Origin: Isurus oxyrinchus
Lineage: Eukaryota
Direction of reading: 5' to 3'
Length of the DNA stretch: 64,000 nucleotides
NCBI GenBank assembly: GCA_026770705.1
Contig: JANJGN010000036.1
Coordinates: forward strand, 2,418,001-2,482,000
Shown here: positions 1 through 64,000 of the stretch, piece by piece
How the letters are laid out: each line of letters opens with the position of its first letter
How positions within the stretch are numbered: the first letter of the stretch is position 1
Notes under the pieces: model-generated
Seen by the model: the letters and a program-made list of their open reading frames with translations, nothing else
Told to the model about the DNA's origin: nothing
Databases searched by the model: none
Position numbers and translations under genes: made by a program

Positions 1-808
1 GAGAGGGAGGAGAGAAAATGTATTCATATATAGAACACTCTGATCCCTGTGTGTGTGTGTACATTTCTGTGTGAGAGGGAAATAGTTCATTAATATAAGG
101 CAAACTCTGACCTGTGCATGTGTGTGTGAGAAAAAATCTCATGATACATAGATCTCGCTGATCTGAAATCGGACTGGACGCCAAAAGTCAATCACGAATC
201 ATTTTAACTTTAACTTAAATTATTGATTAAAACACGTGTTCCAACAACTTCTTATTCCCATAATTCCCTGCCCAATCTTAAAATCCCTTTGCTGACATTG
301 TAACAGTGACTAGGTGAAAAATAGTTCGTTGCTTATTAATCTTTTGGGCGCCTTGGGGGGCGCTGAAGGCTCTGGAAGAAACTCAAAGAATCAGAGGCTG
401 ACCCAGCAAAATAAGAGGTCATGCGGCTCCTCACGCCTCTGCTAGCTCTTGTAAGAGCTTTCCAAGTAGTCCCACTCACCGCCTCTGCTTGCAAAGCGCT
501 GCAAATTTTCCCTTTCAAGTATTTGTCGACTGTACACTTTTGAAAGTATCTATAGAATCTACGTCCACCTGCCTTTCTGGAAGCCTGTTCTTTCATAATT
601 TAATTTATAATTTGACCCTGATTCTCTCGTTATTTTCTCCCGGTGCAGTTCAATTCCAAGTCTGACTCAGTTAACAATTCTGGATATAAATTGATCAGAT
701 CAAAATTTACGAAATGGGGATTTGACATCCGCTGGAGAATGATGTCGCCTCTAAATTAATAATAATTGAAACAATGTGACTTAGAGAGAGAGAGGGGGAA
801 TCACTTAC

Positions 809-845
809 TCCGAACATTCAAGGTGGTCCCACCTCCGAAGATCCA
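809..845 (-). CDS. Ig light-chain J segment (WIFGGGTTLNVR), germline, unrearranged
   Basis: Minus strand reads TGG ATC TTC GGA GGT GGG ACC ACC TTG AAT GTT CGG A|GTAAGT: FGxG motif, phase-1 splice donor, preceded by a 23-RSS. Confidence 0.93.
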
Positions 846-884
846 CACAGAGCGGCGGTGCAATCGGACGGGTCATCTGAAACT
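846..884 (+). promoter_or_regulatory. J-flanking recombination signal sequence, 23-bp spacer (non-consensus)
   Basis: Heptamer CACAGAG (846-852), exactly 23 bp spacer (853-875), degenerate nonamer TCTGAAACT (876-884), directly abutting the J coding end. Confidence 0.85.
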
Positions 885-1070
885 CAGGCTGCGGGGAAAA
901 GTACAGGATGAAATATTAATAACCTCTCTTTTATCACATTCCCTGTCACATTCTGCCTTTCACATGGGCTCGAACACATAGAACAAGAGAGATATTTCAA
1001 AAATAGCGTGAAACCCTGATAATAGTCATCGTTACTGACCAGGGTAATATTGAGAACCGCTATTGAGAAA

Positions 1071-1078
1071 ATGCAAAT
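1071..1078 (-). promoter_or_regulatory. Octamer motif in the V-J intervening DNA
   Basis: Perfect ATGCAAAT (ATTTGCAT on the transcribed strand), same orientation as the V promoter octamer; function not shown. Confidence 0.35.
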
Positions 1079-1203
1079 TAACCCTTGGAATCTCAGTTAA
1101 ATTTCTCAAGAACTTACACAAGGAACACTTTGGAAGTTGATGACATATTCTCGGCCAGGAACACTCCAGCTGCTGTTATAATTCTGAGCGGTTTTCTACA
1201 TAC

Positions 1204-1231
1204 AGTTTTTGTATGGCTCTGTCTCACTGTG
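1204..1231 (-). promoter_or_regulatory. V-flanking recombination signal sequence, 12-bp spacer
   Basis: Minus strand: CACAGTG + AGACAGAGCCAT (12 bp) + ACAAAAACT, immediately after the V coding end. Confidence 0.96.
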
Positions 1232-1557
1232 CACGCCTGCTGAGCTATCCCAGACCTGACAGTAATAGACGGCGGAGTCACCGGACTCCAGGCTTCCAAT
1301 GGTCAGAATGAAATTGTTCCTGGAGGTGTCTCTCGAAGGTTGAAAACGGTCGGTGAAGCCGGTGCCTCGAGAGACGCTGCCATCTTTGCTCTGATATAGC
1401 ACCCAGACGGGAGCTTCACCGGGTCGCTGCCGGTGCCAGTACACATAAGCGCTTCCCACATTCCCGTTCTGCATCCCGCACTGTAATCGGGCGGTCTGAC
1501 CAGCGGAGACTGGGTCGGAAATTGGGACTTGATTGAGGACGAGAACCGCCAGGACTC
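1232..1557 (-). CDS. Ig light-chain V exon, most like cartilaginous-fish sigma-cart (type I/NS5)
   Basis: Open frame GVLAVLVLNQVPISDPVSAGQTARLQC...YWHRQRPG...DSAVYYCQVWDSSAG with both canonical Cys and Trp; pyrimidine-rich acceptor (ttgaag|ga); 12-RSS. Isotype call rests on my recognition of the VLNQxPISDPVSAG / MQNGNVGS framework and the V12/J23 cluster layout. Confidence 0.92.
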
Positions 1558-1703
1558 CTTCAATTAAAAAGAGACAAAAGAAAACATTCAATAACCTGCA
1601 GCAAATGTGTCGTTAATGCATCAATAAACATGGGTCTTTACCGGACCGTTCTCGGTGTTTAACGGATTCTCTGTAATCAAAACCCGCTCCTCCAATATCT
1701 GAC

Positions 1704-1752
1704 CTGTTAAATGGAGCAGCAGAGCCCACACGAGATGCAGCACTGGAGCCAT
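1704..1752 (-). CDS. Ig light-chain leader exon (MAPVLHLVWALLLHLT-G)
   Basis: 49-nt hydrophobic exon, ATG at 1752, phase-1 donor G|GTCAG, joins the V exon in frame across a 146-bp intron. Confidence 0.9.
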
Positions 1753-1849
1753 TTCCTCTGGATAAGCGCCTGCCCAAATTTCCCACTGTAGCGGTTGCTG
1801 TCAACTCCGAGAGCGGCTCCGGTTCCAGTGCCAGTTATACCCGACACTC

Positions 1850-1878
1850 CAGCTCCATTTATTAAGCAGAATGCAAAT
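1850..1878 (-). promoter_or_regulatory. Ig light-chain promoter: octamer ATTTGCAT plus TATA-like element
   Basis: ATGCAAAT at 1871-1878 (ATTTGCAT on the coding strand, light-chain orientation) about 120 bp upstream of the ATG; TAATAAAT just downstream of it. Confidence 0.85.
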
Positions 1879-2289
1879 GAGTGGGAGCGGCCAGGGAAAC
1901 GGTGCCGGCAAATTTACATTTCGAGTTGTTTTTTTGGCTGGTAAAGTTATTGCCAAAATCTTAACCTTTGATTTACAAATATTTAATCTGCAATTGGAAT
2001 TTTTGTTTTGGGAAGATTCCAATATTTCTAAGATCATTGCATATATACATAAATATTATATATATTTATATATTTCTGCCTCCCCTGAAGATTATCTCAC
2101 TTCACTGTTACAAAATTATTTAACAAATATGCATGTGCTTTCAAATTAATATCTCCCACCAACCCATCCATCAAGAATTTAATGCATTTCCCTTTGGTCC
2201 TCAAGCAATTGATACAAATTAGATTGAATCTCACTTTTAGAAAGACGAATCAAAACTCAACGTGGAGACATTGAGATATACACCAGGCA

Positions 2290-2640
2290 GATTTGGAGTC
2301 ATGACAGAGCCTTATTGAAACATGTAATATTCTAGGGGCGGTGGGATTTAACAGGGCAGGTGCAGCGAGAATGCTTCCCTTTGTGGGGTCACAATTTCAA
2401 ATTAAGGGGGAAACAATTTGGAAATTAGATGGGGTTTCAACTGCCAACAGTGGAGCCTGGGTCATTGGCTATGTTCAAAGCTGAGTTAGATATACGCTTG
2501 ATTTACAAGGGAGTCAAGGGTTATGGGGGCAGGCAGGTAAGTAGAGGTGAAACAACAACCAGATCAGCCATCATTTTATTGCCTGGTGGAGTGGGCTTGA
2601 GGGGCTGAATAGCCGGCTCCTGCATGTGTTCTTATGTCCC
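2290..2640 (+). mobile_element. CR1-type LINE 3' end fragment
   Basis: Typical shark CR1 3' terminus (gttcaaagctgagttagata...agatcagccat...ggggctgaatagccggctcctg...ttcttatg); boundaries approximate. Confidence 0.7.
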
Positions 2641-3139
2641 AGAAACTTCTGAACCTGCCGTCATTTAAATCACACAGGGTTTGCATGGAGAACTACACAC
2701 ATTAATATGAAGCAATGGAAAGGCAAAATGTCATTTAAAAATATTGTGCCAACTTTTAAAGGCCGTCTAGTGCTTTAGAATGAGCGACTCAGGCTATGCT
2801 GTATCAAATTCCCTCTGCTCAGTATCAGGATCTATCATGTCATTTTCCCCATCCCTATGCAGAGTTATTCAATCTCTCTGGGAGTTTCAGCTACTTAATT
2901 AAGAATCTGGTTTTCAGAAGATTGAATTAGTTGCTTTTCATGGAGCGTTATAAAGACGCCTTCCTCAGTACTGTTTTACTCTGCATTGAGAGCTGGTGAA
3001 TGAGAGAGCTATAAGTATTAATTTCTATCCAAATGGAGATTGTTTCCCTTTTTTTCCCCTTTAATTTAGCATTTAAGTAACATTACTCCATAAGTTAGAA
3101 GTTAAGTTTTATTCCGGCCTTAAAACAGGGGTATGCAAG

Positions 3140-5350
3140 CTTTCTGGGAGAGCTGCAGCTATTTAATTAAGTAGCAATATTAAGCTGGATTTCAGATAAC
3201 CGAATTAGTTGTTTTCCAGGGTGCATAAAATGAGGACTTCCTCAGTGCTGCCCTGTTGCACTGAGTGCTGCCTTGTGTGCACAGTGTGTGAAGTGAGAGT
3301 TGGTTGAGAGAGGGAATTCAGTGAAGAGGGTCAGGAGATGATCCTTTCTTTTCTACCTTTTTTGAGCCTCCAGTAGCCGGCTCTTACTGTGGTTCAGGAA
3401 GGAAAAAAGCTGACCAACGAGTTACTGGTAAAGTATTCTGTTCTACTTATTCTAACTGTAATAAATAGGTTTTGTTAAAGATATGGTTTGGAAGGTCAGG
3501 TGTTCCGAGAGGAATGTACGTCCTGTCATGTGGGAAGTCAGGAACATACCATATGTCCTTGACAAACACATCTGCAGGAAGTTTCACCAGCTGCAGACGC
3601 TTGGGCGCTGTGTTTCAGAAGGCCAGTGCTGACTGGAGCCACTGATGTGCAGAGGAGTGCGTGGGTAGCAGGTTTAGTGGCTTTATCAGGCCGCAGGTTC
3701 GGAGTGAACAAGCAGGGAGGGAATGGGTGACCGCCAAGCAGTCTAAGAGAGTCTAAGAGAGCCAGGCAGGCAGTTCAGGAGTTCCCTGAACCTACCTTGC
3801 TTCGTATCCTTTTTTTTAAAAATGGATGCTGTGATGGAAATGGTTTGTCAGGAATGCGATGAGACCCAAATCTATGGCAGCACAGGTGGCTGATCTACAC
3901 CAGACGGGAGGAAGGAGAGTGGAAGAGCAATGCTTACAGAGGATTCTACAGCCAGGGGATCAGACAAGCCTTTCTGCAGCAGTTAACGTTACTGCAGGGA
4001 GGCGTGATGCCTCCCTGGTGCCGGGATCAAGGATGTCACGAGCAGCGGTAGGGCATCCCCTTCTGGGGGAAGGTGAACAGCCAGGGATCGTCACCCACAT
4101 TAGTACCAATGATATAGGAAGGAAGAGTGAAGAGGTCCTGAAAACAGATTTTAGTGATTTAGGAAGGACTTTATAAACAGGACCTCAAGAGCAGTAATCT
4201 TAGGATTGCTCCCAGTGCCATGTGGTCGTGAGCTCGGGGATAGGAGGACAGATCGATTGAATGCGTGGCAGTAGAATTGGTGTAGGAGACAGGGAATCAG
4301 ACTCCTGAGGCGTTGGGACTGGTTCTGGGGCAGGTAGGACCTGTATAAACTGGACGCATTACAGCTTAACAGGATTGGCACTAATATCCTGGCAGAGAGA
4401 TTTGCTCGGCTGTTGGGGAGGTTTGAAACTAGCTTGTCAGGGAGATGGGGACCTGAGGGGTAAGTCAAGTTGGAAGGACATCAAGCCCGTAATGGGAAGT
4501 TGGAAATTGGCAAGTGAAATTAGAAGGCATGTGAACGAAGGGCAGCATCAATTAAGCTTAGAATGTGGAAAAATTTGTGTCAAAGACACAAACTTAATGG
4601 CTCTCTACCTGAATACACCAAACATTCCCAAGAAGGTAGATAGTTTAAAGACTCAAATAGAGGTAAATTGGTATGATCGGATTGTCAATGCATGGCTGCA
4701 GTGTGAGTAAAATCTGGGGCCGAATTTAATATTTTCAAGTTCACAAAGCTAATTGGAAAGTTTGTTGCGAGGAAGAGGAAAAGTGGCTTCATGATGATTG
4801 GTTAGACTTGGTGAGTGGGCAAGGACACAGCAGGTGGAACAGCATTTGGAAAAATATCAAGTCATCTAATTTGCTTAGAGGAACAGATGTGCTTAGTATT
4901 TCTTAAATGGTAAGAGATTTGAGAGTGTAGATGTACAAAGGGCCCTGGGTCTCCCATCCAATATGTCCCTGAAGGCTCACATGTAGGACCAGCAGGCAAT
5001 TAGGAAGGCTAGTGTAATTTTAGCCTTTATCACAAGATGATTTGAGTACAGGGGTAGTGAAGTCTTGCTTCAATTATATAGAAGCTTAGTTATATCTCAC
5101 CTGGAGTAGTGTGTGCAGTTTTGGTCCTCTTACCTTGGGAAGGATGTTACTGCCATAAAAATAATGCAAACAACGTTCACCAGGCTTGTTCGCGGGATAA
5201 CAGGATGATTCTATGAGCAGATATTGGTGAAACTTGGCTTGTGTTCTCTGGAGTTTAGAATAATGAGAGGTGTGCTCAGTGCATCATATAAAATAGTTAA
5301 ATGGGTAAGAGAGGGCAGATGGAGGAAAGATGTTTCCCCGATTTGGGGAA
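3140..5350 (+). mobile_element. Degenerate CR1 LINE with 5' region, ORF1 (esterase/GDSL-like) and internally deleted ORF2
   Basis: ORF 3859-4176 carries IVTHISTNDIGRKSEEVL (CR1 ORF1 esterase-like); 4590-4710 resembles the endonuclease start; 4740-5350 resembles the RT C-terminus; many stops. Confidence 0.8.
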
Positions 5351-5689
5351 TCTGGAAATAAACAGTGGGCTTCCCCCGGGGACAGTATTTTATGCATAAT
5401 AATGATCTGGAATTTGTCACATAGGCATAATTGTAATGTTTTTAAAAGATACACTTGTGAGTGCAGTACATGATGAGACAGTAAGCAATGGATTTCAAGA
5501 GGGCAGAGGCAGACACATAGCAAATCACTTTTAAAACAGAAGAATTAAGTGATACATTTTATTTGGAAGTGTTGGAAAGGCAATGAAAATAAATGCTGCA
5601 GCTTTAAAAGAAGATGCAGGAATAAACACAAACGACAATCTGACAGGAGAAATTCCTCCTCATTTCTAATAGACACCGAGTGCGGCAGC

Positions 5690-8600
5690 TTTGAATGTGG
5701 CCGGATAAATTAAGACGATTTTTTCAAAAACAAAAAAAGATCCCTTGTCTTTAAATAACAGAGGAATTGAATACAAAAAAAAGCACAAAAGTTACGTTTA
5801 ACCTTTGTAAAACACTGGCTAGGCCACAAATGTAGCATTGTGTACAAATATGTCCCCACACTCTGGGGACTAGTCAAGGCCTTGGAGACGGTTTAGATGT
5901 GATTTGCCTGCTTGGCTCCATGAATGAGGAACGTCAGTAGTGTGGAAAGACTTGAAAAATTGTGTTTTTCTCCTGAAAGCACAGAAAATTCAGAGGAGAT
6001 TTGATAGAGCCTTTCACCTGCTGCAGACTCTGTTACTGTGAACAGTCACCTACTTTAGAGGGACTGACTGTGAACAGTCACCTAATTTAGAGGAAGTGAT
6101 TGTGAACCGAGGTGCCTATGATAAAGTGGCTAACTGTGAATTGAGACACCTGCGATAGAGAGACTGACTGAACAGAGACACATACTGTGGGGGGCGAGAG
6201 GATGAACAAGGAACCAAATGATATGGAGATTAAACAGGAAAGTGGAGTCGAGGTAGTAAGGACAAGTCTAGCGAGTACAGAGATCTCCAGAGGGGCCCAG
6301 AGTATCACATGTGTTAAAGGGGTCGATCCCTCAACCCAACATCAATTGTGTGCGTTGTCTTCAGAGAAAATGTTTCTTCCCATAACGAAGAGAATAATTA
6401 GAGGTCATCAATATAAGACAGTAACTAATAAATGCAATAGAAAATTCAGGAGAAACTTCTTTACCCAGAAAGTGGTGAGAATGTGGATGTCACTACCAGA
6501 GGGAGTGGCTGGGGTGAATAGTAGAAGAGTTTTCTAGGAAATTAGACAACCATTTGAGGAAAAGGGTTGTTGTTATTTTAAGATTTAAATGGGAAAAAAT
6601 GGGGCAGGCTTGAGTGGAGACTGAACACCAGCTTGGTCTGGTCGGGCAGAATGGCCTGTTTCTCTGTTGTACACTCTTTCTAATCCTGTGTAACAATTAA
6701 TCATGCAATGGAAAGAAGGGAAAAACAGTTTTTTTTTTAAGTTTAGGGGCCAGTCAATGTTGGCATTCAGAGGCTATTATGAGTGTCCATGTGCACAAAT
6801 CACAGGCAGTTAACATTCAGTTCAGCAAGACTTTGGCAAATACTATGTCAGTCTTTATTTGCAAGGGCATTGGAATGTAAAAGTAAGGAGGTATTACTGC
6901 AATTGTACAGGGCTGTGTTCAGATCATATCTGGGCACTTTCAAGGTGGAAGGTGTGTCAAGTGGAGTACAAAAAGGAACAGTGCAAAGGCCTCAACTAAT
7001 TACAAACTCTATTCATGACTGAGCTGAAGAGACCGAGAATAATATATCTAAGTTTGATGACAATGTAAAGCTTTGTCGGAATGCAAACTGTGAGAAGGAC
7101 ACAAAGAGGCTGCAAAGAGCTATAATCAGTTTAAGTAAGTAGTCAACAAGGTGGCTGAAGGGACATAATATGGGGAAGTGTGACGTTATTCACATTGGTT
7201 GCAAATATAGACAAAAAGGCACATTCCTTTGCTTCTCCTCGTCCAAGGGACTGAGATCAATCTATTTTTGGACTCTAGGGGAATCAAGGGATCTGGGGAC
7301 AGTGCGGGAAAGTGGAGCTGAGGTAGGAGATCAGAAGAGAACTTACTGAATGGTAGACTAGGCTATAAAGGCTGAAAGGCCTCCTCCTGTTCCTTTTCCT
7401 TCTGTGGAGACAGAACCTAACATGTCAAATGGTTTTGGAAAAACTGGATGTCAGGCAGGGGTGGAGTTAAGTCAGAGCAATACATTTTATTCATGTTTGG
7501 ATCACGCTGCTGGTTTAATTTATGTGTGAGTTGTGCTCGGTTTGCAGTGAGCTGTTTGGCTGGTGTGTGCTACATGTTATCAGATCGATGTTAATGGAGG
7601 GCCAATCACTCATGCTGCATCTTGCAACCCTCTTTTCCAGAGATCAGACACCAGCAACAATTGGGGTCTCTCTTCCTTGGACAGGATTTCCACACTAACT
7701 CAGTGGCTTTTGATGGGATGTTGTACGGTGATCAGTTGTTCTGAGGGTGGATGTGGCATTATCTACGCAACCTGCAGGTGATGACGGCCTGAGCCATTCA
7801 TCCCTTGATCTGTGTTATCCCTCTGAAGTAGCTCCCCCCACCCCACAGCCTTTAGTCTAAACTCCCCTCAGCTCTTAACCTGTTCTTTTCGAAATACTGA
7901 TCAATTTCCTTTTAAGAACTATTCGCAATTCTGTTCCTAGAGAGCAGGTCCCTGACCAATAACCAGTTGCCTAAAAGAAATTATAATCTCCTCTGCCTCG
8001 ATTATTTTTGGCAATGATTTTAACTCAATAGTGGCCGATGTAACCATCTCTGAAGAGAGCTTGGATGGAGGGGGGCGGTGATGATAAAAAGCTCTGACTG
8101 AAAGTAGGCAGTAATGAGGAGATAAAGAGTCTGCAAAGGGAGCTAAACTGCTCAGTTAATTGGGTGAGAAAGTGGCAGATTGAGTGTAATGTTATGAAAT
8201 TTGACGTCTTGCTTGGGGGTGGGAAGAATAGATACACAGGGTCTTTGTAAAAGTTGAGGGACTTGAAAATTCTGGTACTCAGAGGGATTGGATGCCCTTG
8301 TAAACTTAACGCAGGAAACGAACAATCAGGGACAGCAAGCAGATTAGGGAGGTAAATAGTTTGTTCAGGCTCATTGCAAGGAGGGTTGGAGTTTAAGGGG
8401 AAGGGGAATCTTAGTGTAATTGTAGAATGTGTTACTTAGACAGTACCTGGAATAATGTGTGCAGTTTTGCTCTACTTACCTTAGAAAGGATGCACTTGCC
8501 TGAGAGGGAGTGCAATGCGTGTTCACTGGATTGATTCCGTGGATGAGAGGATTGTCATATGATGAGATAGAATAGAATGGTTCTAAATCCTCAGGAGTTT

Positions 8601-9090
8601 AGAAGAAATATTGGTGATCTCATTGAAATGTGTAAAATTCTCGAAGAGTTTGACTGGGCAGATGTTGAGAGGCTGTTCCAGCCCCATTATCCCCAGCCCC
8701 ACAAACCGGTCTCCCTGCCTTGGCTGGTGTGTTCAGGACACAGGATCACAGTCTCAGAATTATGAGTCAGCTACATAGGGCTGGGTTATGGAGAAAATTC
8801 TTCACTCAGTGTTGTGAAGCTTTGGAATTCTCCATCTCTGGGAGCTGTGAGTGCTCAGTCACTAAGTATATCCAATGTAGAGATACGAGAATATAGAGTT
8901 GAGTGACTGCGTATATTCAAAGCTGAGATCAATCGATTAATGCACACTAAGGGAGTTAAGGGATGTGGAGATAAGGCAGGGAGGTGGCGTTGAATTAGAC
9001 GATCGCCCATAATCTTATTGAATGGTGGAGCAGGCGCAAAGGGCCAAAAAGCCTCCTCCTGCTCTAGTTCCTGATGTTCTTTTGTGTGAA
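5690..9090 (+). mobile_element. Several stacked, degenerate CR1 ORF2/3' end fragments
   Basis: Peptides such as RGHQYK...FRRNFFTQKVVRMW and ECKSKEVLLQLYRA; repeated CR1 3' termini near 6690, 7400 and 9080. Confidence 0.75.
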
Positions 9091-9639
9091 TGGTAGTGTG
9101 GGGTATACAATAAGTATTGATGATTTAAAGACTGCTTTCGGCCATCAAACATTTATCAGTCCAGTTGAACCCACGTCAATGATGATTCACATTTTCCAAC
9201 AACCAGGCCCCAGTCTGTAGCTGAAAGCGGCACTGAAAGCACCTCAGCCCCTCTCCATCCACTCACACACAACGTGGCTAGTGCTTCAAATGTCTTATTT
9301 TAGCTCCCGATACCGAACGGTTGCTGTTTTTGGCCTGTTTGTGAAGTAGTGCAGGTGTTGTGGTCATTCACCTCAGGGCAAAGGGGGAGAGCGTCACAGG
9401 AGGAGGAACTGAAACCTTTCTGTTCACTGGGCGATTAGCAGCCAAGGGTGACAGCATCTGTCCCCAGCTTCCACTCTCTGAAATTTCACAGAAGCGGCTG
9501 TGGTTTCACACAGGAAAAGGACAGAAATCTCAGAGGCACATTTGAACCCGATATTCTTGCACACCTTGCACTTTACAGAAACTGACAACCCAACGTGTGC
9601 CGGGCCGCACAGAAAACAACCAGCAAAACTCCTATTATT

Positions 9640-9870
9640 TATCCCCTGGACTGTCTCACTCTTCACTTCTCGACTCTGTTTCCAAACAAACCTGCCTCAT
9701 AACCTAACTCGCACCAAGTATCATTCACTCATCAAACCACCCCAGCCTGTGGTCCCTGCTCTGCTTTGGCTCGCAGTTATGCTATGCTTTGATTTTAAAC
9801 TGTTCATCTTGCCGCTTTGAAATCCCACTAGTCCCTCTCCCCTCACTCTCTCTGTAAAAGTGTTCCAGCC
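9640..9870 (+). mobile_element. L2-type LINE ORF2 C-terminal fragment
   Basis: Degenerate match to the L2 ...LTRTK..HITPVL..LHWL.V..R.DFK.L.L..KS..GL.P.YL segment (ORF track: NLTRTKYH...PVVPALLWLAV...FDFKLFIL). Confidence 0.6.
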
Positions 9871-10825
9871 CCTACACACCACCCTGATCCTGTAACCTCC
9901 TCATGCCCCCATACACCTCCCTATCTCTGTGACCTGATCAAGCACTGCAGCCCTTCCTATCTCTGTAACTTTATTCAGCCTCTCGCACACCCCCTATCTC
10001 TGTAACATCCTCCAGACCTACATCACTCCCTATCTCTGTGAAATATTCAAACCACTACAACCCTCACTATCTCTGTAACTTTANNNNNNNNNNNNNNNNN
10101 NNNNNNNNNNNNNNNNNNNNNNNNNNNNNNNNNNNNNNNNNNNNNNNNNNNNNNNNNNNNNNNNNNNNNNNNNNNNNNNNNNNNNNNNNNNNNNNNNNNN
10201 NNNNNNNNNNNNNNNNNNNNNNNNNNNNNNNNNNNNNNNNNNNNNNNCGTTCTCCCAAACCTATATCACTCCCTATCTCTTTGGGCTTCCTCCATTTCCT
10301 AAAATACTCCCTCTCCTTGTAACCACCTCAGAGCAGTACACTCCTCAGAATCTCTGGAATCCTCAAGACACCAACTGTTTCTGTAAACACCTTCAGTCCT
10401 TACAACCCTCCATATACCTGTAAATTCCAATAGCCCCTACACCACTCCCTATCTCTGTAATGCACTCCAGTGCCAAAAACTCTCCCTATCTCTATAAACT
10501 GATGCAGCAGCTACAATGCTCCCTATCTCTGTGACTTGATTCAGCCACTGCAGCCCTCTTTATCTCTGTAACTTTCTTCAGACCCTACATCACTCCCTAA
10601 CTCTGTGAATTCCTCCATCCCCCACAATCCTGCCTGCTAATTCTTTAACTTTCTCCAGCCCACACCCCCCAAACACCCCGGTCTCAGTATCCCTGCTCCA
10701 GCCCCTACACACCTCCATCTCTGTCTAACCTACTCGAACCCCTCTAATGCTCCTTATTCCAGTACCCTCTGCAACCAACACAACTTTCCCTCTGCATGTA
10801 ACCTTCTCCAGCCACTGAAACAATA
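9870..10825 (+). repeat. Diverged ~36-bp minisatellite (ccctatctctgtaac.tcctccagcccctacaac); contains assembly gap 10084-10247
   Basis: Many recurrences of ccctatctctgt(a/g)a; the array resumes at 12780-12960 after the CR1 insertion. Confidence 0.8.
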
Positions 10826-10829
10826 CATA

Positions 10830-12775
10830 TTGGCCAGAAAAAAGCAACAGACCTGAGGATTGGGAGCAGTTTAGAATTCAGCAATGGAGGACCAAATGAT
10901 TGATTAAGAAGGGGAAAATACATTACAAGAGTAAGCTTGCAGGGAACATAAAATCTGCCTGTAAAAGTTTCTAGAGGTATGTGTAGAGAAAAAGATTGGT
11001 GAAGACAAATGTAGGTCCCTTACAGTCAGAAACAGGGGAATTCATAATGGGGAACAAAGAAATGGCTGACCAACTAAATACATACTTTGGTTCTGTCTTC
11101 ACAAAGGAGGGCACTAATAACATATCAGAAATGTTGGGGAACACAGGGTTTAGTGAGAGGGAGGAACTGAAAGAAATCAGTATTAGTAGGGAAATGTTGT
11201 TGGGGAAATTGATGGGATTGAAGGCCGATAAATCCCCGGCACTTGATAATCTACATCCCAGAGTAATTAAGGAAGTGTCCCAAGAAATAGTGGCTACATT
11301 GATGGATGGTCATCTTATGAGATTCTATAGACTCTGGAACAGTTCCTACAGGTTGGAGGGTAGTTAATGTAACTCCACTATTTAAAAAGGGAGGCAGAGA
11401 GAAAACAGGGAATTATAGACGAGTCCGCCTGACGTCGGTAGTGGGGAAAATTCTAGAGTCCATTATAAAAGATTTAATAGCTGAACACGTGGAAAGCAGT
11501 GGCAGAATCGGACAGGGTCAGCATGGATTTATGAAAGGGAAATCATGCTTGACAAATCTACTGGAATTTTTCAAGGATGTAACTAGTGGAGTTGATGAGG
11601 GGGAGCCAGTGGATGTGGTTTATTTGGACTTTCATAAGGCTTTCGACAAAGTCCCACATAAGAGATTAGTGTGTAAAATTAAAGCACATGGAATTCGGGT
11701 AGTGTATTGAGATGGATAGAAAAATGTTTGGCAGACAGGAAACAAAGAGTGGGAATAAACGGGTAATTTTCCGAATGGCAGGCAGTGACTAGTGGGGTAC
11801 CGCAGGGATCGGTGCTGGGACCCCAGTTATTCACAATATATATTAATGAGTTAGATGAGGGAATTCAATGCAATATTTCCAAATTTGCAGATGACACAAA
11901 GCTGGGTGGGAAGGTGAGCTGTGAGGAGGATGCAGAGATGCTTCAGTGTGATTTGGACAAGCTGAGTGAGTGGGCAAATGTATGACAGATGCAGTGTAAT
12001 GTGGATAAATGTGAGATTATCCATTTTGGTAGCAAAAACATGAAGGCAGATAATTATCTGAATACCGAGAAATTCGGAGCGGAGAATGTGCATCGAGACC
12101 TGGGTGTCCTTGTACTCCAGTCGCTGAAGGTAAGCATGCAGGTGTAGCAGGCGCTAAAGAAGGCAAATGGTATGTTGGCTTTCACAGCCAGAGGATTCGA
12201 GTACAGGAACAGGGATGTCTTGCTGCAATTGCACAAGGCCTTGGTGAGACCACACCTGGAATATTGTGTGCAGTTTTGGCCTCCTTATCTGAAAAGGATG
12301 TACTTCCAATAGAGGGAGTGCAGCAAATGTTTACCCAACTGATTCCTGGAATGGCGGGTCTGCCAGGAGAGATTGATTTAATTAGGATTATATTTGCTGG
12401 AGTTCAGGAGAATGAAGGAGGATTTCATAGAAACCTATAAAATTCTAACAGGACTAGAAAGCGGCAATGTCCAGAATCAGGAGTCACAGTCTGAGGATAT
12501 GGGGTAGACCATTTAGGCTGAGATGAGGACAAATGCCTTCACCTAGAGAGTGGTGATCCTGTGGAGTTTGTTACCACAGAAAATAGATGAGACGAAAAAA
12601 TTATATATTTTCAAGAAAAATGTAGATATTGCTCTTGGGGTGAAAGGGATCAAAGGATATGGGGAGAAAGCGGGAGCAGGCTATTGAATGATCAGTTATG
12701 ATCATAATGAATAGTGGAGCAGGCTTGAAGGGCAGAATGGCCTACTGCTGCTCCTAGCTTTTATGTTTCTATGAT
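10830..12775 (+). mobile_element. 5'-truncated CR1 LINE (ORF2 reverse transcriptase to 3' end), relatively young
   Basis: ORFs with QHGFMKGKSCLTNLLEFF, VDVVYLDFHKAFDKVPH, SGVPQGSVLGPQLFTIYIN, ISKFADDTKLGG; CR1 3' tail ending ttttatgtttctatg. Confidence 0.95.
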
Positions 12776-14134
12776 TATATGAACCCCTCCCTATCTCCAT
12801 AATCACCTCCAGCCCCACCGTGACCTTCTCTGTGACTTTCTCCAGCAACTGTAAACCTCCATATCTCTGTCAGTTTTTTGCATCCTTACAACAATCTCTG
12901 CAACATTCTCCAGCCACCACAACACTCACCTATCTCTGTAATCTCCTCCAGCCCATGAAATTCTTATCGGTTTGCGTGGCCGAGTGCCCACTCCTGCTCC
13001 TATTTTGTATATTTGTGTGTTCGTATCCGCTGCAGGAAATCACCAAAGCTCCTTCATGAGCACCTTCCAAACCCATGACCACTGCCATCTAGAAGGGCAA
13101 GGGCAGCAGATGCATGGGAACATCATTGCAGAGAAAGAGAGAGAGAGAGAGAGAGCGAAATAGGCAAAGAGAGGCCAATAGCCATGGAGCACCGATTATT
13201 AAAAGGGGCATAGAGCACAAGAGCAAGGAGGTTATGTTGATTATTTATTAGGCACAAGTTAGGCATCAGCTCAAGTATTGTGCCCTGTTCTGGGTGCCAT
13301 ACTTTAGGAAGGGTATGAAGCCACAGGGCAGAGTGCAGGAACTTTTTACGAGAATGGTTCCATGGGTGAGGAACTTCAGTTATGGTGATGGATTGGGGAA
13401 GTTGGGACTGTTTCCCTTGCAGAAAAAAATGAATGAGGGCAGAATCTATAGAGGTACACAAGATCCTGTTGGGGTGTTTGTGACACACTGGTTAGTGCCA
13501 GTCGCTGCAAATTCGGGTCCCACTTCAGGACTTGATGGCCATGGAAGGTGTGTCCATAACGTGGCCAAACTGGTTTATTATGAGCCAGGAAATCCTTCCA
13601 ATGTGTCAGATGGCAGGTGGTAAGAGTGGGAGAGACTCCTGGTCAGCCAGAACCTGCAGAAGGCAATGGCAAAGCACTGCAGCACCTTGTCAAGCATAAC
13701 CATGGAGCAAGACATGGAAGGGAAAGGCTGTCTTAGGACAGGGTACCTGAAGAAAAAGAGATTTAAGATCATGAGGATTCTGGACACTCGGAGATGGTGA
13801 GAAACTATTTGTATGTTTTGAGTATAACAACATTTATAGCATCTGATCAGTCAATATAGGCTGCAAAATATATTCTATGAATCCGGGCTTGTAATATCCA
13901 GACAAGCAGACACACACAAACTCAGGTATACAAATACAGACAGACAGACACAGACACACATGAGAGAATAATTCCAATATGTCACATATCTGTTATCCTT
14001 CCTTAGGTCTGGAGATGAAAACTCTCCTCAGTAATCCAGGTGTTCTCACAGCAAAACACTTGCAGCAAGATTTCCTTACTCTTAAACTCCAACCCCTTTG
14101 CAATGAAGGCCAATCATTTCCCTTTCTCTTGGTT

Positions 14135-14340
14135 ACCCCTCGATTAGATTCCAGTCTGTAACTCACTTCCGGGTACCTGTTATTCTATATATTAACCATC
14201 CCGAACCCCTTGATTAGATTCCAGTCTGTAACTCACTCCCGGGTACCTGTTATTCTATATATTAACCATTCCGAACCCCTTGATTAGATTCCAGTCTGTA
14301 ACTCACTCCTGGGTATCTGTTATTCTATATGTAAACCACC
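14135..14340 (+). repeat. 60-bp tandem repeat, ~3.3 units (duplicated at ~19685-19890)
   Basis: Unit cccct(c/t)gattagattccagtctgtaactcactcccgggtacctgttattctatatattaaccatcccgaa. Confidence 0.9.
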
Positions 14341-14379
14341 TGGATGAGATTCCAGCACTTCCACATCACAAGTTGAGGA

Positions 14380-14650
14380 AGGGATCTCCCTCCATTTTAA
14401 AGATGGAGAAGGGATCTCGCTCTAATTTTAAGGTTGAGAAAGGATCTCCTTGCATTTTAAAGATGGGGATGGGATCTCCCACAATTTTCAAAATGGAGGT
14501 GGGACCTCTCTTCAATTGTAAAGATGGAGAAGGGACCTCCATCCATTTTAAAGATGGAGATGGGATTTCCATCCATTTTAAAGATGTAAGACCGATCTCG
14601 CTCCATTTTAATGATGGAGAAGGGATCTCCCTGCAGTTTAAAGATGGGAA
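14380..14650 (+). repeat. 30-bp self-complementary minisatellite (also ~17815-17985, ~19930-20200, ~23360-23530)
   Basis: Unit gggatctccctccattttaaagatggagaa; CTCCAT and ATGGAG are reverse complements. Confidence 0.9.
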
Positions 14651-15269
14651 TGGATATGTCACAGGATGTGCTTTTTTATACCCAGTAATGATTACAAATT
14701 TTTGAACATTTCCACTTTTCCCCTGCTCTGCCTCTTTCCTTAACCCTGTCTCGTTCCTTCTCTTGCTTTCCTGCCCCATCTTCCAGTCACTCTCACCACA
14801 TTTCTCTGTTTCCCTGTCTAACCCCATCTCTTTATCCCACACTCGCTCCCCTCTTTTCAGCTCTCTTACTCTCTCACCCCATCCCTGTTTTTTGGCGTGA
14901 TCCCCACTCTCTATCTCACATTCACGTCCCATCTCTCTTTCTCTCTCACCCTGTCTTTCTGCCACTCTGTCCCTCTATCTCTTGTTCTGTCTATCATTCT
15001 CTGTCACTCACTTCCTCTGTTGCTCTACTCCTCTCTCTGTCGCCCCCATCTCGCTCCCTCTCCTCTGTCTCTCTTTCGCTCTCTTTCCATCTCTGTCTCT
15101 CTCTCGTCCCGTCCCTCTCTCCCCCCCTCTCTCTCTCTCTCTCTCTCTCGCCCTGTTTCTCCCTTTCTCTGTCTTGCCCTGTCTCTCTCTCTCTCTCTCC
15201 CTATCTCTCCCAGTCTCCTTTGAGCCAAAATTGGATGTGAAGCTGATTGGAAAATATTTTCAGGGTCAC

Positions 15270-15870
15270 GGTGAAAAGGCAGATGAGTGAGACCACTGAA
15301 ACGTGGATACAAAATTGGCTGAGGGATAGCTTGGGTATTTATCAGGCTGGAAGTAGGATTGCACTGGAGTTCCCCAGGGGTTGATATTGGGAGCTTTGAT
15401 TTTCCTGCTTTAGATCATGGTGTGCAGGGGACCAATTCAGAGTTTGTGGATGGCACAAAACTTGGGAGAATTGTAAACACTGAGGGGGACAGTGTAGAGC
15501 TTCAAAATAATATTGACAAGTTGGTGGAGTGAGCAGATAGTTGGCCAATGATGTTCAATGTGGAGAAGTGTGAGGTGATGCATTATGGTAGGAGGAACAT
15601 GGACAGACAAAATAAAATTAGGGGTGAAATTTTGAAGGCGGTGCAGGAGCAGAAAGACCTTGGTGTATATGTGCAAAGATCAGTGAAGGCAGCAAGACAG
15701 GTTGAGACAGTGGTTTATAAAGCAGATCATATTTGGGGCTTTATTAATAGGGGCATTGAGTACAAGAGCAGGGAGGTTCTGCTGAATTTGTATAAGACAC
15801 TAATTAGACCTCAGCTGGAGTATTGAGTACGGTCCTCGGAGCCAGACTACAGGAAGGATGTGATTCCTGG
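15270..15870 (+). mobile_element. CR1 ORF2 fragment (duplicated at ~20820-21420)
   Basis: FNVEKCEVMHYGRRN...GFINRGIEYKSREVLLNLYKTLIRPQLEY. Confidence 0.85.
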
Positions 15871-18729
15871 GGCAGTGTGATTACGTGGGATGGAATTGAA
15901 TTTTACACCTCTTCTGTGTTTGATATTGGAGTCATCTTCATTTGGGGTCTGTTGTGTTTTGTAGACATTTTCAGATATTTTTAAAATAACTCCCTTTTTC
16001 ATAGGCTGCATCAGGTTCAGTGTGAACTGGAGCTTTGCATCCATTTTAAAAATTGTTTGGAAATATTTTTAAACTTTGGCCCCTAGTTCCAATCTCTCCC
16101 ACAAGGAGAAACATCCTCTCCACATCCACCCTGTCAAGTCCCCTCAGGGTCTCATTCTTTCACTAAGATCACCTCTCCAAATTCTAAACACCAGTCAATC
16201 CAGGACCAGCCTGTCCAACCATTCCTCATAAGAAAATAAGAATCATTTCCTCATAAGATCAGAGATGATGAGAAATGCCTCACACAATTGGCCTTGTCCT
16301 TAGCTTCATTGTTTTCTGAGCAACAATCATTTTCTATTCTGACTGCACTAAACCAGGTCTCTGTTTCTATTACACGAGACCCTGCCTCAGTTATCACTGC
16401 ACGAGACATTCTCTAAGTCGATATAACATGCGGCCATGTTTCTGCAAATGTTACATTTCACCCGGTCTCTGCTTGGACTGCACATTTCCCTGCATATCAC
16501 ACAATAGGCCCTGTCTATACTTGGTATCTAACCCCATGCTGCCGCTTCCCTGGACCTGGTTGACAGGACAGAGCAGAGGGAATTTTTGTCTCTATTGAAC
16601 CCCATACTCTATTTGGGTTGGTTGTGTTTGTTGAACAGTGTGGATGAAGCTTTACACTGGAATTTAGGTGAGGGGATGATTTGATGAAATATTTCAGGTT
16701 AAAAATGGAAATAGAGGTGGTTGATAAAGAGTAACTATTTCTGCCGGTTTGGGGAGTCAAAACCTTGGGTCCATGGTTTTTAGACGATGTTTAGAAGTTT
16801 AGAATTTCAGGAGAGAAACTAAGAAACACTTTAAAACATCAAGAGTAGTATTAGTTTGGAACTCTCTCACGTGAATAGAAATTGACGGTCAGCCACCAGT
16901 CCATGTTTAAAACTGAGGTTGATAGATTTCTGAAACCTAAAGGGTACAGAGATATGAGACAAAGCGGTTCGATCACAGATCAGGCAGGATCTCATTGAAT
17001 GCCAAAACAGGGTTGAAGGATTAATTGGCCTCTCTCCCTTTCCATGTGCTATGAATAATATCCGTTATTCACTCTCTGGCTGTCAGTCACCCACTCAGTC
17101 TGACGGTCTCTATTTCTCATTCACTGGATCTGTGTCTTCTCTCCCTCCCTCTCTTACCCTGAGAATCTAGTCTACAAACACCAGTCAGCCAGTTTAGGTT
17201 AGTTCACAGTGACCATTTTATGTTCCCACAGCACTGGAACTAGGCCAGAGTGACCCCTCACTCATCTAACTACTTTAAACGTGACAGAGTCACAAGTATG
17301 GAGACATAAATTCCACAAGTATTCCTTGGAATATACTTGGGCGTTCAGTCCCACACTTTGCTGTTGTGAATTTGAATCCTGAATTATCTAAAATTGAATC
17401 TGGAATTAAAGCCCCCAGGATGGAATGATTCACATTCTGTCTGCTGCTGCAAAGCCTGTGTGTGTCTCAGTTTCTCGGTATATATTAATAGTTTAAGATA
17501 ACTGGATAGAATGCCATAAATCAACTCAGTCATAAGTGTCCCAATACTCTGACCAATATCATTCTTTCATTGTCTGCCTCTTCATCCCCTCTCACTCTGT
17601 GTCTCCCTCTTTAACATTCCCTCGTTCTGCATCTTCTATGCTTCTCTCTCTCTCTCTCTCTCTCAGATTCTGTAAGATAAATCCCCAAACACCAGTCAGC
17701 TATTTCAGGTCTGTTCACATTGGCCATTTTATGTTCCCACAGCACTGGGACATTTATGACAGAGTTGATTTCTCACGAATGTGCAATTAGCACTCTCAAT
17801 GTGACAGAGACACAGGGATCTCCCTCCATTTTGAAGATGGGGAAGTGATCTCCCTCCATTTAAAAGATGGGGAAGGGATCTCCCTCCATTTAAAAGATGG
17901 GGAAGGGATCTCCCTCCGTTTTAAAGATGGAAAATGGATCTCCCACTGTTTTAAAGATGGAGAAGGTATCTGCCTCCATTTGAAATATTGAGGGTCGTTT
18001 TCGCTCCATTTCATCAGTTTTCTCTCTCCCTGCCACTTTTGCCTTTCCCGGACTGTCTCTCTGATTCTCTCTCGCTCTCCATGTCTATTTCAGACACTCA
18101 CTCCTCTCTCTCTGTCTCTCTCCCTCACCACATTCATTTTTCTTTCACTCAATTGCCTCTCTCTATCTTTTTCTTTTGCCTTCTCTCTCTTTCTCTCACA
18201 TCCCATTTCCCTGTCACTATGTCCCACTCTCTCTCTTGCCCCATTTCTCTGCCTCTCATCCTCTCTCTGTCACTGCCTCTCACTCTATCTCTCTGTCACT
18301 CTCTGACCCTCTGTCTATTCTGCCCCTTAAACACCAATTCTCTCTCTCTCACACACACACACACAAACACCCTCACATACACACATGCACACAGACTCAC
18401 AAAGATATTTTCTTCCTCTCGCACACATACACACACATTCTCTCTTTCACACACCCACACAGGTATGTTCTCTCTCATGCATAGGCACACACACACACAG
18501 AGACAGGTATATTCTCTCTCACACACACAAACACACCAACACAGGTATTTTCTCTCTCATGCATAGAAACAGGCACACACACAAGTTTATATTCTCGCCC
18601 TGACATAGACGTTTTCTCTCTCTCCCAAGCACACATGCACTCACAAACTCGCACAGATATATTCTCAAAAACAAGCAGACAGACACTCATTCACATACCC
18701 TCACACAGACATTCTCTCTCAACACACAC

Positions 18730-21700
18730 ATTATTAAAAGGGGCATAGAGTTCAAAAGCAAGGAGGTTATGTTGATTATTTATTAGGCATGAGTTAGGCA
18801 TCAGCTCAAGTATTGTGCCCTGTTCTGGGTGCAATACTTTAGGAAGGGTATGAAGCCACAGGGCAGAGTGCAGGAAATTTTTACGAGAATGGTTCCATGG
18901 GTGAGGAACTTCAGTTATGGTGATGGATTGGGGAAGTTGGGACTGTTTCCCTTGCAGAAAAAAATGAATGAGGGCAGAATCTATAGAGGTACACAAGATC
19001 CTGTTGGGGTGTTTGTGACACACTGGTTAGTGCCCCTACCTCTGAGCCAGTCGCTGCAAATTCGGGTCCCACTTCAGGACTTGATGGCCATGGAAGGTGT
19101 GTCCATAACGTGGCCAAACTGGTTTATTATGAGCCAGGAAATCCTTCCAATGTGTCAGATGGCAGGTGGTAAGAGTGGGAGAGACTCCTGGTCAGCGAGA
19201 ACCTGCAGAAGGCAATGGCAAAGCACTGCAGCACCTTGTCAAGCATAACCATGGAGCAAGACATGGAAGGGAAAGGCTGTCTTAGGACAGGGTACCTGAA
19301 GAAGGAGAGATTTACGATCATGAGGATTCTGGACACTCGGAGATGGTGAGAAACTATTTGTATGTTTTGAGTATAACAACATTTATAGCATCTGATCAGT
19401 CAATATAGGCTGCAAAATATATTCTATGAATCCGGGCTTGTAATATCCAGACAAGCAGACACACACAAACTCAGGTATACAAATACAGACAGACAGACAC
19501 AGACACACATGAGAGAATAATTCCCATATGTCACATATCTGTTATCCTTCCTTAGATCTGGAGATGAAAACTCTCCTCAGTAATCCAGGTGTTCTCACAG
19601 CAAAACACTTGCAGCAAGATTTCCTTACTCTTAAACTCCAACCCCTTTGCAATGAAGGCCAATCATTTCCCTTTCTCTTTGTTACCCCTCGATTAGATTC
19701 CAGTCTGTAACTCACTCCCGGGTACCTGTTATTCTATGTATTAACCATCCCGAACCCCTTGATTAGATTCCAGTCTGTAACTCACTCCCGGGTACCTGTT
19801 ATTCTATATATTAACCATCCCGAACCCCTTGATTAGATTCCAGTCTGTAACTCACTCCTGGGTATCTGTTATTCTATATGTAAACCACCTGGGTGAGATT
19901 CCAGCACTTCCACATCACAAGTTGAAGAAGGGATCTCCCTCCATTTTAAAGATGGAGAAGGGATCTCGCTCTAATTTTAAGGTTGAGAAAGGATCTCCTT
20001 GTATTTTAAAGATGGGGATGGGATCTCCCACAATTTTCAAAATGGAGGTGGGACCTCTCTTCAATTTTAAAGATGGAGAAGGGACCTCCATCCATTTTAA
20101 AGATGGAGATGGGATTTCCCTCCATTTTAAAGATGTAAGACCGATCTCGCTCCATTTTAATGATGGAGAAGTGATCTCCCTGCAGTTTAAAGATGGGAAT
20201 GGATATGTCACAGGATGTGCTTTTTTATACCCAGTAATGTTTACAAATTTTTGAACATTTCCACTTTTCCCCTGCTCTGCCTCTTTCCTTAACCCTGTCT
20301 CGTTCCTTCTCTTGCTTTCCCACCCCATCTTCCAGTCACTCTCACCACATTTCTCTGTTTCCCTGTCTAAACCCATCACTTTATCCCACACTCATTCCCC
20401 TCTTTTCAGATCTCTTACTCTCTCACCCCATCCCTGTTTTTTGGCGTGATCCCCACTCTCTATCTCACATTCACGTCCCATCTCTCTTTCTCTCTCACTC
20501 TGTCTTTCTGCCACTCTGTCCCTCTATCTCTTGTTCTGTCTATCATTCTCTGTCACTCCCTTCCTCTGTTGCTCTACTCCTCTCTCTGTCGCCCCCATCT
20601 CGCTCCCTCTCCCCTGTCTCTCTTTCGCTCTCTTTCTATCTCTGTCTCTCTCTCGTCCCGTCCCTCTCTCCCCCCCGCCTCCCTCTCTCTCTCGCCCTGT
20701 TTCTCCCTTTCTCTGTCTCGCCCTGTCTCTCTCTCTCTCTCTCTCTCTCTACCTCTCTCCCAGTCTCCTTTGAGCCAAAATTGGATGTGAAGCTGAACGG
20801 AAAATATTTTCAGTGTCACGGCGAAAAGGCAGATGAGTGAGACCAGTGAAACGTGGATACAAAATTGGTTGAGGGATAGCTTGGGTATTTATCAGGCTGG
20901 AAGTAGGATTGCAGTGGAGTTCCACAGGGGTTGATATTGGGAGCTTTGATTTTCCTGATTTAGATCTTGGTGTGCAGGGGACCAATTCAGAGTTTGTGGA
21001 TGGCACAAAGCTTGGGAGAATTGTAAACACTGAGGGGGACAGTGTAGAGCTTCAAAATAATATTGACAAGTTGGTGGAGTGAGCAGATAGTTGGCCAATG
21101 ATGTTCAATGTGGAGAAGTGTGAGGTGATGCATTATGGTAGGAGGAACACGGACAGACAAAATAAAATTAGGGGTGAAATTTTGAAGGCGGTGCAGGAGC
21201 AGAAAGACCTTGGTGTATATGTGCAAAGATCAGTGAAGGCAGCAAGACAGGTTGAGACAGTGGTTTATAAAGCATATCATATTTGGGGCTTTATTAATAG
21301 GGGCATTGAGTACAAGAGCAGGGAGGTTCTGCTGAATTTGTATAAGACACTAATTAGACCTCAGCTGGAGTATTGAGTACGGTCCTCGGAGCCAGACTAC
21401 AGGAAGGATGTGATTCCTGGGGCAGTGTGATTACGTGGGATGGAATTGAATTTTACACCTCTTCTGTGTTTGATATTGGAGTCAACTTCATTTGGGGTCT
21501 GTTGTGTTTTGTAGACATTTTCAGATATTTTTAAAATAATTCCCTTTTTTCATAGGCTGCATCAGGTTCAGTGTGAACTGGAGCTTTGCATGCATTTTAA
21601 AAATTGTTTGGAAATATTTTTAAACTTTGGCCCCTAGTTCCAATCTCTCCCACAAGGAGAAACATCCTCTCCACATCCACCCTGTCAAGTCCCCTCAGGG

Positions 21701-24273
21701 TCTCATTCTTTCACTAAGATCACCTCTCCAAATTCTAAACACCAGTCAATCCAGGACCAGCCTGTCCAACCATTCCTCATAAGAAAATAAGAATCATTTC
21801 CTCATAAGATCAGAGATGATGAGAAATGCCTCACACAATTGGCCTTGTCCTTAGCTTCATTGTTTTCTGAGCAACAATCATTTTCTATTCTGACTGCACT
21901 AAACCAGGTCTCTGTTTCTATTACACGAGACCCTGCCTCAGTTATCACTGCACGAGACATTCTCTAAGTCGATATAACATGCGGCCATGTTTCTGCAAAT
22001 GTTACATTTCACCCGGTCTCTGCTTGGACTGCACATTTCCCTGCATATCACACAATAGGCCCTGTCTATACTTGGTATCTAACCCCATGCTGCCGCTTCC
22101 CTGGACCTGGTTGACAGGACAGAGCAGAGGGAATTTTTGTCTCTATTGAACCCCATACTCTATTTGGGTTGGTTGTGTTTGTTGAACAGTGTGGATGAAG
22201 CTTTACACTGGAATTTAGGTGAGGGGATGATTTGATGAAATATTTCAGGTTAAAAATGGAAATAGAGGTGGTTGATAAAGACTAACTATTTCTGCCGGTT
22301 TGGGGAGTCAAAGCCTTGGGTCCATGGTTTTTAGACGATGTTTAGAAGTTTAGAATTTCAGGAGAGAAACTAAGAAACACTTTAAAACATCAAGAGTAGT
22401 ATTAGTTTGGAACTCTCTCACGTGAATAGAAATTGACGGTCAGCCACCAGTCCATGTTTAAAACTGAGGTTGATAGATTTCTGAAACCTAAAGGGTACAG
22501 AGATATGAGACAAAGCGGTTCGATCACAGATCAGGCAGGATCCCATTGAATGCCAAAACAGGGTTGAAGGATTAATTGGCCTCTCTCCCTTTCCATGTGC
22601 TATGAATAATATCCGTTATTCACTCTCTGGCTCTCAGTCACCCACTCAGTCTGACGGTCTCTATTTCTCATTCACTGGATCTGTGTCTTCTCTCCCTCCC
22701 TCTCTTACCCTGAGAATCTAGTCTACAAACACCAGTCAGCCAGTTTAGGTTAGTTCACAGTGACCATTTTATGTTCCCACAGCACTGGAACTAGGCCAGA
22801 GTGACCCCTCACTCATCTAACTACTTTAAACGTGACAGAGTCACAAGTATGGAGACATAAATTCCACAAGTATTCCTTGGAATATACTTGGGCGTTCAGT
22901 CCCACACTTTGCTGTTGTGAATTTGAATCCTGAATTATCTAAAATTGAATCTGGAATTAAAGCCCCCAGGATGGAATGATTCACATTCTGTCTGCTGCTG
23001 CAAAGCCTGTGTGTGTCTCAGTTTCTCGGTATATATTAATAGTTTAAGATAACTGGATAGAATGCCATAAATCAACTCAGTCATAAGTGTCCCAATACTC
23101 TGACCAATATCATTCTTTCATTGTCTGCCTCTTCATCCCCTCTCACTCTGTGTCTCCCTCTTTAACATTCCCTCGTTCTGCATCTTCTATGCTTCTCTCT
23201 CTCTCTCTCAGATTCTGTAAGATAAATCCCCAAACACCAGTCAGCTATTTCAGGTCTGTTCACATTGGCCATTTTATGTTCCCACAGCACTGAGACATTT
23301 ATGACAGAGTTGATTTCTCACGAATGTGCAATTAGCACTCTCAATGTGACAGAGACACAGGGATCTCCCTCCATTTTGAAGATGGGGAAGGGATCTCCCT
23401 CCATTTAAAAGATAGGGAAGGGATCTCCCTCCATTTAAAAGATGGGGAAGGGATCTCCCTCCATTTTAAAGATGGAAAATGGATCTCCCACTGTTTTAAA
23501 GATGGAGAAGGTATCTGCCTCCATTTGAAATATTGAGGGTCGTTTTCGCTCCATTTCATCAGTTTTCTCTCCCTGCCACTTTTGCCTTTCCCGGACTGTC
23601 TCTCTGATTCTCTCTCGCTCTCCATGTCTATTTCAGACACTCACTCCTCTCTCTCTGTCTCTCTCCCTCACCACATTCATTTTTCTTTCACTCAATTGCC
23701 TCTCTCTATCTTTTTCTTTTGCCTTCTCTCTCTTTCTCTCACATCCCATTTCCCTGTCACTATGTCCCACTCTCTCTCTTGCCCCATTTCTCTGCCTCTC
23801 ATCCTCTCTCTGTCACTGCCTCTCACTCTATCTCTCTGTCACTCTCTGACCCTCTGTCTATTCTGCCCCTTAAACACCAATTCTCTCTCTCACACACACA
23901 CACACACAAACACCCTCACATACACACATGCACACAGACTCACAAAGATATTTTCTTCCTCTCGCACACATACACACACATTCTCTCTTTCACACACCCA
24001 CACAGGTATGTTCTCTCTCATGCATAGGCACACACACACACAGAGACAGGTATATTCTCTCTCACACACACAAACACACCAACACAGGTATTTTCTCTCT
24101 CATTCATAGAAACAGGCACACACACAAGTTTATATTCTCGCTCTGACATAGATGTTTTCTCTCTCTCCCAAGCACACATGCACTCACAAACTCGCACAGA
24201 TATATTCTCAAAAACAAGCAGACAGACACTCATTCACATACCCTCACACACACATTCTCTCTCAACACACACA
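18730..24273 (+). repeat. Tandem segmental duplication, copy 2 (~5.5 kb)
   Basis: Begins attattaaaaggggcatagag as copy 1 does; ends ctctctcaacacacaca as copy 1 does. Confidence 0.95.
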
Positions 24274-27200
24274 TCTAAGCTCGCACAGATATATTCTCTC
24301 ATACACACAGACACATAAACAAACATACCCTCACACATGCACAGTCACACTCACAAATATATTCAGAAATAGTGATCAGAAAAGGGTCATAGTTACAGTC
24401 CTAGAATAGTCCAGCACAGGAAGAGGCTATTCGGCTCATCCAGATGTGCTGGCTCTTTGGAAGAGGAATCCAGTTAGTCTCACTGCCACACTCCTTCCCC
24501 CATAATACTGCATGTTATTCTCATTCAATGATTTATCCGATTCTCCTTTTGAAGGATCCTATTGAATCATTAGCAACCTCCCCAGCAGACAATGCATTAT
24601 ATATTTGTGTTCTGAGTATTTTGGTGCCCGTGTACAGAAATCAGATAGAAAGTTAACATACAGGAACAGCTAGCCAGGAGGAAGGCAAATGTAGTGTTGG
24701 CCTTTTTGCAAAGGGATTGGAGTACAAGAGTAAGGAAGTCTTACTGCAAGTGTTTTGCTGAGACCACGCCTGGAATATTGAGGAGGGTTAACAGATAATT
24801 GACATATGTGAATTATTTTCTTATACACGTGTGTCTGTCTGCTTGGATATTTCAATGTTGGATTCATACAGCATAATTTGCAGTCAAGATTGTCTGATCT
24901 GATGCTGCAAGTTTTGTTATACTCAATAATCGATGTTCCCTGGTTATTGACCTCTCTTTGTCTCTCTCTCTCTCTCTCTCTCTGTGCATCTGTAAAAAGG
25001 AAAATTCACAAACATCAGTCAGCCATTTTAAGTTTCTTCATCATGTCTATTTTCTCCTCAAATCCAAGTCTCATCGGAGCAAGATTTACTCTTGTGCACC
25101 GAATATTTGACAATGTAAACCAAATGCAATTGATATAAAGTAAGATCACAGATTGCCAGTGATCTCATTCAGTGCCAGAATAGGATTGAGTGATTAAATG
25201 GAATCCTCCTCTTCCCTTGTGCTCTGACCAATATCCTTCTTTCACTCTCTGTCTCTCGGCCCCCCTCTCTTTTTTACACTTGCGCAGCCTGTGACTTCCC
25301 TAAGTCTCTCCCTTTCCCTCTGACACACTAATGACAGATTTGTCTCCTCACTAAGGTATCATTAGTACTTTAAAAATGACAGAGACAAAGCTATGCAGAC
25401 ATAAACGGTGATTGTATTCCCTGGCATATTGAATGATTAGGTGCAACTTGAGCAAAGTTTACAGGAAAATAATGGAAACTGATAGGTAGATAGAGAGAAA
25501 TGCTTTCTGGTTGTGGAGCTTAAGACGAGGATCATAATCTAAAAATTTAGCAATAGTCTGAAACCCTTTCAAGAGTGAATTGAAGAAACACTTCTTCACA
25601 CAATGGGATGTAGAAATTCAGTAAATTCTGTAAATGGCCACTCCCTATCTCCTGTCCCACCATCCTCCAATATCAGTTTTCCATTAATTCCTGCTCTCTG
25701 ATTTCTCAGACTAGAAAATTAGCTGGAACCTTTCTTTCCTGAAACCTGTGTTTGCTGTTTGTTTCCGCTCTGCCCCTTCTCTCTTTCTAGGCCTCTAAGT
25801 CCTTCTGTCTCTCCCTGTCATAAGAATGTAAGAATCTAGAAATGAGGGCAGGAGGAGCCCATCCGACCCTTCCCCCTCCCTCCGTCATTCCTTATTGAGC
25901 CTTTGGTTTGCTGCCTCTGGGTAGATTCATACAACACACACGGCAAAGTCTTTTATACGATGGGAAGCAGCCAACACTGTTTCACTCAGTGCACATGCTA
26001 CATTCATGATGCAATGTTATAATATCATTTCAGACAACTGTCATCACACAGGGGCTAAATTTCACTGGGTCAACATTCTCACCAAACACTAAAGCTTCCC
26101 ACAAAGCAGGGCTCACAAATCCAACACGATTTTCCTTGGTTGATTCTGCCTGGACTTTTCTGATTCTCTGATGGATTCCTGGTGAATATCCTCCACATGA
26201 GCATTCGCCCTAATCCCGTGTACCTGTCCTGCTCCCAAACACGGCATCCGACTACAATAAAGCAAGTGATAGTGGACCGTCTGATTGACTAAGACAGGTG
26301 AGTATCCATCCTGACCCAGGTGTGTACGTGACAAGGATTAATTCCAGAGACAATAGAAACTGGGCTTCACTCTGCACATAAACCGTGCTGTATCTTCACT
26401 CAGAATTGGATGGGATGGTGCAGATGTGGAGAAGTTAATCCTTCAAAATCATATCAAAGTGTGTTTGAAATGTGCTGAGGGTTTTTGCCTATCCCATCCA
26501 TTCAGAGAGTGAGTCGCTGATCCCCATCAGCTGATGGGTGAAAATATTACTCCTCTGTTCCAATTAAACCATTCAATCAATGCTCCCTAGTTATTGACCT
26601 CCCCGCTCAGGAAGGAAGGATCCTCCCTATCCACACTCTGTAGGCCCCTCATCATTTTATATCATCAATTCTTTGGTAGTCGGGTTTCAGCAGGACTGGA
26701 GTTGGGAGAGAATCCTGACCTGAGCATCACAACCTGTCCTAACCTTATACACCTTCGAGCAAACCGCCCCTCAATGGGATCAAACCCAGTTTCTCCAAAC
26801 TCAGCATGGAGCTAAAATCCCTCATTTCTGCTGATTTATCCACTCTCAAATATTCTAAGGATCTTGATACTTCCCCTCTCAGTCTTTGTTTTCCACACAG
26901 TATTCCTCACTCCTGCTCCTTATCCAAAATGTCTGCATCGCTCCACTGCCCTTTGCAAACACAGACACAGGGGAATTGGATTTTAGAGCTTTAAACTTTT
27001 ATGAGCGAAATTTTGAAACATTTCTAAACACAAAAGATGGTAGAAATTTGGAAGTGACTTCCCCAAATGCTGCTTCCTGATCAGTCCCAAGTTGTTAAGG
27101 GAACAATGGACAAAGTTGTCCAAGTGTTAAGGGGAACTGATGGGATATTATTTCGGAAGTGTCTTCCCCAGGCAGCAATTGATGCTGAGTCACTGGCTGA

Positions 27201-28369
27201 TTTTTATATCTAAAGTTGACCTTATCTTCACATACCTGTCACCAAATCAATACTAAAATACAAATATTTCACAGCTGGACTCACACAGCACAGACAGCAA
27301 TGAATGTTACATTTTGGAAATGCTGTTAATGTTGTTAAACATCACTGCCTTTTCTGTAAGAACCATTTTGAAATGTCTATAACGTTTCTTTTATTGTATT
27401 GAAGCACCTCAGAGTGCTACATGATTTAAGTAGAAAAACTGAATATCATTGCACTTTCTGAAATGTTTTGTAATCTTGCAAATATTTTATGAATAAAGAA
27501 TAATTTTGCAAAAAAAAGTTTCTATGTGAGTGTTTCTGAGATTCAATGTATCTATTTATGATTTAAGATGGTATGATAGAATGCTTGCTGAAATACCATA
27601 AAGCTACAAACAGCGGACAGTGGATGTTGAAAGAGAGTTGAGGGTCCATACATTTTTGCGCGGGGCAGCTGTACTCAAATGATACCAGGAAGGGGTAAAT
27701 TACAAAGTGGGATTACACAAGGTCGGAATATATTCCCTGGAATTTAGAAAGATCAGAGGTGATTTCATCCTGCACTTCAACACGCTTGGGTCGGAGAAGT
27801 TTAGTACTGTATTCCACAAGTGTTGATTGATGCTCAGACAATTGTTAATTTTTAAATATAATATTGAACTAAATTTATTCTGTCACTCTCTGTCCCCTGG
27901 TGTGTGTGTGTGTGTGTGTGTGTTTCACTCCCCATTCTCTGAATCTCTGTAAATCTCCACATACATCGATCAGACATTTTGTGTTTGTTTATGGTGGCCA
28001 TTTTCTCCCTAAAGCTCTGTATATTCACAGCAAATCAGAAAGTTTCGATCCCAGGGTTAGAACAGTAAAGCTGTGCATGTAGGTGATTATGAGAGTGTCT
28101 AGCAAAGGGTAGATTGATAAAGGTGTGTGTGTGATTCTGATATTATCCAGCAGGGGTATGGAACAGTGAAGGTGAGTGGGGTAAACCAGCGCTCTACTGT
28201 AGGTTGATATAAACTGTGTTTTAAACATTTTTTGCCTGGGGAAATTTGCACCAGTGCCCCCATTGTTGTGTCCGGTCCTTATTAACCTGATTAATATTGA
28301 AAATGATGTGTCAACCTGTACCACCCTTTCGCTGCAGGCGACTTAGTTGTTGGGGAAGCAATGTGGGCT

Positions 28370-28700
28370 CATTTTCCCACAATCCCCCGCGGCGGGGAAC
28401 GTCATCTATCAGTTACACGGGCCGCGCTGCACTCTGGGAGGGAGAGACCAGCGCACAAGCGCAGCTCCGCTCCCCACTGCACGTACTGCTTTTTATTTAT
28501 TATTAATAATCATTATTTATTGTTAACAATAATGATCACATACCGGCCGGCTCAGAATCCCAGTTCCCGGCTCATCGTGAAGAGTCGCTTTTTCCTTTTC
28601 GCTTTACTATTTAAAGGGGAGGAGCCGTCGGTGACGTCAGGCCAACATGGCGGAGAAAGCACCGCCCCCTCAGCTGTTGGAAAGAGCAGCAGCCGGGCCG
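28370..28700 (+). promoter_or_regulatory. CpG-rich housekeeping-type promoter-like element with no identified gene
   Basis: Two ZNF143/Staf-like sites (ttcccacaatcccccgcg; ctgcactctgggag), NRF1-like gcgcacaagcgc, TATTTAAA near 28608, CRE TGACGTCA at 28632-28639, YY1/Kozak-like caacatggcgg at 28643-28653. Confidence 0.55.
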
Positions 28701-29214
28701 GGTGTGGTTTAGAGATGTCCAAGGGATGAGCAGCCGGTGGAACAGCAGGTCTTGAGGAGAGTGAGACCGGCCCCTAGCGGACAGAAGTGGAAACAGCAGC
28801 AGAAACTCTCTCTTCGCAAAGGCTCCAGTTCAGTTGTTAGAGGCTCTGGGAACCTCTTCAAATATAAATTTCAGCTTCTAAATCCATCACCAACAAGAAC
28901 CATTCCCTCTGCAGAGCAGCTTTACTCTCCATTCCCAGCCTGTATTCCACCTTGTTCGCAACAACTGTGCTTCCAGATACTTTACACCCTGAGATATTTA
29001 CAGCAAAAACTAGTCCTGGATCACATTTAATAATTGTTTTGGGGTCAGAATTCAGTCATATCATCAATTACATTCCCAACTTGGGCTATGGGGATATATT
29101 TGTATTGTCTCATTTCACAAGAAAAAACAACGAGATTTTCAACTCTGCTTATGTTATTCTTTTAGTAACTTACCTGGGTTGACTCGACTGAGATTGACAT
29201 TAACCCTCCCTGCT

Positions 29215-29217
<3 letters not shown>

Positions 29218-29251
<34 letters not shown>

Positions 29252-29662
29252 GGTGTGCGGGTGTGTATGTGTGAATGTGCCTATAGGTGTGAGGGTATGC
29301 GTTTGTATGAGTGTATGCCCGAATGTGTTTATGACTGTGTGTACCAGTGAGTGTCTGTGTATCTGATTGTGGATGAGTGTGTCTGTGTATGCGACTGTAA
29401 GTGTGCAAGTGAGTGTGTGTCTGTGTGAGAAAGTATGTGTTTCTTTATACATGTGGGTGACTGTGTTTTGTGTGTGTGTGTCTTTGTATGCAAGTGCATG
29501 TTTGCTTGTCTGTGTGTGTCTGCAAGACTGAGTGTGTGTGTATGAACATGGCTGAGTGTGTGTGAGGTTGTCTGTGTATGCGAGTGTGTACTTATGATTG
29601 TGGGTGAGAGTGTATATGTGCTCGGCTATGCGAGTGTGTGCGTGATTGAGTGTGTCTGTGTG
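29218..29662 (+). repeat. (TG)n microsatellite and degenerate TG-rich tract
   Basis: Perfect TG run followed by about 400 bp of interrupted TG repeats. Confidence 0.9.
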
Positions 29663-31216
29663 AGATTGATATTATAAAGCAGCAGCACATGCCACCTTTG
29701 GAACAGAATCACTTTACCCACCCTGTGCCCAGTTTCTGTTTACAGTATACAGAAATAACTAAGATATCATTCGGCCTCTGTGTGGTTATTGTGGTTTGGG
29801 GAAGGGTCACCAGTTTCACCAGAGTCAACACTGCTTTATGAAAGTTAAAGTTTCTTCGTTGGAGCTTTTTTGATGTTTGTGGCTGGCAGGGAAAATAAGG
29901 GGCAAGAGTGGAGTTATTGCATTTGGATTGCAAATCAGCTGGCCTCTCTCTGTGTCACCGAAACCTACAGGGGTTCAGATCAAGAGATGAAAAATAGGAA
30001 AAGATTGCAGAGCTCTCCACTTCAGGGGCAGCACGGACACAATGTGAATAAAGGCTGCAAGGAAGTGAACATAAATTCTCTCACACATTTTCTTTGTGTT
30101 TTCAATTAGTTTTTTTTTTTCCTAGGGCAAAGAATCTGTGTGATAAATTGAGAAAACTATCTTGGAAACATAATTAACAAAAACCTTTAGCAAAATCCAA
30201 CGTGTCGTCTGGTTAAAGATTGACAATGTATTGTAGAGGAGTTACAGAGTACAGCAAAGTTTATCTCTCCCATTCTGAATGAGATTACAGTCTGATAACT
30301 GAACCAAACGTGCACATTGCAGTCTGAAATAATTCCCAACTACCATCGCTAGACAATATTTCCAATGGGGAATGAGCAGAGAGCTCATGCAAAGGTCAGG
30401 TAGTAAAAAAGGCGAATACACCACCCGAGCGAACTGTGCACCCGGATTGAAACTTCAATCCCTTACACTATTGGTCAATATTCACTCTTCATCAGTCTGT
30501 TTCCAGATGCAGCCACGCAGCAGCTGAACTTCTCTGAGACTGCCAAAGCGCAGCACCTGTAGTGGGGGTGAGCAGCCAGCAGAGGGTGGGCTTGTATCAC
30601 TTTAATCACAAGACAGTGAAACTGGTTTGAGAAGACGCCTTTTAAAATTCATTCCTTCATCAAACGATAACAAGAGACAAAACACTGACAAACGATGCGA
30701 GTCCAGGCTGCATCACTGCCTGTGCAGAGGAAGACAGAAATCCCAATCAAAACACCTGGTACCCTGTAGAATACACAATGAACACCGTGCATAAGGAGAT
30801 GAAACTGTTCAGAAATCTCTCATGTGTCACAATCCGAGGCCTCGTTTCAGTTTGACATCCTGATTGCCATAAATGTGTGAGCAAACGTTCCAGGGTAAAA
30901 CAATTAATAAATCTATCAGTGAACCGCTGGCTCCAGCGCTCTGAACCACATCCCAACTCTTCCTATTTTGGGTTCTAATTGGGGCATCTTGGTGAAAGTG
31001 ACACCGAGCTCACTGCGCGCAGTGGGAGCATTGACCAAATAAAAATAACTGAACAGAATCTCAACACAATGACATCCCTGCAGCTGGGAAACAATTGTAG
31101 AATTATCCAAACAAACTAGCTGACAAGAGTCTAAAGATTTATTCTCCATTTATATTGCATGTCTGTTATATTGTATAGTGTCACATGGAAAAGGTCGGTT
31201 TTCTTCTTTACGGAGC

Positions 31217-33751
31217 TCAATTGTTTTTATTCTTAACAAATTTAACAATCACCAGAATCGGATATATCAACACGCTCTTGAACTGTTCTCTGAACCTGCT
31301 CTGGATCACTCCATAAATAAAGGTGTTTGTGCAGGAACTTAAATTCAGCAGCATAAACCTGATATGCTCAAAAGAGTAATCTAAGAGAGTTGTTCCTTCT
31401 ATGTTATAATATAAGAATTCTGCAACAAATGGCAGCCACATGAGAAAGAAGCTGCCTAAAATTGTGAAGAGTAAAATAACGGACTTCCTTCTGCTCTTCA
31501 TTTCTGGGTCACTGCGGCTCTCTCCATTGTTCTGACCCCTCAGAGCCTTACAGACTCTGCTGGCTACTAATATGTGTCTGACTGTAAGAATATTAAGCAG
31601 TAATATTAGAACACATGGGAGAAATGGTGCTAACATTATATCAAACCAGTCCAAAGCCATCCAACCAAGCTCAATAAAAAGTTTGGCTTAACAGAACAAA
31701 ACCAGGGCGTATTCTCAATTATCTCCACAGGTTCATATATAAAGTACCAAGCAGCGCTTTTTAAACTCATCAGAATGCACGTCATTGCTATAATTATAGA
31801 CACAGTTTCCTTTGTGCAATATTTTGTTCTCTGCTTTTGGCAAAAGATGGCGATGAAACGATCAAACGAGAAACTAATGGTTAACCAAACTGAGCTCGAT
31901 GCATGAGTCAGAACAGCGATAGCACTGCACACATGGGTAAGGGAGAGTAAAGACCCAGGTATAGTTAATAACCCACCGAAATAATATGATTTCATTCATA
32001 CTAACCAGTAGATCCGTCACCACCTTTGCCAGCATGTAGCTAGTGATACATTTGGAAAGACCACACTTTCCCCGGGTCAGTGTCACCATTGCACCATAAC
32101 TGTAAAAGAGAATGAGAGAGAAGTTGGGGGGAGGAGAGAGAAATGATACAGGAAGTTAATGATACATCTCAACAGCGAATTCTAAAAACCTGATTCTAAA
32201 AATATTGCGTTTGACTTTGGGGAGATTTCAGTCTTTCCATCCAAGTTTATAAAAGCACACTGAGGTAGATCATTCAGAAAGATTAGAAACAAAACTCTGA
32301 GTCTCTCAGATTCCTGTTTCATTCTCAATTACTGGCTGGTCTCTTCAACCTAAGACCACGCCTCAAACTAATTCTTCAAACTAATGAACATGGAGATTGT
32401 TCAGATAATTTCAGAATGTAGTGAAATGCATTTAAATGTATTATGTTGCATTTTAGTAAGAAACCGTTGAAGTAATATTATTAGTATCATGGAGAACAAA
32501 AGTGGTCCTTGATCACTTTAGAAAAAAATCACTAAATTTGGAGGTCCATGTTCATAAATACATTACACGTATAAAGAGCACCATCTGGAATGATATATTT
32601 GGAAAGATACAATTGAAAAGAGGGAAATATATGTTAAAGCTGCTGACGAATCTTGGTTAGACGACATGCGGAGTGCTGCTTGCATATGGGCGCTTTGGAG
32701 AAGCAGCAAAAATGATTCATAAGGAAATGAATGATTATTTCTATCGTGAAGGAATTAACCGACTGTTTTCCTTTCTCGAATATAAGCGGCTAGAGATGAC
32801 CTAACCAAAGAATTCAGTTGGAGAAACTATGATTGTTTCAGTGAAGAAAGTCTATTGTGGAAAGCTTTCTTGGAGATTGACAAAATTGTGTTAGGAATAG
32901 ACATGTGAGGCAATGGGAATTCAGCCCTTATTGACAGAGGTACAAAGACTACTTCATGCTGTGAGTGGTAATGACCTGGAACTCACATTCCAAGGATGGT
33001 GGCAGCGGAGAGAATGAATTATTACAAAAAGACATTCACTGAGGCAAATAATCTGACAGGCAAACACCGGAGTCAGGGTTTTACATGCGTTACTCTAATA
33101 TAACGGGTATGCTCTCCATGGTCGAATGACCTTCTTCCGTGTTTTAATAATTCTATGGGTCTATGACTCTGGGAGACACCTGGACCTGTGTCAGATACGC
33201 ATATAATAAAATAAGATTTCATCCGGGGTATAAACCCTAAACACACTGAATGCCCAATTAAACTGAATACCATGATTTGGGAGAGATTCCTGATCTCGGC
33301 TTCGTAACACTGAGACCGTGTGATTTTCAATTAACTATCGCTGGAAGCATATTTGTGAAGAAATTTTTCAGAACTGCTGCGTTGCTCAATATGAAACCGC
33401 GTTAGCCCCTGATAATTGTCAGATAATTGTTCCTCTGCCAGGATTTTGTTCCCAGTGCATTTAATATCGAGGCTAATCCAGTTGCATCATCAGAGTTGGA
33501 AATACACAGATAATTTCAAATCTTATGGGGAGATTAAAAGAGCGAAGAAGAGCGTTAATTCCTTTCATCTTGCACCAACTGAACAGAGCAAAGAGCTGAG
33601 AGGGGAAAAATGAGGCGACAGAAATATTGCCACTTGCATCAGCACAATTATACATCATTAACAGATGAAATAAAAACTCACCAGGAACTCCAACTGCTGC
33701 GAGACAAGGATAGTAAATGTGCTCTATCGGAAGAATGGATGCATATCCCAT
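31217..33751 (-). pseudogene. GPR139-like class A GPCR pseudogene (shark-expanded family); exon 1 33751-33682, exon 2 32099-31217
   Basis: Exon 1 MGYASILPIEHIYYPCLAAVGVP-G|GTGAG. Exon 2 motifs RGKCGLSKCITSYM, SSVWLTISFSFDRFIAIFCQKQRTKYCT, PFLPCVLILLLNILTVRHILVASR, DPEMKSRRKS, LSSCTNTFIYG are split over three reading frames (ORFs 31874-32089, 31636-31995, 31217-31660), with a further frameshift at the exon-2 start. Confidence 0.9.
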
Positions 33752-34389
33752 GGTTGAGAAACACTGAAGCCGGTTGTGCTGAATCCACAGCTCCAATGGG
33801 CGCGCCGAGATTCAGCATTTGAAGAAGCCTTGATTTAAAGACATCTTAAACCTGCTCTGGTCCGGCTAATCCCCAGATCATTGCTATTAGATACACTCAC
33901 ATAAACAAACAATTTGCATCAGAAGCTTTGATTGCAATGCGAATAACAATGTCGTGCCAAACACAAACATCTCCAGCTGCAGGTTGTTATTTTTAGAAAC
34001 CATTTAGTTGGAATCGCGCTAAAAAACTAAGCCTGCAGAGTCGATCCAACAATAATTAATCAATCGCTTTGGCATTCATTCTGTGAAGCCCCTTCTCTCC
34101 TGCGGGCACATTGTTAAATGTTAATGATCACTTCGCAAATTGTACATTGTGCCCAGGGATCTGTTCCACTGCTTCCACGTCAAGATGCAACGTCTCAGAC
34201 CCTGACCCGAGGTCCATTGAAGGCCTGGTCCATGAACGTAGTCTAGAAATTACTGCGATTGATGCCAGGACGAGAACAATGAACACATTCTGTTGACATT
34301 CCTCTCTCCGTCACATCCCTGCTGCTTCCACATTAGCTCAAATTTCCGGGACGATTGGGACTGTGATACCACATGACTGCATTCCTCGG

Positions 34390-35230
34390 GTTCAATCATT
34401 GTCGAACGCTTTTCACCCTTCCTCCTGCTCTCTTTGTGGCATCAGCAAATTTACCAACCATACCTTCAGCCCCTCCATTAAAGTCATTTATATAAACTGG
34501 AAAATGTTGAGTCCCGTGTACTGATCGCTGTAGCAAACAGCTCGCTAGAACCTTCCAACCAGCAAATAAATACCCATTTATGGCTATCCTCTGTTTCTGG
34601 TTAGCCTGATAATCCGCTAGCCATGTCCATATGTCACACCATCCGCCATGAGCTTTTAACTGTCGCAATAACCTGTGATGTGGCAGCTTATCAAATGCCT
34701 TCTGCCAATCCTAGTTCAGTATATTTACCAGTTCCCTTTGATCCACAGCACATGCAACTCCTTCAAAGAACTCCATTAAATTGATTAGACATCATTTCCC
34801 TCTCACAAACCCATGCTGACTGTGTGGAATTGCAATGAAGTTTCCTCAGCGTCCTGCCATCACATATTCAATAATATATACCCACATTTTCCCACTGACA
34901 AATGTTAAGCTATGTGGCCTGTAGTTTCCTACTTTCTGTCTCCTTCCCTTTTTGAATAAAATCCTTGCATTTGCTGTTTTCCAATCTCATGACACCTTCC
35001 CTGATTCCAGGGAATTTTGACAAATTAAAACCAAAGCAACAACTATCCCGCTAGCCACTTCTTTAAAGACCCGAGTTTGAAGTCCATCAGGACCCGGGGA
35101 TTTGTCAAGTCACAGGGCCAACAATTTGATTACTAACACTTCGCTAGTGATTGCTGTATACTTGAGTTCATCTCTCCCTCCCAAATCCTGATTTACAGTT
35201 ATTTCTGGGATTTACTTATCGGGAGAAGTG
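34390..35230 (-). mobile_element. CR1 ORF2 (RT) fragment
   Basis: Minus-strand peptide ...YINDF...MVGKFADATK; upstream sequence resembles QHG..RGK.CL.NL.EF. Confidence 0.8.
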
Positions 35231-35239
35231 ATGCAAAAT

Positions 35240-35850
35240 GTGGACATGGACTCCTTCAGTGTTTGCGGAGTTGCGAATGGTGCTGAACATTTTGTAATCA
35301 CCAGTGAACATCCCCACTTTTGATCTTAGGCTGGACGCAGGGTCACCAAAGAAGCAGCTGAAGATGTTTTGGCCTAGGAGATTACCCTGAGTAACTCTTA
35401 AAATTATGTCTTCAAATTGAGATGATTAAACTACAACAACCACAAGCATCTTCCTTTATTTTAAGCATGACTCCACACAGCGGAGAGTTTTCCGCCTGAT
35501 TCCCATTAATTCCAGTTTTGCCGGGGCTCATTAATGCCACAGAACATCAAATGCTACTTTAATTTCAAAAGCAGTCGCTCTCACCTCACCACTGGAGTTC
35601 ATTTCTTCTGCCAATGTTTGAACCTAGGCTGTAGTAAGGTCAAAAGTTGAGTGACCATGGCGGAACACAAATTGAAAGTCAGTGAGCAGGGTATTGATAA
35701 GCAGTGCCGCTTCATAGCACTGCTGATGACCCCATTGCATCGCTTTACTGATGATGGAGAGTACAAAGATAGGGCGGTAAATGGCCGGTTGTATGTGAAC
35801 TGTATTTCGTATACATGACGTACATGAGCAATGTTCCACATTGGCAGAGA
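35240..35850 (-). mobile_element. LINE reverse-transcriptase fragment of a second family
   Basis: Minus strand ctcagggtaatctcctaggccaaaacatcttcagctgcttc (PQG.LLG...FSCF) and YRPIFVLSIISKAM...LLTDFQF.FRHGHST.DL. Confidence 0.7.
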
Positions 35851-36634
35851 ATGATACAGCCCAAAATGAGGCCATTCAGCACATTGTGTCTGTGCTGCCT
35901 CTTTGGAAAAGTGCCACTGTCACGCGACTCTGAGAATGGAAAACCCTCCTCACTCTCCTCTGAAATGAGACACCTCTCATTATGAAGCTGTGCTGGCAAA
36001 TTCTAGATTGGCCCCACAACGAGCAGATCTGCTCGATCCCTCTCAGAATGCTACATGCTTCCATAAGATCTGGTCGATCCCTCTCAGAACGCCAAATGCT
36101 TCAATAAGATCACCTCTCATTCTTCTAAATCCGATATTTGTGGCTCCATCCGGCTCAAAGTGTTCTGCAAAACACCCCTTCATCTCACTGAGCCTTCACA
36201 GAACTGACTCCCATGTGAGTCGTACACATGTACATATAAACATACACATACACACACACTCACATACTGAGTAGTACGCACTCAGATAAATACAAATACA
36301 TCAAAAAGGACAAAGGCAGCATGGGAACACCACCACCTGCACTTCCCCTCCAAGTCACACATCGTCCTGAGCTGCAATGAGATCGCCGTTACTTCCCGGT
36401 CGTTGGATCAAAATCCTGAAACTCTCTTCCAAACAGCACTGTGGGCGCACCTACATTACATGGACTGCAGTGGGTCAAGGAGATGGCACATCACCAGCTT
36501 CTCAAGAGGAATTAAGGATAGGCAACAAACAGTGGCCTGGCAAGGAACGTTCACACCTCATCAATAAATAAAACATGCATATACACACAGATACACTCTC
36601 ACTTATGTACAAACAAGGGCAACAAGGCACACAG

Positions 36635-37218
36635 ATGAACACGGACATATACAGAGATATAACTGCATACTCAAATCTTGTATAACACTGCAAAATGTGG
36701 CTTCCTCTAACAAACAGAACCGGGAGGGATAACACTCTAGATCAGTGTCTGTTGAAGGAATTACTCCCTGATACTTACCTGACCGTTCTATTATTAGATG
36801 TCAATGCGGTTTCCAGTTAGAACGATAATGGGGACCGGATGCAAATAAAGGTGATGATTACAGACTAATGTCCTCTGTTAACAGGGAGACATATCCCTTG
36901 CAATCTGGAGCTAAATACAGAGAAAGGTGTCGAACAAACATTGCTGGTTAAAAATCTAACAATGAGAGATAATTTCAATGAATCATATAGGATTCTGAGG
37001 GAACTTTGATAGGGTACATGTTGAGAGACTGTTTGCCCTCGTGGGGAATCTGGAACTAGTGTCTACAGCTTCAGAAATTGCGTTTTCTCAATTCCGACTG
37101 AGATGAGATGTTTCTTCTCTCCGATTGATTTTTGAATTGTCCTGCCCAGAGAACAGTTGAAGCTGGGTCAGTGAACCAGCTGAAATCTGAGTCAGACAGG
37201 GTTTTCATTGACAAGGTC
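36635..37218 (+). repeat. ~580-bp dispersed direct repeat, copy 1 (copy 2 at ~43223-43800)
   Basis: Both copies start atgaacacggac(a/g)tatacagagatataactgcatac and end ttgacaaggt; the 3' part is a CR1 fragment. Confidence 0.9.
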
Positions 37219-37319
37219 GTCCTGAAATAAGAATTCGTGACTCGACAAACCTGACGCCCGGCATCAAGTCAATGGGGGTAAATGGCTTGATTTCTGGGTT
37301 AAAGCGACACTGGGAATCG

Positions 37320-37756
37320 GATCCCTTCCTCCACCCGCACCACAACCCCTCCCCCCAACACCACACGCCGCCCCCTCCCCCTCCCCAATCCCGCACACCC
37401 CTCCCCACCTCCATCCGAGCGGCGGAAATGATAAATCGACGAGCGTTGTGCAAATTCGTCGTTTAATTTTGGACTCCAAACCCCGCCTCCCACACATGTT
37501 AAAATGCGAATTGTGTCCTATTGCTCTTTGCAGGCAGGACCTGTGTGTGGGAGCTGAGCGACTACAGAGGAAGCTCAGAGTCACCGTTTACCTCCTGCTG
37601 CATTTTCCATCCGCCTGTGTTTAAAAGGCAGCGCCTAATTTCCGCGGCTCCGCATTTCACTGTTTCACCCGGTTCCCCATCTGGATTGAGGTTCCCGACC
37701 CCGCAGAGGAATAAGGGACGAACTCACAACTTCAGCCACAGCCTCGGCCGCCGACA
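37320..37756 (+). promoter_or_regulatory. Putative promoter/5' UTR of VJ-C1 gene A
   Basis: CpG-enriched; RUNX-type ACCACA at 37339 and 37360, ETS-type CGGAAAT at 37423, TTTAAAA near 37620; no proximal octamer. Confidence 0.45.
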
Positions 37757-37799
37757 ATGGGCGTCATCACTCTCTGCGCCCTGCTCCACCTCTTCCCAG
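37757..37799 (+). CDS. VJ-C1 receptor gene A exon 1: signal peptide (MGVITLCALLHLFP-G)
   Basis: acaATGg context, 43 nt, phase-1 donor G|GTTAG; same length and LLHLFP-G ending as the gene B leader. Confidence 0.88.
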
Positions 37800-38422
37800 G
37801 TTAGATTTCCTTACTCCTGATGAGCGGGGGGACCCCAGGGGAAGCTCGCTGAGGAATGTCAGGAGGGTGAGGAGGCGACGCCGCCGCTTTCTGGAATATT
37901 CCTCCTCTGCCGAGGTAATGAATGGTCTAAAGGTCAGAACTCCAGGTAAATCGAAATGTCCCACATCTCATGGCTGCAAATGTGAAAAGGACAGGACAGC
38001 CCTGACTGCGCCCCGGACCGAGACTTATCCCTTCACCCAGCAGTCTGTCTGATTATTACCACGGTGCTATTTCTGGGATCTTGCTGTGCGCTAACTTTTC
38101 GCCGCATTTCCGAGAATGCAAGAGTGACCGCCCTTGAAAAAGTAATTCATGTGAAAAGCCTTTATCTCCTTCCTATACCTTTCTTTTTCTCTCAATCTCT
38201 TTCTTTTTTTCTTTGTTTCTTTGTTCCTTCCTCTCTTCCTCCAAGTCCGATCTCAAATTTAACCCTCAGCGCTTTATCCCGGCTACAGGTCAGGAACTGG
38301 CGATCCTTCCTGACAGAATGTCCCTGTCACCAGGTGACAGGCGGAATGTCTCATTGGTATAAAACAGGTTTTATGTTTCCCTGACATAACAGGATGTCTT
38401 GTGATGTGTTCTGTCCCCTCAG

Positions 38423-38761
38423 TGACCGTCTCTCAGGCCGCGTTCCCGCAAACTCCGGCAACTCAGACCGTCTCGGTGGGCAGTAGCTTCAAGGTGCATT
38501 GCCACACAGGCTGGTTATCAAGTGGAGCTGTTTACTGGTATAAACAGCAACACCGAGAACACCTGCAGTTCGTTCACATGGTGAGAAAGCACATCCCTGC
38601 AGAGGGAAGGTTTTCAGGAGAAATCAACGACAAATCGACCATTTACTCCCTGGTGATCGAGGAGGTCCAGAGAAATGACTCGGGTGTTTATTACTGCGCA
38701 GCCCGGAAAACCCATGGAATCTCCCTGGTCTTCGGGACCGGTTCCAAATTGTTCACCACAG
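38423..38761 (+). CDS. VJ-C1 receptor gene A exon 2: fused V-J Ig domain, no RSS
   Basis: ccctcag| ... G|GTAAA, 339 nt, phase 1-1. VTVSQAAFPQTP...FKVHC...VYWYKQ...RFSG...YSLVIEEVQRNDSGVYYCAARKTHGISLVFGTGSKLFTT; FGxG J motif is in the same exon. Confidence 0.95.
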
Positions 38762-38824
38762 GTAAAAATAAAAAGAGAAATGAGATTGTTTACTCGCTTT
38801 ATCACTGTTTTTTCCTTCGATCAC

Positions 38825-39155
38825 GGGATGTGGGTGTCTCTGGCTCGGCAAAGCATTTATTACCCATCCCTAATTACCCTTGTTCAGGAGGCATTTAAGA
38901 GAAAGTGTGGATCTGGAGTCAGATGTAGGGTCAGACCGGGTAAGGGCGGCAGATTTCCTTCCCTAAAGGGCATTAGTGAACCAGATGGGTGTTATTTTCT
39001 TAATGATGACAATCGATTCCTGGTCATCATTAGACTTTTAATTCCAGATACTTATTCCGTTCGAATTCCTCCCTCTGCCGGAGGTGCGATTCGAAGCCGG
39101 GTCCCCAGAGCATTACTCACTCTCGAGATTACCCCAGCACAGTGAAAACACCACT
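38825..39155 (-). mobile_element. Shark tRNA-type SINE (same family as 42055-42510)
   Basis: Reverse complement shares tggagtcacatgtagg.cagacc...ggcagatttccttccctaaagg.cattagtg with the 42.3-42.5 kb copy. Confidence 0.7.
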
Positions 39156-39235
39156 CCGCACCGTGTCCCCCAAACTACCAATAACCAGGAATTCATGGTG
39201 AATAATAATTATATCTTACGTTCCAAACTCTCCAG

Positions 39236-39538
39236 GTACGCCGACAATATTCCTCTTAGCTCCGCCGGTGGATGAAGCTGTTGGGATGAAGACTGTCCCA
39301 TTGATGTGTTTGGTGACCAACGCGGCCTCTGTTACCCTTCCCGTCCGCTGGAATGTTTCCACGTGGGAGACCGAGGGATGGACGGATTCTGGAACAATCG
39401 ACTCCAAAGGGGCGTACAATATAAGAAGCCTCATCAGGGTCCCGCCAGGGACGTGCAGCGGGAGCGGGTTCTGCACTTGCTCTGTTCAAATCACCTCCAC
39501 TCAAAGTCTCATCAGTGAAAGGTTCTCATATCAGAGAG
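39236..39538 (+). CDS. VJ-C1 receptor gene A exon 3: C1-type Ig domain
   Basis: ctccag| ... G|GTAAT, 303 nt, phase 1-1. GTPTIFLLAPPVDE...VPLMCLV...VRWNVS...DSKGAYNIRSLIRV...FCTCSV; the PTIFLLAPP, LxCLV and GxY...S.L pattern is typical of Ig/TCR C1 domains. Confidence 0.92.
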
Positions 39539-39659
39539 GTAATTATTGAAAATATCCCTGTACTGGTATATTTAATTGCTGATGTGAGATTTAATTGTTC
39601 GCTAATACCGCATTTATTTTAATAGTCGTTCCCTTTCCCTGTGTATGGACACAGGCACA

Positions 39660-40275
39660 GAATCGTAGAAAGTTTACGGCACAGGAAGAGGCCATGGTGT
39701 CTGCCCAATAGAAAAAAAGAGCCACCTATCCCAATCCCACTTTCCAGCATTTGGCCCGTAGCCTTGCAGATCACAGCGCTACAGATGCACATCCAACTGT
39801 CTTTCCAATGAATTGATGGTTTCTGCCTCTACTGCCCTTTCAGGCAGTGAGTCTCAGACCCCTGCAACCCTCTGTGTGAGAAAAATCTTCACTCGTCTCC
39901 CCTCTAATCTTTCTACAAATCACTATAAACCTGGACACTGACCTCTCTGCTAAAGTAGAAAAGCCATTTTCTCCCCCTCCATCCAGACTCCAAACAATTT
40001 TGTACACTTCAACCCAAACTCCCGTCAGCCTCCTCTGCTCCAAGGAGAACAGTCCCAGACAATCCAATGTTTCCTCATAGCTACAGTTTTCCAGTCGTGG
40101 TAACATCCTTGTGAGTTTGTTCTGTACCCTCTCTAATGCAATCACGCCCTTTCTGTAATGAGGTAACCAGAACTGCACACACCACTCACGCTGCAACCTA
40201 ACGCATGTTTTATACAGTTTCAGCATAGCCTCCCTGCTCTTGTATCCTAAAGCTCGTCTAATAAATGAAAGGACC
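39660..40275 (-). mobile_element. CR1 3' fragment
   Basis: MLKLYKTCVRLQREWCVQFWLPHYRK...ALERVQ...LGLFSLEQRRL. Confidence 0.88.
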
Positions 40276-41422
40276 TGGGGCTAATTACCTGGTCAATTAC
40301 CTCTGCCACATTTCTCAATGTTTCAGTGTTTAGCTCACTGAAAGTTGAAGTTCATCTGTTTAACTCTGCCAGAGTTATATGGTGGGAGATAAGGAATCAG
40401 TCTGAAATTTTGCAGTTTAAATTGGAAAATTGAAATTAAATTTCCAGTTTGAAACTTGAGCAGTATTTTGCTTCTATCCTCCCAAACGCACAATACCATC
40501 AACATGTGCTCTTACTCTCATATCCCTTTTTCTGCCGTGTGTTTAAGGAGTTTCTATGCAATGAGACCTTCCGTTCTAGCCATTTCCACATTCTAACGAT
40601 AAAAGCAAAATACGGCGGATGCTGGAAATCTGAAGCAAAAGCAGGAAAAAAAGACTTGGAGAAGGGTCACGCAGACTCGAAACGTTACCTCCGTTTCTCT
40701 CTCCACAGATGTTGTCAAGCCCGCTGAGATTTTCCAGTTTTTTTCTATTTTTGTTCCACATTCTAACCACCCTGAACAAAACAAAAAAAAACACGGTTTC
40801 GCTTGAAAGCCCAATTGGGATTCATAATTGGTAGAAGAGTTGAAAGCTCGACATTCCAGGAGACAAAGCGGACTTTGCATTAAATTCAGATTGATACAAA
40901 AGTATCGGGATAGGTCCAAATAGTGGAGCCGATGTTTGATTCCTTTGGCGAAGAAGAATGTTCTACAATGGACACTAAACCACAAGACAACAACACTAGC
41001 AGAGACAAAGTAAGCCACTTGATTGGCACCTTATAAATACTCACCCTCTGCATGGGCCCAGTGGCAGTAAGATCTACCATCTACAAGGTGTCCTGCAGAA
41101 TCTCGCCATGGTCACGTTGTTCTCTAATCTTATTGTGTTTTCTTGAATTTACCTCTTAATCCTTGTCTCTTCCAGGCTCGCTCTGTCTCTCCACCAATCT
41201 GTCTACCCCTTTTCATTTTCATATTTTTATTTCACTCGTGTTTTTGATTATACTGGTAAAACTAACTTTGAGTCCCCATCCCTCGCTCTTTTGAGTGGGC
41301 GTTGGTGTGTAATCTTGAAATTTTGAAAAGTGACAGGTGGCACGGGTAAGGGATTTTTCAATATTGTTTCTCCGCCCGTCCCCTCCCCCACCCCTCACCC
41401 CCTCACCCGCCCCCTTCTTCAG

Positions 41423-41536
41423 AGCCGCGAAAATGTACTTGCTACCTGTTGATTTACCGAAGTTCATTGGGGATCATTCTCTTTCTATTGACCTTGACTG
41501 TCGTCGCTAGATGGAGCTACGCAAAGCGACACTCAG
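41423..41536 (+). CDS. VJ-C1 receptor gene A exon 4: Cys-containing stalk and transmembrane segment with Arg
   Basis: cttcttcag| ... G|GTAGG, 114 nt, phase 1-1; EPRKCTCYLLIYRSSLGIILFLLTLTVVARWSYAKRHS. Confidence 0.85.
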
Positions 41537-41672
41537 GTAGGAAGGGCTGCAAAGTTTTGGGGCTCTACACCCCTGCAAGTGAGTCGATGCACACTTTGCC
41601 TCTTTTTGACACGTTAATTAACCCGATAAGGGTAAAATTTGCAGACATTTATGTCCTTTTTTTATATATCAG

Positions 41673-41731
41673 GCAACGGGAGCTCGGATAAAACTTTCGC
41701 GGATTCTGGGCCACGTGAACGAAACCAAGAG
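41673..41731 (+). CDS. VJ-C1 receptor gene A exon 5: cytoplasmic exon 1 (GNGSSDKTFADSGPRERNQE)
   Basis: tttttttatatatcag| ... GAG|GTAAAT, 59 nt, phase 1-0; a homologous 59-nt exon is in gene B (49135-49193). Confidence 0.8.
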
Positions 41732-42054
41732 GTAAATACATGGAGACTTTTTTGCAGTTTCCTGTCGCTGATTTTATACAACAACGTTGATATGGGATAG
41801 CTATGGTCCCGAAAGTTCACTAAACTTCTCATAGTCAAAATAGCATCATTTACAATTTTGCTAGAACTGGAAACTGCTGGAAATATATATCTGGAGATTT
41901 AATATCAGTAATGATATTTAATGATTTTTCAATCGAACGATAATAGAGTTAAAATGGTTGAATTATGAGAACAGGTAGCACATATTCGTTGTTTATACTG
42001 AAGAATAAATCATGTTCCAATTGTAATGCTTACGCTGCTTAAATTATCTATGAG

Positions 42055-42510
42055 GGATGTGGTGGCAGAGTGGGATTGTCACTGGGCTACTGTTCAACTG
42101 TAATTTCCTGGATACCCGGTTCCAGTTCCAGCGCAGCAAATGGCTCAATTTTAATTCAGTCCAAATTTGGAATTAAAAAAATCTCTAAACCATAGGTGAT
42201 TGTCTGAAGAAGGTTCATATGGACTCGAAATGTTAATTGTTTTTTTCTCCCCACAGATGGTGTTGTACCTGCTGAGTTTTTCCAGCATTTTCTGTTTTTG
42301 TTTCAAATTTCCAGCATCTGCAGTATTTTACTTTCATTATATTGTCTGGTGCACTAATGCCCCATAGGGGAGAAGATCTGCCACCCTCACCTGGACTGGC
42401 TGGCACGTGACTCCAGACCCACAGCAATGTGGTTGACTCTTAACTGCAATTAGGGATGGGCACTCAGTGCTGGCCTAGGCAGCGACGCCAACATTATATG
42501 AACGAATGAG
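42055..42510 (+). mobile_element. Shark tRNA-type SINE interrupted by a Penelope-like terminal fragment (~42200-42340)
   Basis: Head gtggtggcagagtgggattgtcactgg...gttccagttcc; insert ctgaagaaggttcatatggactcgaaa...cctgctgagtttttccagcattttctgtttt. Confidence 0.65.
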
Positions 42511-42822
42511 GAAATGATTGGATAAGACGAGAAAATCTGTTACAGGCGCGAATGCTCAGGGACAAAACCTTAAAATTGGGAGCAGCCGTTCAGAGGTGAC
42601 ATCAGAAAGCACCAGCACACACGAGGGGGAGGTGGGGATCTCAGCTAGATTTTAATATTTACTTTCAATCCTAAAGCATTGCAACGTATTTGAAGATAGA
42701 GACCAACATTGGTCTAATTGAATGGGGTATCAAGTTCCAGGGGAGCTCCTAATGTTTATATGATGATAATAGTTACAATTTCCCCTCATAGACTCTTGAT
42801 GCTCGACTGGTGTTTACTGCAG

Positions 42823-42924
42823 ATCCGGCGTCCTGACGGGGAAGAACAGTTATTGGATGAAGCAGGAGATGACGCGTTGAAGAACATTTCCACCACGGAA
42901 TTCAATAAGAAATATTGTCCAATG
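42823..42924 (+). CDS. VJ-C1 receptor gene A candidate exon 6: cytoplasmic cassette exon ending in YCPM
   Basis: tttactgcag| ... ATG|GTAATT, 102 nt, phase 0-0; IRRPDGEEQLLDEAGDDALKNISTTEFNKKYCPM. No homolog seen in genes B or C. Confidence 0.55.
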
Positions 42925-43222
42925 GTAATTCCAACAATATTTCCTCGATCTTGTGCCGTGCTCGTGTGTTTTGGCGCTCATTGGCATAGGTGTGGAAATG
43001 TAACTTAGAAGACCTCTAGGTGTCAGCACTTCCACTGGACGGTGTTTCACTTTTATGTTAGTGAGTAACAAGCACTTGTCACCAACGAATGACCCCTCAG
43101 ATGTATTTCCAATATAGAAACGATTTAGCACCTACTGTGGATTTGTCATTATTATTGTTCTCCTTCTTGTTCTTGCTCTTATTATCATCCGTCACGTAAA
43201 TGTCCATCGGTGATATCACAAC

Positions 43223-43800
43223 ATGAACACGGACGTATACAGAGATATAACTGCATACCTAAACCTTGTATAACACTGCAAAATGTGGTTTCCTCAAACG
43301 AACAGAAGCGGCAGGGATCTTATTCTGATTCTGGATCAGTGTCTGTCGAAGGAATTGCTCCCTAATACTTAACTGACCCTTCTATTATTAGATGTCAGTG
43401 CGGTTTACAGTTAGATCGATAATGAGGACCGGATTCAAATTAAGATGATGATTACAGGCTCCTAATGCCCTCTGTTTACAGAGAGACATATCCCTTGCAA
43501 TCTGAAGCTAAATGCAAAGAAAAATATCAAACAAGCAGCGCTGGTTTTAAATCTAAGAATGAGACATCACCTTCCTGAAACATATAAGATTCTGAGGGAG
43601 CTTTGACAGGGTAGATGTTGAGAGGCTGTTTGCCGTCGTGGGGAATATGGAACTAGTGTTCACAGCTTCAGAATGAGGGTTTCCCATTTACAACTGATAC
43701 GATGTGATTGATTTTTAAATTGTCCTGCCCAGAGAGCATTTGAAGCTGGGTCAGTGAACATGCTGAAGTCTGAGTTAGACAGATTTTTGATTGACAAGGT
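43223..43800 (+). repeat. ~580-bp dispersed direct repeat, copy 2
   Basis: Collinear with 36635-37218; this copy continues into a complete CR1 3' end to about 43925. Confidence 0.9.
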
Positions 43801-45479
43801 AGCCAGAAATTATGGGGAGCAGACAGGAAAGTGAAGCCAAGGCCACAAACGGTTCAGCCATGTTCTTATTGAATGAGGGCACAGGCTCGGGAGCACAAAT
43901 GTTCTACTCCTGCTCATATTTCTCAGGATAGTTTAATATTTGGTCAATTGAAATAAATGTTCAGACCGTAATTGTTGACTGGTCTAAAATCAATCTTAAA
44001 AGGAAAATATTTTAACAATTTACACCAAAGGACTCTGTGTTAAGGTGAACTGGTTTTGACACCGTTTTAAATACAGTGAGACTTAGTTAGGAGATTTACA
44101 AAATGGTTCCATTGCGCCATTGCTTCGTGGGAGCTTTTCACTCCGCTTCCTGAAACAAGGAGCTGCAATGGGTATTTAAAATTGACGTGAATTAAACAAA
44201 CGCTCATTAAAATGGCCTTGTTAAACATTAATATCGACCCCAGCAGCCAGATTAATGAATCCGAATCCCAATTAAGATGAAGATGAGAAACCGGTTTATC
44301 GCGATGCTCATCGCAAAGGGTCAAATTGCTGCATCCCAATCGACACAAAACATTTAGAATCTTCTGCTGGCTGAAATCATTCTTTTGTGGGACTCTCTCA
44401 TGGAAAACTTGAGCCAATTATAAAGTTAAAACAGCAAATCCGTGCTGCAAATTCTCCACAGGATCCCAAGTCAAGGAATCTTCAGGAGAATTCTGAGCGA
44501 CGGAAGCTGGGTGAGAAGAGAGAGATACATTCATCTTAATGTGACTAACGTGATAGAATGAAATACAGTCAGAATGGGTTCTGAAATGAGCAGACACTGT
44601 TGTCCCTCACTGAGTGCCTGAACTGTTTTGCAGAAATGCTTGACCTTGAAAAACAAAGAAGTGAGTCAGTGACCCTTGCAGCAGAGAGCGGGGCTGGGCA
44701 GCAGAGAGGCTGTGACAGCGAGCTTCAGAAAGACTCCTCGATCACAGCCCATTCAGAGAGTGTGAAAAGCACATCGAGGGCGGAAATCGTTGACCCAGAT
44801 TCTGATCACTTTACATTTGAGATATAAAGTTGTTCGAGGCAGAAGCTCTTAGTGGGTTTCCTGTTATTTTACCGTATCTTATGCAAGCTTCACGTACCGA
44901 GCTGCCTTCAGAGGTGAAACGCTGGGTATCAATGTTAAACTGCTGAGAGAAGGCGGCTTGCTCCAAAGATAGATTCAACTGAACAGAGAAGAGGCTGGTT
45001 TACAATGAACCTCATTTACAGCACCCTTATCGATGTAGCGTCTGTCACTGTTTATCTTCAATCCCGGTTTAGAATAAAATTTGCAGGTTCCCAATATTAT
45101 TCACAAATGATGCCTTTACTTCACCTGCTGCTCACAACGAATAATCTGTCTGTTACCCACGCACAGGCAACACTGCAACAGCTCACTCAGGCTTTTAATG
45201 TAGTTTTGAATACACCCCACACACAAGTCATTGAATATGTTTCAGTCTCGGTATTGAGGTGGTAGTATCGGGAATTTTGCACACCACGGTGCCATTCAGG
45301 TGAGGTTATTGGAACTTATATTACTTTACTTTTTAGTGACAAAGATGGAATCAGTTGGCACAGAAAGTACGTTTGTGTGTGTGTGTGTGTTGCGTGTGTG
45401 TTTGTGTCTTTTTATGTGTTTGTGTGTCTTTTTATGTGTGCATGTGTGTGTGTGTGAATATGATTGTGCGTACCTTAGT

Positions 45480-45950
45480 GGGTCACTGTCTACCACTGTC
45501 TCCACCCAGCTCCCTCACTCAACTATACGCCCCTCAGAGTCATAAGTGGAGGGTTCGAGTCATCACGTCAGAGAATTGAGCAAGAAGTATAGACTGGCTC
45601 ATCACTGAGGGAGTGCTGCACTGACTAAGGTGCCGCTTTCAGATTCAGTGTTAAACCTTGGCCCATTCTGCCCGTTGATTGGAGTGAAAGATGCACCATC
45701 GCTATTCCGTGAAGAGGTGGGGTGGGGATTGGGTTGTCTCCTGTGACCTGGGCGATATTTAATCTCTCGACCAACATCTACAAACACATTTTCTAGATCA
45801 TAATCTTATTGTTTTATTCCTGGGATCTTTTTGAGTGCAATATAGCGGCCCCATTAATAACATTAAAAACAGTGAGTGCACTACAAGAAGTGTCTGAAAA
45901 ACAAATGGAGTTCCTGAAACCTTGAAAAGCGCTATATTAACTCAAGCCTT
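45480..45950 (+). mobile_element. Deu-domain SINE (SacSINE1/AmnSINE1-like)
   Basis: ctgagggagtgctgcactg...ggtgccgctttcaga...gttaaacc...ggccc...aaagat...gaagag...tcctgtgacctgggcgatatttaatctctcgaccaacatc resembles the Deu domain. Further degenerate copies at ~55370-55800 (-), ~38020-38160 (+), ~51760-51880 (-), ~58990-59110 (-). Confidence 0.75.
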
Positions 45951-46483
45951 TTAATTGTGTGTGTGTGTGTTATTTGATCTGGATACAATTAATTCTGTGG
46001 GATCTCCCCAACCGTATAGATAGGATAGAGCGAAAGATGGTAATCTGATTGGCGACTTAACATCAATGCAATCCAATAAACTTGAGATTCATCATCCCAA
46101 TTTTCTGATTACACCTTGGTGATTTCTGTATTAAGTTGCTTTCTGAATTCTGCTTCTCTATTCCAATACGATAATTCAGGCAACTCTTGCAGCGGCACAT
46201 TTAACAAATCAATTATAAAACTGAGATAGGGAGCAATGAAAGCAGAGATAAAAAATACATTTTAAAAGACATGCATATTTGTGGCAGAAAAAAATGCAAA
46301 GTTATGGGAAAGGAGATGAGTTCACTGGGACGAATTGGGTTACTTTTTCAAAGAGCTGGTATAGACACCATGGGCCGAATGGCTTCCTTCTGTGCTGAAT
46401 CATTCTATGATTCGAAAAAGTTCTATTACAACGTTAACCTGACTTCACCTCTAACTATTTTTGAATGTGAATACATATCCGAG

Positions 46484-46543
46484 ACTCAGGGCGGACCTCT
46501 CTATGCCTTCCTTGAGTTTGCTGCATTGCAAAATAAATCATAA
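46484..46543 (+). CDS. VJ-C1 family terminal cytoplasmic exon (TQGGPLYAFLEFAALQNKS*), probably of gene A
   Basis: Homologous to 58143-58223 and 55045-55110 (ggacctctcta(c/t)gcc...gctgcattg). Phase 0, weak GAG acceptor; the stop comes 7 codons earlier than in the gene C copy. Confidence 0.65.
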   Translation, partial: TQGGPLYAFLEFAALQNKS

Positions 46544-49134
46544 AGAAGACGGGTCGCAGATAAGAATCTGGGCATTTTCTTTCTGACGAAATTTGGAGGA
46601 GGCATGATTTGCCCAATAACCCACAGCCTCGTGGATACAAAACGGAGCCATGGAGACCCCCATGAATCAACTAAACTGCTCGTGCCAGAAGTTACAAAAA
46701 ACAGTCTCCTTTTGTAAAATGTGAAATAAGTTGTTTTCAGGATTTTGCGGGTATTCCACTGCCTTCGTGTAATTCAAATATGAAAAAAAAACACTGAACA
46801 AATCTTAGGGACATTCTTCAGTTCCTCTGGACCTTTTCTGCTGATCCTGAAATTCCAGTCACAGACAGGATTTTTAATTCTTTGCAAACGTCTGTATGTA
46901 AAGTATGTATGTAATAAATTATTCTTCCATTATAACGATTCATCAGAGATGTGCATCGATTAACAATTAGCTTATAATTAAATGCCAATGGATGAAACTG
47001 CAAATCATGTTGAGCTGACAAAATCAGCACTGGATTGAAATGGTTTGGTGGTGGTGTTCCCTGCCTGAATTTCATTTACATAATTAGAACACAGCAGGAA
47101 AAGGACACGGGCCCTCATGCTGGAACCTTGTGATGACCCCATTTTAATTTTACAGAGTGTGTTCTGCTTTGAGCTTAGTTTTAAATACATATGTCAGAGT
47201 CTTTGGTTCAGTGCAGTGTGTTTTGGAAAAAGAGGTGACTTTGCAGATATGTTTCCCCAAGCCGATCACCACTGGGCCATTCACTGCTCATGCCTGCAAT
47301 GTTGTAGACAAATTAATAGGGATTTACTACCATAGCAACCCAATGATCATCGTACCACTGAACCGCCAGCCTGGCAGGGTGCAATCTGGATTGATGGTTT
47401 TTTTCTGTTTGTCTGTTTTTATTTCCCTATTTTCCTGATCTCTGGTTTGCAAAATTTTGCAACAATGTTTTCAATCAGAGAGATAGAGGATTGCACAGAA
47501 CCCGGGCACACGTCATTGACGATCAAGGTCATATCAGTCTATATCTTGTTATTCTGTTTATTCAGGAACCAAAAGGTAAAGGCGGACGAGATAAATAAGC
47601 AACATAAACAGCTCCTGCTAAAGTCACTTTCAAGATCCATCTCGCAGAAACTGTGCAATAAACCTGTTGATTATTTAATTGAGCTCCTGACTGTGGTGAC
47701 CTGGTTAATGTGAATTTAGCTTGTATTGTAGTGTTATTACAGCAGATATAATTTTACCAGGACTCGGGTTAAGAAGGTTAAACAAGAAGAATAGGTTGCT
47801 TAGACTAGGCTTGCACTCCCTCCGTGATGATGTTTCTGGTCCACACGAGCCACCTCCCACCCTCTCTGCATCCCACCCCATGAACAAATCATTACATCTA
47901 TTTTTTTCTCTCATATAATTATTCAAATTCCCCTGAAAAGCACGGCTGATAGTCACCTCAACTTCTCCCCCGGCATCGATTTCCGCATTATACCCACTCT
48001 CTGTGTAAAGAAGATTATCTTGAATTCCCCACTGGATTTATTAGCGAATATCTTAAACTGATTGCCTGTCGTTCGTGTTACCCCTTCAAGTATCCAATAA
48101 TTTCATAATTTTGAAGGCCTCTATCAGGTCAGCCCAGCAGTCTACTCTTTTCTAGACAAAAGAGTGCCAGCCTGTTCAGTCCTACCTGAAATCATAAACT
48201 CTTATTTCTGTTATCATTCCAGGAAAATTGTTCCCAAATGCAAAGCGCGCACATCTGCTCTATAAAGATATCCTGAATTGCACATTCAATCAGCACATTT
48301 GGACTGAGCGACCAAACAACTTCAAATGACAAACGCAATGCTTGGATTTCAAAACCTGCTTTAATGGATTGGTAAATTGGACACTGATGCGCTCTTTCCT
48401 GCTCAAGCTGAAAGAAAGATCCGCAATTATTTTTTTAAAAAAGCACTAAGACAAGAAAGTAACACGTGTAGAAACTGAGCAGAAAGTTAAAATGTCCGAA
48501 TGTCAACATTCTCCTGAAATGGAGCAGGTTCTATTAGGCATGCAGTCTCTCCAGTAGGCGATAAATTGCCATATTATTACTGATAAATCTGCGTTCAGAA
48601 TTTGGGATGACACATCCAGGCTTTCCACCAATGAGGACGAAAAAAGAGGAATCTTTCCACTGCACGACATATCCCGGAAACAGCATATGAGCTGTCAATT
48701 TCCATTGCAATCAGAGTATAGGGTCCGCATTAAACGCCAGCCGAGCATAGAGTCTGCAACAGTAAGCACAAACCGTGATCGTGAGAAACAGCATCATCCA
48801 GGGGGCGGAAAGAGGACATACAACCCTTCGAGCCTTTCCCGCTAGACAGTTACATCATTTTGGATCCGCATCTCAACCCTGTTTACCCTCCTTGCTACCA
48901 TAACACTTAATCCAACAAAAAACTATCTCCAACGAAAAACTATCACGCTGAGTTTCAGCATTTTCAGCTGACCCCCCATTTAATTTTGTTTCCATGTATT
49001 GACACAGTGCTATTGAAAAGTCTGTTATCTTAAAACATACACACATATGACAGTAACCAGATATCTTCAAACTTGAACTTAAAATCCGCCACCCCTATGT
49101 ACACACGCGAACAACAATTTCTATTCATAATTAC

Positions 49135-52100
49135 CGCCTTTTCTTCCGTACGTGCTCTGGAATATGTCAGTTCCTTACCAATGTTCATGTTGCCTGTTAG
49201 AAAGAGGATTTTAAAATGAGTGTAACTGTCCACATTTCACACTGAACCGTGTGAAAGTGTACACACCCTGCGACAATTAGACAGAGTAAGAGCGCTCCTA
49301 AGTTACAACATCTCCCTACAATCTCTACCTGTCTGCTGTTCTTGCAGATCCTGCTCCCGGCGAGCAGGACTAACGCCAGAAGGAGTGGCGCCGCCAATAA
49401 ACTCCCAGAATGCGAGAAATTGCAGGGGGCAGGTAGCGATGAATCTGGAGAGCAAATAAAAAGCAGTGTATTTGAGAATAAAAACACGTAACTGAAGCCT
49501 TTTGACTCTGACAGAACGTTCAAGTAGACTCTAGCACCCGGGAGCTAGAGATGGCCAAATAATGTCAGTCTTGTCAATATCATTAACATCTCCAGGTCAT
49601 TAATAAAAAAATAAACTGAAGCAGATTAGAAAAGTGAAGCGAATTTACAAAGCTAAAATCAGATAGATGGATATGGAGAGAGAGATAGAGAAATTGGGAG
49701 ATAAATAGAGTTGGAGGGAGTATTATTAGAGATAGATGGATGGATCGATTGAAGGAGAGTTGGAGAAATAGAAAGATAGATGGGCAGTTAGACAGAGAGG
49801 CAGGTACGTGGATAGACAGATACACATATAGATACACATATAAATACACACAGACACACACAAATACATGCATGCATACATATATTTAAGCACAAGAATA
49901 TGATAGAACTACACAAGAATGACCAGAGTGGTGTGGGGTACAGTATGAAGCAAGGGAGCCTCCAAGTTTCTGCTGACTCTTCAAATTCCACCTTGTAATT
50001 CAACACTTCCAAACCCCGTCAGTCTGAGAAATACTCATCCACCCCCTGCATGCATCTAACTTTCTATCCATCTTCCCACATCTCCCACCAACTGCGCGTT
50101 TTATTATTTCCCAACAATCATCTTGTGAGGCACATGAAGGCCTTGTGGAACTCCATTCACGTAATAGCCAACGAATTCTCTTGAATATCTATTCAGACAT
50201 TTCTTCGGAATAAAAGCTCTATTCAACTCTTTAAACATAACCACAATTCCACAAACCGGTGCGTGCTGACTTTAACTACCCCATCTACTGAGAATGTATA
50301 TACCCACAGAATGGGGAGAATGTGGAGCTCCGTTACCAAAGCAGTGGTTAAGGTGAATAGCAGAGATGCATTTAGGACAAAGCTGGATAAACATATGAGG
50401 GCGAAAGGAATAGAAGGATATGTTGATTGTGTGATTTGAAGTGGGAATGGAGAGTGCTTGTGCGGATCATGAACAGCAGCACGGAGCAGAGGAGCCAGAA
50501 GGGTTTGTCTCTGTCCTGGAAGCTCTGCAGAATATGGATAATAACAGAGAGGAATCGGCGGAGGAAGTAGGAAATGGTAATTTGGGGTGTTATTTGATCA
50601 TTGACATTCTAAAATGTCCTTTTCCCGCCACACGCACCAATCCCAATGAGGCAGATAGATGAATATTTCATAAACGTTTACACTGGAGAAATGAGATGTA
50701 TGAGAGAAGGGACATGGCCACATCGGAAGGAGGAATATTTAATGTACAAACAGATATTGCCAAAAAATAAGCAGCATATAAACTAAAGCAGGAAGCTATT
50801 AATAGCTAACTCTCTCAGCTGAGGCACTTTCACTGAGAAGAGTTTCACTGGATTTGATTTCAACGGTGCAAGTAAAGCAAGCGCCGCTGCTCCAAGTTCC
50901 CACACTCAAAATTATGTGGCTCCTGACGGCACAAGTTCCATCCGTCTCGAGGGTCACAGAATCGCTCTATACCTCGGTATCACGCCTGGAAACATTCCAG
51001 CAGACAGCAAATTAATTGGTATCCACACCCTTCACCAAACACACCAAAGGGACCCTTTCCATTGAGGCAATTTCAGCTGGCGGTGGAGTTAAGAGGTAGA
51101 TTATTCGAGGTCCTGGTGGGAAGGAGAGATAGGATTCAGTCGCTATTGGGTATAAACTGCTGATTAGTTATGGTGCAAAGTGTAAATTAATAATAATTTT
51201 TACCTGTAATGATCAACTTGGAGCCGTTTCCAAACATCAAGGGCATTCCGCTGAGCTCCTTGGCTGAACAGTGATACACACCAGAATCATTGTATGTTCG
51301 TAATGACCAGAGAATAGAGAATGGATTTCTGGTCAACCTCTCCTGAAAATCTCCCGATAGATGTATTTTGTCACGGTGTAAGCAAGTTGTAGATTCTCCC
51401 GTTGCTGATATTGTTACCCCTGGATCGTTCCCCCTGCCAAACAGCCTGTGTGACAAACCACCTTGTAGGTACTTCCAAGCGAGAGACTCTGGGCCATGGA
51501 GTCTGGGAAAAAAAACTGCCTGAGACACAATAAATGAGAGGGAAAAAATCAACAAACGAGGTTCTGCTTTAGCAGCGAAAGAGAATATGTTTCCTCTGCA
51601 GAATTGGCTACAGCAGTAAACTATGAAACAGACCAGCCCTTCATTCTTCATAAATCCGGTGGACTCAAGGGCTGAAAGTTGTACTTGAAATCACTGCAGG
51701 GACCAGGGTGAATGAGAAACGGGTTTGAAGCCGATGAAGGTTTTTTTCAAGTTCAGCTGCAGTTGTAAAACAGGGAATTCGGCGAATTTGCGCACAGCAA
51801 GATTCCACAAAGCGCAATGTGATATTCACCCAGATTGTATTTTATGACGTTGTTTGTAGGGATAAACTTAGGCCCCGGGGAGGCCGAGGAAACAATCATC
51901 CACCAGATCATCCACTGCCCCCTAACACCTGCCACCCCCCCAGGACCCCGCATTCCTCCTTTCCCATGCCGCGTCCCCCCTCCCTCCCAACCCCCTCGCG
52001 TCGCCCTGGCTCTTTTTCTCCCTGGGGAAATGGGGCGGGTTTCACGCCAAAGAGGTGGACAGGTGATCTCGATTCACCAGGTCATCCGATAAATTGGAGA

Positions 52101-52298
52101 ATGTTGACATGTGATCCAGTATGATCAGGTGGGATAATGTATTTCTTCAACATGAAGTTAATATGATAGGATGTAGCTGTGGGAGTAATTCTGCACCTGA
52201 CGGACTAGCTCAGTGGCCAATGAGACAATTCTGAATGAGGAGAGAAGACACAAACCTGGAAACAGATGCAGCAACATGCAGGACATTAAGAATCTCAT
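49135..52298 (-). pseudogene. VJ-C1 receptor gene B (pseudogene): leader 52298-52256, VJ 51533-51204, C1 51112-50810, TM 49444-49329, cyt1 49193-49135
   Basis: Leader MRFLMSCMLLHLFP-G (43 nt). VJ ends NDSGVYHCSAKELSGMPLMFGNGSKLIIT but has a lost acceptor (CAT), a TAA and several frameshifts. C1 (303 nt, GPRIIYLLTPP..VPLVCLV..WNVS..GTWSSGACFTC) has TAA and TAG and a damaged donor. TM exon is 116 nt (1-nt deletion versus gene C). Cyt1 GNMNIGKELTYSRARTEEKA. Confidence 0.92.
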
Positions 52299-54067
52299 GT
52301 TCGGTGCTCCCGGACAGGTCGCTGTGGTATTTACACCATCTCTTCTCTCCGGTGTCTCTGTGCTAGGGCTCGGGGCCCGAAGACATGGTGAAAATCCACA
52401 GTTTGCAGAGATTAGGTGCACTGATTAAAAATAGCATACTGGAAAAATCAGCCCCTGTAACTGTTGGCTGAGGGTTTCCTGTTTACAGGTTCGGTGCCCA
52501 CGCACAGAACTGCCTGCAAAGGGCAACACGTTACAGCTCGTGCGAAAAGCCTGTGAAAGCGGGGCACGGCCCCGAGTGGCTCAAACTATAGGCAAAAGGC
52601 AATGGTGCTGAATTCAACAACATACATGCTTGTGACATTCACGTGGGCGCAGGGTTAACATCCCTAATTCCGAGCGTTTTGATTAATTCCTCCACAACAC
52701 ACTAATTTATTCTGGTGTCAACAAAGAATACATGCCAAATTGAAGAAACCTGGAATCAGATGTTAATATTTTTGTTACTGTTTCACCCAATACCTCTCTG
52801 CCCGCCTCTCACTTTGTGTCAGAATTACTCCGTCACTCGCACTCCAGCCCCTTGAACCAATTACCCGGGATGTCGAACATAGCCATTCTCTGAGAGGGGC
52901 CCAGAACGGCCAGGAGCAGGTATAGAAAGCTACTACGAGGTGAAAAGTAAATCGAGGTCTGTTTCGATTTAAGTGCTAAAGTGTCCCAGCACAAGCTAGA
53001 AATATTCCAGTCCTTGGCCATGCAGCAGCCATACAGTCACAAAACATTTAGATATAGTTAACATTGATTGTTCGAGAAACTTGGACAGAGTGGAGCAAGA
53101 CTATGAAGCATGTGGAACGGGATATACAAAACAGAAGGGAATGTACCAAACCAAGCTCTACTGTAGAGAAAGTGTGGTGGTGCACGCCGCATTGCTCAGA
53201 TGGATAGACAGGGGTTATAAAATGAAGGCGGCTGGACAGAGTTAAGGTATCGATCAACAGCTTGATTTAATGGCAGAACAAACTCAATTGAGGGGCTGAA
53301 TGGCCTCCTCCTGCTGCATTGTTCCAGTAGAATTAGGAGGTCAAACTATTAAAAGACAAATTGAGGACTGATATCAGAAGGTCTAGGACAACCAGACTGA
53401 TTAACATTGAGAATTGTTCTCTGGGTAGGGCGAATGGTGTGGCGAGTTGGGGGTGGGGTATTGCTGGATGGTGAAACCCACTGAAATTATTTAGCAAACA
53501 GGTGTTGTTCTGATGTTTGAGGGATGCATAACGTTTCTGGATGGATGAACAGTGTATGGTGAATGATCTTTTCCAACTGCATCTTGTATAAGGCTCTCCA
53601 GGTTATCTTTACAATATCTGTGCAAAATCTAATTTCACAGCAGAATAAGACGATGATAATTTGAGAATATTTCTATCCACTAGAACGAGACTGACAAGAG
53701 ATTTTGCTGAGTGGATTGGAGTTATCGGTCACCCTGACAACAACTGCCTCCAGCTTTTTAATGTTTTAGAAATTAAATCTCAGTGAAACATCGTCTCAAT
53801 TTTTGGTCATGCATTTGACTAATCTTCTGATGTGGGGAGTAAATTGTGTTAACGTTTCCAAATTATTGACATCACCAACAATCCACATTCAGGCACAGCT
53901 ATGTGTTGTGCAATAAGCCCTAAAGACACTAACACTTACTCGAGTGGTATGGCACAAGAGGGCCCATTCTCAGGGTCAGGAGGTGATAGCTGGGATGTTG
54001 GACTAAAGTGCACATTGAAAGAGCCAGCACAGTGATAACCTTCAGCAATCACCCTCTGCCTGTACTG

Positions 54068-54358
54068 NNNNNNNNNNNNNNNNNNNNNNNNNNNNNNNNN
54101 NNNNNNNNNNNNNNNNNNNNNNNNNNNNNNNNNNNNNNNNNNNNNNNNNNNNNNNNNNNNNNNNNNNNNNNNNNNNNNNNNNNNNNNNNNNNNNNNNNNN
54201 NNNNNNNNNNNNNNNNNNNNNNNNNNNNNNNNNNNNNNNNNNNNNNNNNNNNNNNNNNNNNNNNNNNNNNNNNNNNNNNNNNNNNNNNNNNNNNNNNNNN
54301 NNNNNNNNNNNNNNNNNNNNNNNNNNNNNNNNNNNNNNNNNNNNNNNNNNNNNNNNNN
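54068..54358. other. Assembly gap (N run)
   Basis: 291 Ns; a second gap of 164 Ns lies at 10084-10247. Confidence 1.
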
Positions 54359-54684
54359 ATAAAAAGCGAGACACATTAACTATACACACACAGAGACACG
54401 CTCAGCATAGGGCACCTCTGTCACCTCTACAGCTCCATTATCCTGCATGTGACAGTTGTTCACTCTTACAGTAACACAACAATGATGCCTCCGACATCAT
54501 TCAAGTTTTTGCATAAAGATGAGCATTTACGCAGTGACCCAGAGCTAGCTCTGAAATGACATAAATGAAATAAAGCATTCGGTGAAATCACCGTTTGCGC
54601 TCCGGTATAAAATGGTTAAATGACAGCTCAACTGTTCTGGAATGAGGACCGTATGTTTGAACTTAAAGATGGGGCAATGGCGGC

Positions 54685-55020
54685 TCCTGTTACCACAATA
54701 CCCAGCGGCTGGGAAAGGCCTCAATCAGTGAAACAAGCCGCACTGCACTCTGGGAGAACCTGCTGCGCATGCTCAGCTCAAACACCGCCCAGAACGGTCC
54801 TTTCTATTTTATTCATGCGCCAAAAACCGGGCAGAATTTTGGTTCCCTCTCGAGTCTAACGAGTCTCTTCTGTTTCGTTTGACGACTTGATGAATTAAAA
54901 AATAAACAGAAAAGACGTCACGCTCAGATGACGGCCCCTTGCCCCGCTCGCGGGCCGGGGCCCAAGAGTGCCAAGAGCAGCGCCTGGGTTCCGGGAGGGG
55001 TCAAGAGGTGAATCCTGGAA
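54685..55020 (+). promoter_or_regulatory. Diverged paralog of the 28.4-kb promoter-like element
   Basis: ccacaatacccagcggctgggaaaggcctcaatcagt...gccgcactgcactctgggag...gcgcatgctc...gacgtca is collinear with 28376-28640. Confidence 0.55.
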
Positions 55021-55044
55021 GATCAGGCAGGCGAGGAGGGTAGG

Positions 55045-55110
55045 ATTCTTTTTTGATCTATTTTCCAATGCAGCCATGTCCAAACAGGCGTAGAGAGGTC
55101 CGACTTGAGA
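55045..55110 (-). CDS. Duplicated VJ-C1 family terminal exon (SQVGPLYACLDMAALENRSKK...), possible alternative last exon of gene C or a relic
   Basis: About 145 bp (55045-55190) nearly identical to 58158-58303, including the acceptor aaatgtgtttcccag|; the frame stays open to 54895 in unrelated sequence. Confidence 0.5.
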
Positions 55111-58100
55111 CTGGGAAACACATTTAACATTGATCTTCAAAAATACTTTGAGAATACGCGTCAGATTATCTCGGCCTGCAATCGCATTCCATCCTTCTTT
55201 CGAAATTGTTCCCCTTCAGATCTGGCCACACATGATTGCGAATTATACAAATTTCAACCTATCCCTTTCTCTATAACATCAATCACTGGGACATAAATGT
55301 GCACATTTCACTCAGATTAAAGTGAGTTAGCTGGTTGGTGCACATGGGCACTTTTGGTTGAAATAGAAACACAAACGTGAATTTCCACAGTGCCTTCAAT
55401 GAGCTCAGGGGATCACAAAGTTCTTTCCATTCAGTTGAATAATTTCTGACGTGTCGTCTCAGCTGTTGTGTCGGAACTGCAGCAGCCAGTTAGGGCACAG
55501 CAAGCTCCCACAATGTGATAATGAGCAAATGTTGATTGAGAAGAAAATATTGCCCGAGGACCGGGGAGGGGTGAGTTGGGGGGATTGGGAACTGCACGCA
55601 TCACCTCCCATAATTTCTGCTCCTTTTATTCTTCCAATGTTGCACGTGGAATATTTTGGGATAGTTTATTTCTGCCTGAGATGTCTGGCAGGGCCTCAAT
55701 TTAACACATCATCCAAAACACAGCTTCTCTTTTACTGCTGCACTTCCTCAGTACGGAAACATGGAGCAACATTCTAGCTCAAGTCTCTGGACCAGGAGAT
55801 TAATCCACAACATGCTGATTCTGAAGCTACGCATTCAGCTGTACATTACATCCTGTCCGGAATCTGTTGGTCTGGACTCATCAGTTGAAATGTGTGATTA
55901 CCCGTAATGATTTGATGCTTTAGAAAAAACAATTTCAGAGGTGATGTTGTGTTTGAGTAGCAGGTAATTCTTGGCCATAACTGACCAGTTTGCTGCTCTA
56001 TATTGAAGGCAAGAAAGAATAAAAATTGGGAGGATCTCTAAGAGCCGACCACACTATTTCTACCACGCCACAGGCAGGCCAAAAGCAGCATTGAGTTGGG
56101 TATCATGAGCTAAAATAAAATACAGACTGAGATCTGGCTGTTGGACCATGCGTATCAACGTTGCCATGGGTTAAACTGGACCGATAAATGGTTGATGGCT
56201 TGCAGCAGCTTTTAAATGCACGGACCTTATTGTTCATCTCAGCCCGGACCCCCCGCACCTCCCCCCCCCCCCCCCCCCCGCCCCCGCACCCCACCATCCC
56301 CGATCTTCATGGAAAGGAACATAACGAACAGAAGCCTGATTTGCCCTTCACGCCTGCTCCACAACTGAATAATGGCTGGCCTTCTGCCTCAACTGCACTT
56401 TCTCTTAATTCCATTTGTTCCAAAACTCTACTGCTCGCTGCATTGAACGCACTCGGAGACTGGGCATCCACAGCTCTCTAGCTGGAGAATTCCAAAGTTT
56501 CACAAACGTCTTAGTGAATAAACTTCTCCTCAACTCAGTCCTGAATAGGTAACACCTTATCCTGAGATTTGATACCGAATAATGGACGCTCCAGGCATGC
56601 CGGGGGCTGGGTAGGGTCGAGATTTGGAAAACCTCTCAGCATTAACCCTGTCAATCCCTTGGAGAATTTTACATGTTTCAATGAGAGCACCTCTAATTCT
56701 TCTAAGCTCCAAAATCTATAGACCGATCCTACTCAATCTCTCCTCATTGAGCTACTGCCCCCATGCCCTGCATTCCCTGCTCCACTAGAGGAAATACTTT
56801 CTCTCTATCGAATCTACTGAATCAATTAACCATATTAAACTCCTCAGTCAGGTCACACTTTAACCTCTCACCTTCGAGGAATGCAAGCCTAGCCCGTGTA
56901 ACCTGTCTCAGTAATTATAACCTTATATTTCCTTTATCTCCCTGCTGAACTTAGATTTGGTTTATATAACCCAACAGTACAAGCTATATTCACATCCACG
57001 AGAATGCTACTGCTAAAAGTTTATTTTTACCCGCAAGGGATTTATTGGATATTTTCGGGGAGATGGATCTTGAAAGGGTCTTAAAAGGGAGCTCTTTGTT
57101 ACTGTGGAACCTGACCCGTTTGTATCTGCTGGTTCTGGATTAACGAGAATCGGAACATCTAGACTGATGTGACTTTGATCGGTAAAGCAATGAAGCAGGT
57201 GTGGTGTCCTCCTCCTTCCTCCCCTCGCTCTCGCTCTCTCTCCCTAACTGACTATCGTGTTGCTAATATTTGTAAATCTAGGATTAGGAAAACAGTAATG
57301 TCTAGGCTGAAAAATAAATTCGATCTAGATTGCATTCTATCATGTTGGCAGTTACATTATACAATGATAATTGGGTTTCCATGGCAATACACTTCTATCA
57401 ATTTGCCTACAATATCCCAGACGTGAGAAGAGACAATTGCTCCTCGGTCAACTGTTTTTTTTCCAAAACAAACTGCACCCACTCTAAGATTCTGACTTGT
57501 AGGTTTAAACTTAAACACAAACAAAACCGACTGTGTAAAAGTGAAATTGAACCCTCGTAAGTTTGCTACATCGCCTTCCAGTTACTCTACTGTTGTGTTC
57601 TAATCCTGTAAATCATTAACACAGCTCCTCTCAGACAGAGAAACCCACAACTACCAGCAACTCAACCCAGGACTGTTATTGCCTTCTCAAAATAAATTGC
57701 AGTTACAGCCAGGTGACATTAAGTTATAAGCTACATATTGATCAAAACAAACTTCTACTGTGTCGTTAAAATCGAAGAATAATTTATTTTATTTATATAC
57801 AGACATTTGCAGGGAAAGCACAATCCTGTCAGTAACTGGAGTTACATGGTCCGCATAAAAGATTGAGAAAAACTCAAGGGAGTCCCGAACCTTCGCTCAA
57901 TATTACTTTCACACTTGAATTACACTAACACAGTGGAATATCCTTCGCAATATACAAGGCAGCCTATTTCATATTTTTTTTAAAAAAATGAGCCAGTCTT
58001 TGTAAGCCCTGACGATTGCATGGGGAAAGCTTAAATTTTTGATGCTGTTCTACATGGCTCAATGTTTATTTCCACAATGCTGTGGGTTCTTTGGCAAATC

Positions 58101-58142
58101 GTCTCTCCTCCACCATTCATCGGAGAGAAAACACCCGGATTC

Positions 58143-58223
58143 TCATCTGCGACCCGGCTTCTTTTTTGATCTCTTTTCCAATGCAGCCATGTCCAAAGAG
58201 GCGTAGAGAGGTCCGCCCTTAGA
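58143..58223 (-). CDS. VJ-C1 receptor gene C terminal exon (SKGGPLYASLDMAALEKRSKKKPGRR*)
   Basis: aaatgtgtttaccag| acceptor, phase 0, 81 nt to TGA; the 3' UTR is also similar to 46544-46660. Confidence 0.75.
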   Translation of the reverse strand, partial: SKGGPLYASLDMAALEKRSKKKPGRR

Positions 58224-60074
58224 CTGGTAAACACATTTAACATTGATGTTCAAAAATACTTTGAGAAGACGCGTCAGATTATCTCGGCACGCAATCGCAT
58301 TTCATAAAATCATAGAATGATACTTCACAGGAGGAGGCCATTCGGCCCATTCTGTCCCTTCTGGGCTTTTTGAAAACGCCATCCAATTAGTCCTACTGTC
58401 CCCTTCTCTGACCCCTTACCCCAACTATTTCCTGCCCTTCAAGTCTTCATTCTTGAAGTTACTTTTGATTCTGCTTTCATTGCAGTCTGTATCGATTTGA
58501 TATTTTTGTCAAGAATTACCTGAATAAAAGTTTTGTAACAGGTAAGCAAAATTCGGAAAGCAATTAACACAAAATTCACCAAAGTTTATTCAGAAAACTG
58601 GAATGGTGACGCTATTGATTTGAATGGATTACTCTGCTGTTCACTGGCCAGTTCGGTTATCGTGTTTCGCCATGCGTCTTGTATAAATAGAATCGTGAAC
58701 AATATCAAAATAATTTCGTTTATATCGTTCCTCTCACGTCTTCAGGAGGGCACAGAGCACTCAAAGGCACTTCTCAGAAACGTAGTTGCTGTTCGTCGTT
58801 TATGATCTGCGGCAGCCATCTTGGGCACAGCATGATCCTTTAAAAAGGATTTTGATAATGGCCCAGATGACTCATTTTTTGAGATTTTGGTTGAGGGGTT
58901 AAATATCAAACAGGACACAGGCGAGAACCACGCCCTGCTCCTTCTCCAACAGCGCTGGCGACATCTTTCAGCCAACCTAAGGGCGCAGCCGGAATTCCGT
59001 TTAAAGTTTCACCTGAAAACAGCATCTCTAAATTGCAATACTCCCTCAGCCCTGCACTTCAATGTCAGTCTCGACTAATTGCTCAAGTCTCTGGAGTGAG
59101 GCCTCCTGGACTAAGAGGTGTGTATGGGGATTTGGGATGGTGGGTGGGAGAGAGAATACATGAATACCCATTGCGTCAAGGCTCACAGTCACGCTCAGTC
59201 TCACAATCAAACGCACACACAGAGTAGCACACTCATATTCTCCAGAACTTATTACTTCTCTGTCAACTTACTACCCTGGGTTTGGCCTTATCTTCACTCT
59301 AATTCCAGTGGCTAAGATATTTTGAACAAACACTATGGGGTGGACGATGGAGGAAGGAGGACCGTGCAGGAGGGGATCTAGAATCACCATGGGAATAAGC
59401 AAGGTTTATATAAAATCTCAGACAGCAGGACATCCGGAAGATAAACTGCAGGGTATCGGTAATACAGACATAACAGACATTCTACCAGGAACATGAGCAT
59501 ATCCTTCACATTATCAGATGGAGAGAGGGCGGGTGGAATTGTAATGATTGCAGTTAGAGGGAAAGGAATTGTGACACAATTTCAGCTGCTCGAGACTGTG
59601 ACCTGCCCTCTGTTATCCATGTTAATATCCGGCATGGGGCGCCATGGACTTCTCCCAAAACTCATGTTTTCCTGCATATTATTACAACAGTTTCAATGCT
59701 CTCACCTGTATTCCACCCTGATGTGTCCGGTTCGCCGCTGTTTGACGGTATTCACCTGTGTGTTAATGGTTAGGATATGATTTGAAATGTCACCGAAATC
59801 AACAAAGTCTATAGTTACTTACAAAGAATTGCATGCCAATGACCACGAATGCACCAATGGCTCCAATACATCAATGGGCCACAAACGACAATGGGCCCCC
59901 AAACTGCGAAAACTCATCAATATGCCATTTGTTCCTAAAACTTCAATGGAGCCCAATTCGACAATGGTGGATAAGCACTCCTAACACCAGTGTCTGTCGT
60001 CTATTGTCTATTTGGTATATTACTGCCAATGTTAAGAAGCAGTAAATCGCCCTTTTATGAGACCAACAGATATT

Positions 60075-61835
60075 TCAATAACAAAGAGGGGGAGGTTCTG
60101 GACCTAATATTGGAACTGAGTCAGGGCAGGTGGAAGGCGTATCAATAGAGGGACATTTTGGCGATAGTGAACATAACTCAGTTAGATTTAGAATAGTTAT
60201 GGAAAAGGATAAATTTGGGCCGGGAGTTCTAAACTTGGGAAAGGCATATTTTACTAAGATGAAATACGATTTGGCCCAAGTGCATTGGGAGCAGTTACTT
60301 GCAGATAAAACTGTGTCAGAGCAGCGGGAGACCTTTAAGGAGGAAATAGCGATAAAACAGGGCAACTATGTTCTAGTGAAGGCAAGGGGTTGGGGGTGCA
60401 AGGGGCAAGTGCTGAAAACCCTGGATGTCAAGGGGCATAAAGGTTAGGATTAAGGCAAAAAAAGACGCTTATGGCAAATACCGAGGACTTGATACGGCAG
60501 TGTCCATAGAGGAGTGTTTAAAGGTGCAGGGGGGAACTTTAAAATGAAATTAGGAAAGCTAAGAGAGTGCATGAGAAAGCATTTGTGCGTAGAATAAAGG
60601 AAAACTCAATGGGGTTTGTTTTTTAAATATATAAAGAGCAAGAGAATTACTAGGGGAAGAATAGGGCCAATTATGGACCACAGAGGTAATCTATGTGTGG
60701 GACCGGAAGACGTGGGTGAAGTCCTCAGTGAATACTTTGCTTCGGTCTTCACAATGGGAAAGGACAACACAGGTATAGACATCAAGGTGGAGGACTGTGA
60801 AATATCTGAGGAAATTAACATATACTGACAGGCGGTACTAATGGCCATAAAACAGGATTAATCCGTTGGCCCCAATGAGACGCATCCTAGGCTGCTGAGG
60901 GAGACAAGGGAAGAGGTATCAAAGACCCTGGCAGTAATTTTCAAATCCGCCCTGGGCACAGGCGAGGTTCTCACTTTGTCCCATTATTAATAAAGGGAGA
61001 ATAAAATTAGACAAGGGAATTACAGGCCAGTCAGTCTAACCTCAGTGATGATGAAACAACGAGAAATAATTCTGATGGGTGGAATATACTTGCACTTGTA
61101 GAAACACTGATTAATAAGGGATAGTCAGCATGGTTTTGTTCAGGAGCTTGGTGTACATATCCACAGATAACCGAAGGCAGCCGGGCAGATAGATAAGGTG
61201 GTTAAGAAGATATATGACATGCCTTTAATAGCTGAGTTGTAGAATACAAGAGCAGGGAGGGTTTGGTGGAACTGTTTAAAGCGCTGGTTCGACCACAACT
61301 GGAGTGCTGGGTGCAGTTCTGGCCCCCACATTATATGAAGGATGTGATTGCACGGGAGACGGCGCAGAGGAGATTTACCAGGGTGCTGCCCGGACTTGAG
61401 AGTCTGAGCTTGAGGGAAGATTGGATAGGCTGTGGTAGGTTTCCTTGAATCAGCGAAGATTGAGAAGGGAACATGTCGAGGTCTATAAGGTTATGAGAGA
61501 CATAGGTATGGTGGATAAGAAGGCACTTTTTCCATTAGTAGAAGAGCAATAACCAAGGGGCAAAGATTTACGTTAAGAGGTAGAAGACTAAGGGGGCCAT
61601 TGAGGAGAAATGGTTTCATCCTGACAGTGGTTGGAGTATACAACGCACTGCCTGAAAGTGTGGTTGAGTCAGCAATTCTAGTCACATTCAGATATTCATT
61701 TGCGTTACCATAGCCTCCAGGGCTATAAGCCAAATGCTTGAAAATGGGATTAGTGTAGTCGGGTCTTTGTTGGTTGGCGCGGACACGATGGGCTGAAAGT
61801 CGTGCGTCTGTGCTGCAAACGTCTATGAGTCTATG
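60075..61835 (+). mobile_element. CR1 LINE ORF2 to 3' end with an internal deletion at ~61140
   Basis: HFGDSEHNSVRF, FFKYIKSKRITRGRIGPI...EYFASVFT, then a jump from QHGFV to the post-RT region LFKALVRPQLECWVQFW; CR1 tail tctatgagtctatga. Confidence 0.9.
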
Positions 61836-62263
61836 AATTTATGAAAATGATCGTAGAAAATTCTGATTGTGGGAAAAGCACTCTGCAGACTGTAAGAACA
61901 TATACACATAATGCAACTGTTTCAAATCAACAAAATAGGTGACAGTTATACTCTGGTTATTTCCCCAGGGCAATATCGTGACCAATCACTTAACCTGGTT
62001 TGAATTTTAACAATGCTTGGCAGTGAACTGTCAATGCACAGCTAACCTGTGCATTTCCATGCAGACACCTCTGCCAGTCACGAACCACATGCCAAACATT
62101 CTGTACTTTCTTCTCATGGAATGTAAATTGTCTCCCTTACATTTGGTGTTCTTGAAATTTCTCCTAATGACTGAAAGTCCAAAAGCTTCGACATCATGCT
62201 CTTTATTTCGGCAATTTACCCATTTTGTCATTTAATCTCTTCCAACATGTCAGTGCAACTTAC

Positions 62264-62316
62264 CTGATTGTCGTTGATTCGGCCTTTCGGTTTGCCTTTT
62301 CTCTCTCAAGCTAAAA
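62264..62316 (-). CDS. VJ-C1 receptor gene C cytoplasmic exon 1 candidate, with in-frame TGA
   Basis: gtatccag| ... CAG|GTAAGT, 53 nt, phase 1-0 like cyt1 of A and B; reads VLA*ERKGKPKGRINDNQ. Confidence 0.55.
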
Positions 62317-62677
62317 CTGGATACGGACAGAAATATCAAACACGTGTTAGGTCTTGTAAGTCCTGGCTCAGGCACCGGAAATAGTTAAGAGAATTGCCCA
62401 ACGATTTAGAATCTAACTTAAACAGTCATAGAACATTTCTGAATACGCTATTTGAATCGGTGTTGGGGTTGAACTAGGTTTGACACACTGTAAAATAGAA
62501 AAAGATTGTTGCTGATGAATTTTGCAAATGGTTCAGTTACTCACTTTTCATTGGCGGATTTCCTGCCTCGCTCTTCTGGAAGAAAAATGTGTAATTAGTT
62601 ATTGAAAACTCCGAGAAGCGAATCACATTGGAGAAAAAATAAGTATTGACATGTCCCTTATAACCATTAATCCTCAC

Positions 62678-62779
62678 CTGATCTGCTGTTTTTACGAATC
62701 CAAATGGAAATAAGCACTGAGAGTAGAACCAGTACCAGCAGGATAGTTATTGCAACAGGAAGAGTCAGTTTGCACCAAC
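62678..62779 (-). CDS. VJ-C1 receptor gene C transmembrane exon (upstream exons outside the window)
   Basis: ttttgtctctgtag| ... G|GTGAGG, 102 nt, phase 1-1; GWCKLTLPVAITILLVLVLLSVLISIWIRKNSRS. The end aaaaacagcagatcag matches the gene B TM end aagaacagcaga-cag. Confidence 0.82.
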
Positions 62780-63104
62780 CTACAGAGACAAAACATTCAG
62801 AAACTGCTGCTGGGTTAAATCATTCTTACCTGGGGCTCTCTGAAGGGAAACGTAATCCAGTTAAAAAGCTGGAGCCTCAATCTCGGGTGTGAAAGTAAAT
62901 TTTAAAAAAGTCAGTGGGACTGAGAGCTGAGAGTGGATGCGCAGAATGGATTCAATGGCGCTGCATTTGCTAATGGAGATGAAGTAACTAACAGCACGGC
63001 CAGGATTTTTCCACATGCTTAGTGTATCAGTATGTATGATGAAAAGCATCATACCAATGTCTTAGTTGAAAACTGAATCTTAGAATGATACGACAAAGAA
63101 GCAG

Positions 63105-63275
63105 TCTAACAGCATCTGTGGAGCGAAAGACAGTTAATGTTTCGAGTCCATATGACTCTTCTTCAGAGCCACGGACTCCAAGCGTTAACTCTGTCTTTCT
63201 CTCCACATATGCTGTCAGACCTGCTGAGTTTTTTTGCCAGCATTTTTTGTTTTTGTTTCAGATTTCGCAGTATGT
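63105..63275. mobile_element. Penelope-like terminal-repeat fragments in inverted arrangement with a hammerhead-like core
   Basis: Minus strand 63166-63140: CTGAAGA A GAGTC ATATG GACTC GAAA; related copies at ~42204 and ~40658. Confidence 0.55.
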
Positions 63276-63960
63276 TGCCTTTATTAAAGAAGCCGTCGAG
63301 TCGGCTCATCGTGCCTGACTTGGCTCTTTGAAATAGCAATCCAGTTATTCCTACTATCCCTGTTTTTTTCCCACATAACGTTCTGCATTTTCCCCATTAA
63401 GTATTTATCCGATTCCCCTTTTGAAAATTCCTATTGAATCTGTTTCCACGGCCCTTTCAGGCAGCGCCTTCCAGGTCACAACCACTCGCTGTGTAAAACA
63501 AAAATCCACTCATCTCCCCCATAGTTCTTTTGCTGATTCTCTTCGATGTGCATACCAATGGTTACCAAATCTCCTGCCACTGGAAACAGTTTCTCCTTAT
63601 TTACTCCATCAAAGGCACTCATGATTCTGAACGCCTCGAATAAAAATCCTCTTAACCTCCTCCGCTCTAAGGAGAAAAATCTCAGCTTCTCCAATCCCTC
63701 CACGTTAACTGACGCTAATTCTGATTAGAGGTCCCATTCTGGTCAATCTCCCTTGCATCCTCTACAAGGCCTTGACATGCTTCCAAACGAATAGTGCGCA
63801 GAACTGAGGACAATGCTACAAACTTGGCCAGCCGGAGGCTTATGAATTTTAAGCCTAACTTCCTTATTTTTAGTCTCGATTCCGCAATTAATAAGATCAA
63901 GAATTCCACGCCTTTCAACGGCCATTTCAGTTTATCCTTCCACCTCCAAGCTTTTATGGT
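63275..63960 (-). mobile_element. CR1 3' fragment
   Basis: LEKLRFFSLERRRLRG.L.EAFRIMSAFDGVNKEKLFP. Confidence 0.85.
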
Positions 63961-64000
63961 ATCAGAGAATGATTACAGCAAAGAAGGAGGCCATTCAGCT

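Follow-up and report, generated by a model that had tools for sequence, protein, structure and literature searches.

The window, by which we mean the whole 64,000-nucleotide stretch of Isurus oxyrinchus DNA analysed here, contains one intact gene (gene A), one dead gene (gene B) and one half gene (gene C), each from a different lineage of related receptors (A-type, B-type and C-type). The members of these lineages are non-rearranging V-C1-TM receptors, each a type I membrane protein shaped as a single TCR or Ig light chain. Their common plan consists of a split leader, a VJ unit joined in the germline, one C1-set domain, a membrane-proximal Cys, a transmembrane (TM) helix and a short tail, with the J motif being degenerate in the C-type lineage. 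An assembly gap (54068-54358, no strand) lies in intergenic sequence between the gene B leader (52298) and an orphan C-type exon (55110-55045); since no exon of gene A, B or C spans or adjoins it, continuity across the gap is irrelevant to every gene model. In the same window, at about 1208-1751 (-), we also observed a conventional V segment whose heptamer and nonamer are separated by a 12-bp spacer.

Gene A (+, 37757-42836) is intact, and its six exons, in the order leader, fused VJ, C1, Cys-stalk/TM and two tail exons, encode 300 aa in 903 nt with no internal stop and with AG/GT splice sites throughout. Exon 1 (37757-37799, +) is a 43-nt split leader, MGVITLCALLHLFP, which ends in phase 1 and is 93% identical to the leader of Cetorhinus P0063. 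The single-exon, germline-fused VJ of exon 2 (38423-38761, +; 339 nt) ends in YYCAARKTHGISLVFGTGSKLFTTG with the J motif FGTGSKL, and exon 3 (39236-39538, +; 303 nt) encodes a C1-set domain in which 13 residues separate the strand-B Cys from the Trp. Pfam recognized a V-set domain (E 9e-16) and a C1-set domain (E 2e-4, exceeding the curated cut-off), and the gene is colinear with Cetorhinus P0062 at 94% identity in V, 92% in C1 and 78% in the TM exon. Exon 4 (41423-41536, +) carries the stalk Cys and the TM helix, EPRKCTCYLLIYRSSLGIILFLLTLTVVARWSYAKRHS, in which an Arg replaces the Gly of the nearest relative. This Arg falls within the outer third of the membrane helix and is followed by 16 hydrophobic residues; it is three residues beyond the 19-residue window of greatest hydrophobicity in the relative's TM. 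Exon 5 (41673-41731, +) is cytoplasmic, runs from phase 1 to 0 and encodes GNGSSDKTFADSGPRERNQE. By homology the last exon is exon 6 (42792-42836, +), which encodes TLDARLVFTADPAS followed by the stop codon, and here the family-invariant Tyr has become Asp (TAT to GAT); the equivalent Tyr is invariant in 32 A/B relatives. The Arg-for-Gly and Asp-for-Tyr replacements are each a single-base change. Relative to P0062, the TM/tail part has 14 differences in 72 residues and the ectodomain 15 in 210 (Fisher p 0.006). Among the sequencing runs containing DNA of the gene A region, we found only genomic contigs of a relative about 95% alike, and no RNA run.

The first-pass annotation had described for gene A the 43-nt leader, fused VJ, 303-nt C1, Cys-stalk/TM and phase 1-0 tail exon, and all of these were recovered with AG/GT sites. 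Its full model of seven exons and 339 aa, closing on a PLYAxL exon, lacks support from homology: none of the candidates for the additional 108-nt exon has a homolog, and the length of the six-exon product is that of the 300-aa relatives in S. torazame, S. canicula and Mustelus.

Gene B (-, 52298-48711) belongs to the B-type lineage as a pseudogene and is about 40% identical to gene A. Its 43-nt leader (exon 1, 52256-52298, -; MRFLMSCMLLHLFP) is present, and its VJ (exon 2, 51204-51519, -; 316 nt) is broken by frameshifts and stop codons, with the J motif FGNGSKLIITG still legible. The C1 exon (exon 3, 50811-51112, -), which falls in the B-type clade of the tree, has two in-frame stops and a donor changed from GT to TT. 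A stalk Cys and an uncharged TM, PAPCNFSHSGSLLAAPLLLALVLLAGSRICKNSRQ, are encoded by exon 4 (49329-49444, -; 116 nt), which is out of phase with the cytoplasmic exon 5 (49135-49193, -; NMNIGKELTYSRARTEEKA). Exon 6 (48711-48753, -) is 2 nt shorter than that of gene A and thus out of phase. The pseudogene status proposed earlier was confirmed, and the last exon had to be revised, as by homology gene B ends at 48711 with its own LYARLAFNADPIL and stop codon and not with PLYAxL.

Of the C-lineage gene C (-, 62779-58143), only the 3' half is contained in the window; its V and C1 exons lie beyond the right end, in agreement with its earlier description as partial. The stalk/TM exon (62678-62779, -; GWCKLTLPVAITILLVLVLLSVLISIWIRKNSRS) starts exactly at 62779, is uncharged and is 69% identical to Carcharodon P0105 (E 4e-11). 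It is followed by three cytoplasmic exons at 62545-62575 (-; EERGRKSANE, phase 1 to 2), 62264-62316 (-; NFSLREKRQTERPNQRQS, phase 2 to 1) and 59706-59755 (-; GEYRQTAANRTHQGGIQ, phase 1 to 0), and by the last exon at 58143-58223 (-; phase 0), which encodes SKGGPLYASLDMAALEKRSKKKPGRR and a stop codon and is 85% identical to S. canicula P0099. Two further C-type last exons stand alone as duplication debris. The one at 46490-46543 (+), encoding GGPLYAFLEFAALQNKS and a stop codon, lies inside an inverted duplicate of the gene C 3' end (46030-47000 matches 58670-57700), and it is this exon that the first-pass annotation had given to gene A. The other, at 55045-55110 (-), begins with SQVGPLYACLDMAALENRSKKN and has lost its normal stop; there is no other C-type exon upstream of it. 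Matches of the PLYAxL exon and of the gene C TM exon are confined to C-lineage proteins, so that PLYAxL is a last exon of the C lineage and not, by homology, of gene A or B.

When the C1 domain was searched against 1.84 billion proteins, about 54 matches were returned, and the best were without exception elasmobranch proteins that carry the label 'uncharacterized' or 'Ig light chain-like', with no shark TCR or IgL chain among the named top matches. Scores reached up to 118 bits against the own family versus about 38 bits against PDB Ig constant domains. In the C1 tree, gene A lies inside the A-type clade (SH-aLRT 99 and 96), gene B groups with B-type sequences (SH-aLRT 92) and the C-type forms a separate group, with both sharks and batoids in each lineage. 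Gene A and gene B belong to different ancient clades and gene C to a third lineage; they are not, as had been proposed, three paralogs sharing one exon plan. Across 32 A/B sequences neither the stalk Cys nor the tail Y-A-x-L varies, and the tail motif reads (S/T)xYAxL in A/B and GPLYAxL or ILYASL in C. Domain conservation runs in opposite directions, with V at 78% versus C1 at 64% in the A-type and V at 50% versus C1 at 61% in B-type sharks, while the TM/tail is fast-evolving and the least conserved part across the whole family. The AlphaFold model of gene A's nearest relative contains V, C1 and a TM helix; its best Foldseek matches were TCR beta chains and Ig light chains (E ~1e-15), and a VIA structure search gave TCR V domains and chains as best (Z 15-17 for TCR/Ig chain matches).

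All three lineages are present in every shark and ray checked, and the three types share scaffolds in Cetorhinus, S. canicula, Heterodontus, Stegostoma, Rhincodon, Hemiscyllium, Hypanus and Mobula. Distant relatives of the family occur in turtle, coelacanth and lungfish; those of turtle (P0086) and coelacanth (P0021) have the exact VJ-C1-TM-tyrosine plan, and the fused VJ is common to them and to sharks and rays. The structural matches and the C1 search bear out the earlier view of a birth-and-death cluster of germline-joined receptors shaped as TCR or IgL chains, with tyrosine tails of their own.

Among C-lineage genes of four further shark species, we found activating/inhibitory pairs in which an NVxR membrane motif with a short tail lacking YxxL (P0094, P0095, P0015, P0116) stands against an uncharged TM with a GPLYASL tail (P0092, P0039, P0096, P0099). 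Ectodomain identity is 85-94% in same-species pairs and 77% in the sole cross-species pair (P0095/P0039), compared with 31-68% in the TM/tail. Such a clean split between TM-Arg/short-tail and uncharged-TM/Tyr-tail forms is documented only within the C lineage, and there in other species; TM charge was absent in all of the approximately 60 other A/B-type proteins surveyed, and two tyrosine-bearing members, P0007 and P0013, have an Arg near the same TM boundary as that of gene A. The idea of a paired-receptor system is correct in kind but not in its details, as gene A, B and C, coming from three different lineages, do not partner one another. The observation that gene A has an Arg in its membrane segment, and B and C none, is accurate. 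In the earlier model this Arg was joined to a Tyr tail, which is not a paired-receptor pattern; with the corrected last exon, gene A has the Arg without the invariant Tyr, which would fit an activating form, on the basis of one gene and single-base changes. Gene A may be a comparable switch.

We weighed several other explanations. The first-pass reading, in which all three genes are paralogs of one seven-exon, PLYAxL-ending plan and gene A is the TM-Arg activating partner of B and C, draws on the three PLYAxL exons that do exist, on the Arg found in A and not in B or C, and on the phase 0 end of gene A exon 5, from which an in-frame splice to the orphan PLYAFL exon at 46490 is possible and would restore the tyrosine. 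We nevertheless judge it very unlikely, since the PLYAxL exon and gene C's TM exon match only C-lineage proteins, A and B have homologous last exons of their own (42792 and 48753), 46.0-47.0 kb is an inverted duplicate of the gene C 3' end, the additional 108-nt exon has no homologous candidate, and an Arg and a Tyr tail on one chain are unlike paired receptors. Moreover, at only about 40% identity, A and B cannot have the common ligand-binding surface of paired receptors. Less probable still, to the point of being scarcely credible, is a reading of the genes as conventional shark Ig light-chain or TCR clusters in which RAG activity had fused V to J in the germline. Such germline joining is on record for shark IgL clusters (PMC2193156), and the conventional V segment with its recombination signal lies in this very window; against this stand the presence of TM and cytoplasmic exons, in which a tyrosine motif is conserved, the fused VJ shared by shark, ray, turtle and coelacanth relatives, and the C1 scores and named top matches, which favour the own family.

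Two explanations deserve more weight. Gene A could be an ordinary inhibitory member that is drifting or starting to decay, with an interfacial, inconsequential Arg and a tail killed by the Tyr-to-Asp change. Every change is single-base, the differences from P0062 concentrate in the region least conserved family-wide, genes are actively dying in the interval (gene B and the two orphan exons), and no other A/B-type protein surveyed has the activating pattern. However, the six exons, splice sites and reading frame are all intact, the ectodomain remains 92-94% identical to the Cetorhinus relative, and loss of a residue invariant in 32 relatives together with an Arg at the C-type activating spacing is how an activating switch would be expected to look; we regard decay as unlikely, if a serious contender. 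It is also conceivable, although we are rather doubtful, that an A-type and a B-type chain together make up a germline-encoded, TCR-like heterodimer linked by a disulfide, to which any activating or inhibitory role would be secondary. Both lineages are ancient, occur in sharks and rays on the same scaffolds and have an invariant membrane-proximal Cys, their V and C1 conservation is asymmetric, and chicken PRARPA/B products are reportedly disulfide-linked homo- or heterodimers. Against it, both types have the same signalling tail, unlike TCR chains, and in this window the intact gene A has for its tail-to-tail neighbour a gene B that is dead throughout, so any partner of gene A must be encoded elsewhere.

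Like TCR beta/alpha and Ig light chains, the shark genes combine a split leader with a V that carries an FGxG J motif, a single C1 domain, a Cys close to the membrane and a TM helix. They differ in that the VJ is one exon without V/J segments or RSS, the TM lacks the conserved basic residues used by TCR for CD3, a tyrosine motif is present in the tail of the chain itself and the C1 is only about 20-25% identical. Like KIR, LILR/PIR and NITR, they are clustered birth-and-death genes with tail tyrosine motifs in inhibitory members and, in the C lineage, activating members with a TM Arg, a short tail and ectodomains 77-94% identical; those families, however, use C2/I-set domains (V and I in NITR) and not the VJ and C1 architecture of an antigen-receptor chain. 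In SIRPs, similar ectodomains occur on inhibitory members, which have ITIMs, and on activating ones, which use a TM Lys and DAP12. SIRP was the nearest named family by protein-language-model features (0.94-0.95), and SIRP-alpha/beta is likewise a non-rearranging receptor with V-set followed by C1-set domains (PMC2785349), although SIRPs have two C1 domains and four tail tyrosines and were not among the top structural or sequence matches, which were TCR and Ig chains. UrIg and UrIg2 (PMC12227049) are elasmobranch non-rearranging antibody-like genes, each reported as one gene per genome, that combine a split leader with a VJ in one exon and C1-type domains (9-11 C domains in UrIg2). UrIg resembles the A-type genes in having a V better conserved than its C, and a word search of PMC12227049 gave no tyrosine motif or paired forms for UrIg or UrIg2, whereas the genes described here have a single C1 domain and a tyrosine tail and occur in many copies. 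A Carcharodon multi-domain protein (P0011, 'titin-like', possibly UrIg2) scored far below family members.

The explanation that we favour for the window as a whole, with somewhat better than even confidence, is that it is a stretch of a very large elasmobranch gene complex encoding three ancient, related receptor lineages. The default member would be an inhibitory receptor, probably displayed as a disulfide-linked dimer through the invariant stalk Cys and signalling via its single invariant tail tyrosine, which by motif consensus would be ITIM/ITSM-like in A/B. In the C lineage, activating counterparts with the conserved NVxR membrane motif, a truncated tyrosine-free tail and a near-identical ectodomain would rely for signalling on an adaptor with an acidic TM, of the FcR-gamma/DAP12 type. 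Gene A would be an A-type member heading toward an activating form, with an Arg followed by 16 hydrophobic residues, the C-type activating spacing, and Asp for Tyr. Its Arg, three residues outside the hydrophobic window, could be snorkelling to the surface, and its three single-base changes could be drift or early decay, given the fast TM/tail evolution across the family.

The closest precedent is PRARP, which is said to combine a non-rearranging VJ, whose J motif is canonical, with a TM and an ITIM-like tail and, outside birds, with a C domain after the VJ. It is reportedly restricted to bony vertebrates as one pair of linked gene types, A and B, and its second domain is reportedly called C2. 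The VJ-C1-TM-tyrosine plan of turtle P0086 and coelacanth P0021 resembles this description, and the novelty assumed earlier is accordingly reduced; compared with that description, the shark genes differ in their three lineages, their dozens of genes over more than 2 Mb, their Pfam C1-set domain and their activating NVxR variants. The PRARP study (Fu et al. 2019, J Immunol 202:1992) is cited in PMC10751288. The three receptor families of this complex appear never to have been studied before, and together they are probably the cartilaginous-fish branch of PRARP-like receptors.

The window holds a real and interesting gene cluster, and the earlier gene models and grouping of its members are wrong in part. 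Gene A, the intact receptor gene, reads on the plus strand from 37757 with AG/GT borders throughout, and its first five exons are those of the first-pass annotation: a split leader of 43 nt (37757-37799), a VJ exon of 339 nt that carries V and J without a break (38423-38761, ending in ...DSGVYYCAARKTHGISLVFGTGSKLFTTG), a C1 exon of 303 nt (39236-39538), a stalk/TM exon (41423-41536) and a tail exon of 59 nt (41673-41731). The last exon (42792-42836, +), which encodes TLDARLVFTADPAS followed by the stop codon, was placed by homology to the Cetorhinus maximus protein P0062 and has a good polypyrimidine acceptor. Past its TM exon, P0062 continues with GNGNSDKTFTDSGPRERNHE and then TLYARLAFTADPTS; the window contains both pieces, correctly ordered and in phase, and the stop of the gene A last exon lies at the same position as in P0062. 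The six-exon gene comprises 903 nt and 300 aa with no internal stop, and the Scyliorhinus and Mustelus proteins are equally long. These exons were joined only in a script, for frame and length, while searches were run exon by exon and folding was performed on the annotated relative P0062. Pfam recognized a V-set domain (E 9e-16) and a C1-set domain (E 2e-4), the latter above the curated cut-off (PF07654, 21.9 bits against 21). Thirteen residues separate the Cys of strand B from the Trp of strand C (C-LVTNAASVTLPVR-W), a spacing that is a hallmark of the C1-set (PMC2785349), and the (F/Y)(F/Y/H)P and xVxH motifs are kept only in part.

The seven-exon, 339-aa version of gene A proposed earlier, ending in a PLYAFL exon at 46490, has no support from homology, as it needs an extra 108-nt exon for which there is no homologous candidate. 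Enumeration of the phase 0-0 open exons bounded by AG and GT between 42837 and 46489 gave two of 108 nt, neither like any family member. A search for a second Tyr-bearing A-type last exon (Y[ASGT]x[LIVM], plus strand, 41538-47000) returned only an orphan C-type exon, at 46502. Among the sequencing runs carrying this DNA, none was recorded as RNA; the four runs matching 37500-43400 are short genomic contigs of a close relative, about 90-99% alike, which cover introns and exons alike with joints at repeats only, and are thus silent on splicing. Gene A is also flanked by a 600-bp direct repeat, 82% identical (36635-37228 and 43223-43810, +), with one copy 0.5-1.1 kb upstream of the gene start and the other 0.4 kb downstream of the stop. 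Its two copies probably delimit a duplicated unit of 6.6 kb that has since lost the second copy of the gene.

The PLYAxL exon had been assigned to all three genes as their shared last exon. The window contains three such exons, at 46490 (+), 55110 (-) and 58223 (-), and together with a TM exon at 62779-62678 (-) they match a separate set of proteins (P0039, P0099, P0096, P0105 and others), the C-type, which belongs to a lineage other than that of gene A. These proteins combine a V domain whose J is degenerate with a C1 domain and a longer tail, which ends in ...GGPLYASLE/DxAALEKRSKKKAGRR. Gene C, which runs from 62779 down to 58143 in five exons with consistent phases, is the 3' half of a C-type gene whose V and C1 exons lie beyond the window, and in this respect its description as partial holds. 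The other two PLYAxL copies are duplication debris: the one at 46490 sits inside an inverted duplicate of the gene C 3' end (46030-47000 versus 58670-57700, 68% identical), and the one at 55110 stands alone and no longer has its stop.

When the gene A domains were searched against the whole window by tblastn, a single further V and C1 appeared, at 51.5-50.8 kb (-). They belong to gene B, which is about 40% identical to gene A and carries many stop codons. Its leader of 43 nt lies at 52298-52256 (-), and V and J are again continuous within one exon. The pseudogene status assigned earlier was borne out: the 316-nt VJ exon contains stops and is readable only across three different frames, the C1 exon has two in-frame stops and a donor changed from GT to TT, the phase of the TM exon does not match that of the exon after it, and the last exon (LYARLAFNADPIL*) falls 2 nt short of the gene A length. 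Gene B is a thoroughly dead gene. A run of N at 54068-54358 lies between the gene B leader and the orphan exon at 55110-55045; since no exon touches it, continuity of its flanks is irrelevant to the gene models here. A second assembly gap, at 10084-10247, falls outside the receptor genes. In Cetorhinus, the annotated C-type protein P0106 runs into B-type TM and last exons in the wrong frame, and it shares 81-82% identity with out-of-frame translations of the gene B exons at 49446-49339 and 48748-48698 (-). Judged by these matches, P0106 is a chimeric gene prediction, and it reveals an arrangement common to Cetorhinus and the window, with a B-type gene lying behind a C-type gene of like orientation.

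To place these genes, we searched the gene A C1 exon exhaustively with HMMER against 1.84 billion representatives (E up to 1e-3) and obtained only 54 matches. The best were elasmobranch proteins with automatic names ('uncharacterized', 'immunoglobulin kappa/lambda light chain-like') from Scyliorhinus, Cetorhinus, Mustelus, Chiloscyllium, Pristiophorus, Heterodontus, Leucoraja, Pristis, Mobula and Hypanus, and searches with full-length members added Rhincodon, Stegostoma, Hemiscyllium, Carcharodon, Heptranchias and others. The nearest protein to gene A is P0062 (V 94%, C1 92%), which puts the source of the window close to the basking shark, Cetorhinus maximus. The family was present in every shark and ray genome sampled, with many gene copies per genome and one C1 exon per gene, and our literature search found no description of it.

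A maximum-likelihood tree of 123 C1 domains, built by a quick search on 105 columns with many forks unresolved, separated three lineages. The gene A domain grouped with Cetorhinus P0062 and P0063 (SH-aLRT 99) within the A-type clade of sharks (96), which in turn joins a clade of batoids; the gene B domain grouped with B-type sequences of S. torazame, Mustelus, Cetorhinus and Carcharodon (92); and the C-type formed a group of its own (42 sequences), with which a lungfish protein associates. Since sharks and rays occur in each of the three lineages, the split predates the shark/ray divergence. The cluster is real, but A, B and C are not paralogs on one plan: the C1 tree and the 40% identity set A and B apart, and the TM and last exons of gene C place it in the C lineage. 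The three types lie on common scaffolds in at least eight species. Conservation differs between the types: in the orthogroup of gene A, V (78%) exceeds C1 (64%), whereas in B-type sharks V (50%) falls below C1 (61%). Nearly all A- and B-type members carry the J motif FGNGS, an N-glycosylation sequon (N-G-S) at the G-strand bulge (alignment; P0062 residues 110-114), where a glycan could influence V-V pairing; in gene A, P0063 and P0013 the motif is FGTG instead. More distant relatives were found in turtle (P0086-P0088) and coelacanth (P0021), and all have in common the VJ-C1-TM-tyrosine plan: P0086 reads ...NFGTGTRLIVT, C1, TM and TEYAAV, and P0021 reads ...YFGNGTQLLLT, C1, Cys, TM and VNYALL. 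The lungfish gene model P0018, placed in the tree with the C lineage, comprises two V domains and one C1, with no TM at its end. This distribution suggests that the A/B and C lineages are both older than the split between cartilaginous and bony vertebrates.

The AlphaFold2 model of P0062, calculated from a 32-sequence alignment (mean pLDDT 75.6), comprises V and C1 domains plus a helix at residues 225-257. Foldseek matched it best to Ig light chains and to TCR beta chains, some of the latter being full-length chains in cryo-EM structures of TCR-CD3, and a structure search independent of Foldseek placed TCR V domains and whole TCR chains at the top (Z 15-17). A family profile searched against PDB sequences returned Ig heavy and light chains first. 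On these matches, 'antigen-receptor-chain-like' is a fair description of these receptors. A complex prediction for the Cetorhinus A-type (P0062, 6-228) and B-type (P0132, 16-237) ectodomains reached 0.29 against a mark of 0.34, a score that counts neither for nor against their pairing.

Outside the Ig folds, the invariant features of 32 A/B-type shark and ray proteins are one Cys just before the membrane and a tail Y-A-x-L, usually with T or S at -2. With ITIM defined as (I/V/L/S)xYxx(L/V/I) and ITSM as TxYxx(V/I), the A/B tails (TLYAxL, SVYAxL or TVYAxL) are ITIM/ITSM-like, and for this reason a putative inhibitory function is the most economical inference for both types. C-type tails are the non-canonical GPLYASL, with Pro at -2, in most sharks and the canonical ILYASL or VLYASL in rays and Heptranchias. 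In a survey of the TM segments and tails of all collected proteins, four C-type members (Hemiscyllium P0094, Chiloscyllium P0095, Heterodontus P0015 and S. canicula P0116) stood out by a conserved NVxR within the membrane and a short tail lacking any YxxL. Compared with same-species members that have an uncharged TM and a GPLYASL tail, their ectodomains show 85-94% identity (77% in the sole cross-species pair, P0095 versus Stegostoma P0039), while TM and tail are only 31-68% identical. In sequence terms this is a textbook signature of paired receptors, recurring across species. The proposal of a paired activating/inhibitory system therefore survives in the C lineage across species, with ectodomains 77-94% identical, and fails for A, B and C themselves: no partner of gene A occurs within the window, where the three genes belong to different lineages.

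Gene A itself departs from its relatives in both signalling parts. Its tail has Asp (GAT) in place of the invariant Tyr (TAT) and is not truncated, and its TM has Arg where P0062 has Gly (LLIY-R-SSLGIILFLLTLTVVA), close to the outer membrane boundary. Sixteen hydrophobic residues come after this Arg, a spacing shared with the C-type NVxR forms (16-17). These changes are suggestive of gene A as a putative activating member of a pair. Among roughly 60 other A/B-type proteins surveyed, none has a TM charge, so gene A would be a lone, lineage-specific case. Alternatively, gene A may simply be drifting. Differences from P0062 are three times as frequent in its TM/tail part as in its ectodomain (p 0.006), but rapid evolution of this part is seen throughout the family.

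We then compared the family with known systems. In TCR and Ig light-chain genes, V and J are separate and RSS-flanked, whereas genes A and B hold both in one exon. The C1 search of gene A listed the family itself first, at 118 to about 60 bits, with no named TCR or Ig light chain among the top matches; Ig constant domains from PDB reached about 38 bits. UrIg and UrIg2 resemble gene A in the split leader and single-exon VJ (PMC12227049). UrIg2 has 9-11 C domains and each of the two is reported as one gene per genome, whereas A/B/C genes have one C1 exon and many copies per genome; the text consulted describes no tyrosine motif for them, while the A/B/C family has a tyrosine tail (PMC12227049). 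The nearest named family by language-model features is SIRP, which has a V-set followed by two C1-set domains (PMC2785349). Membership is ruled out by the single C1 domain and by the absence of SIRP from the top structural matches.

Of the known families, PRARP is the best candidate, and membership in it is offered as a lead. PRARP, reportedly described by Fu et al. in 2019, is said to be a linked A/B gene pair of bony vertebrates with VJ, C domain, TM and ITIM, whose products reportedly form disulfide-linked homo- or heterodimers. The A/B/C receptors share this plan of VJ, C, TM and ITIM-like tail, along with two linked types, A and B, and the plan also fits turtle P0086 and coelacanth P0021. 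These relatives may be PRARPs, although their records carry automatic names only. Probably the A/B/C receptors are an expanded cartilaginous-fish branch of PRARP-like receptors, widespread and unnamed, and not a wholly new kind. PRARP is cited as a non-rearranging VJ gene family (PMC10751288).

A conventional rearranging V segment of Ig light-chain type also lies in the window at 1208-1751 (-), at a distance of 36 kb from gene A. It consists of a leader exon and a V exon ending in ...YYCQVWDSSAG, followed by an RSS of CACAGTG, a 12-bp spacer and ACAAAAACT, and its J and C would lie to the left of the window. This segment links the non-rearranging cluster to a rearranging locus. Elsewhere, a 5.54-kb unit is duplicated in tandem (13195-18731 and 18730-24274, 98.2% identical), and its long ORFs have no Pfam match and a low-complexity or satellite look. 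The C-terminal half of a rhodopsin-family GPCR lies at 31217-31681 (-) (7tm_1, E 5.5e-9, profile positions 156-260); as this open frame does not include the N-terminal half, it represents a split gene or pseudogene. ORFs in or beside receptor introns at 39840-40226 (-), 60130-60447 (+) and 63476-63703 (-) look by eye like pieces of LINE-like retroelements, and a Pfam scan of the first two gave no match.

An unsplit VJ exon beside a C1 domain is sought after as a relic of the antigen-receptor ancestor. On a bolder reading, which we consider rather improbable, the A/B/C complex and its turtle, coelacanth and lungfish relatives would be a surviving non-rearranging sister group of TCR/Ig chains, germline-encoded, dimeric, and either self-signalling through ITIM-like tails or adaptor-signalling through NVxR, with gene A an inhibitory-to-activating switch caught in the act. 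If true, this would show the form and signalling of an antigen-receptor chain before the RAG transposon split the V exon. For annotation, this means that automatic names such as 'Ig kappa light chain-like', 'Ig heavy chain Mem5-like' and 'TCR beta chain-like' are probably wrong, and some gene models are chimeric. In the recent literature consulted, the only non-rearranging VJ genes named are UrIg, UrIg2, NKp30 and PRARP (PMC12227049, PMC10751288). Compared with these four, the A/B/C family comprises many genes in three old lineages in all sampled sharks and rays, with a fold predicted nearest to TCR beta and Ig light chains, its own tyrosine tail and putative activating/inhibitory twins in at least one lineage. 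If confirmed, it would tie antigen-receptor architecture to innate paired-receptor signalling and would provide a defined gene set for expression work and ligand hunting.
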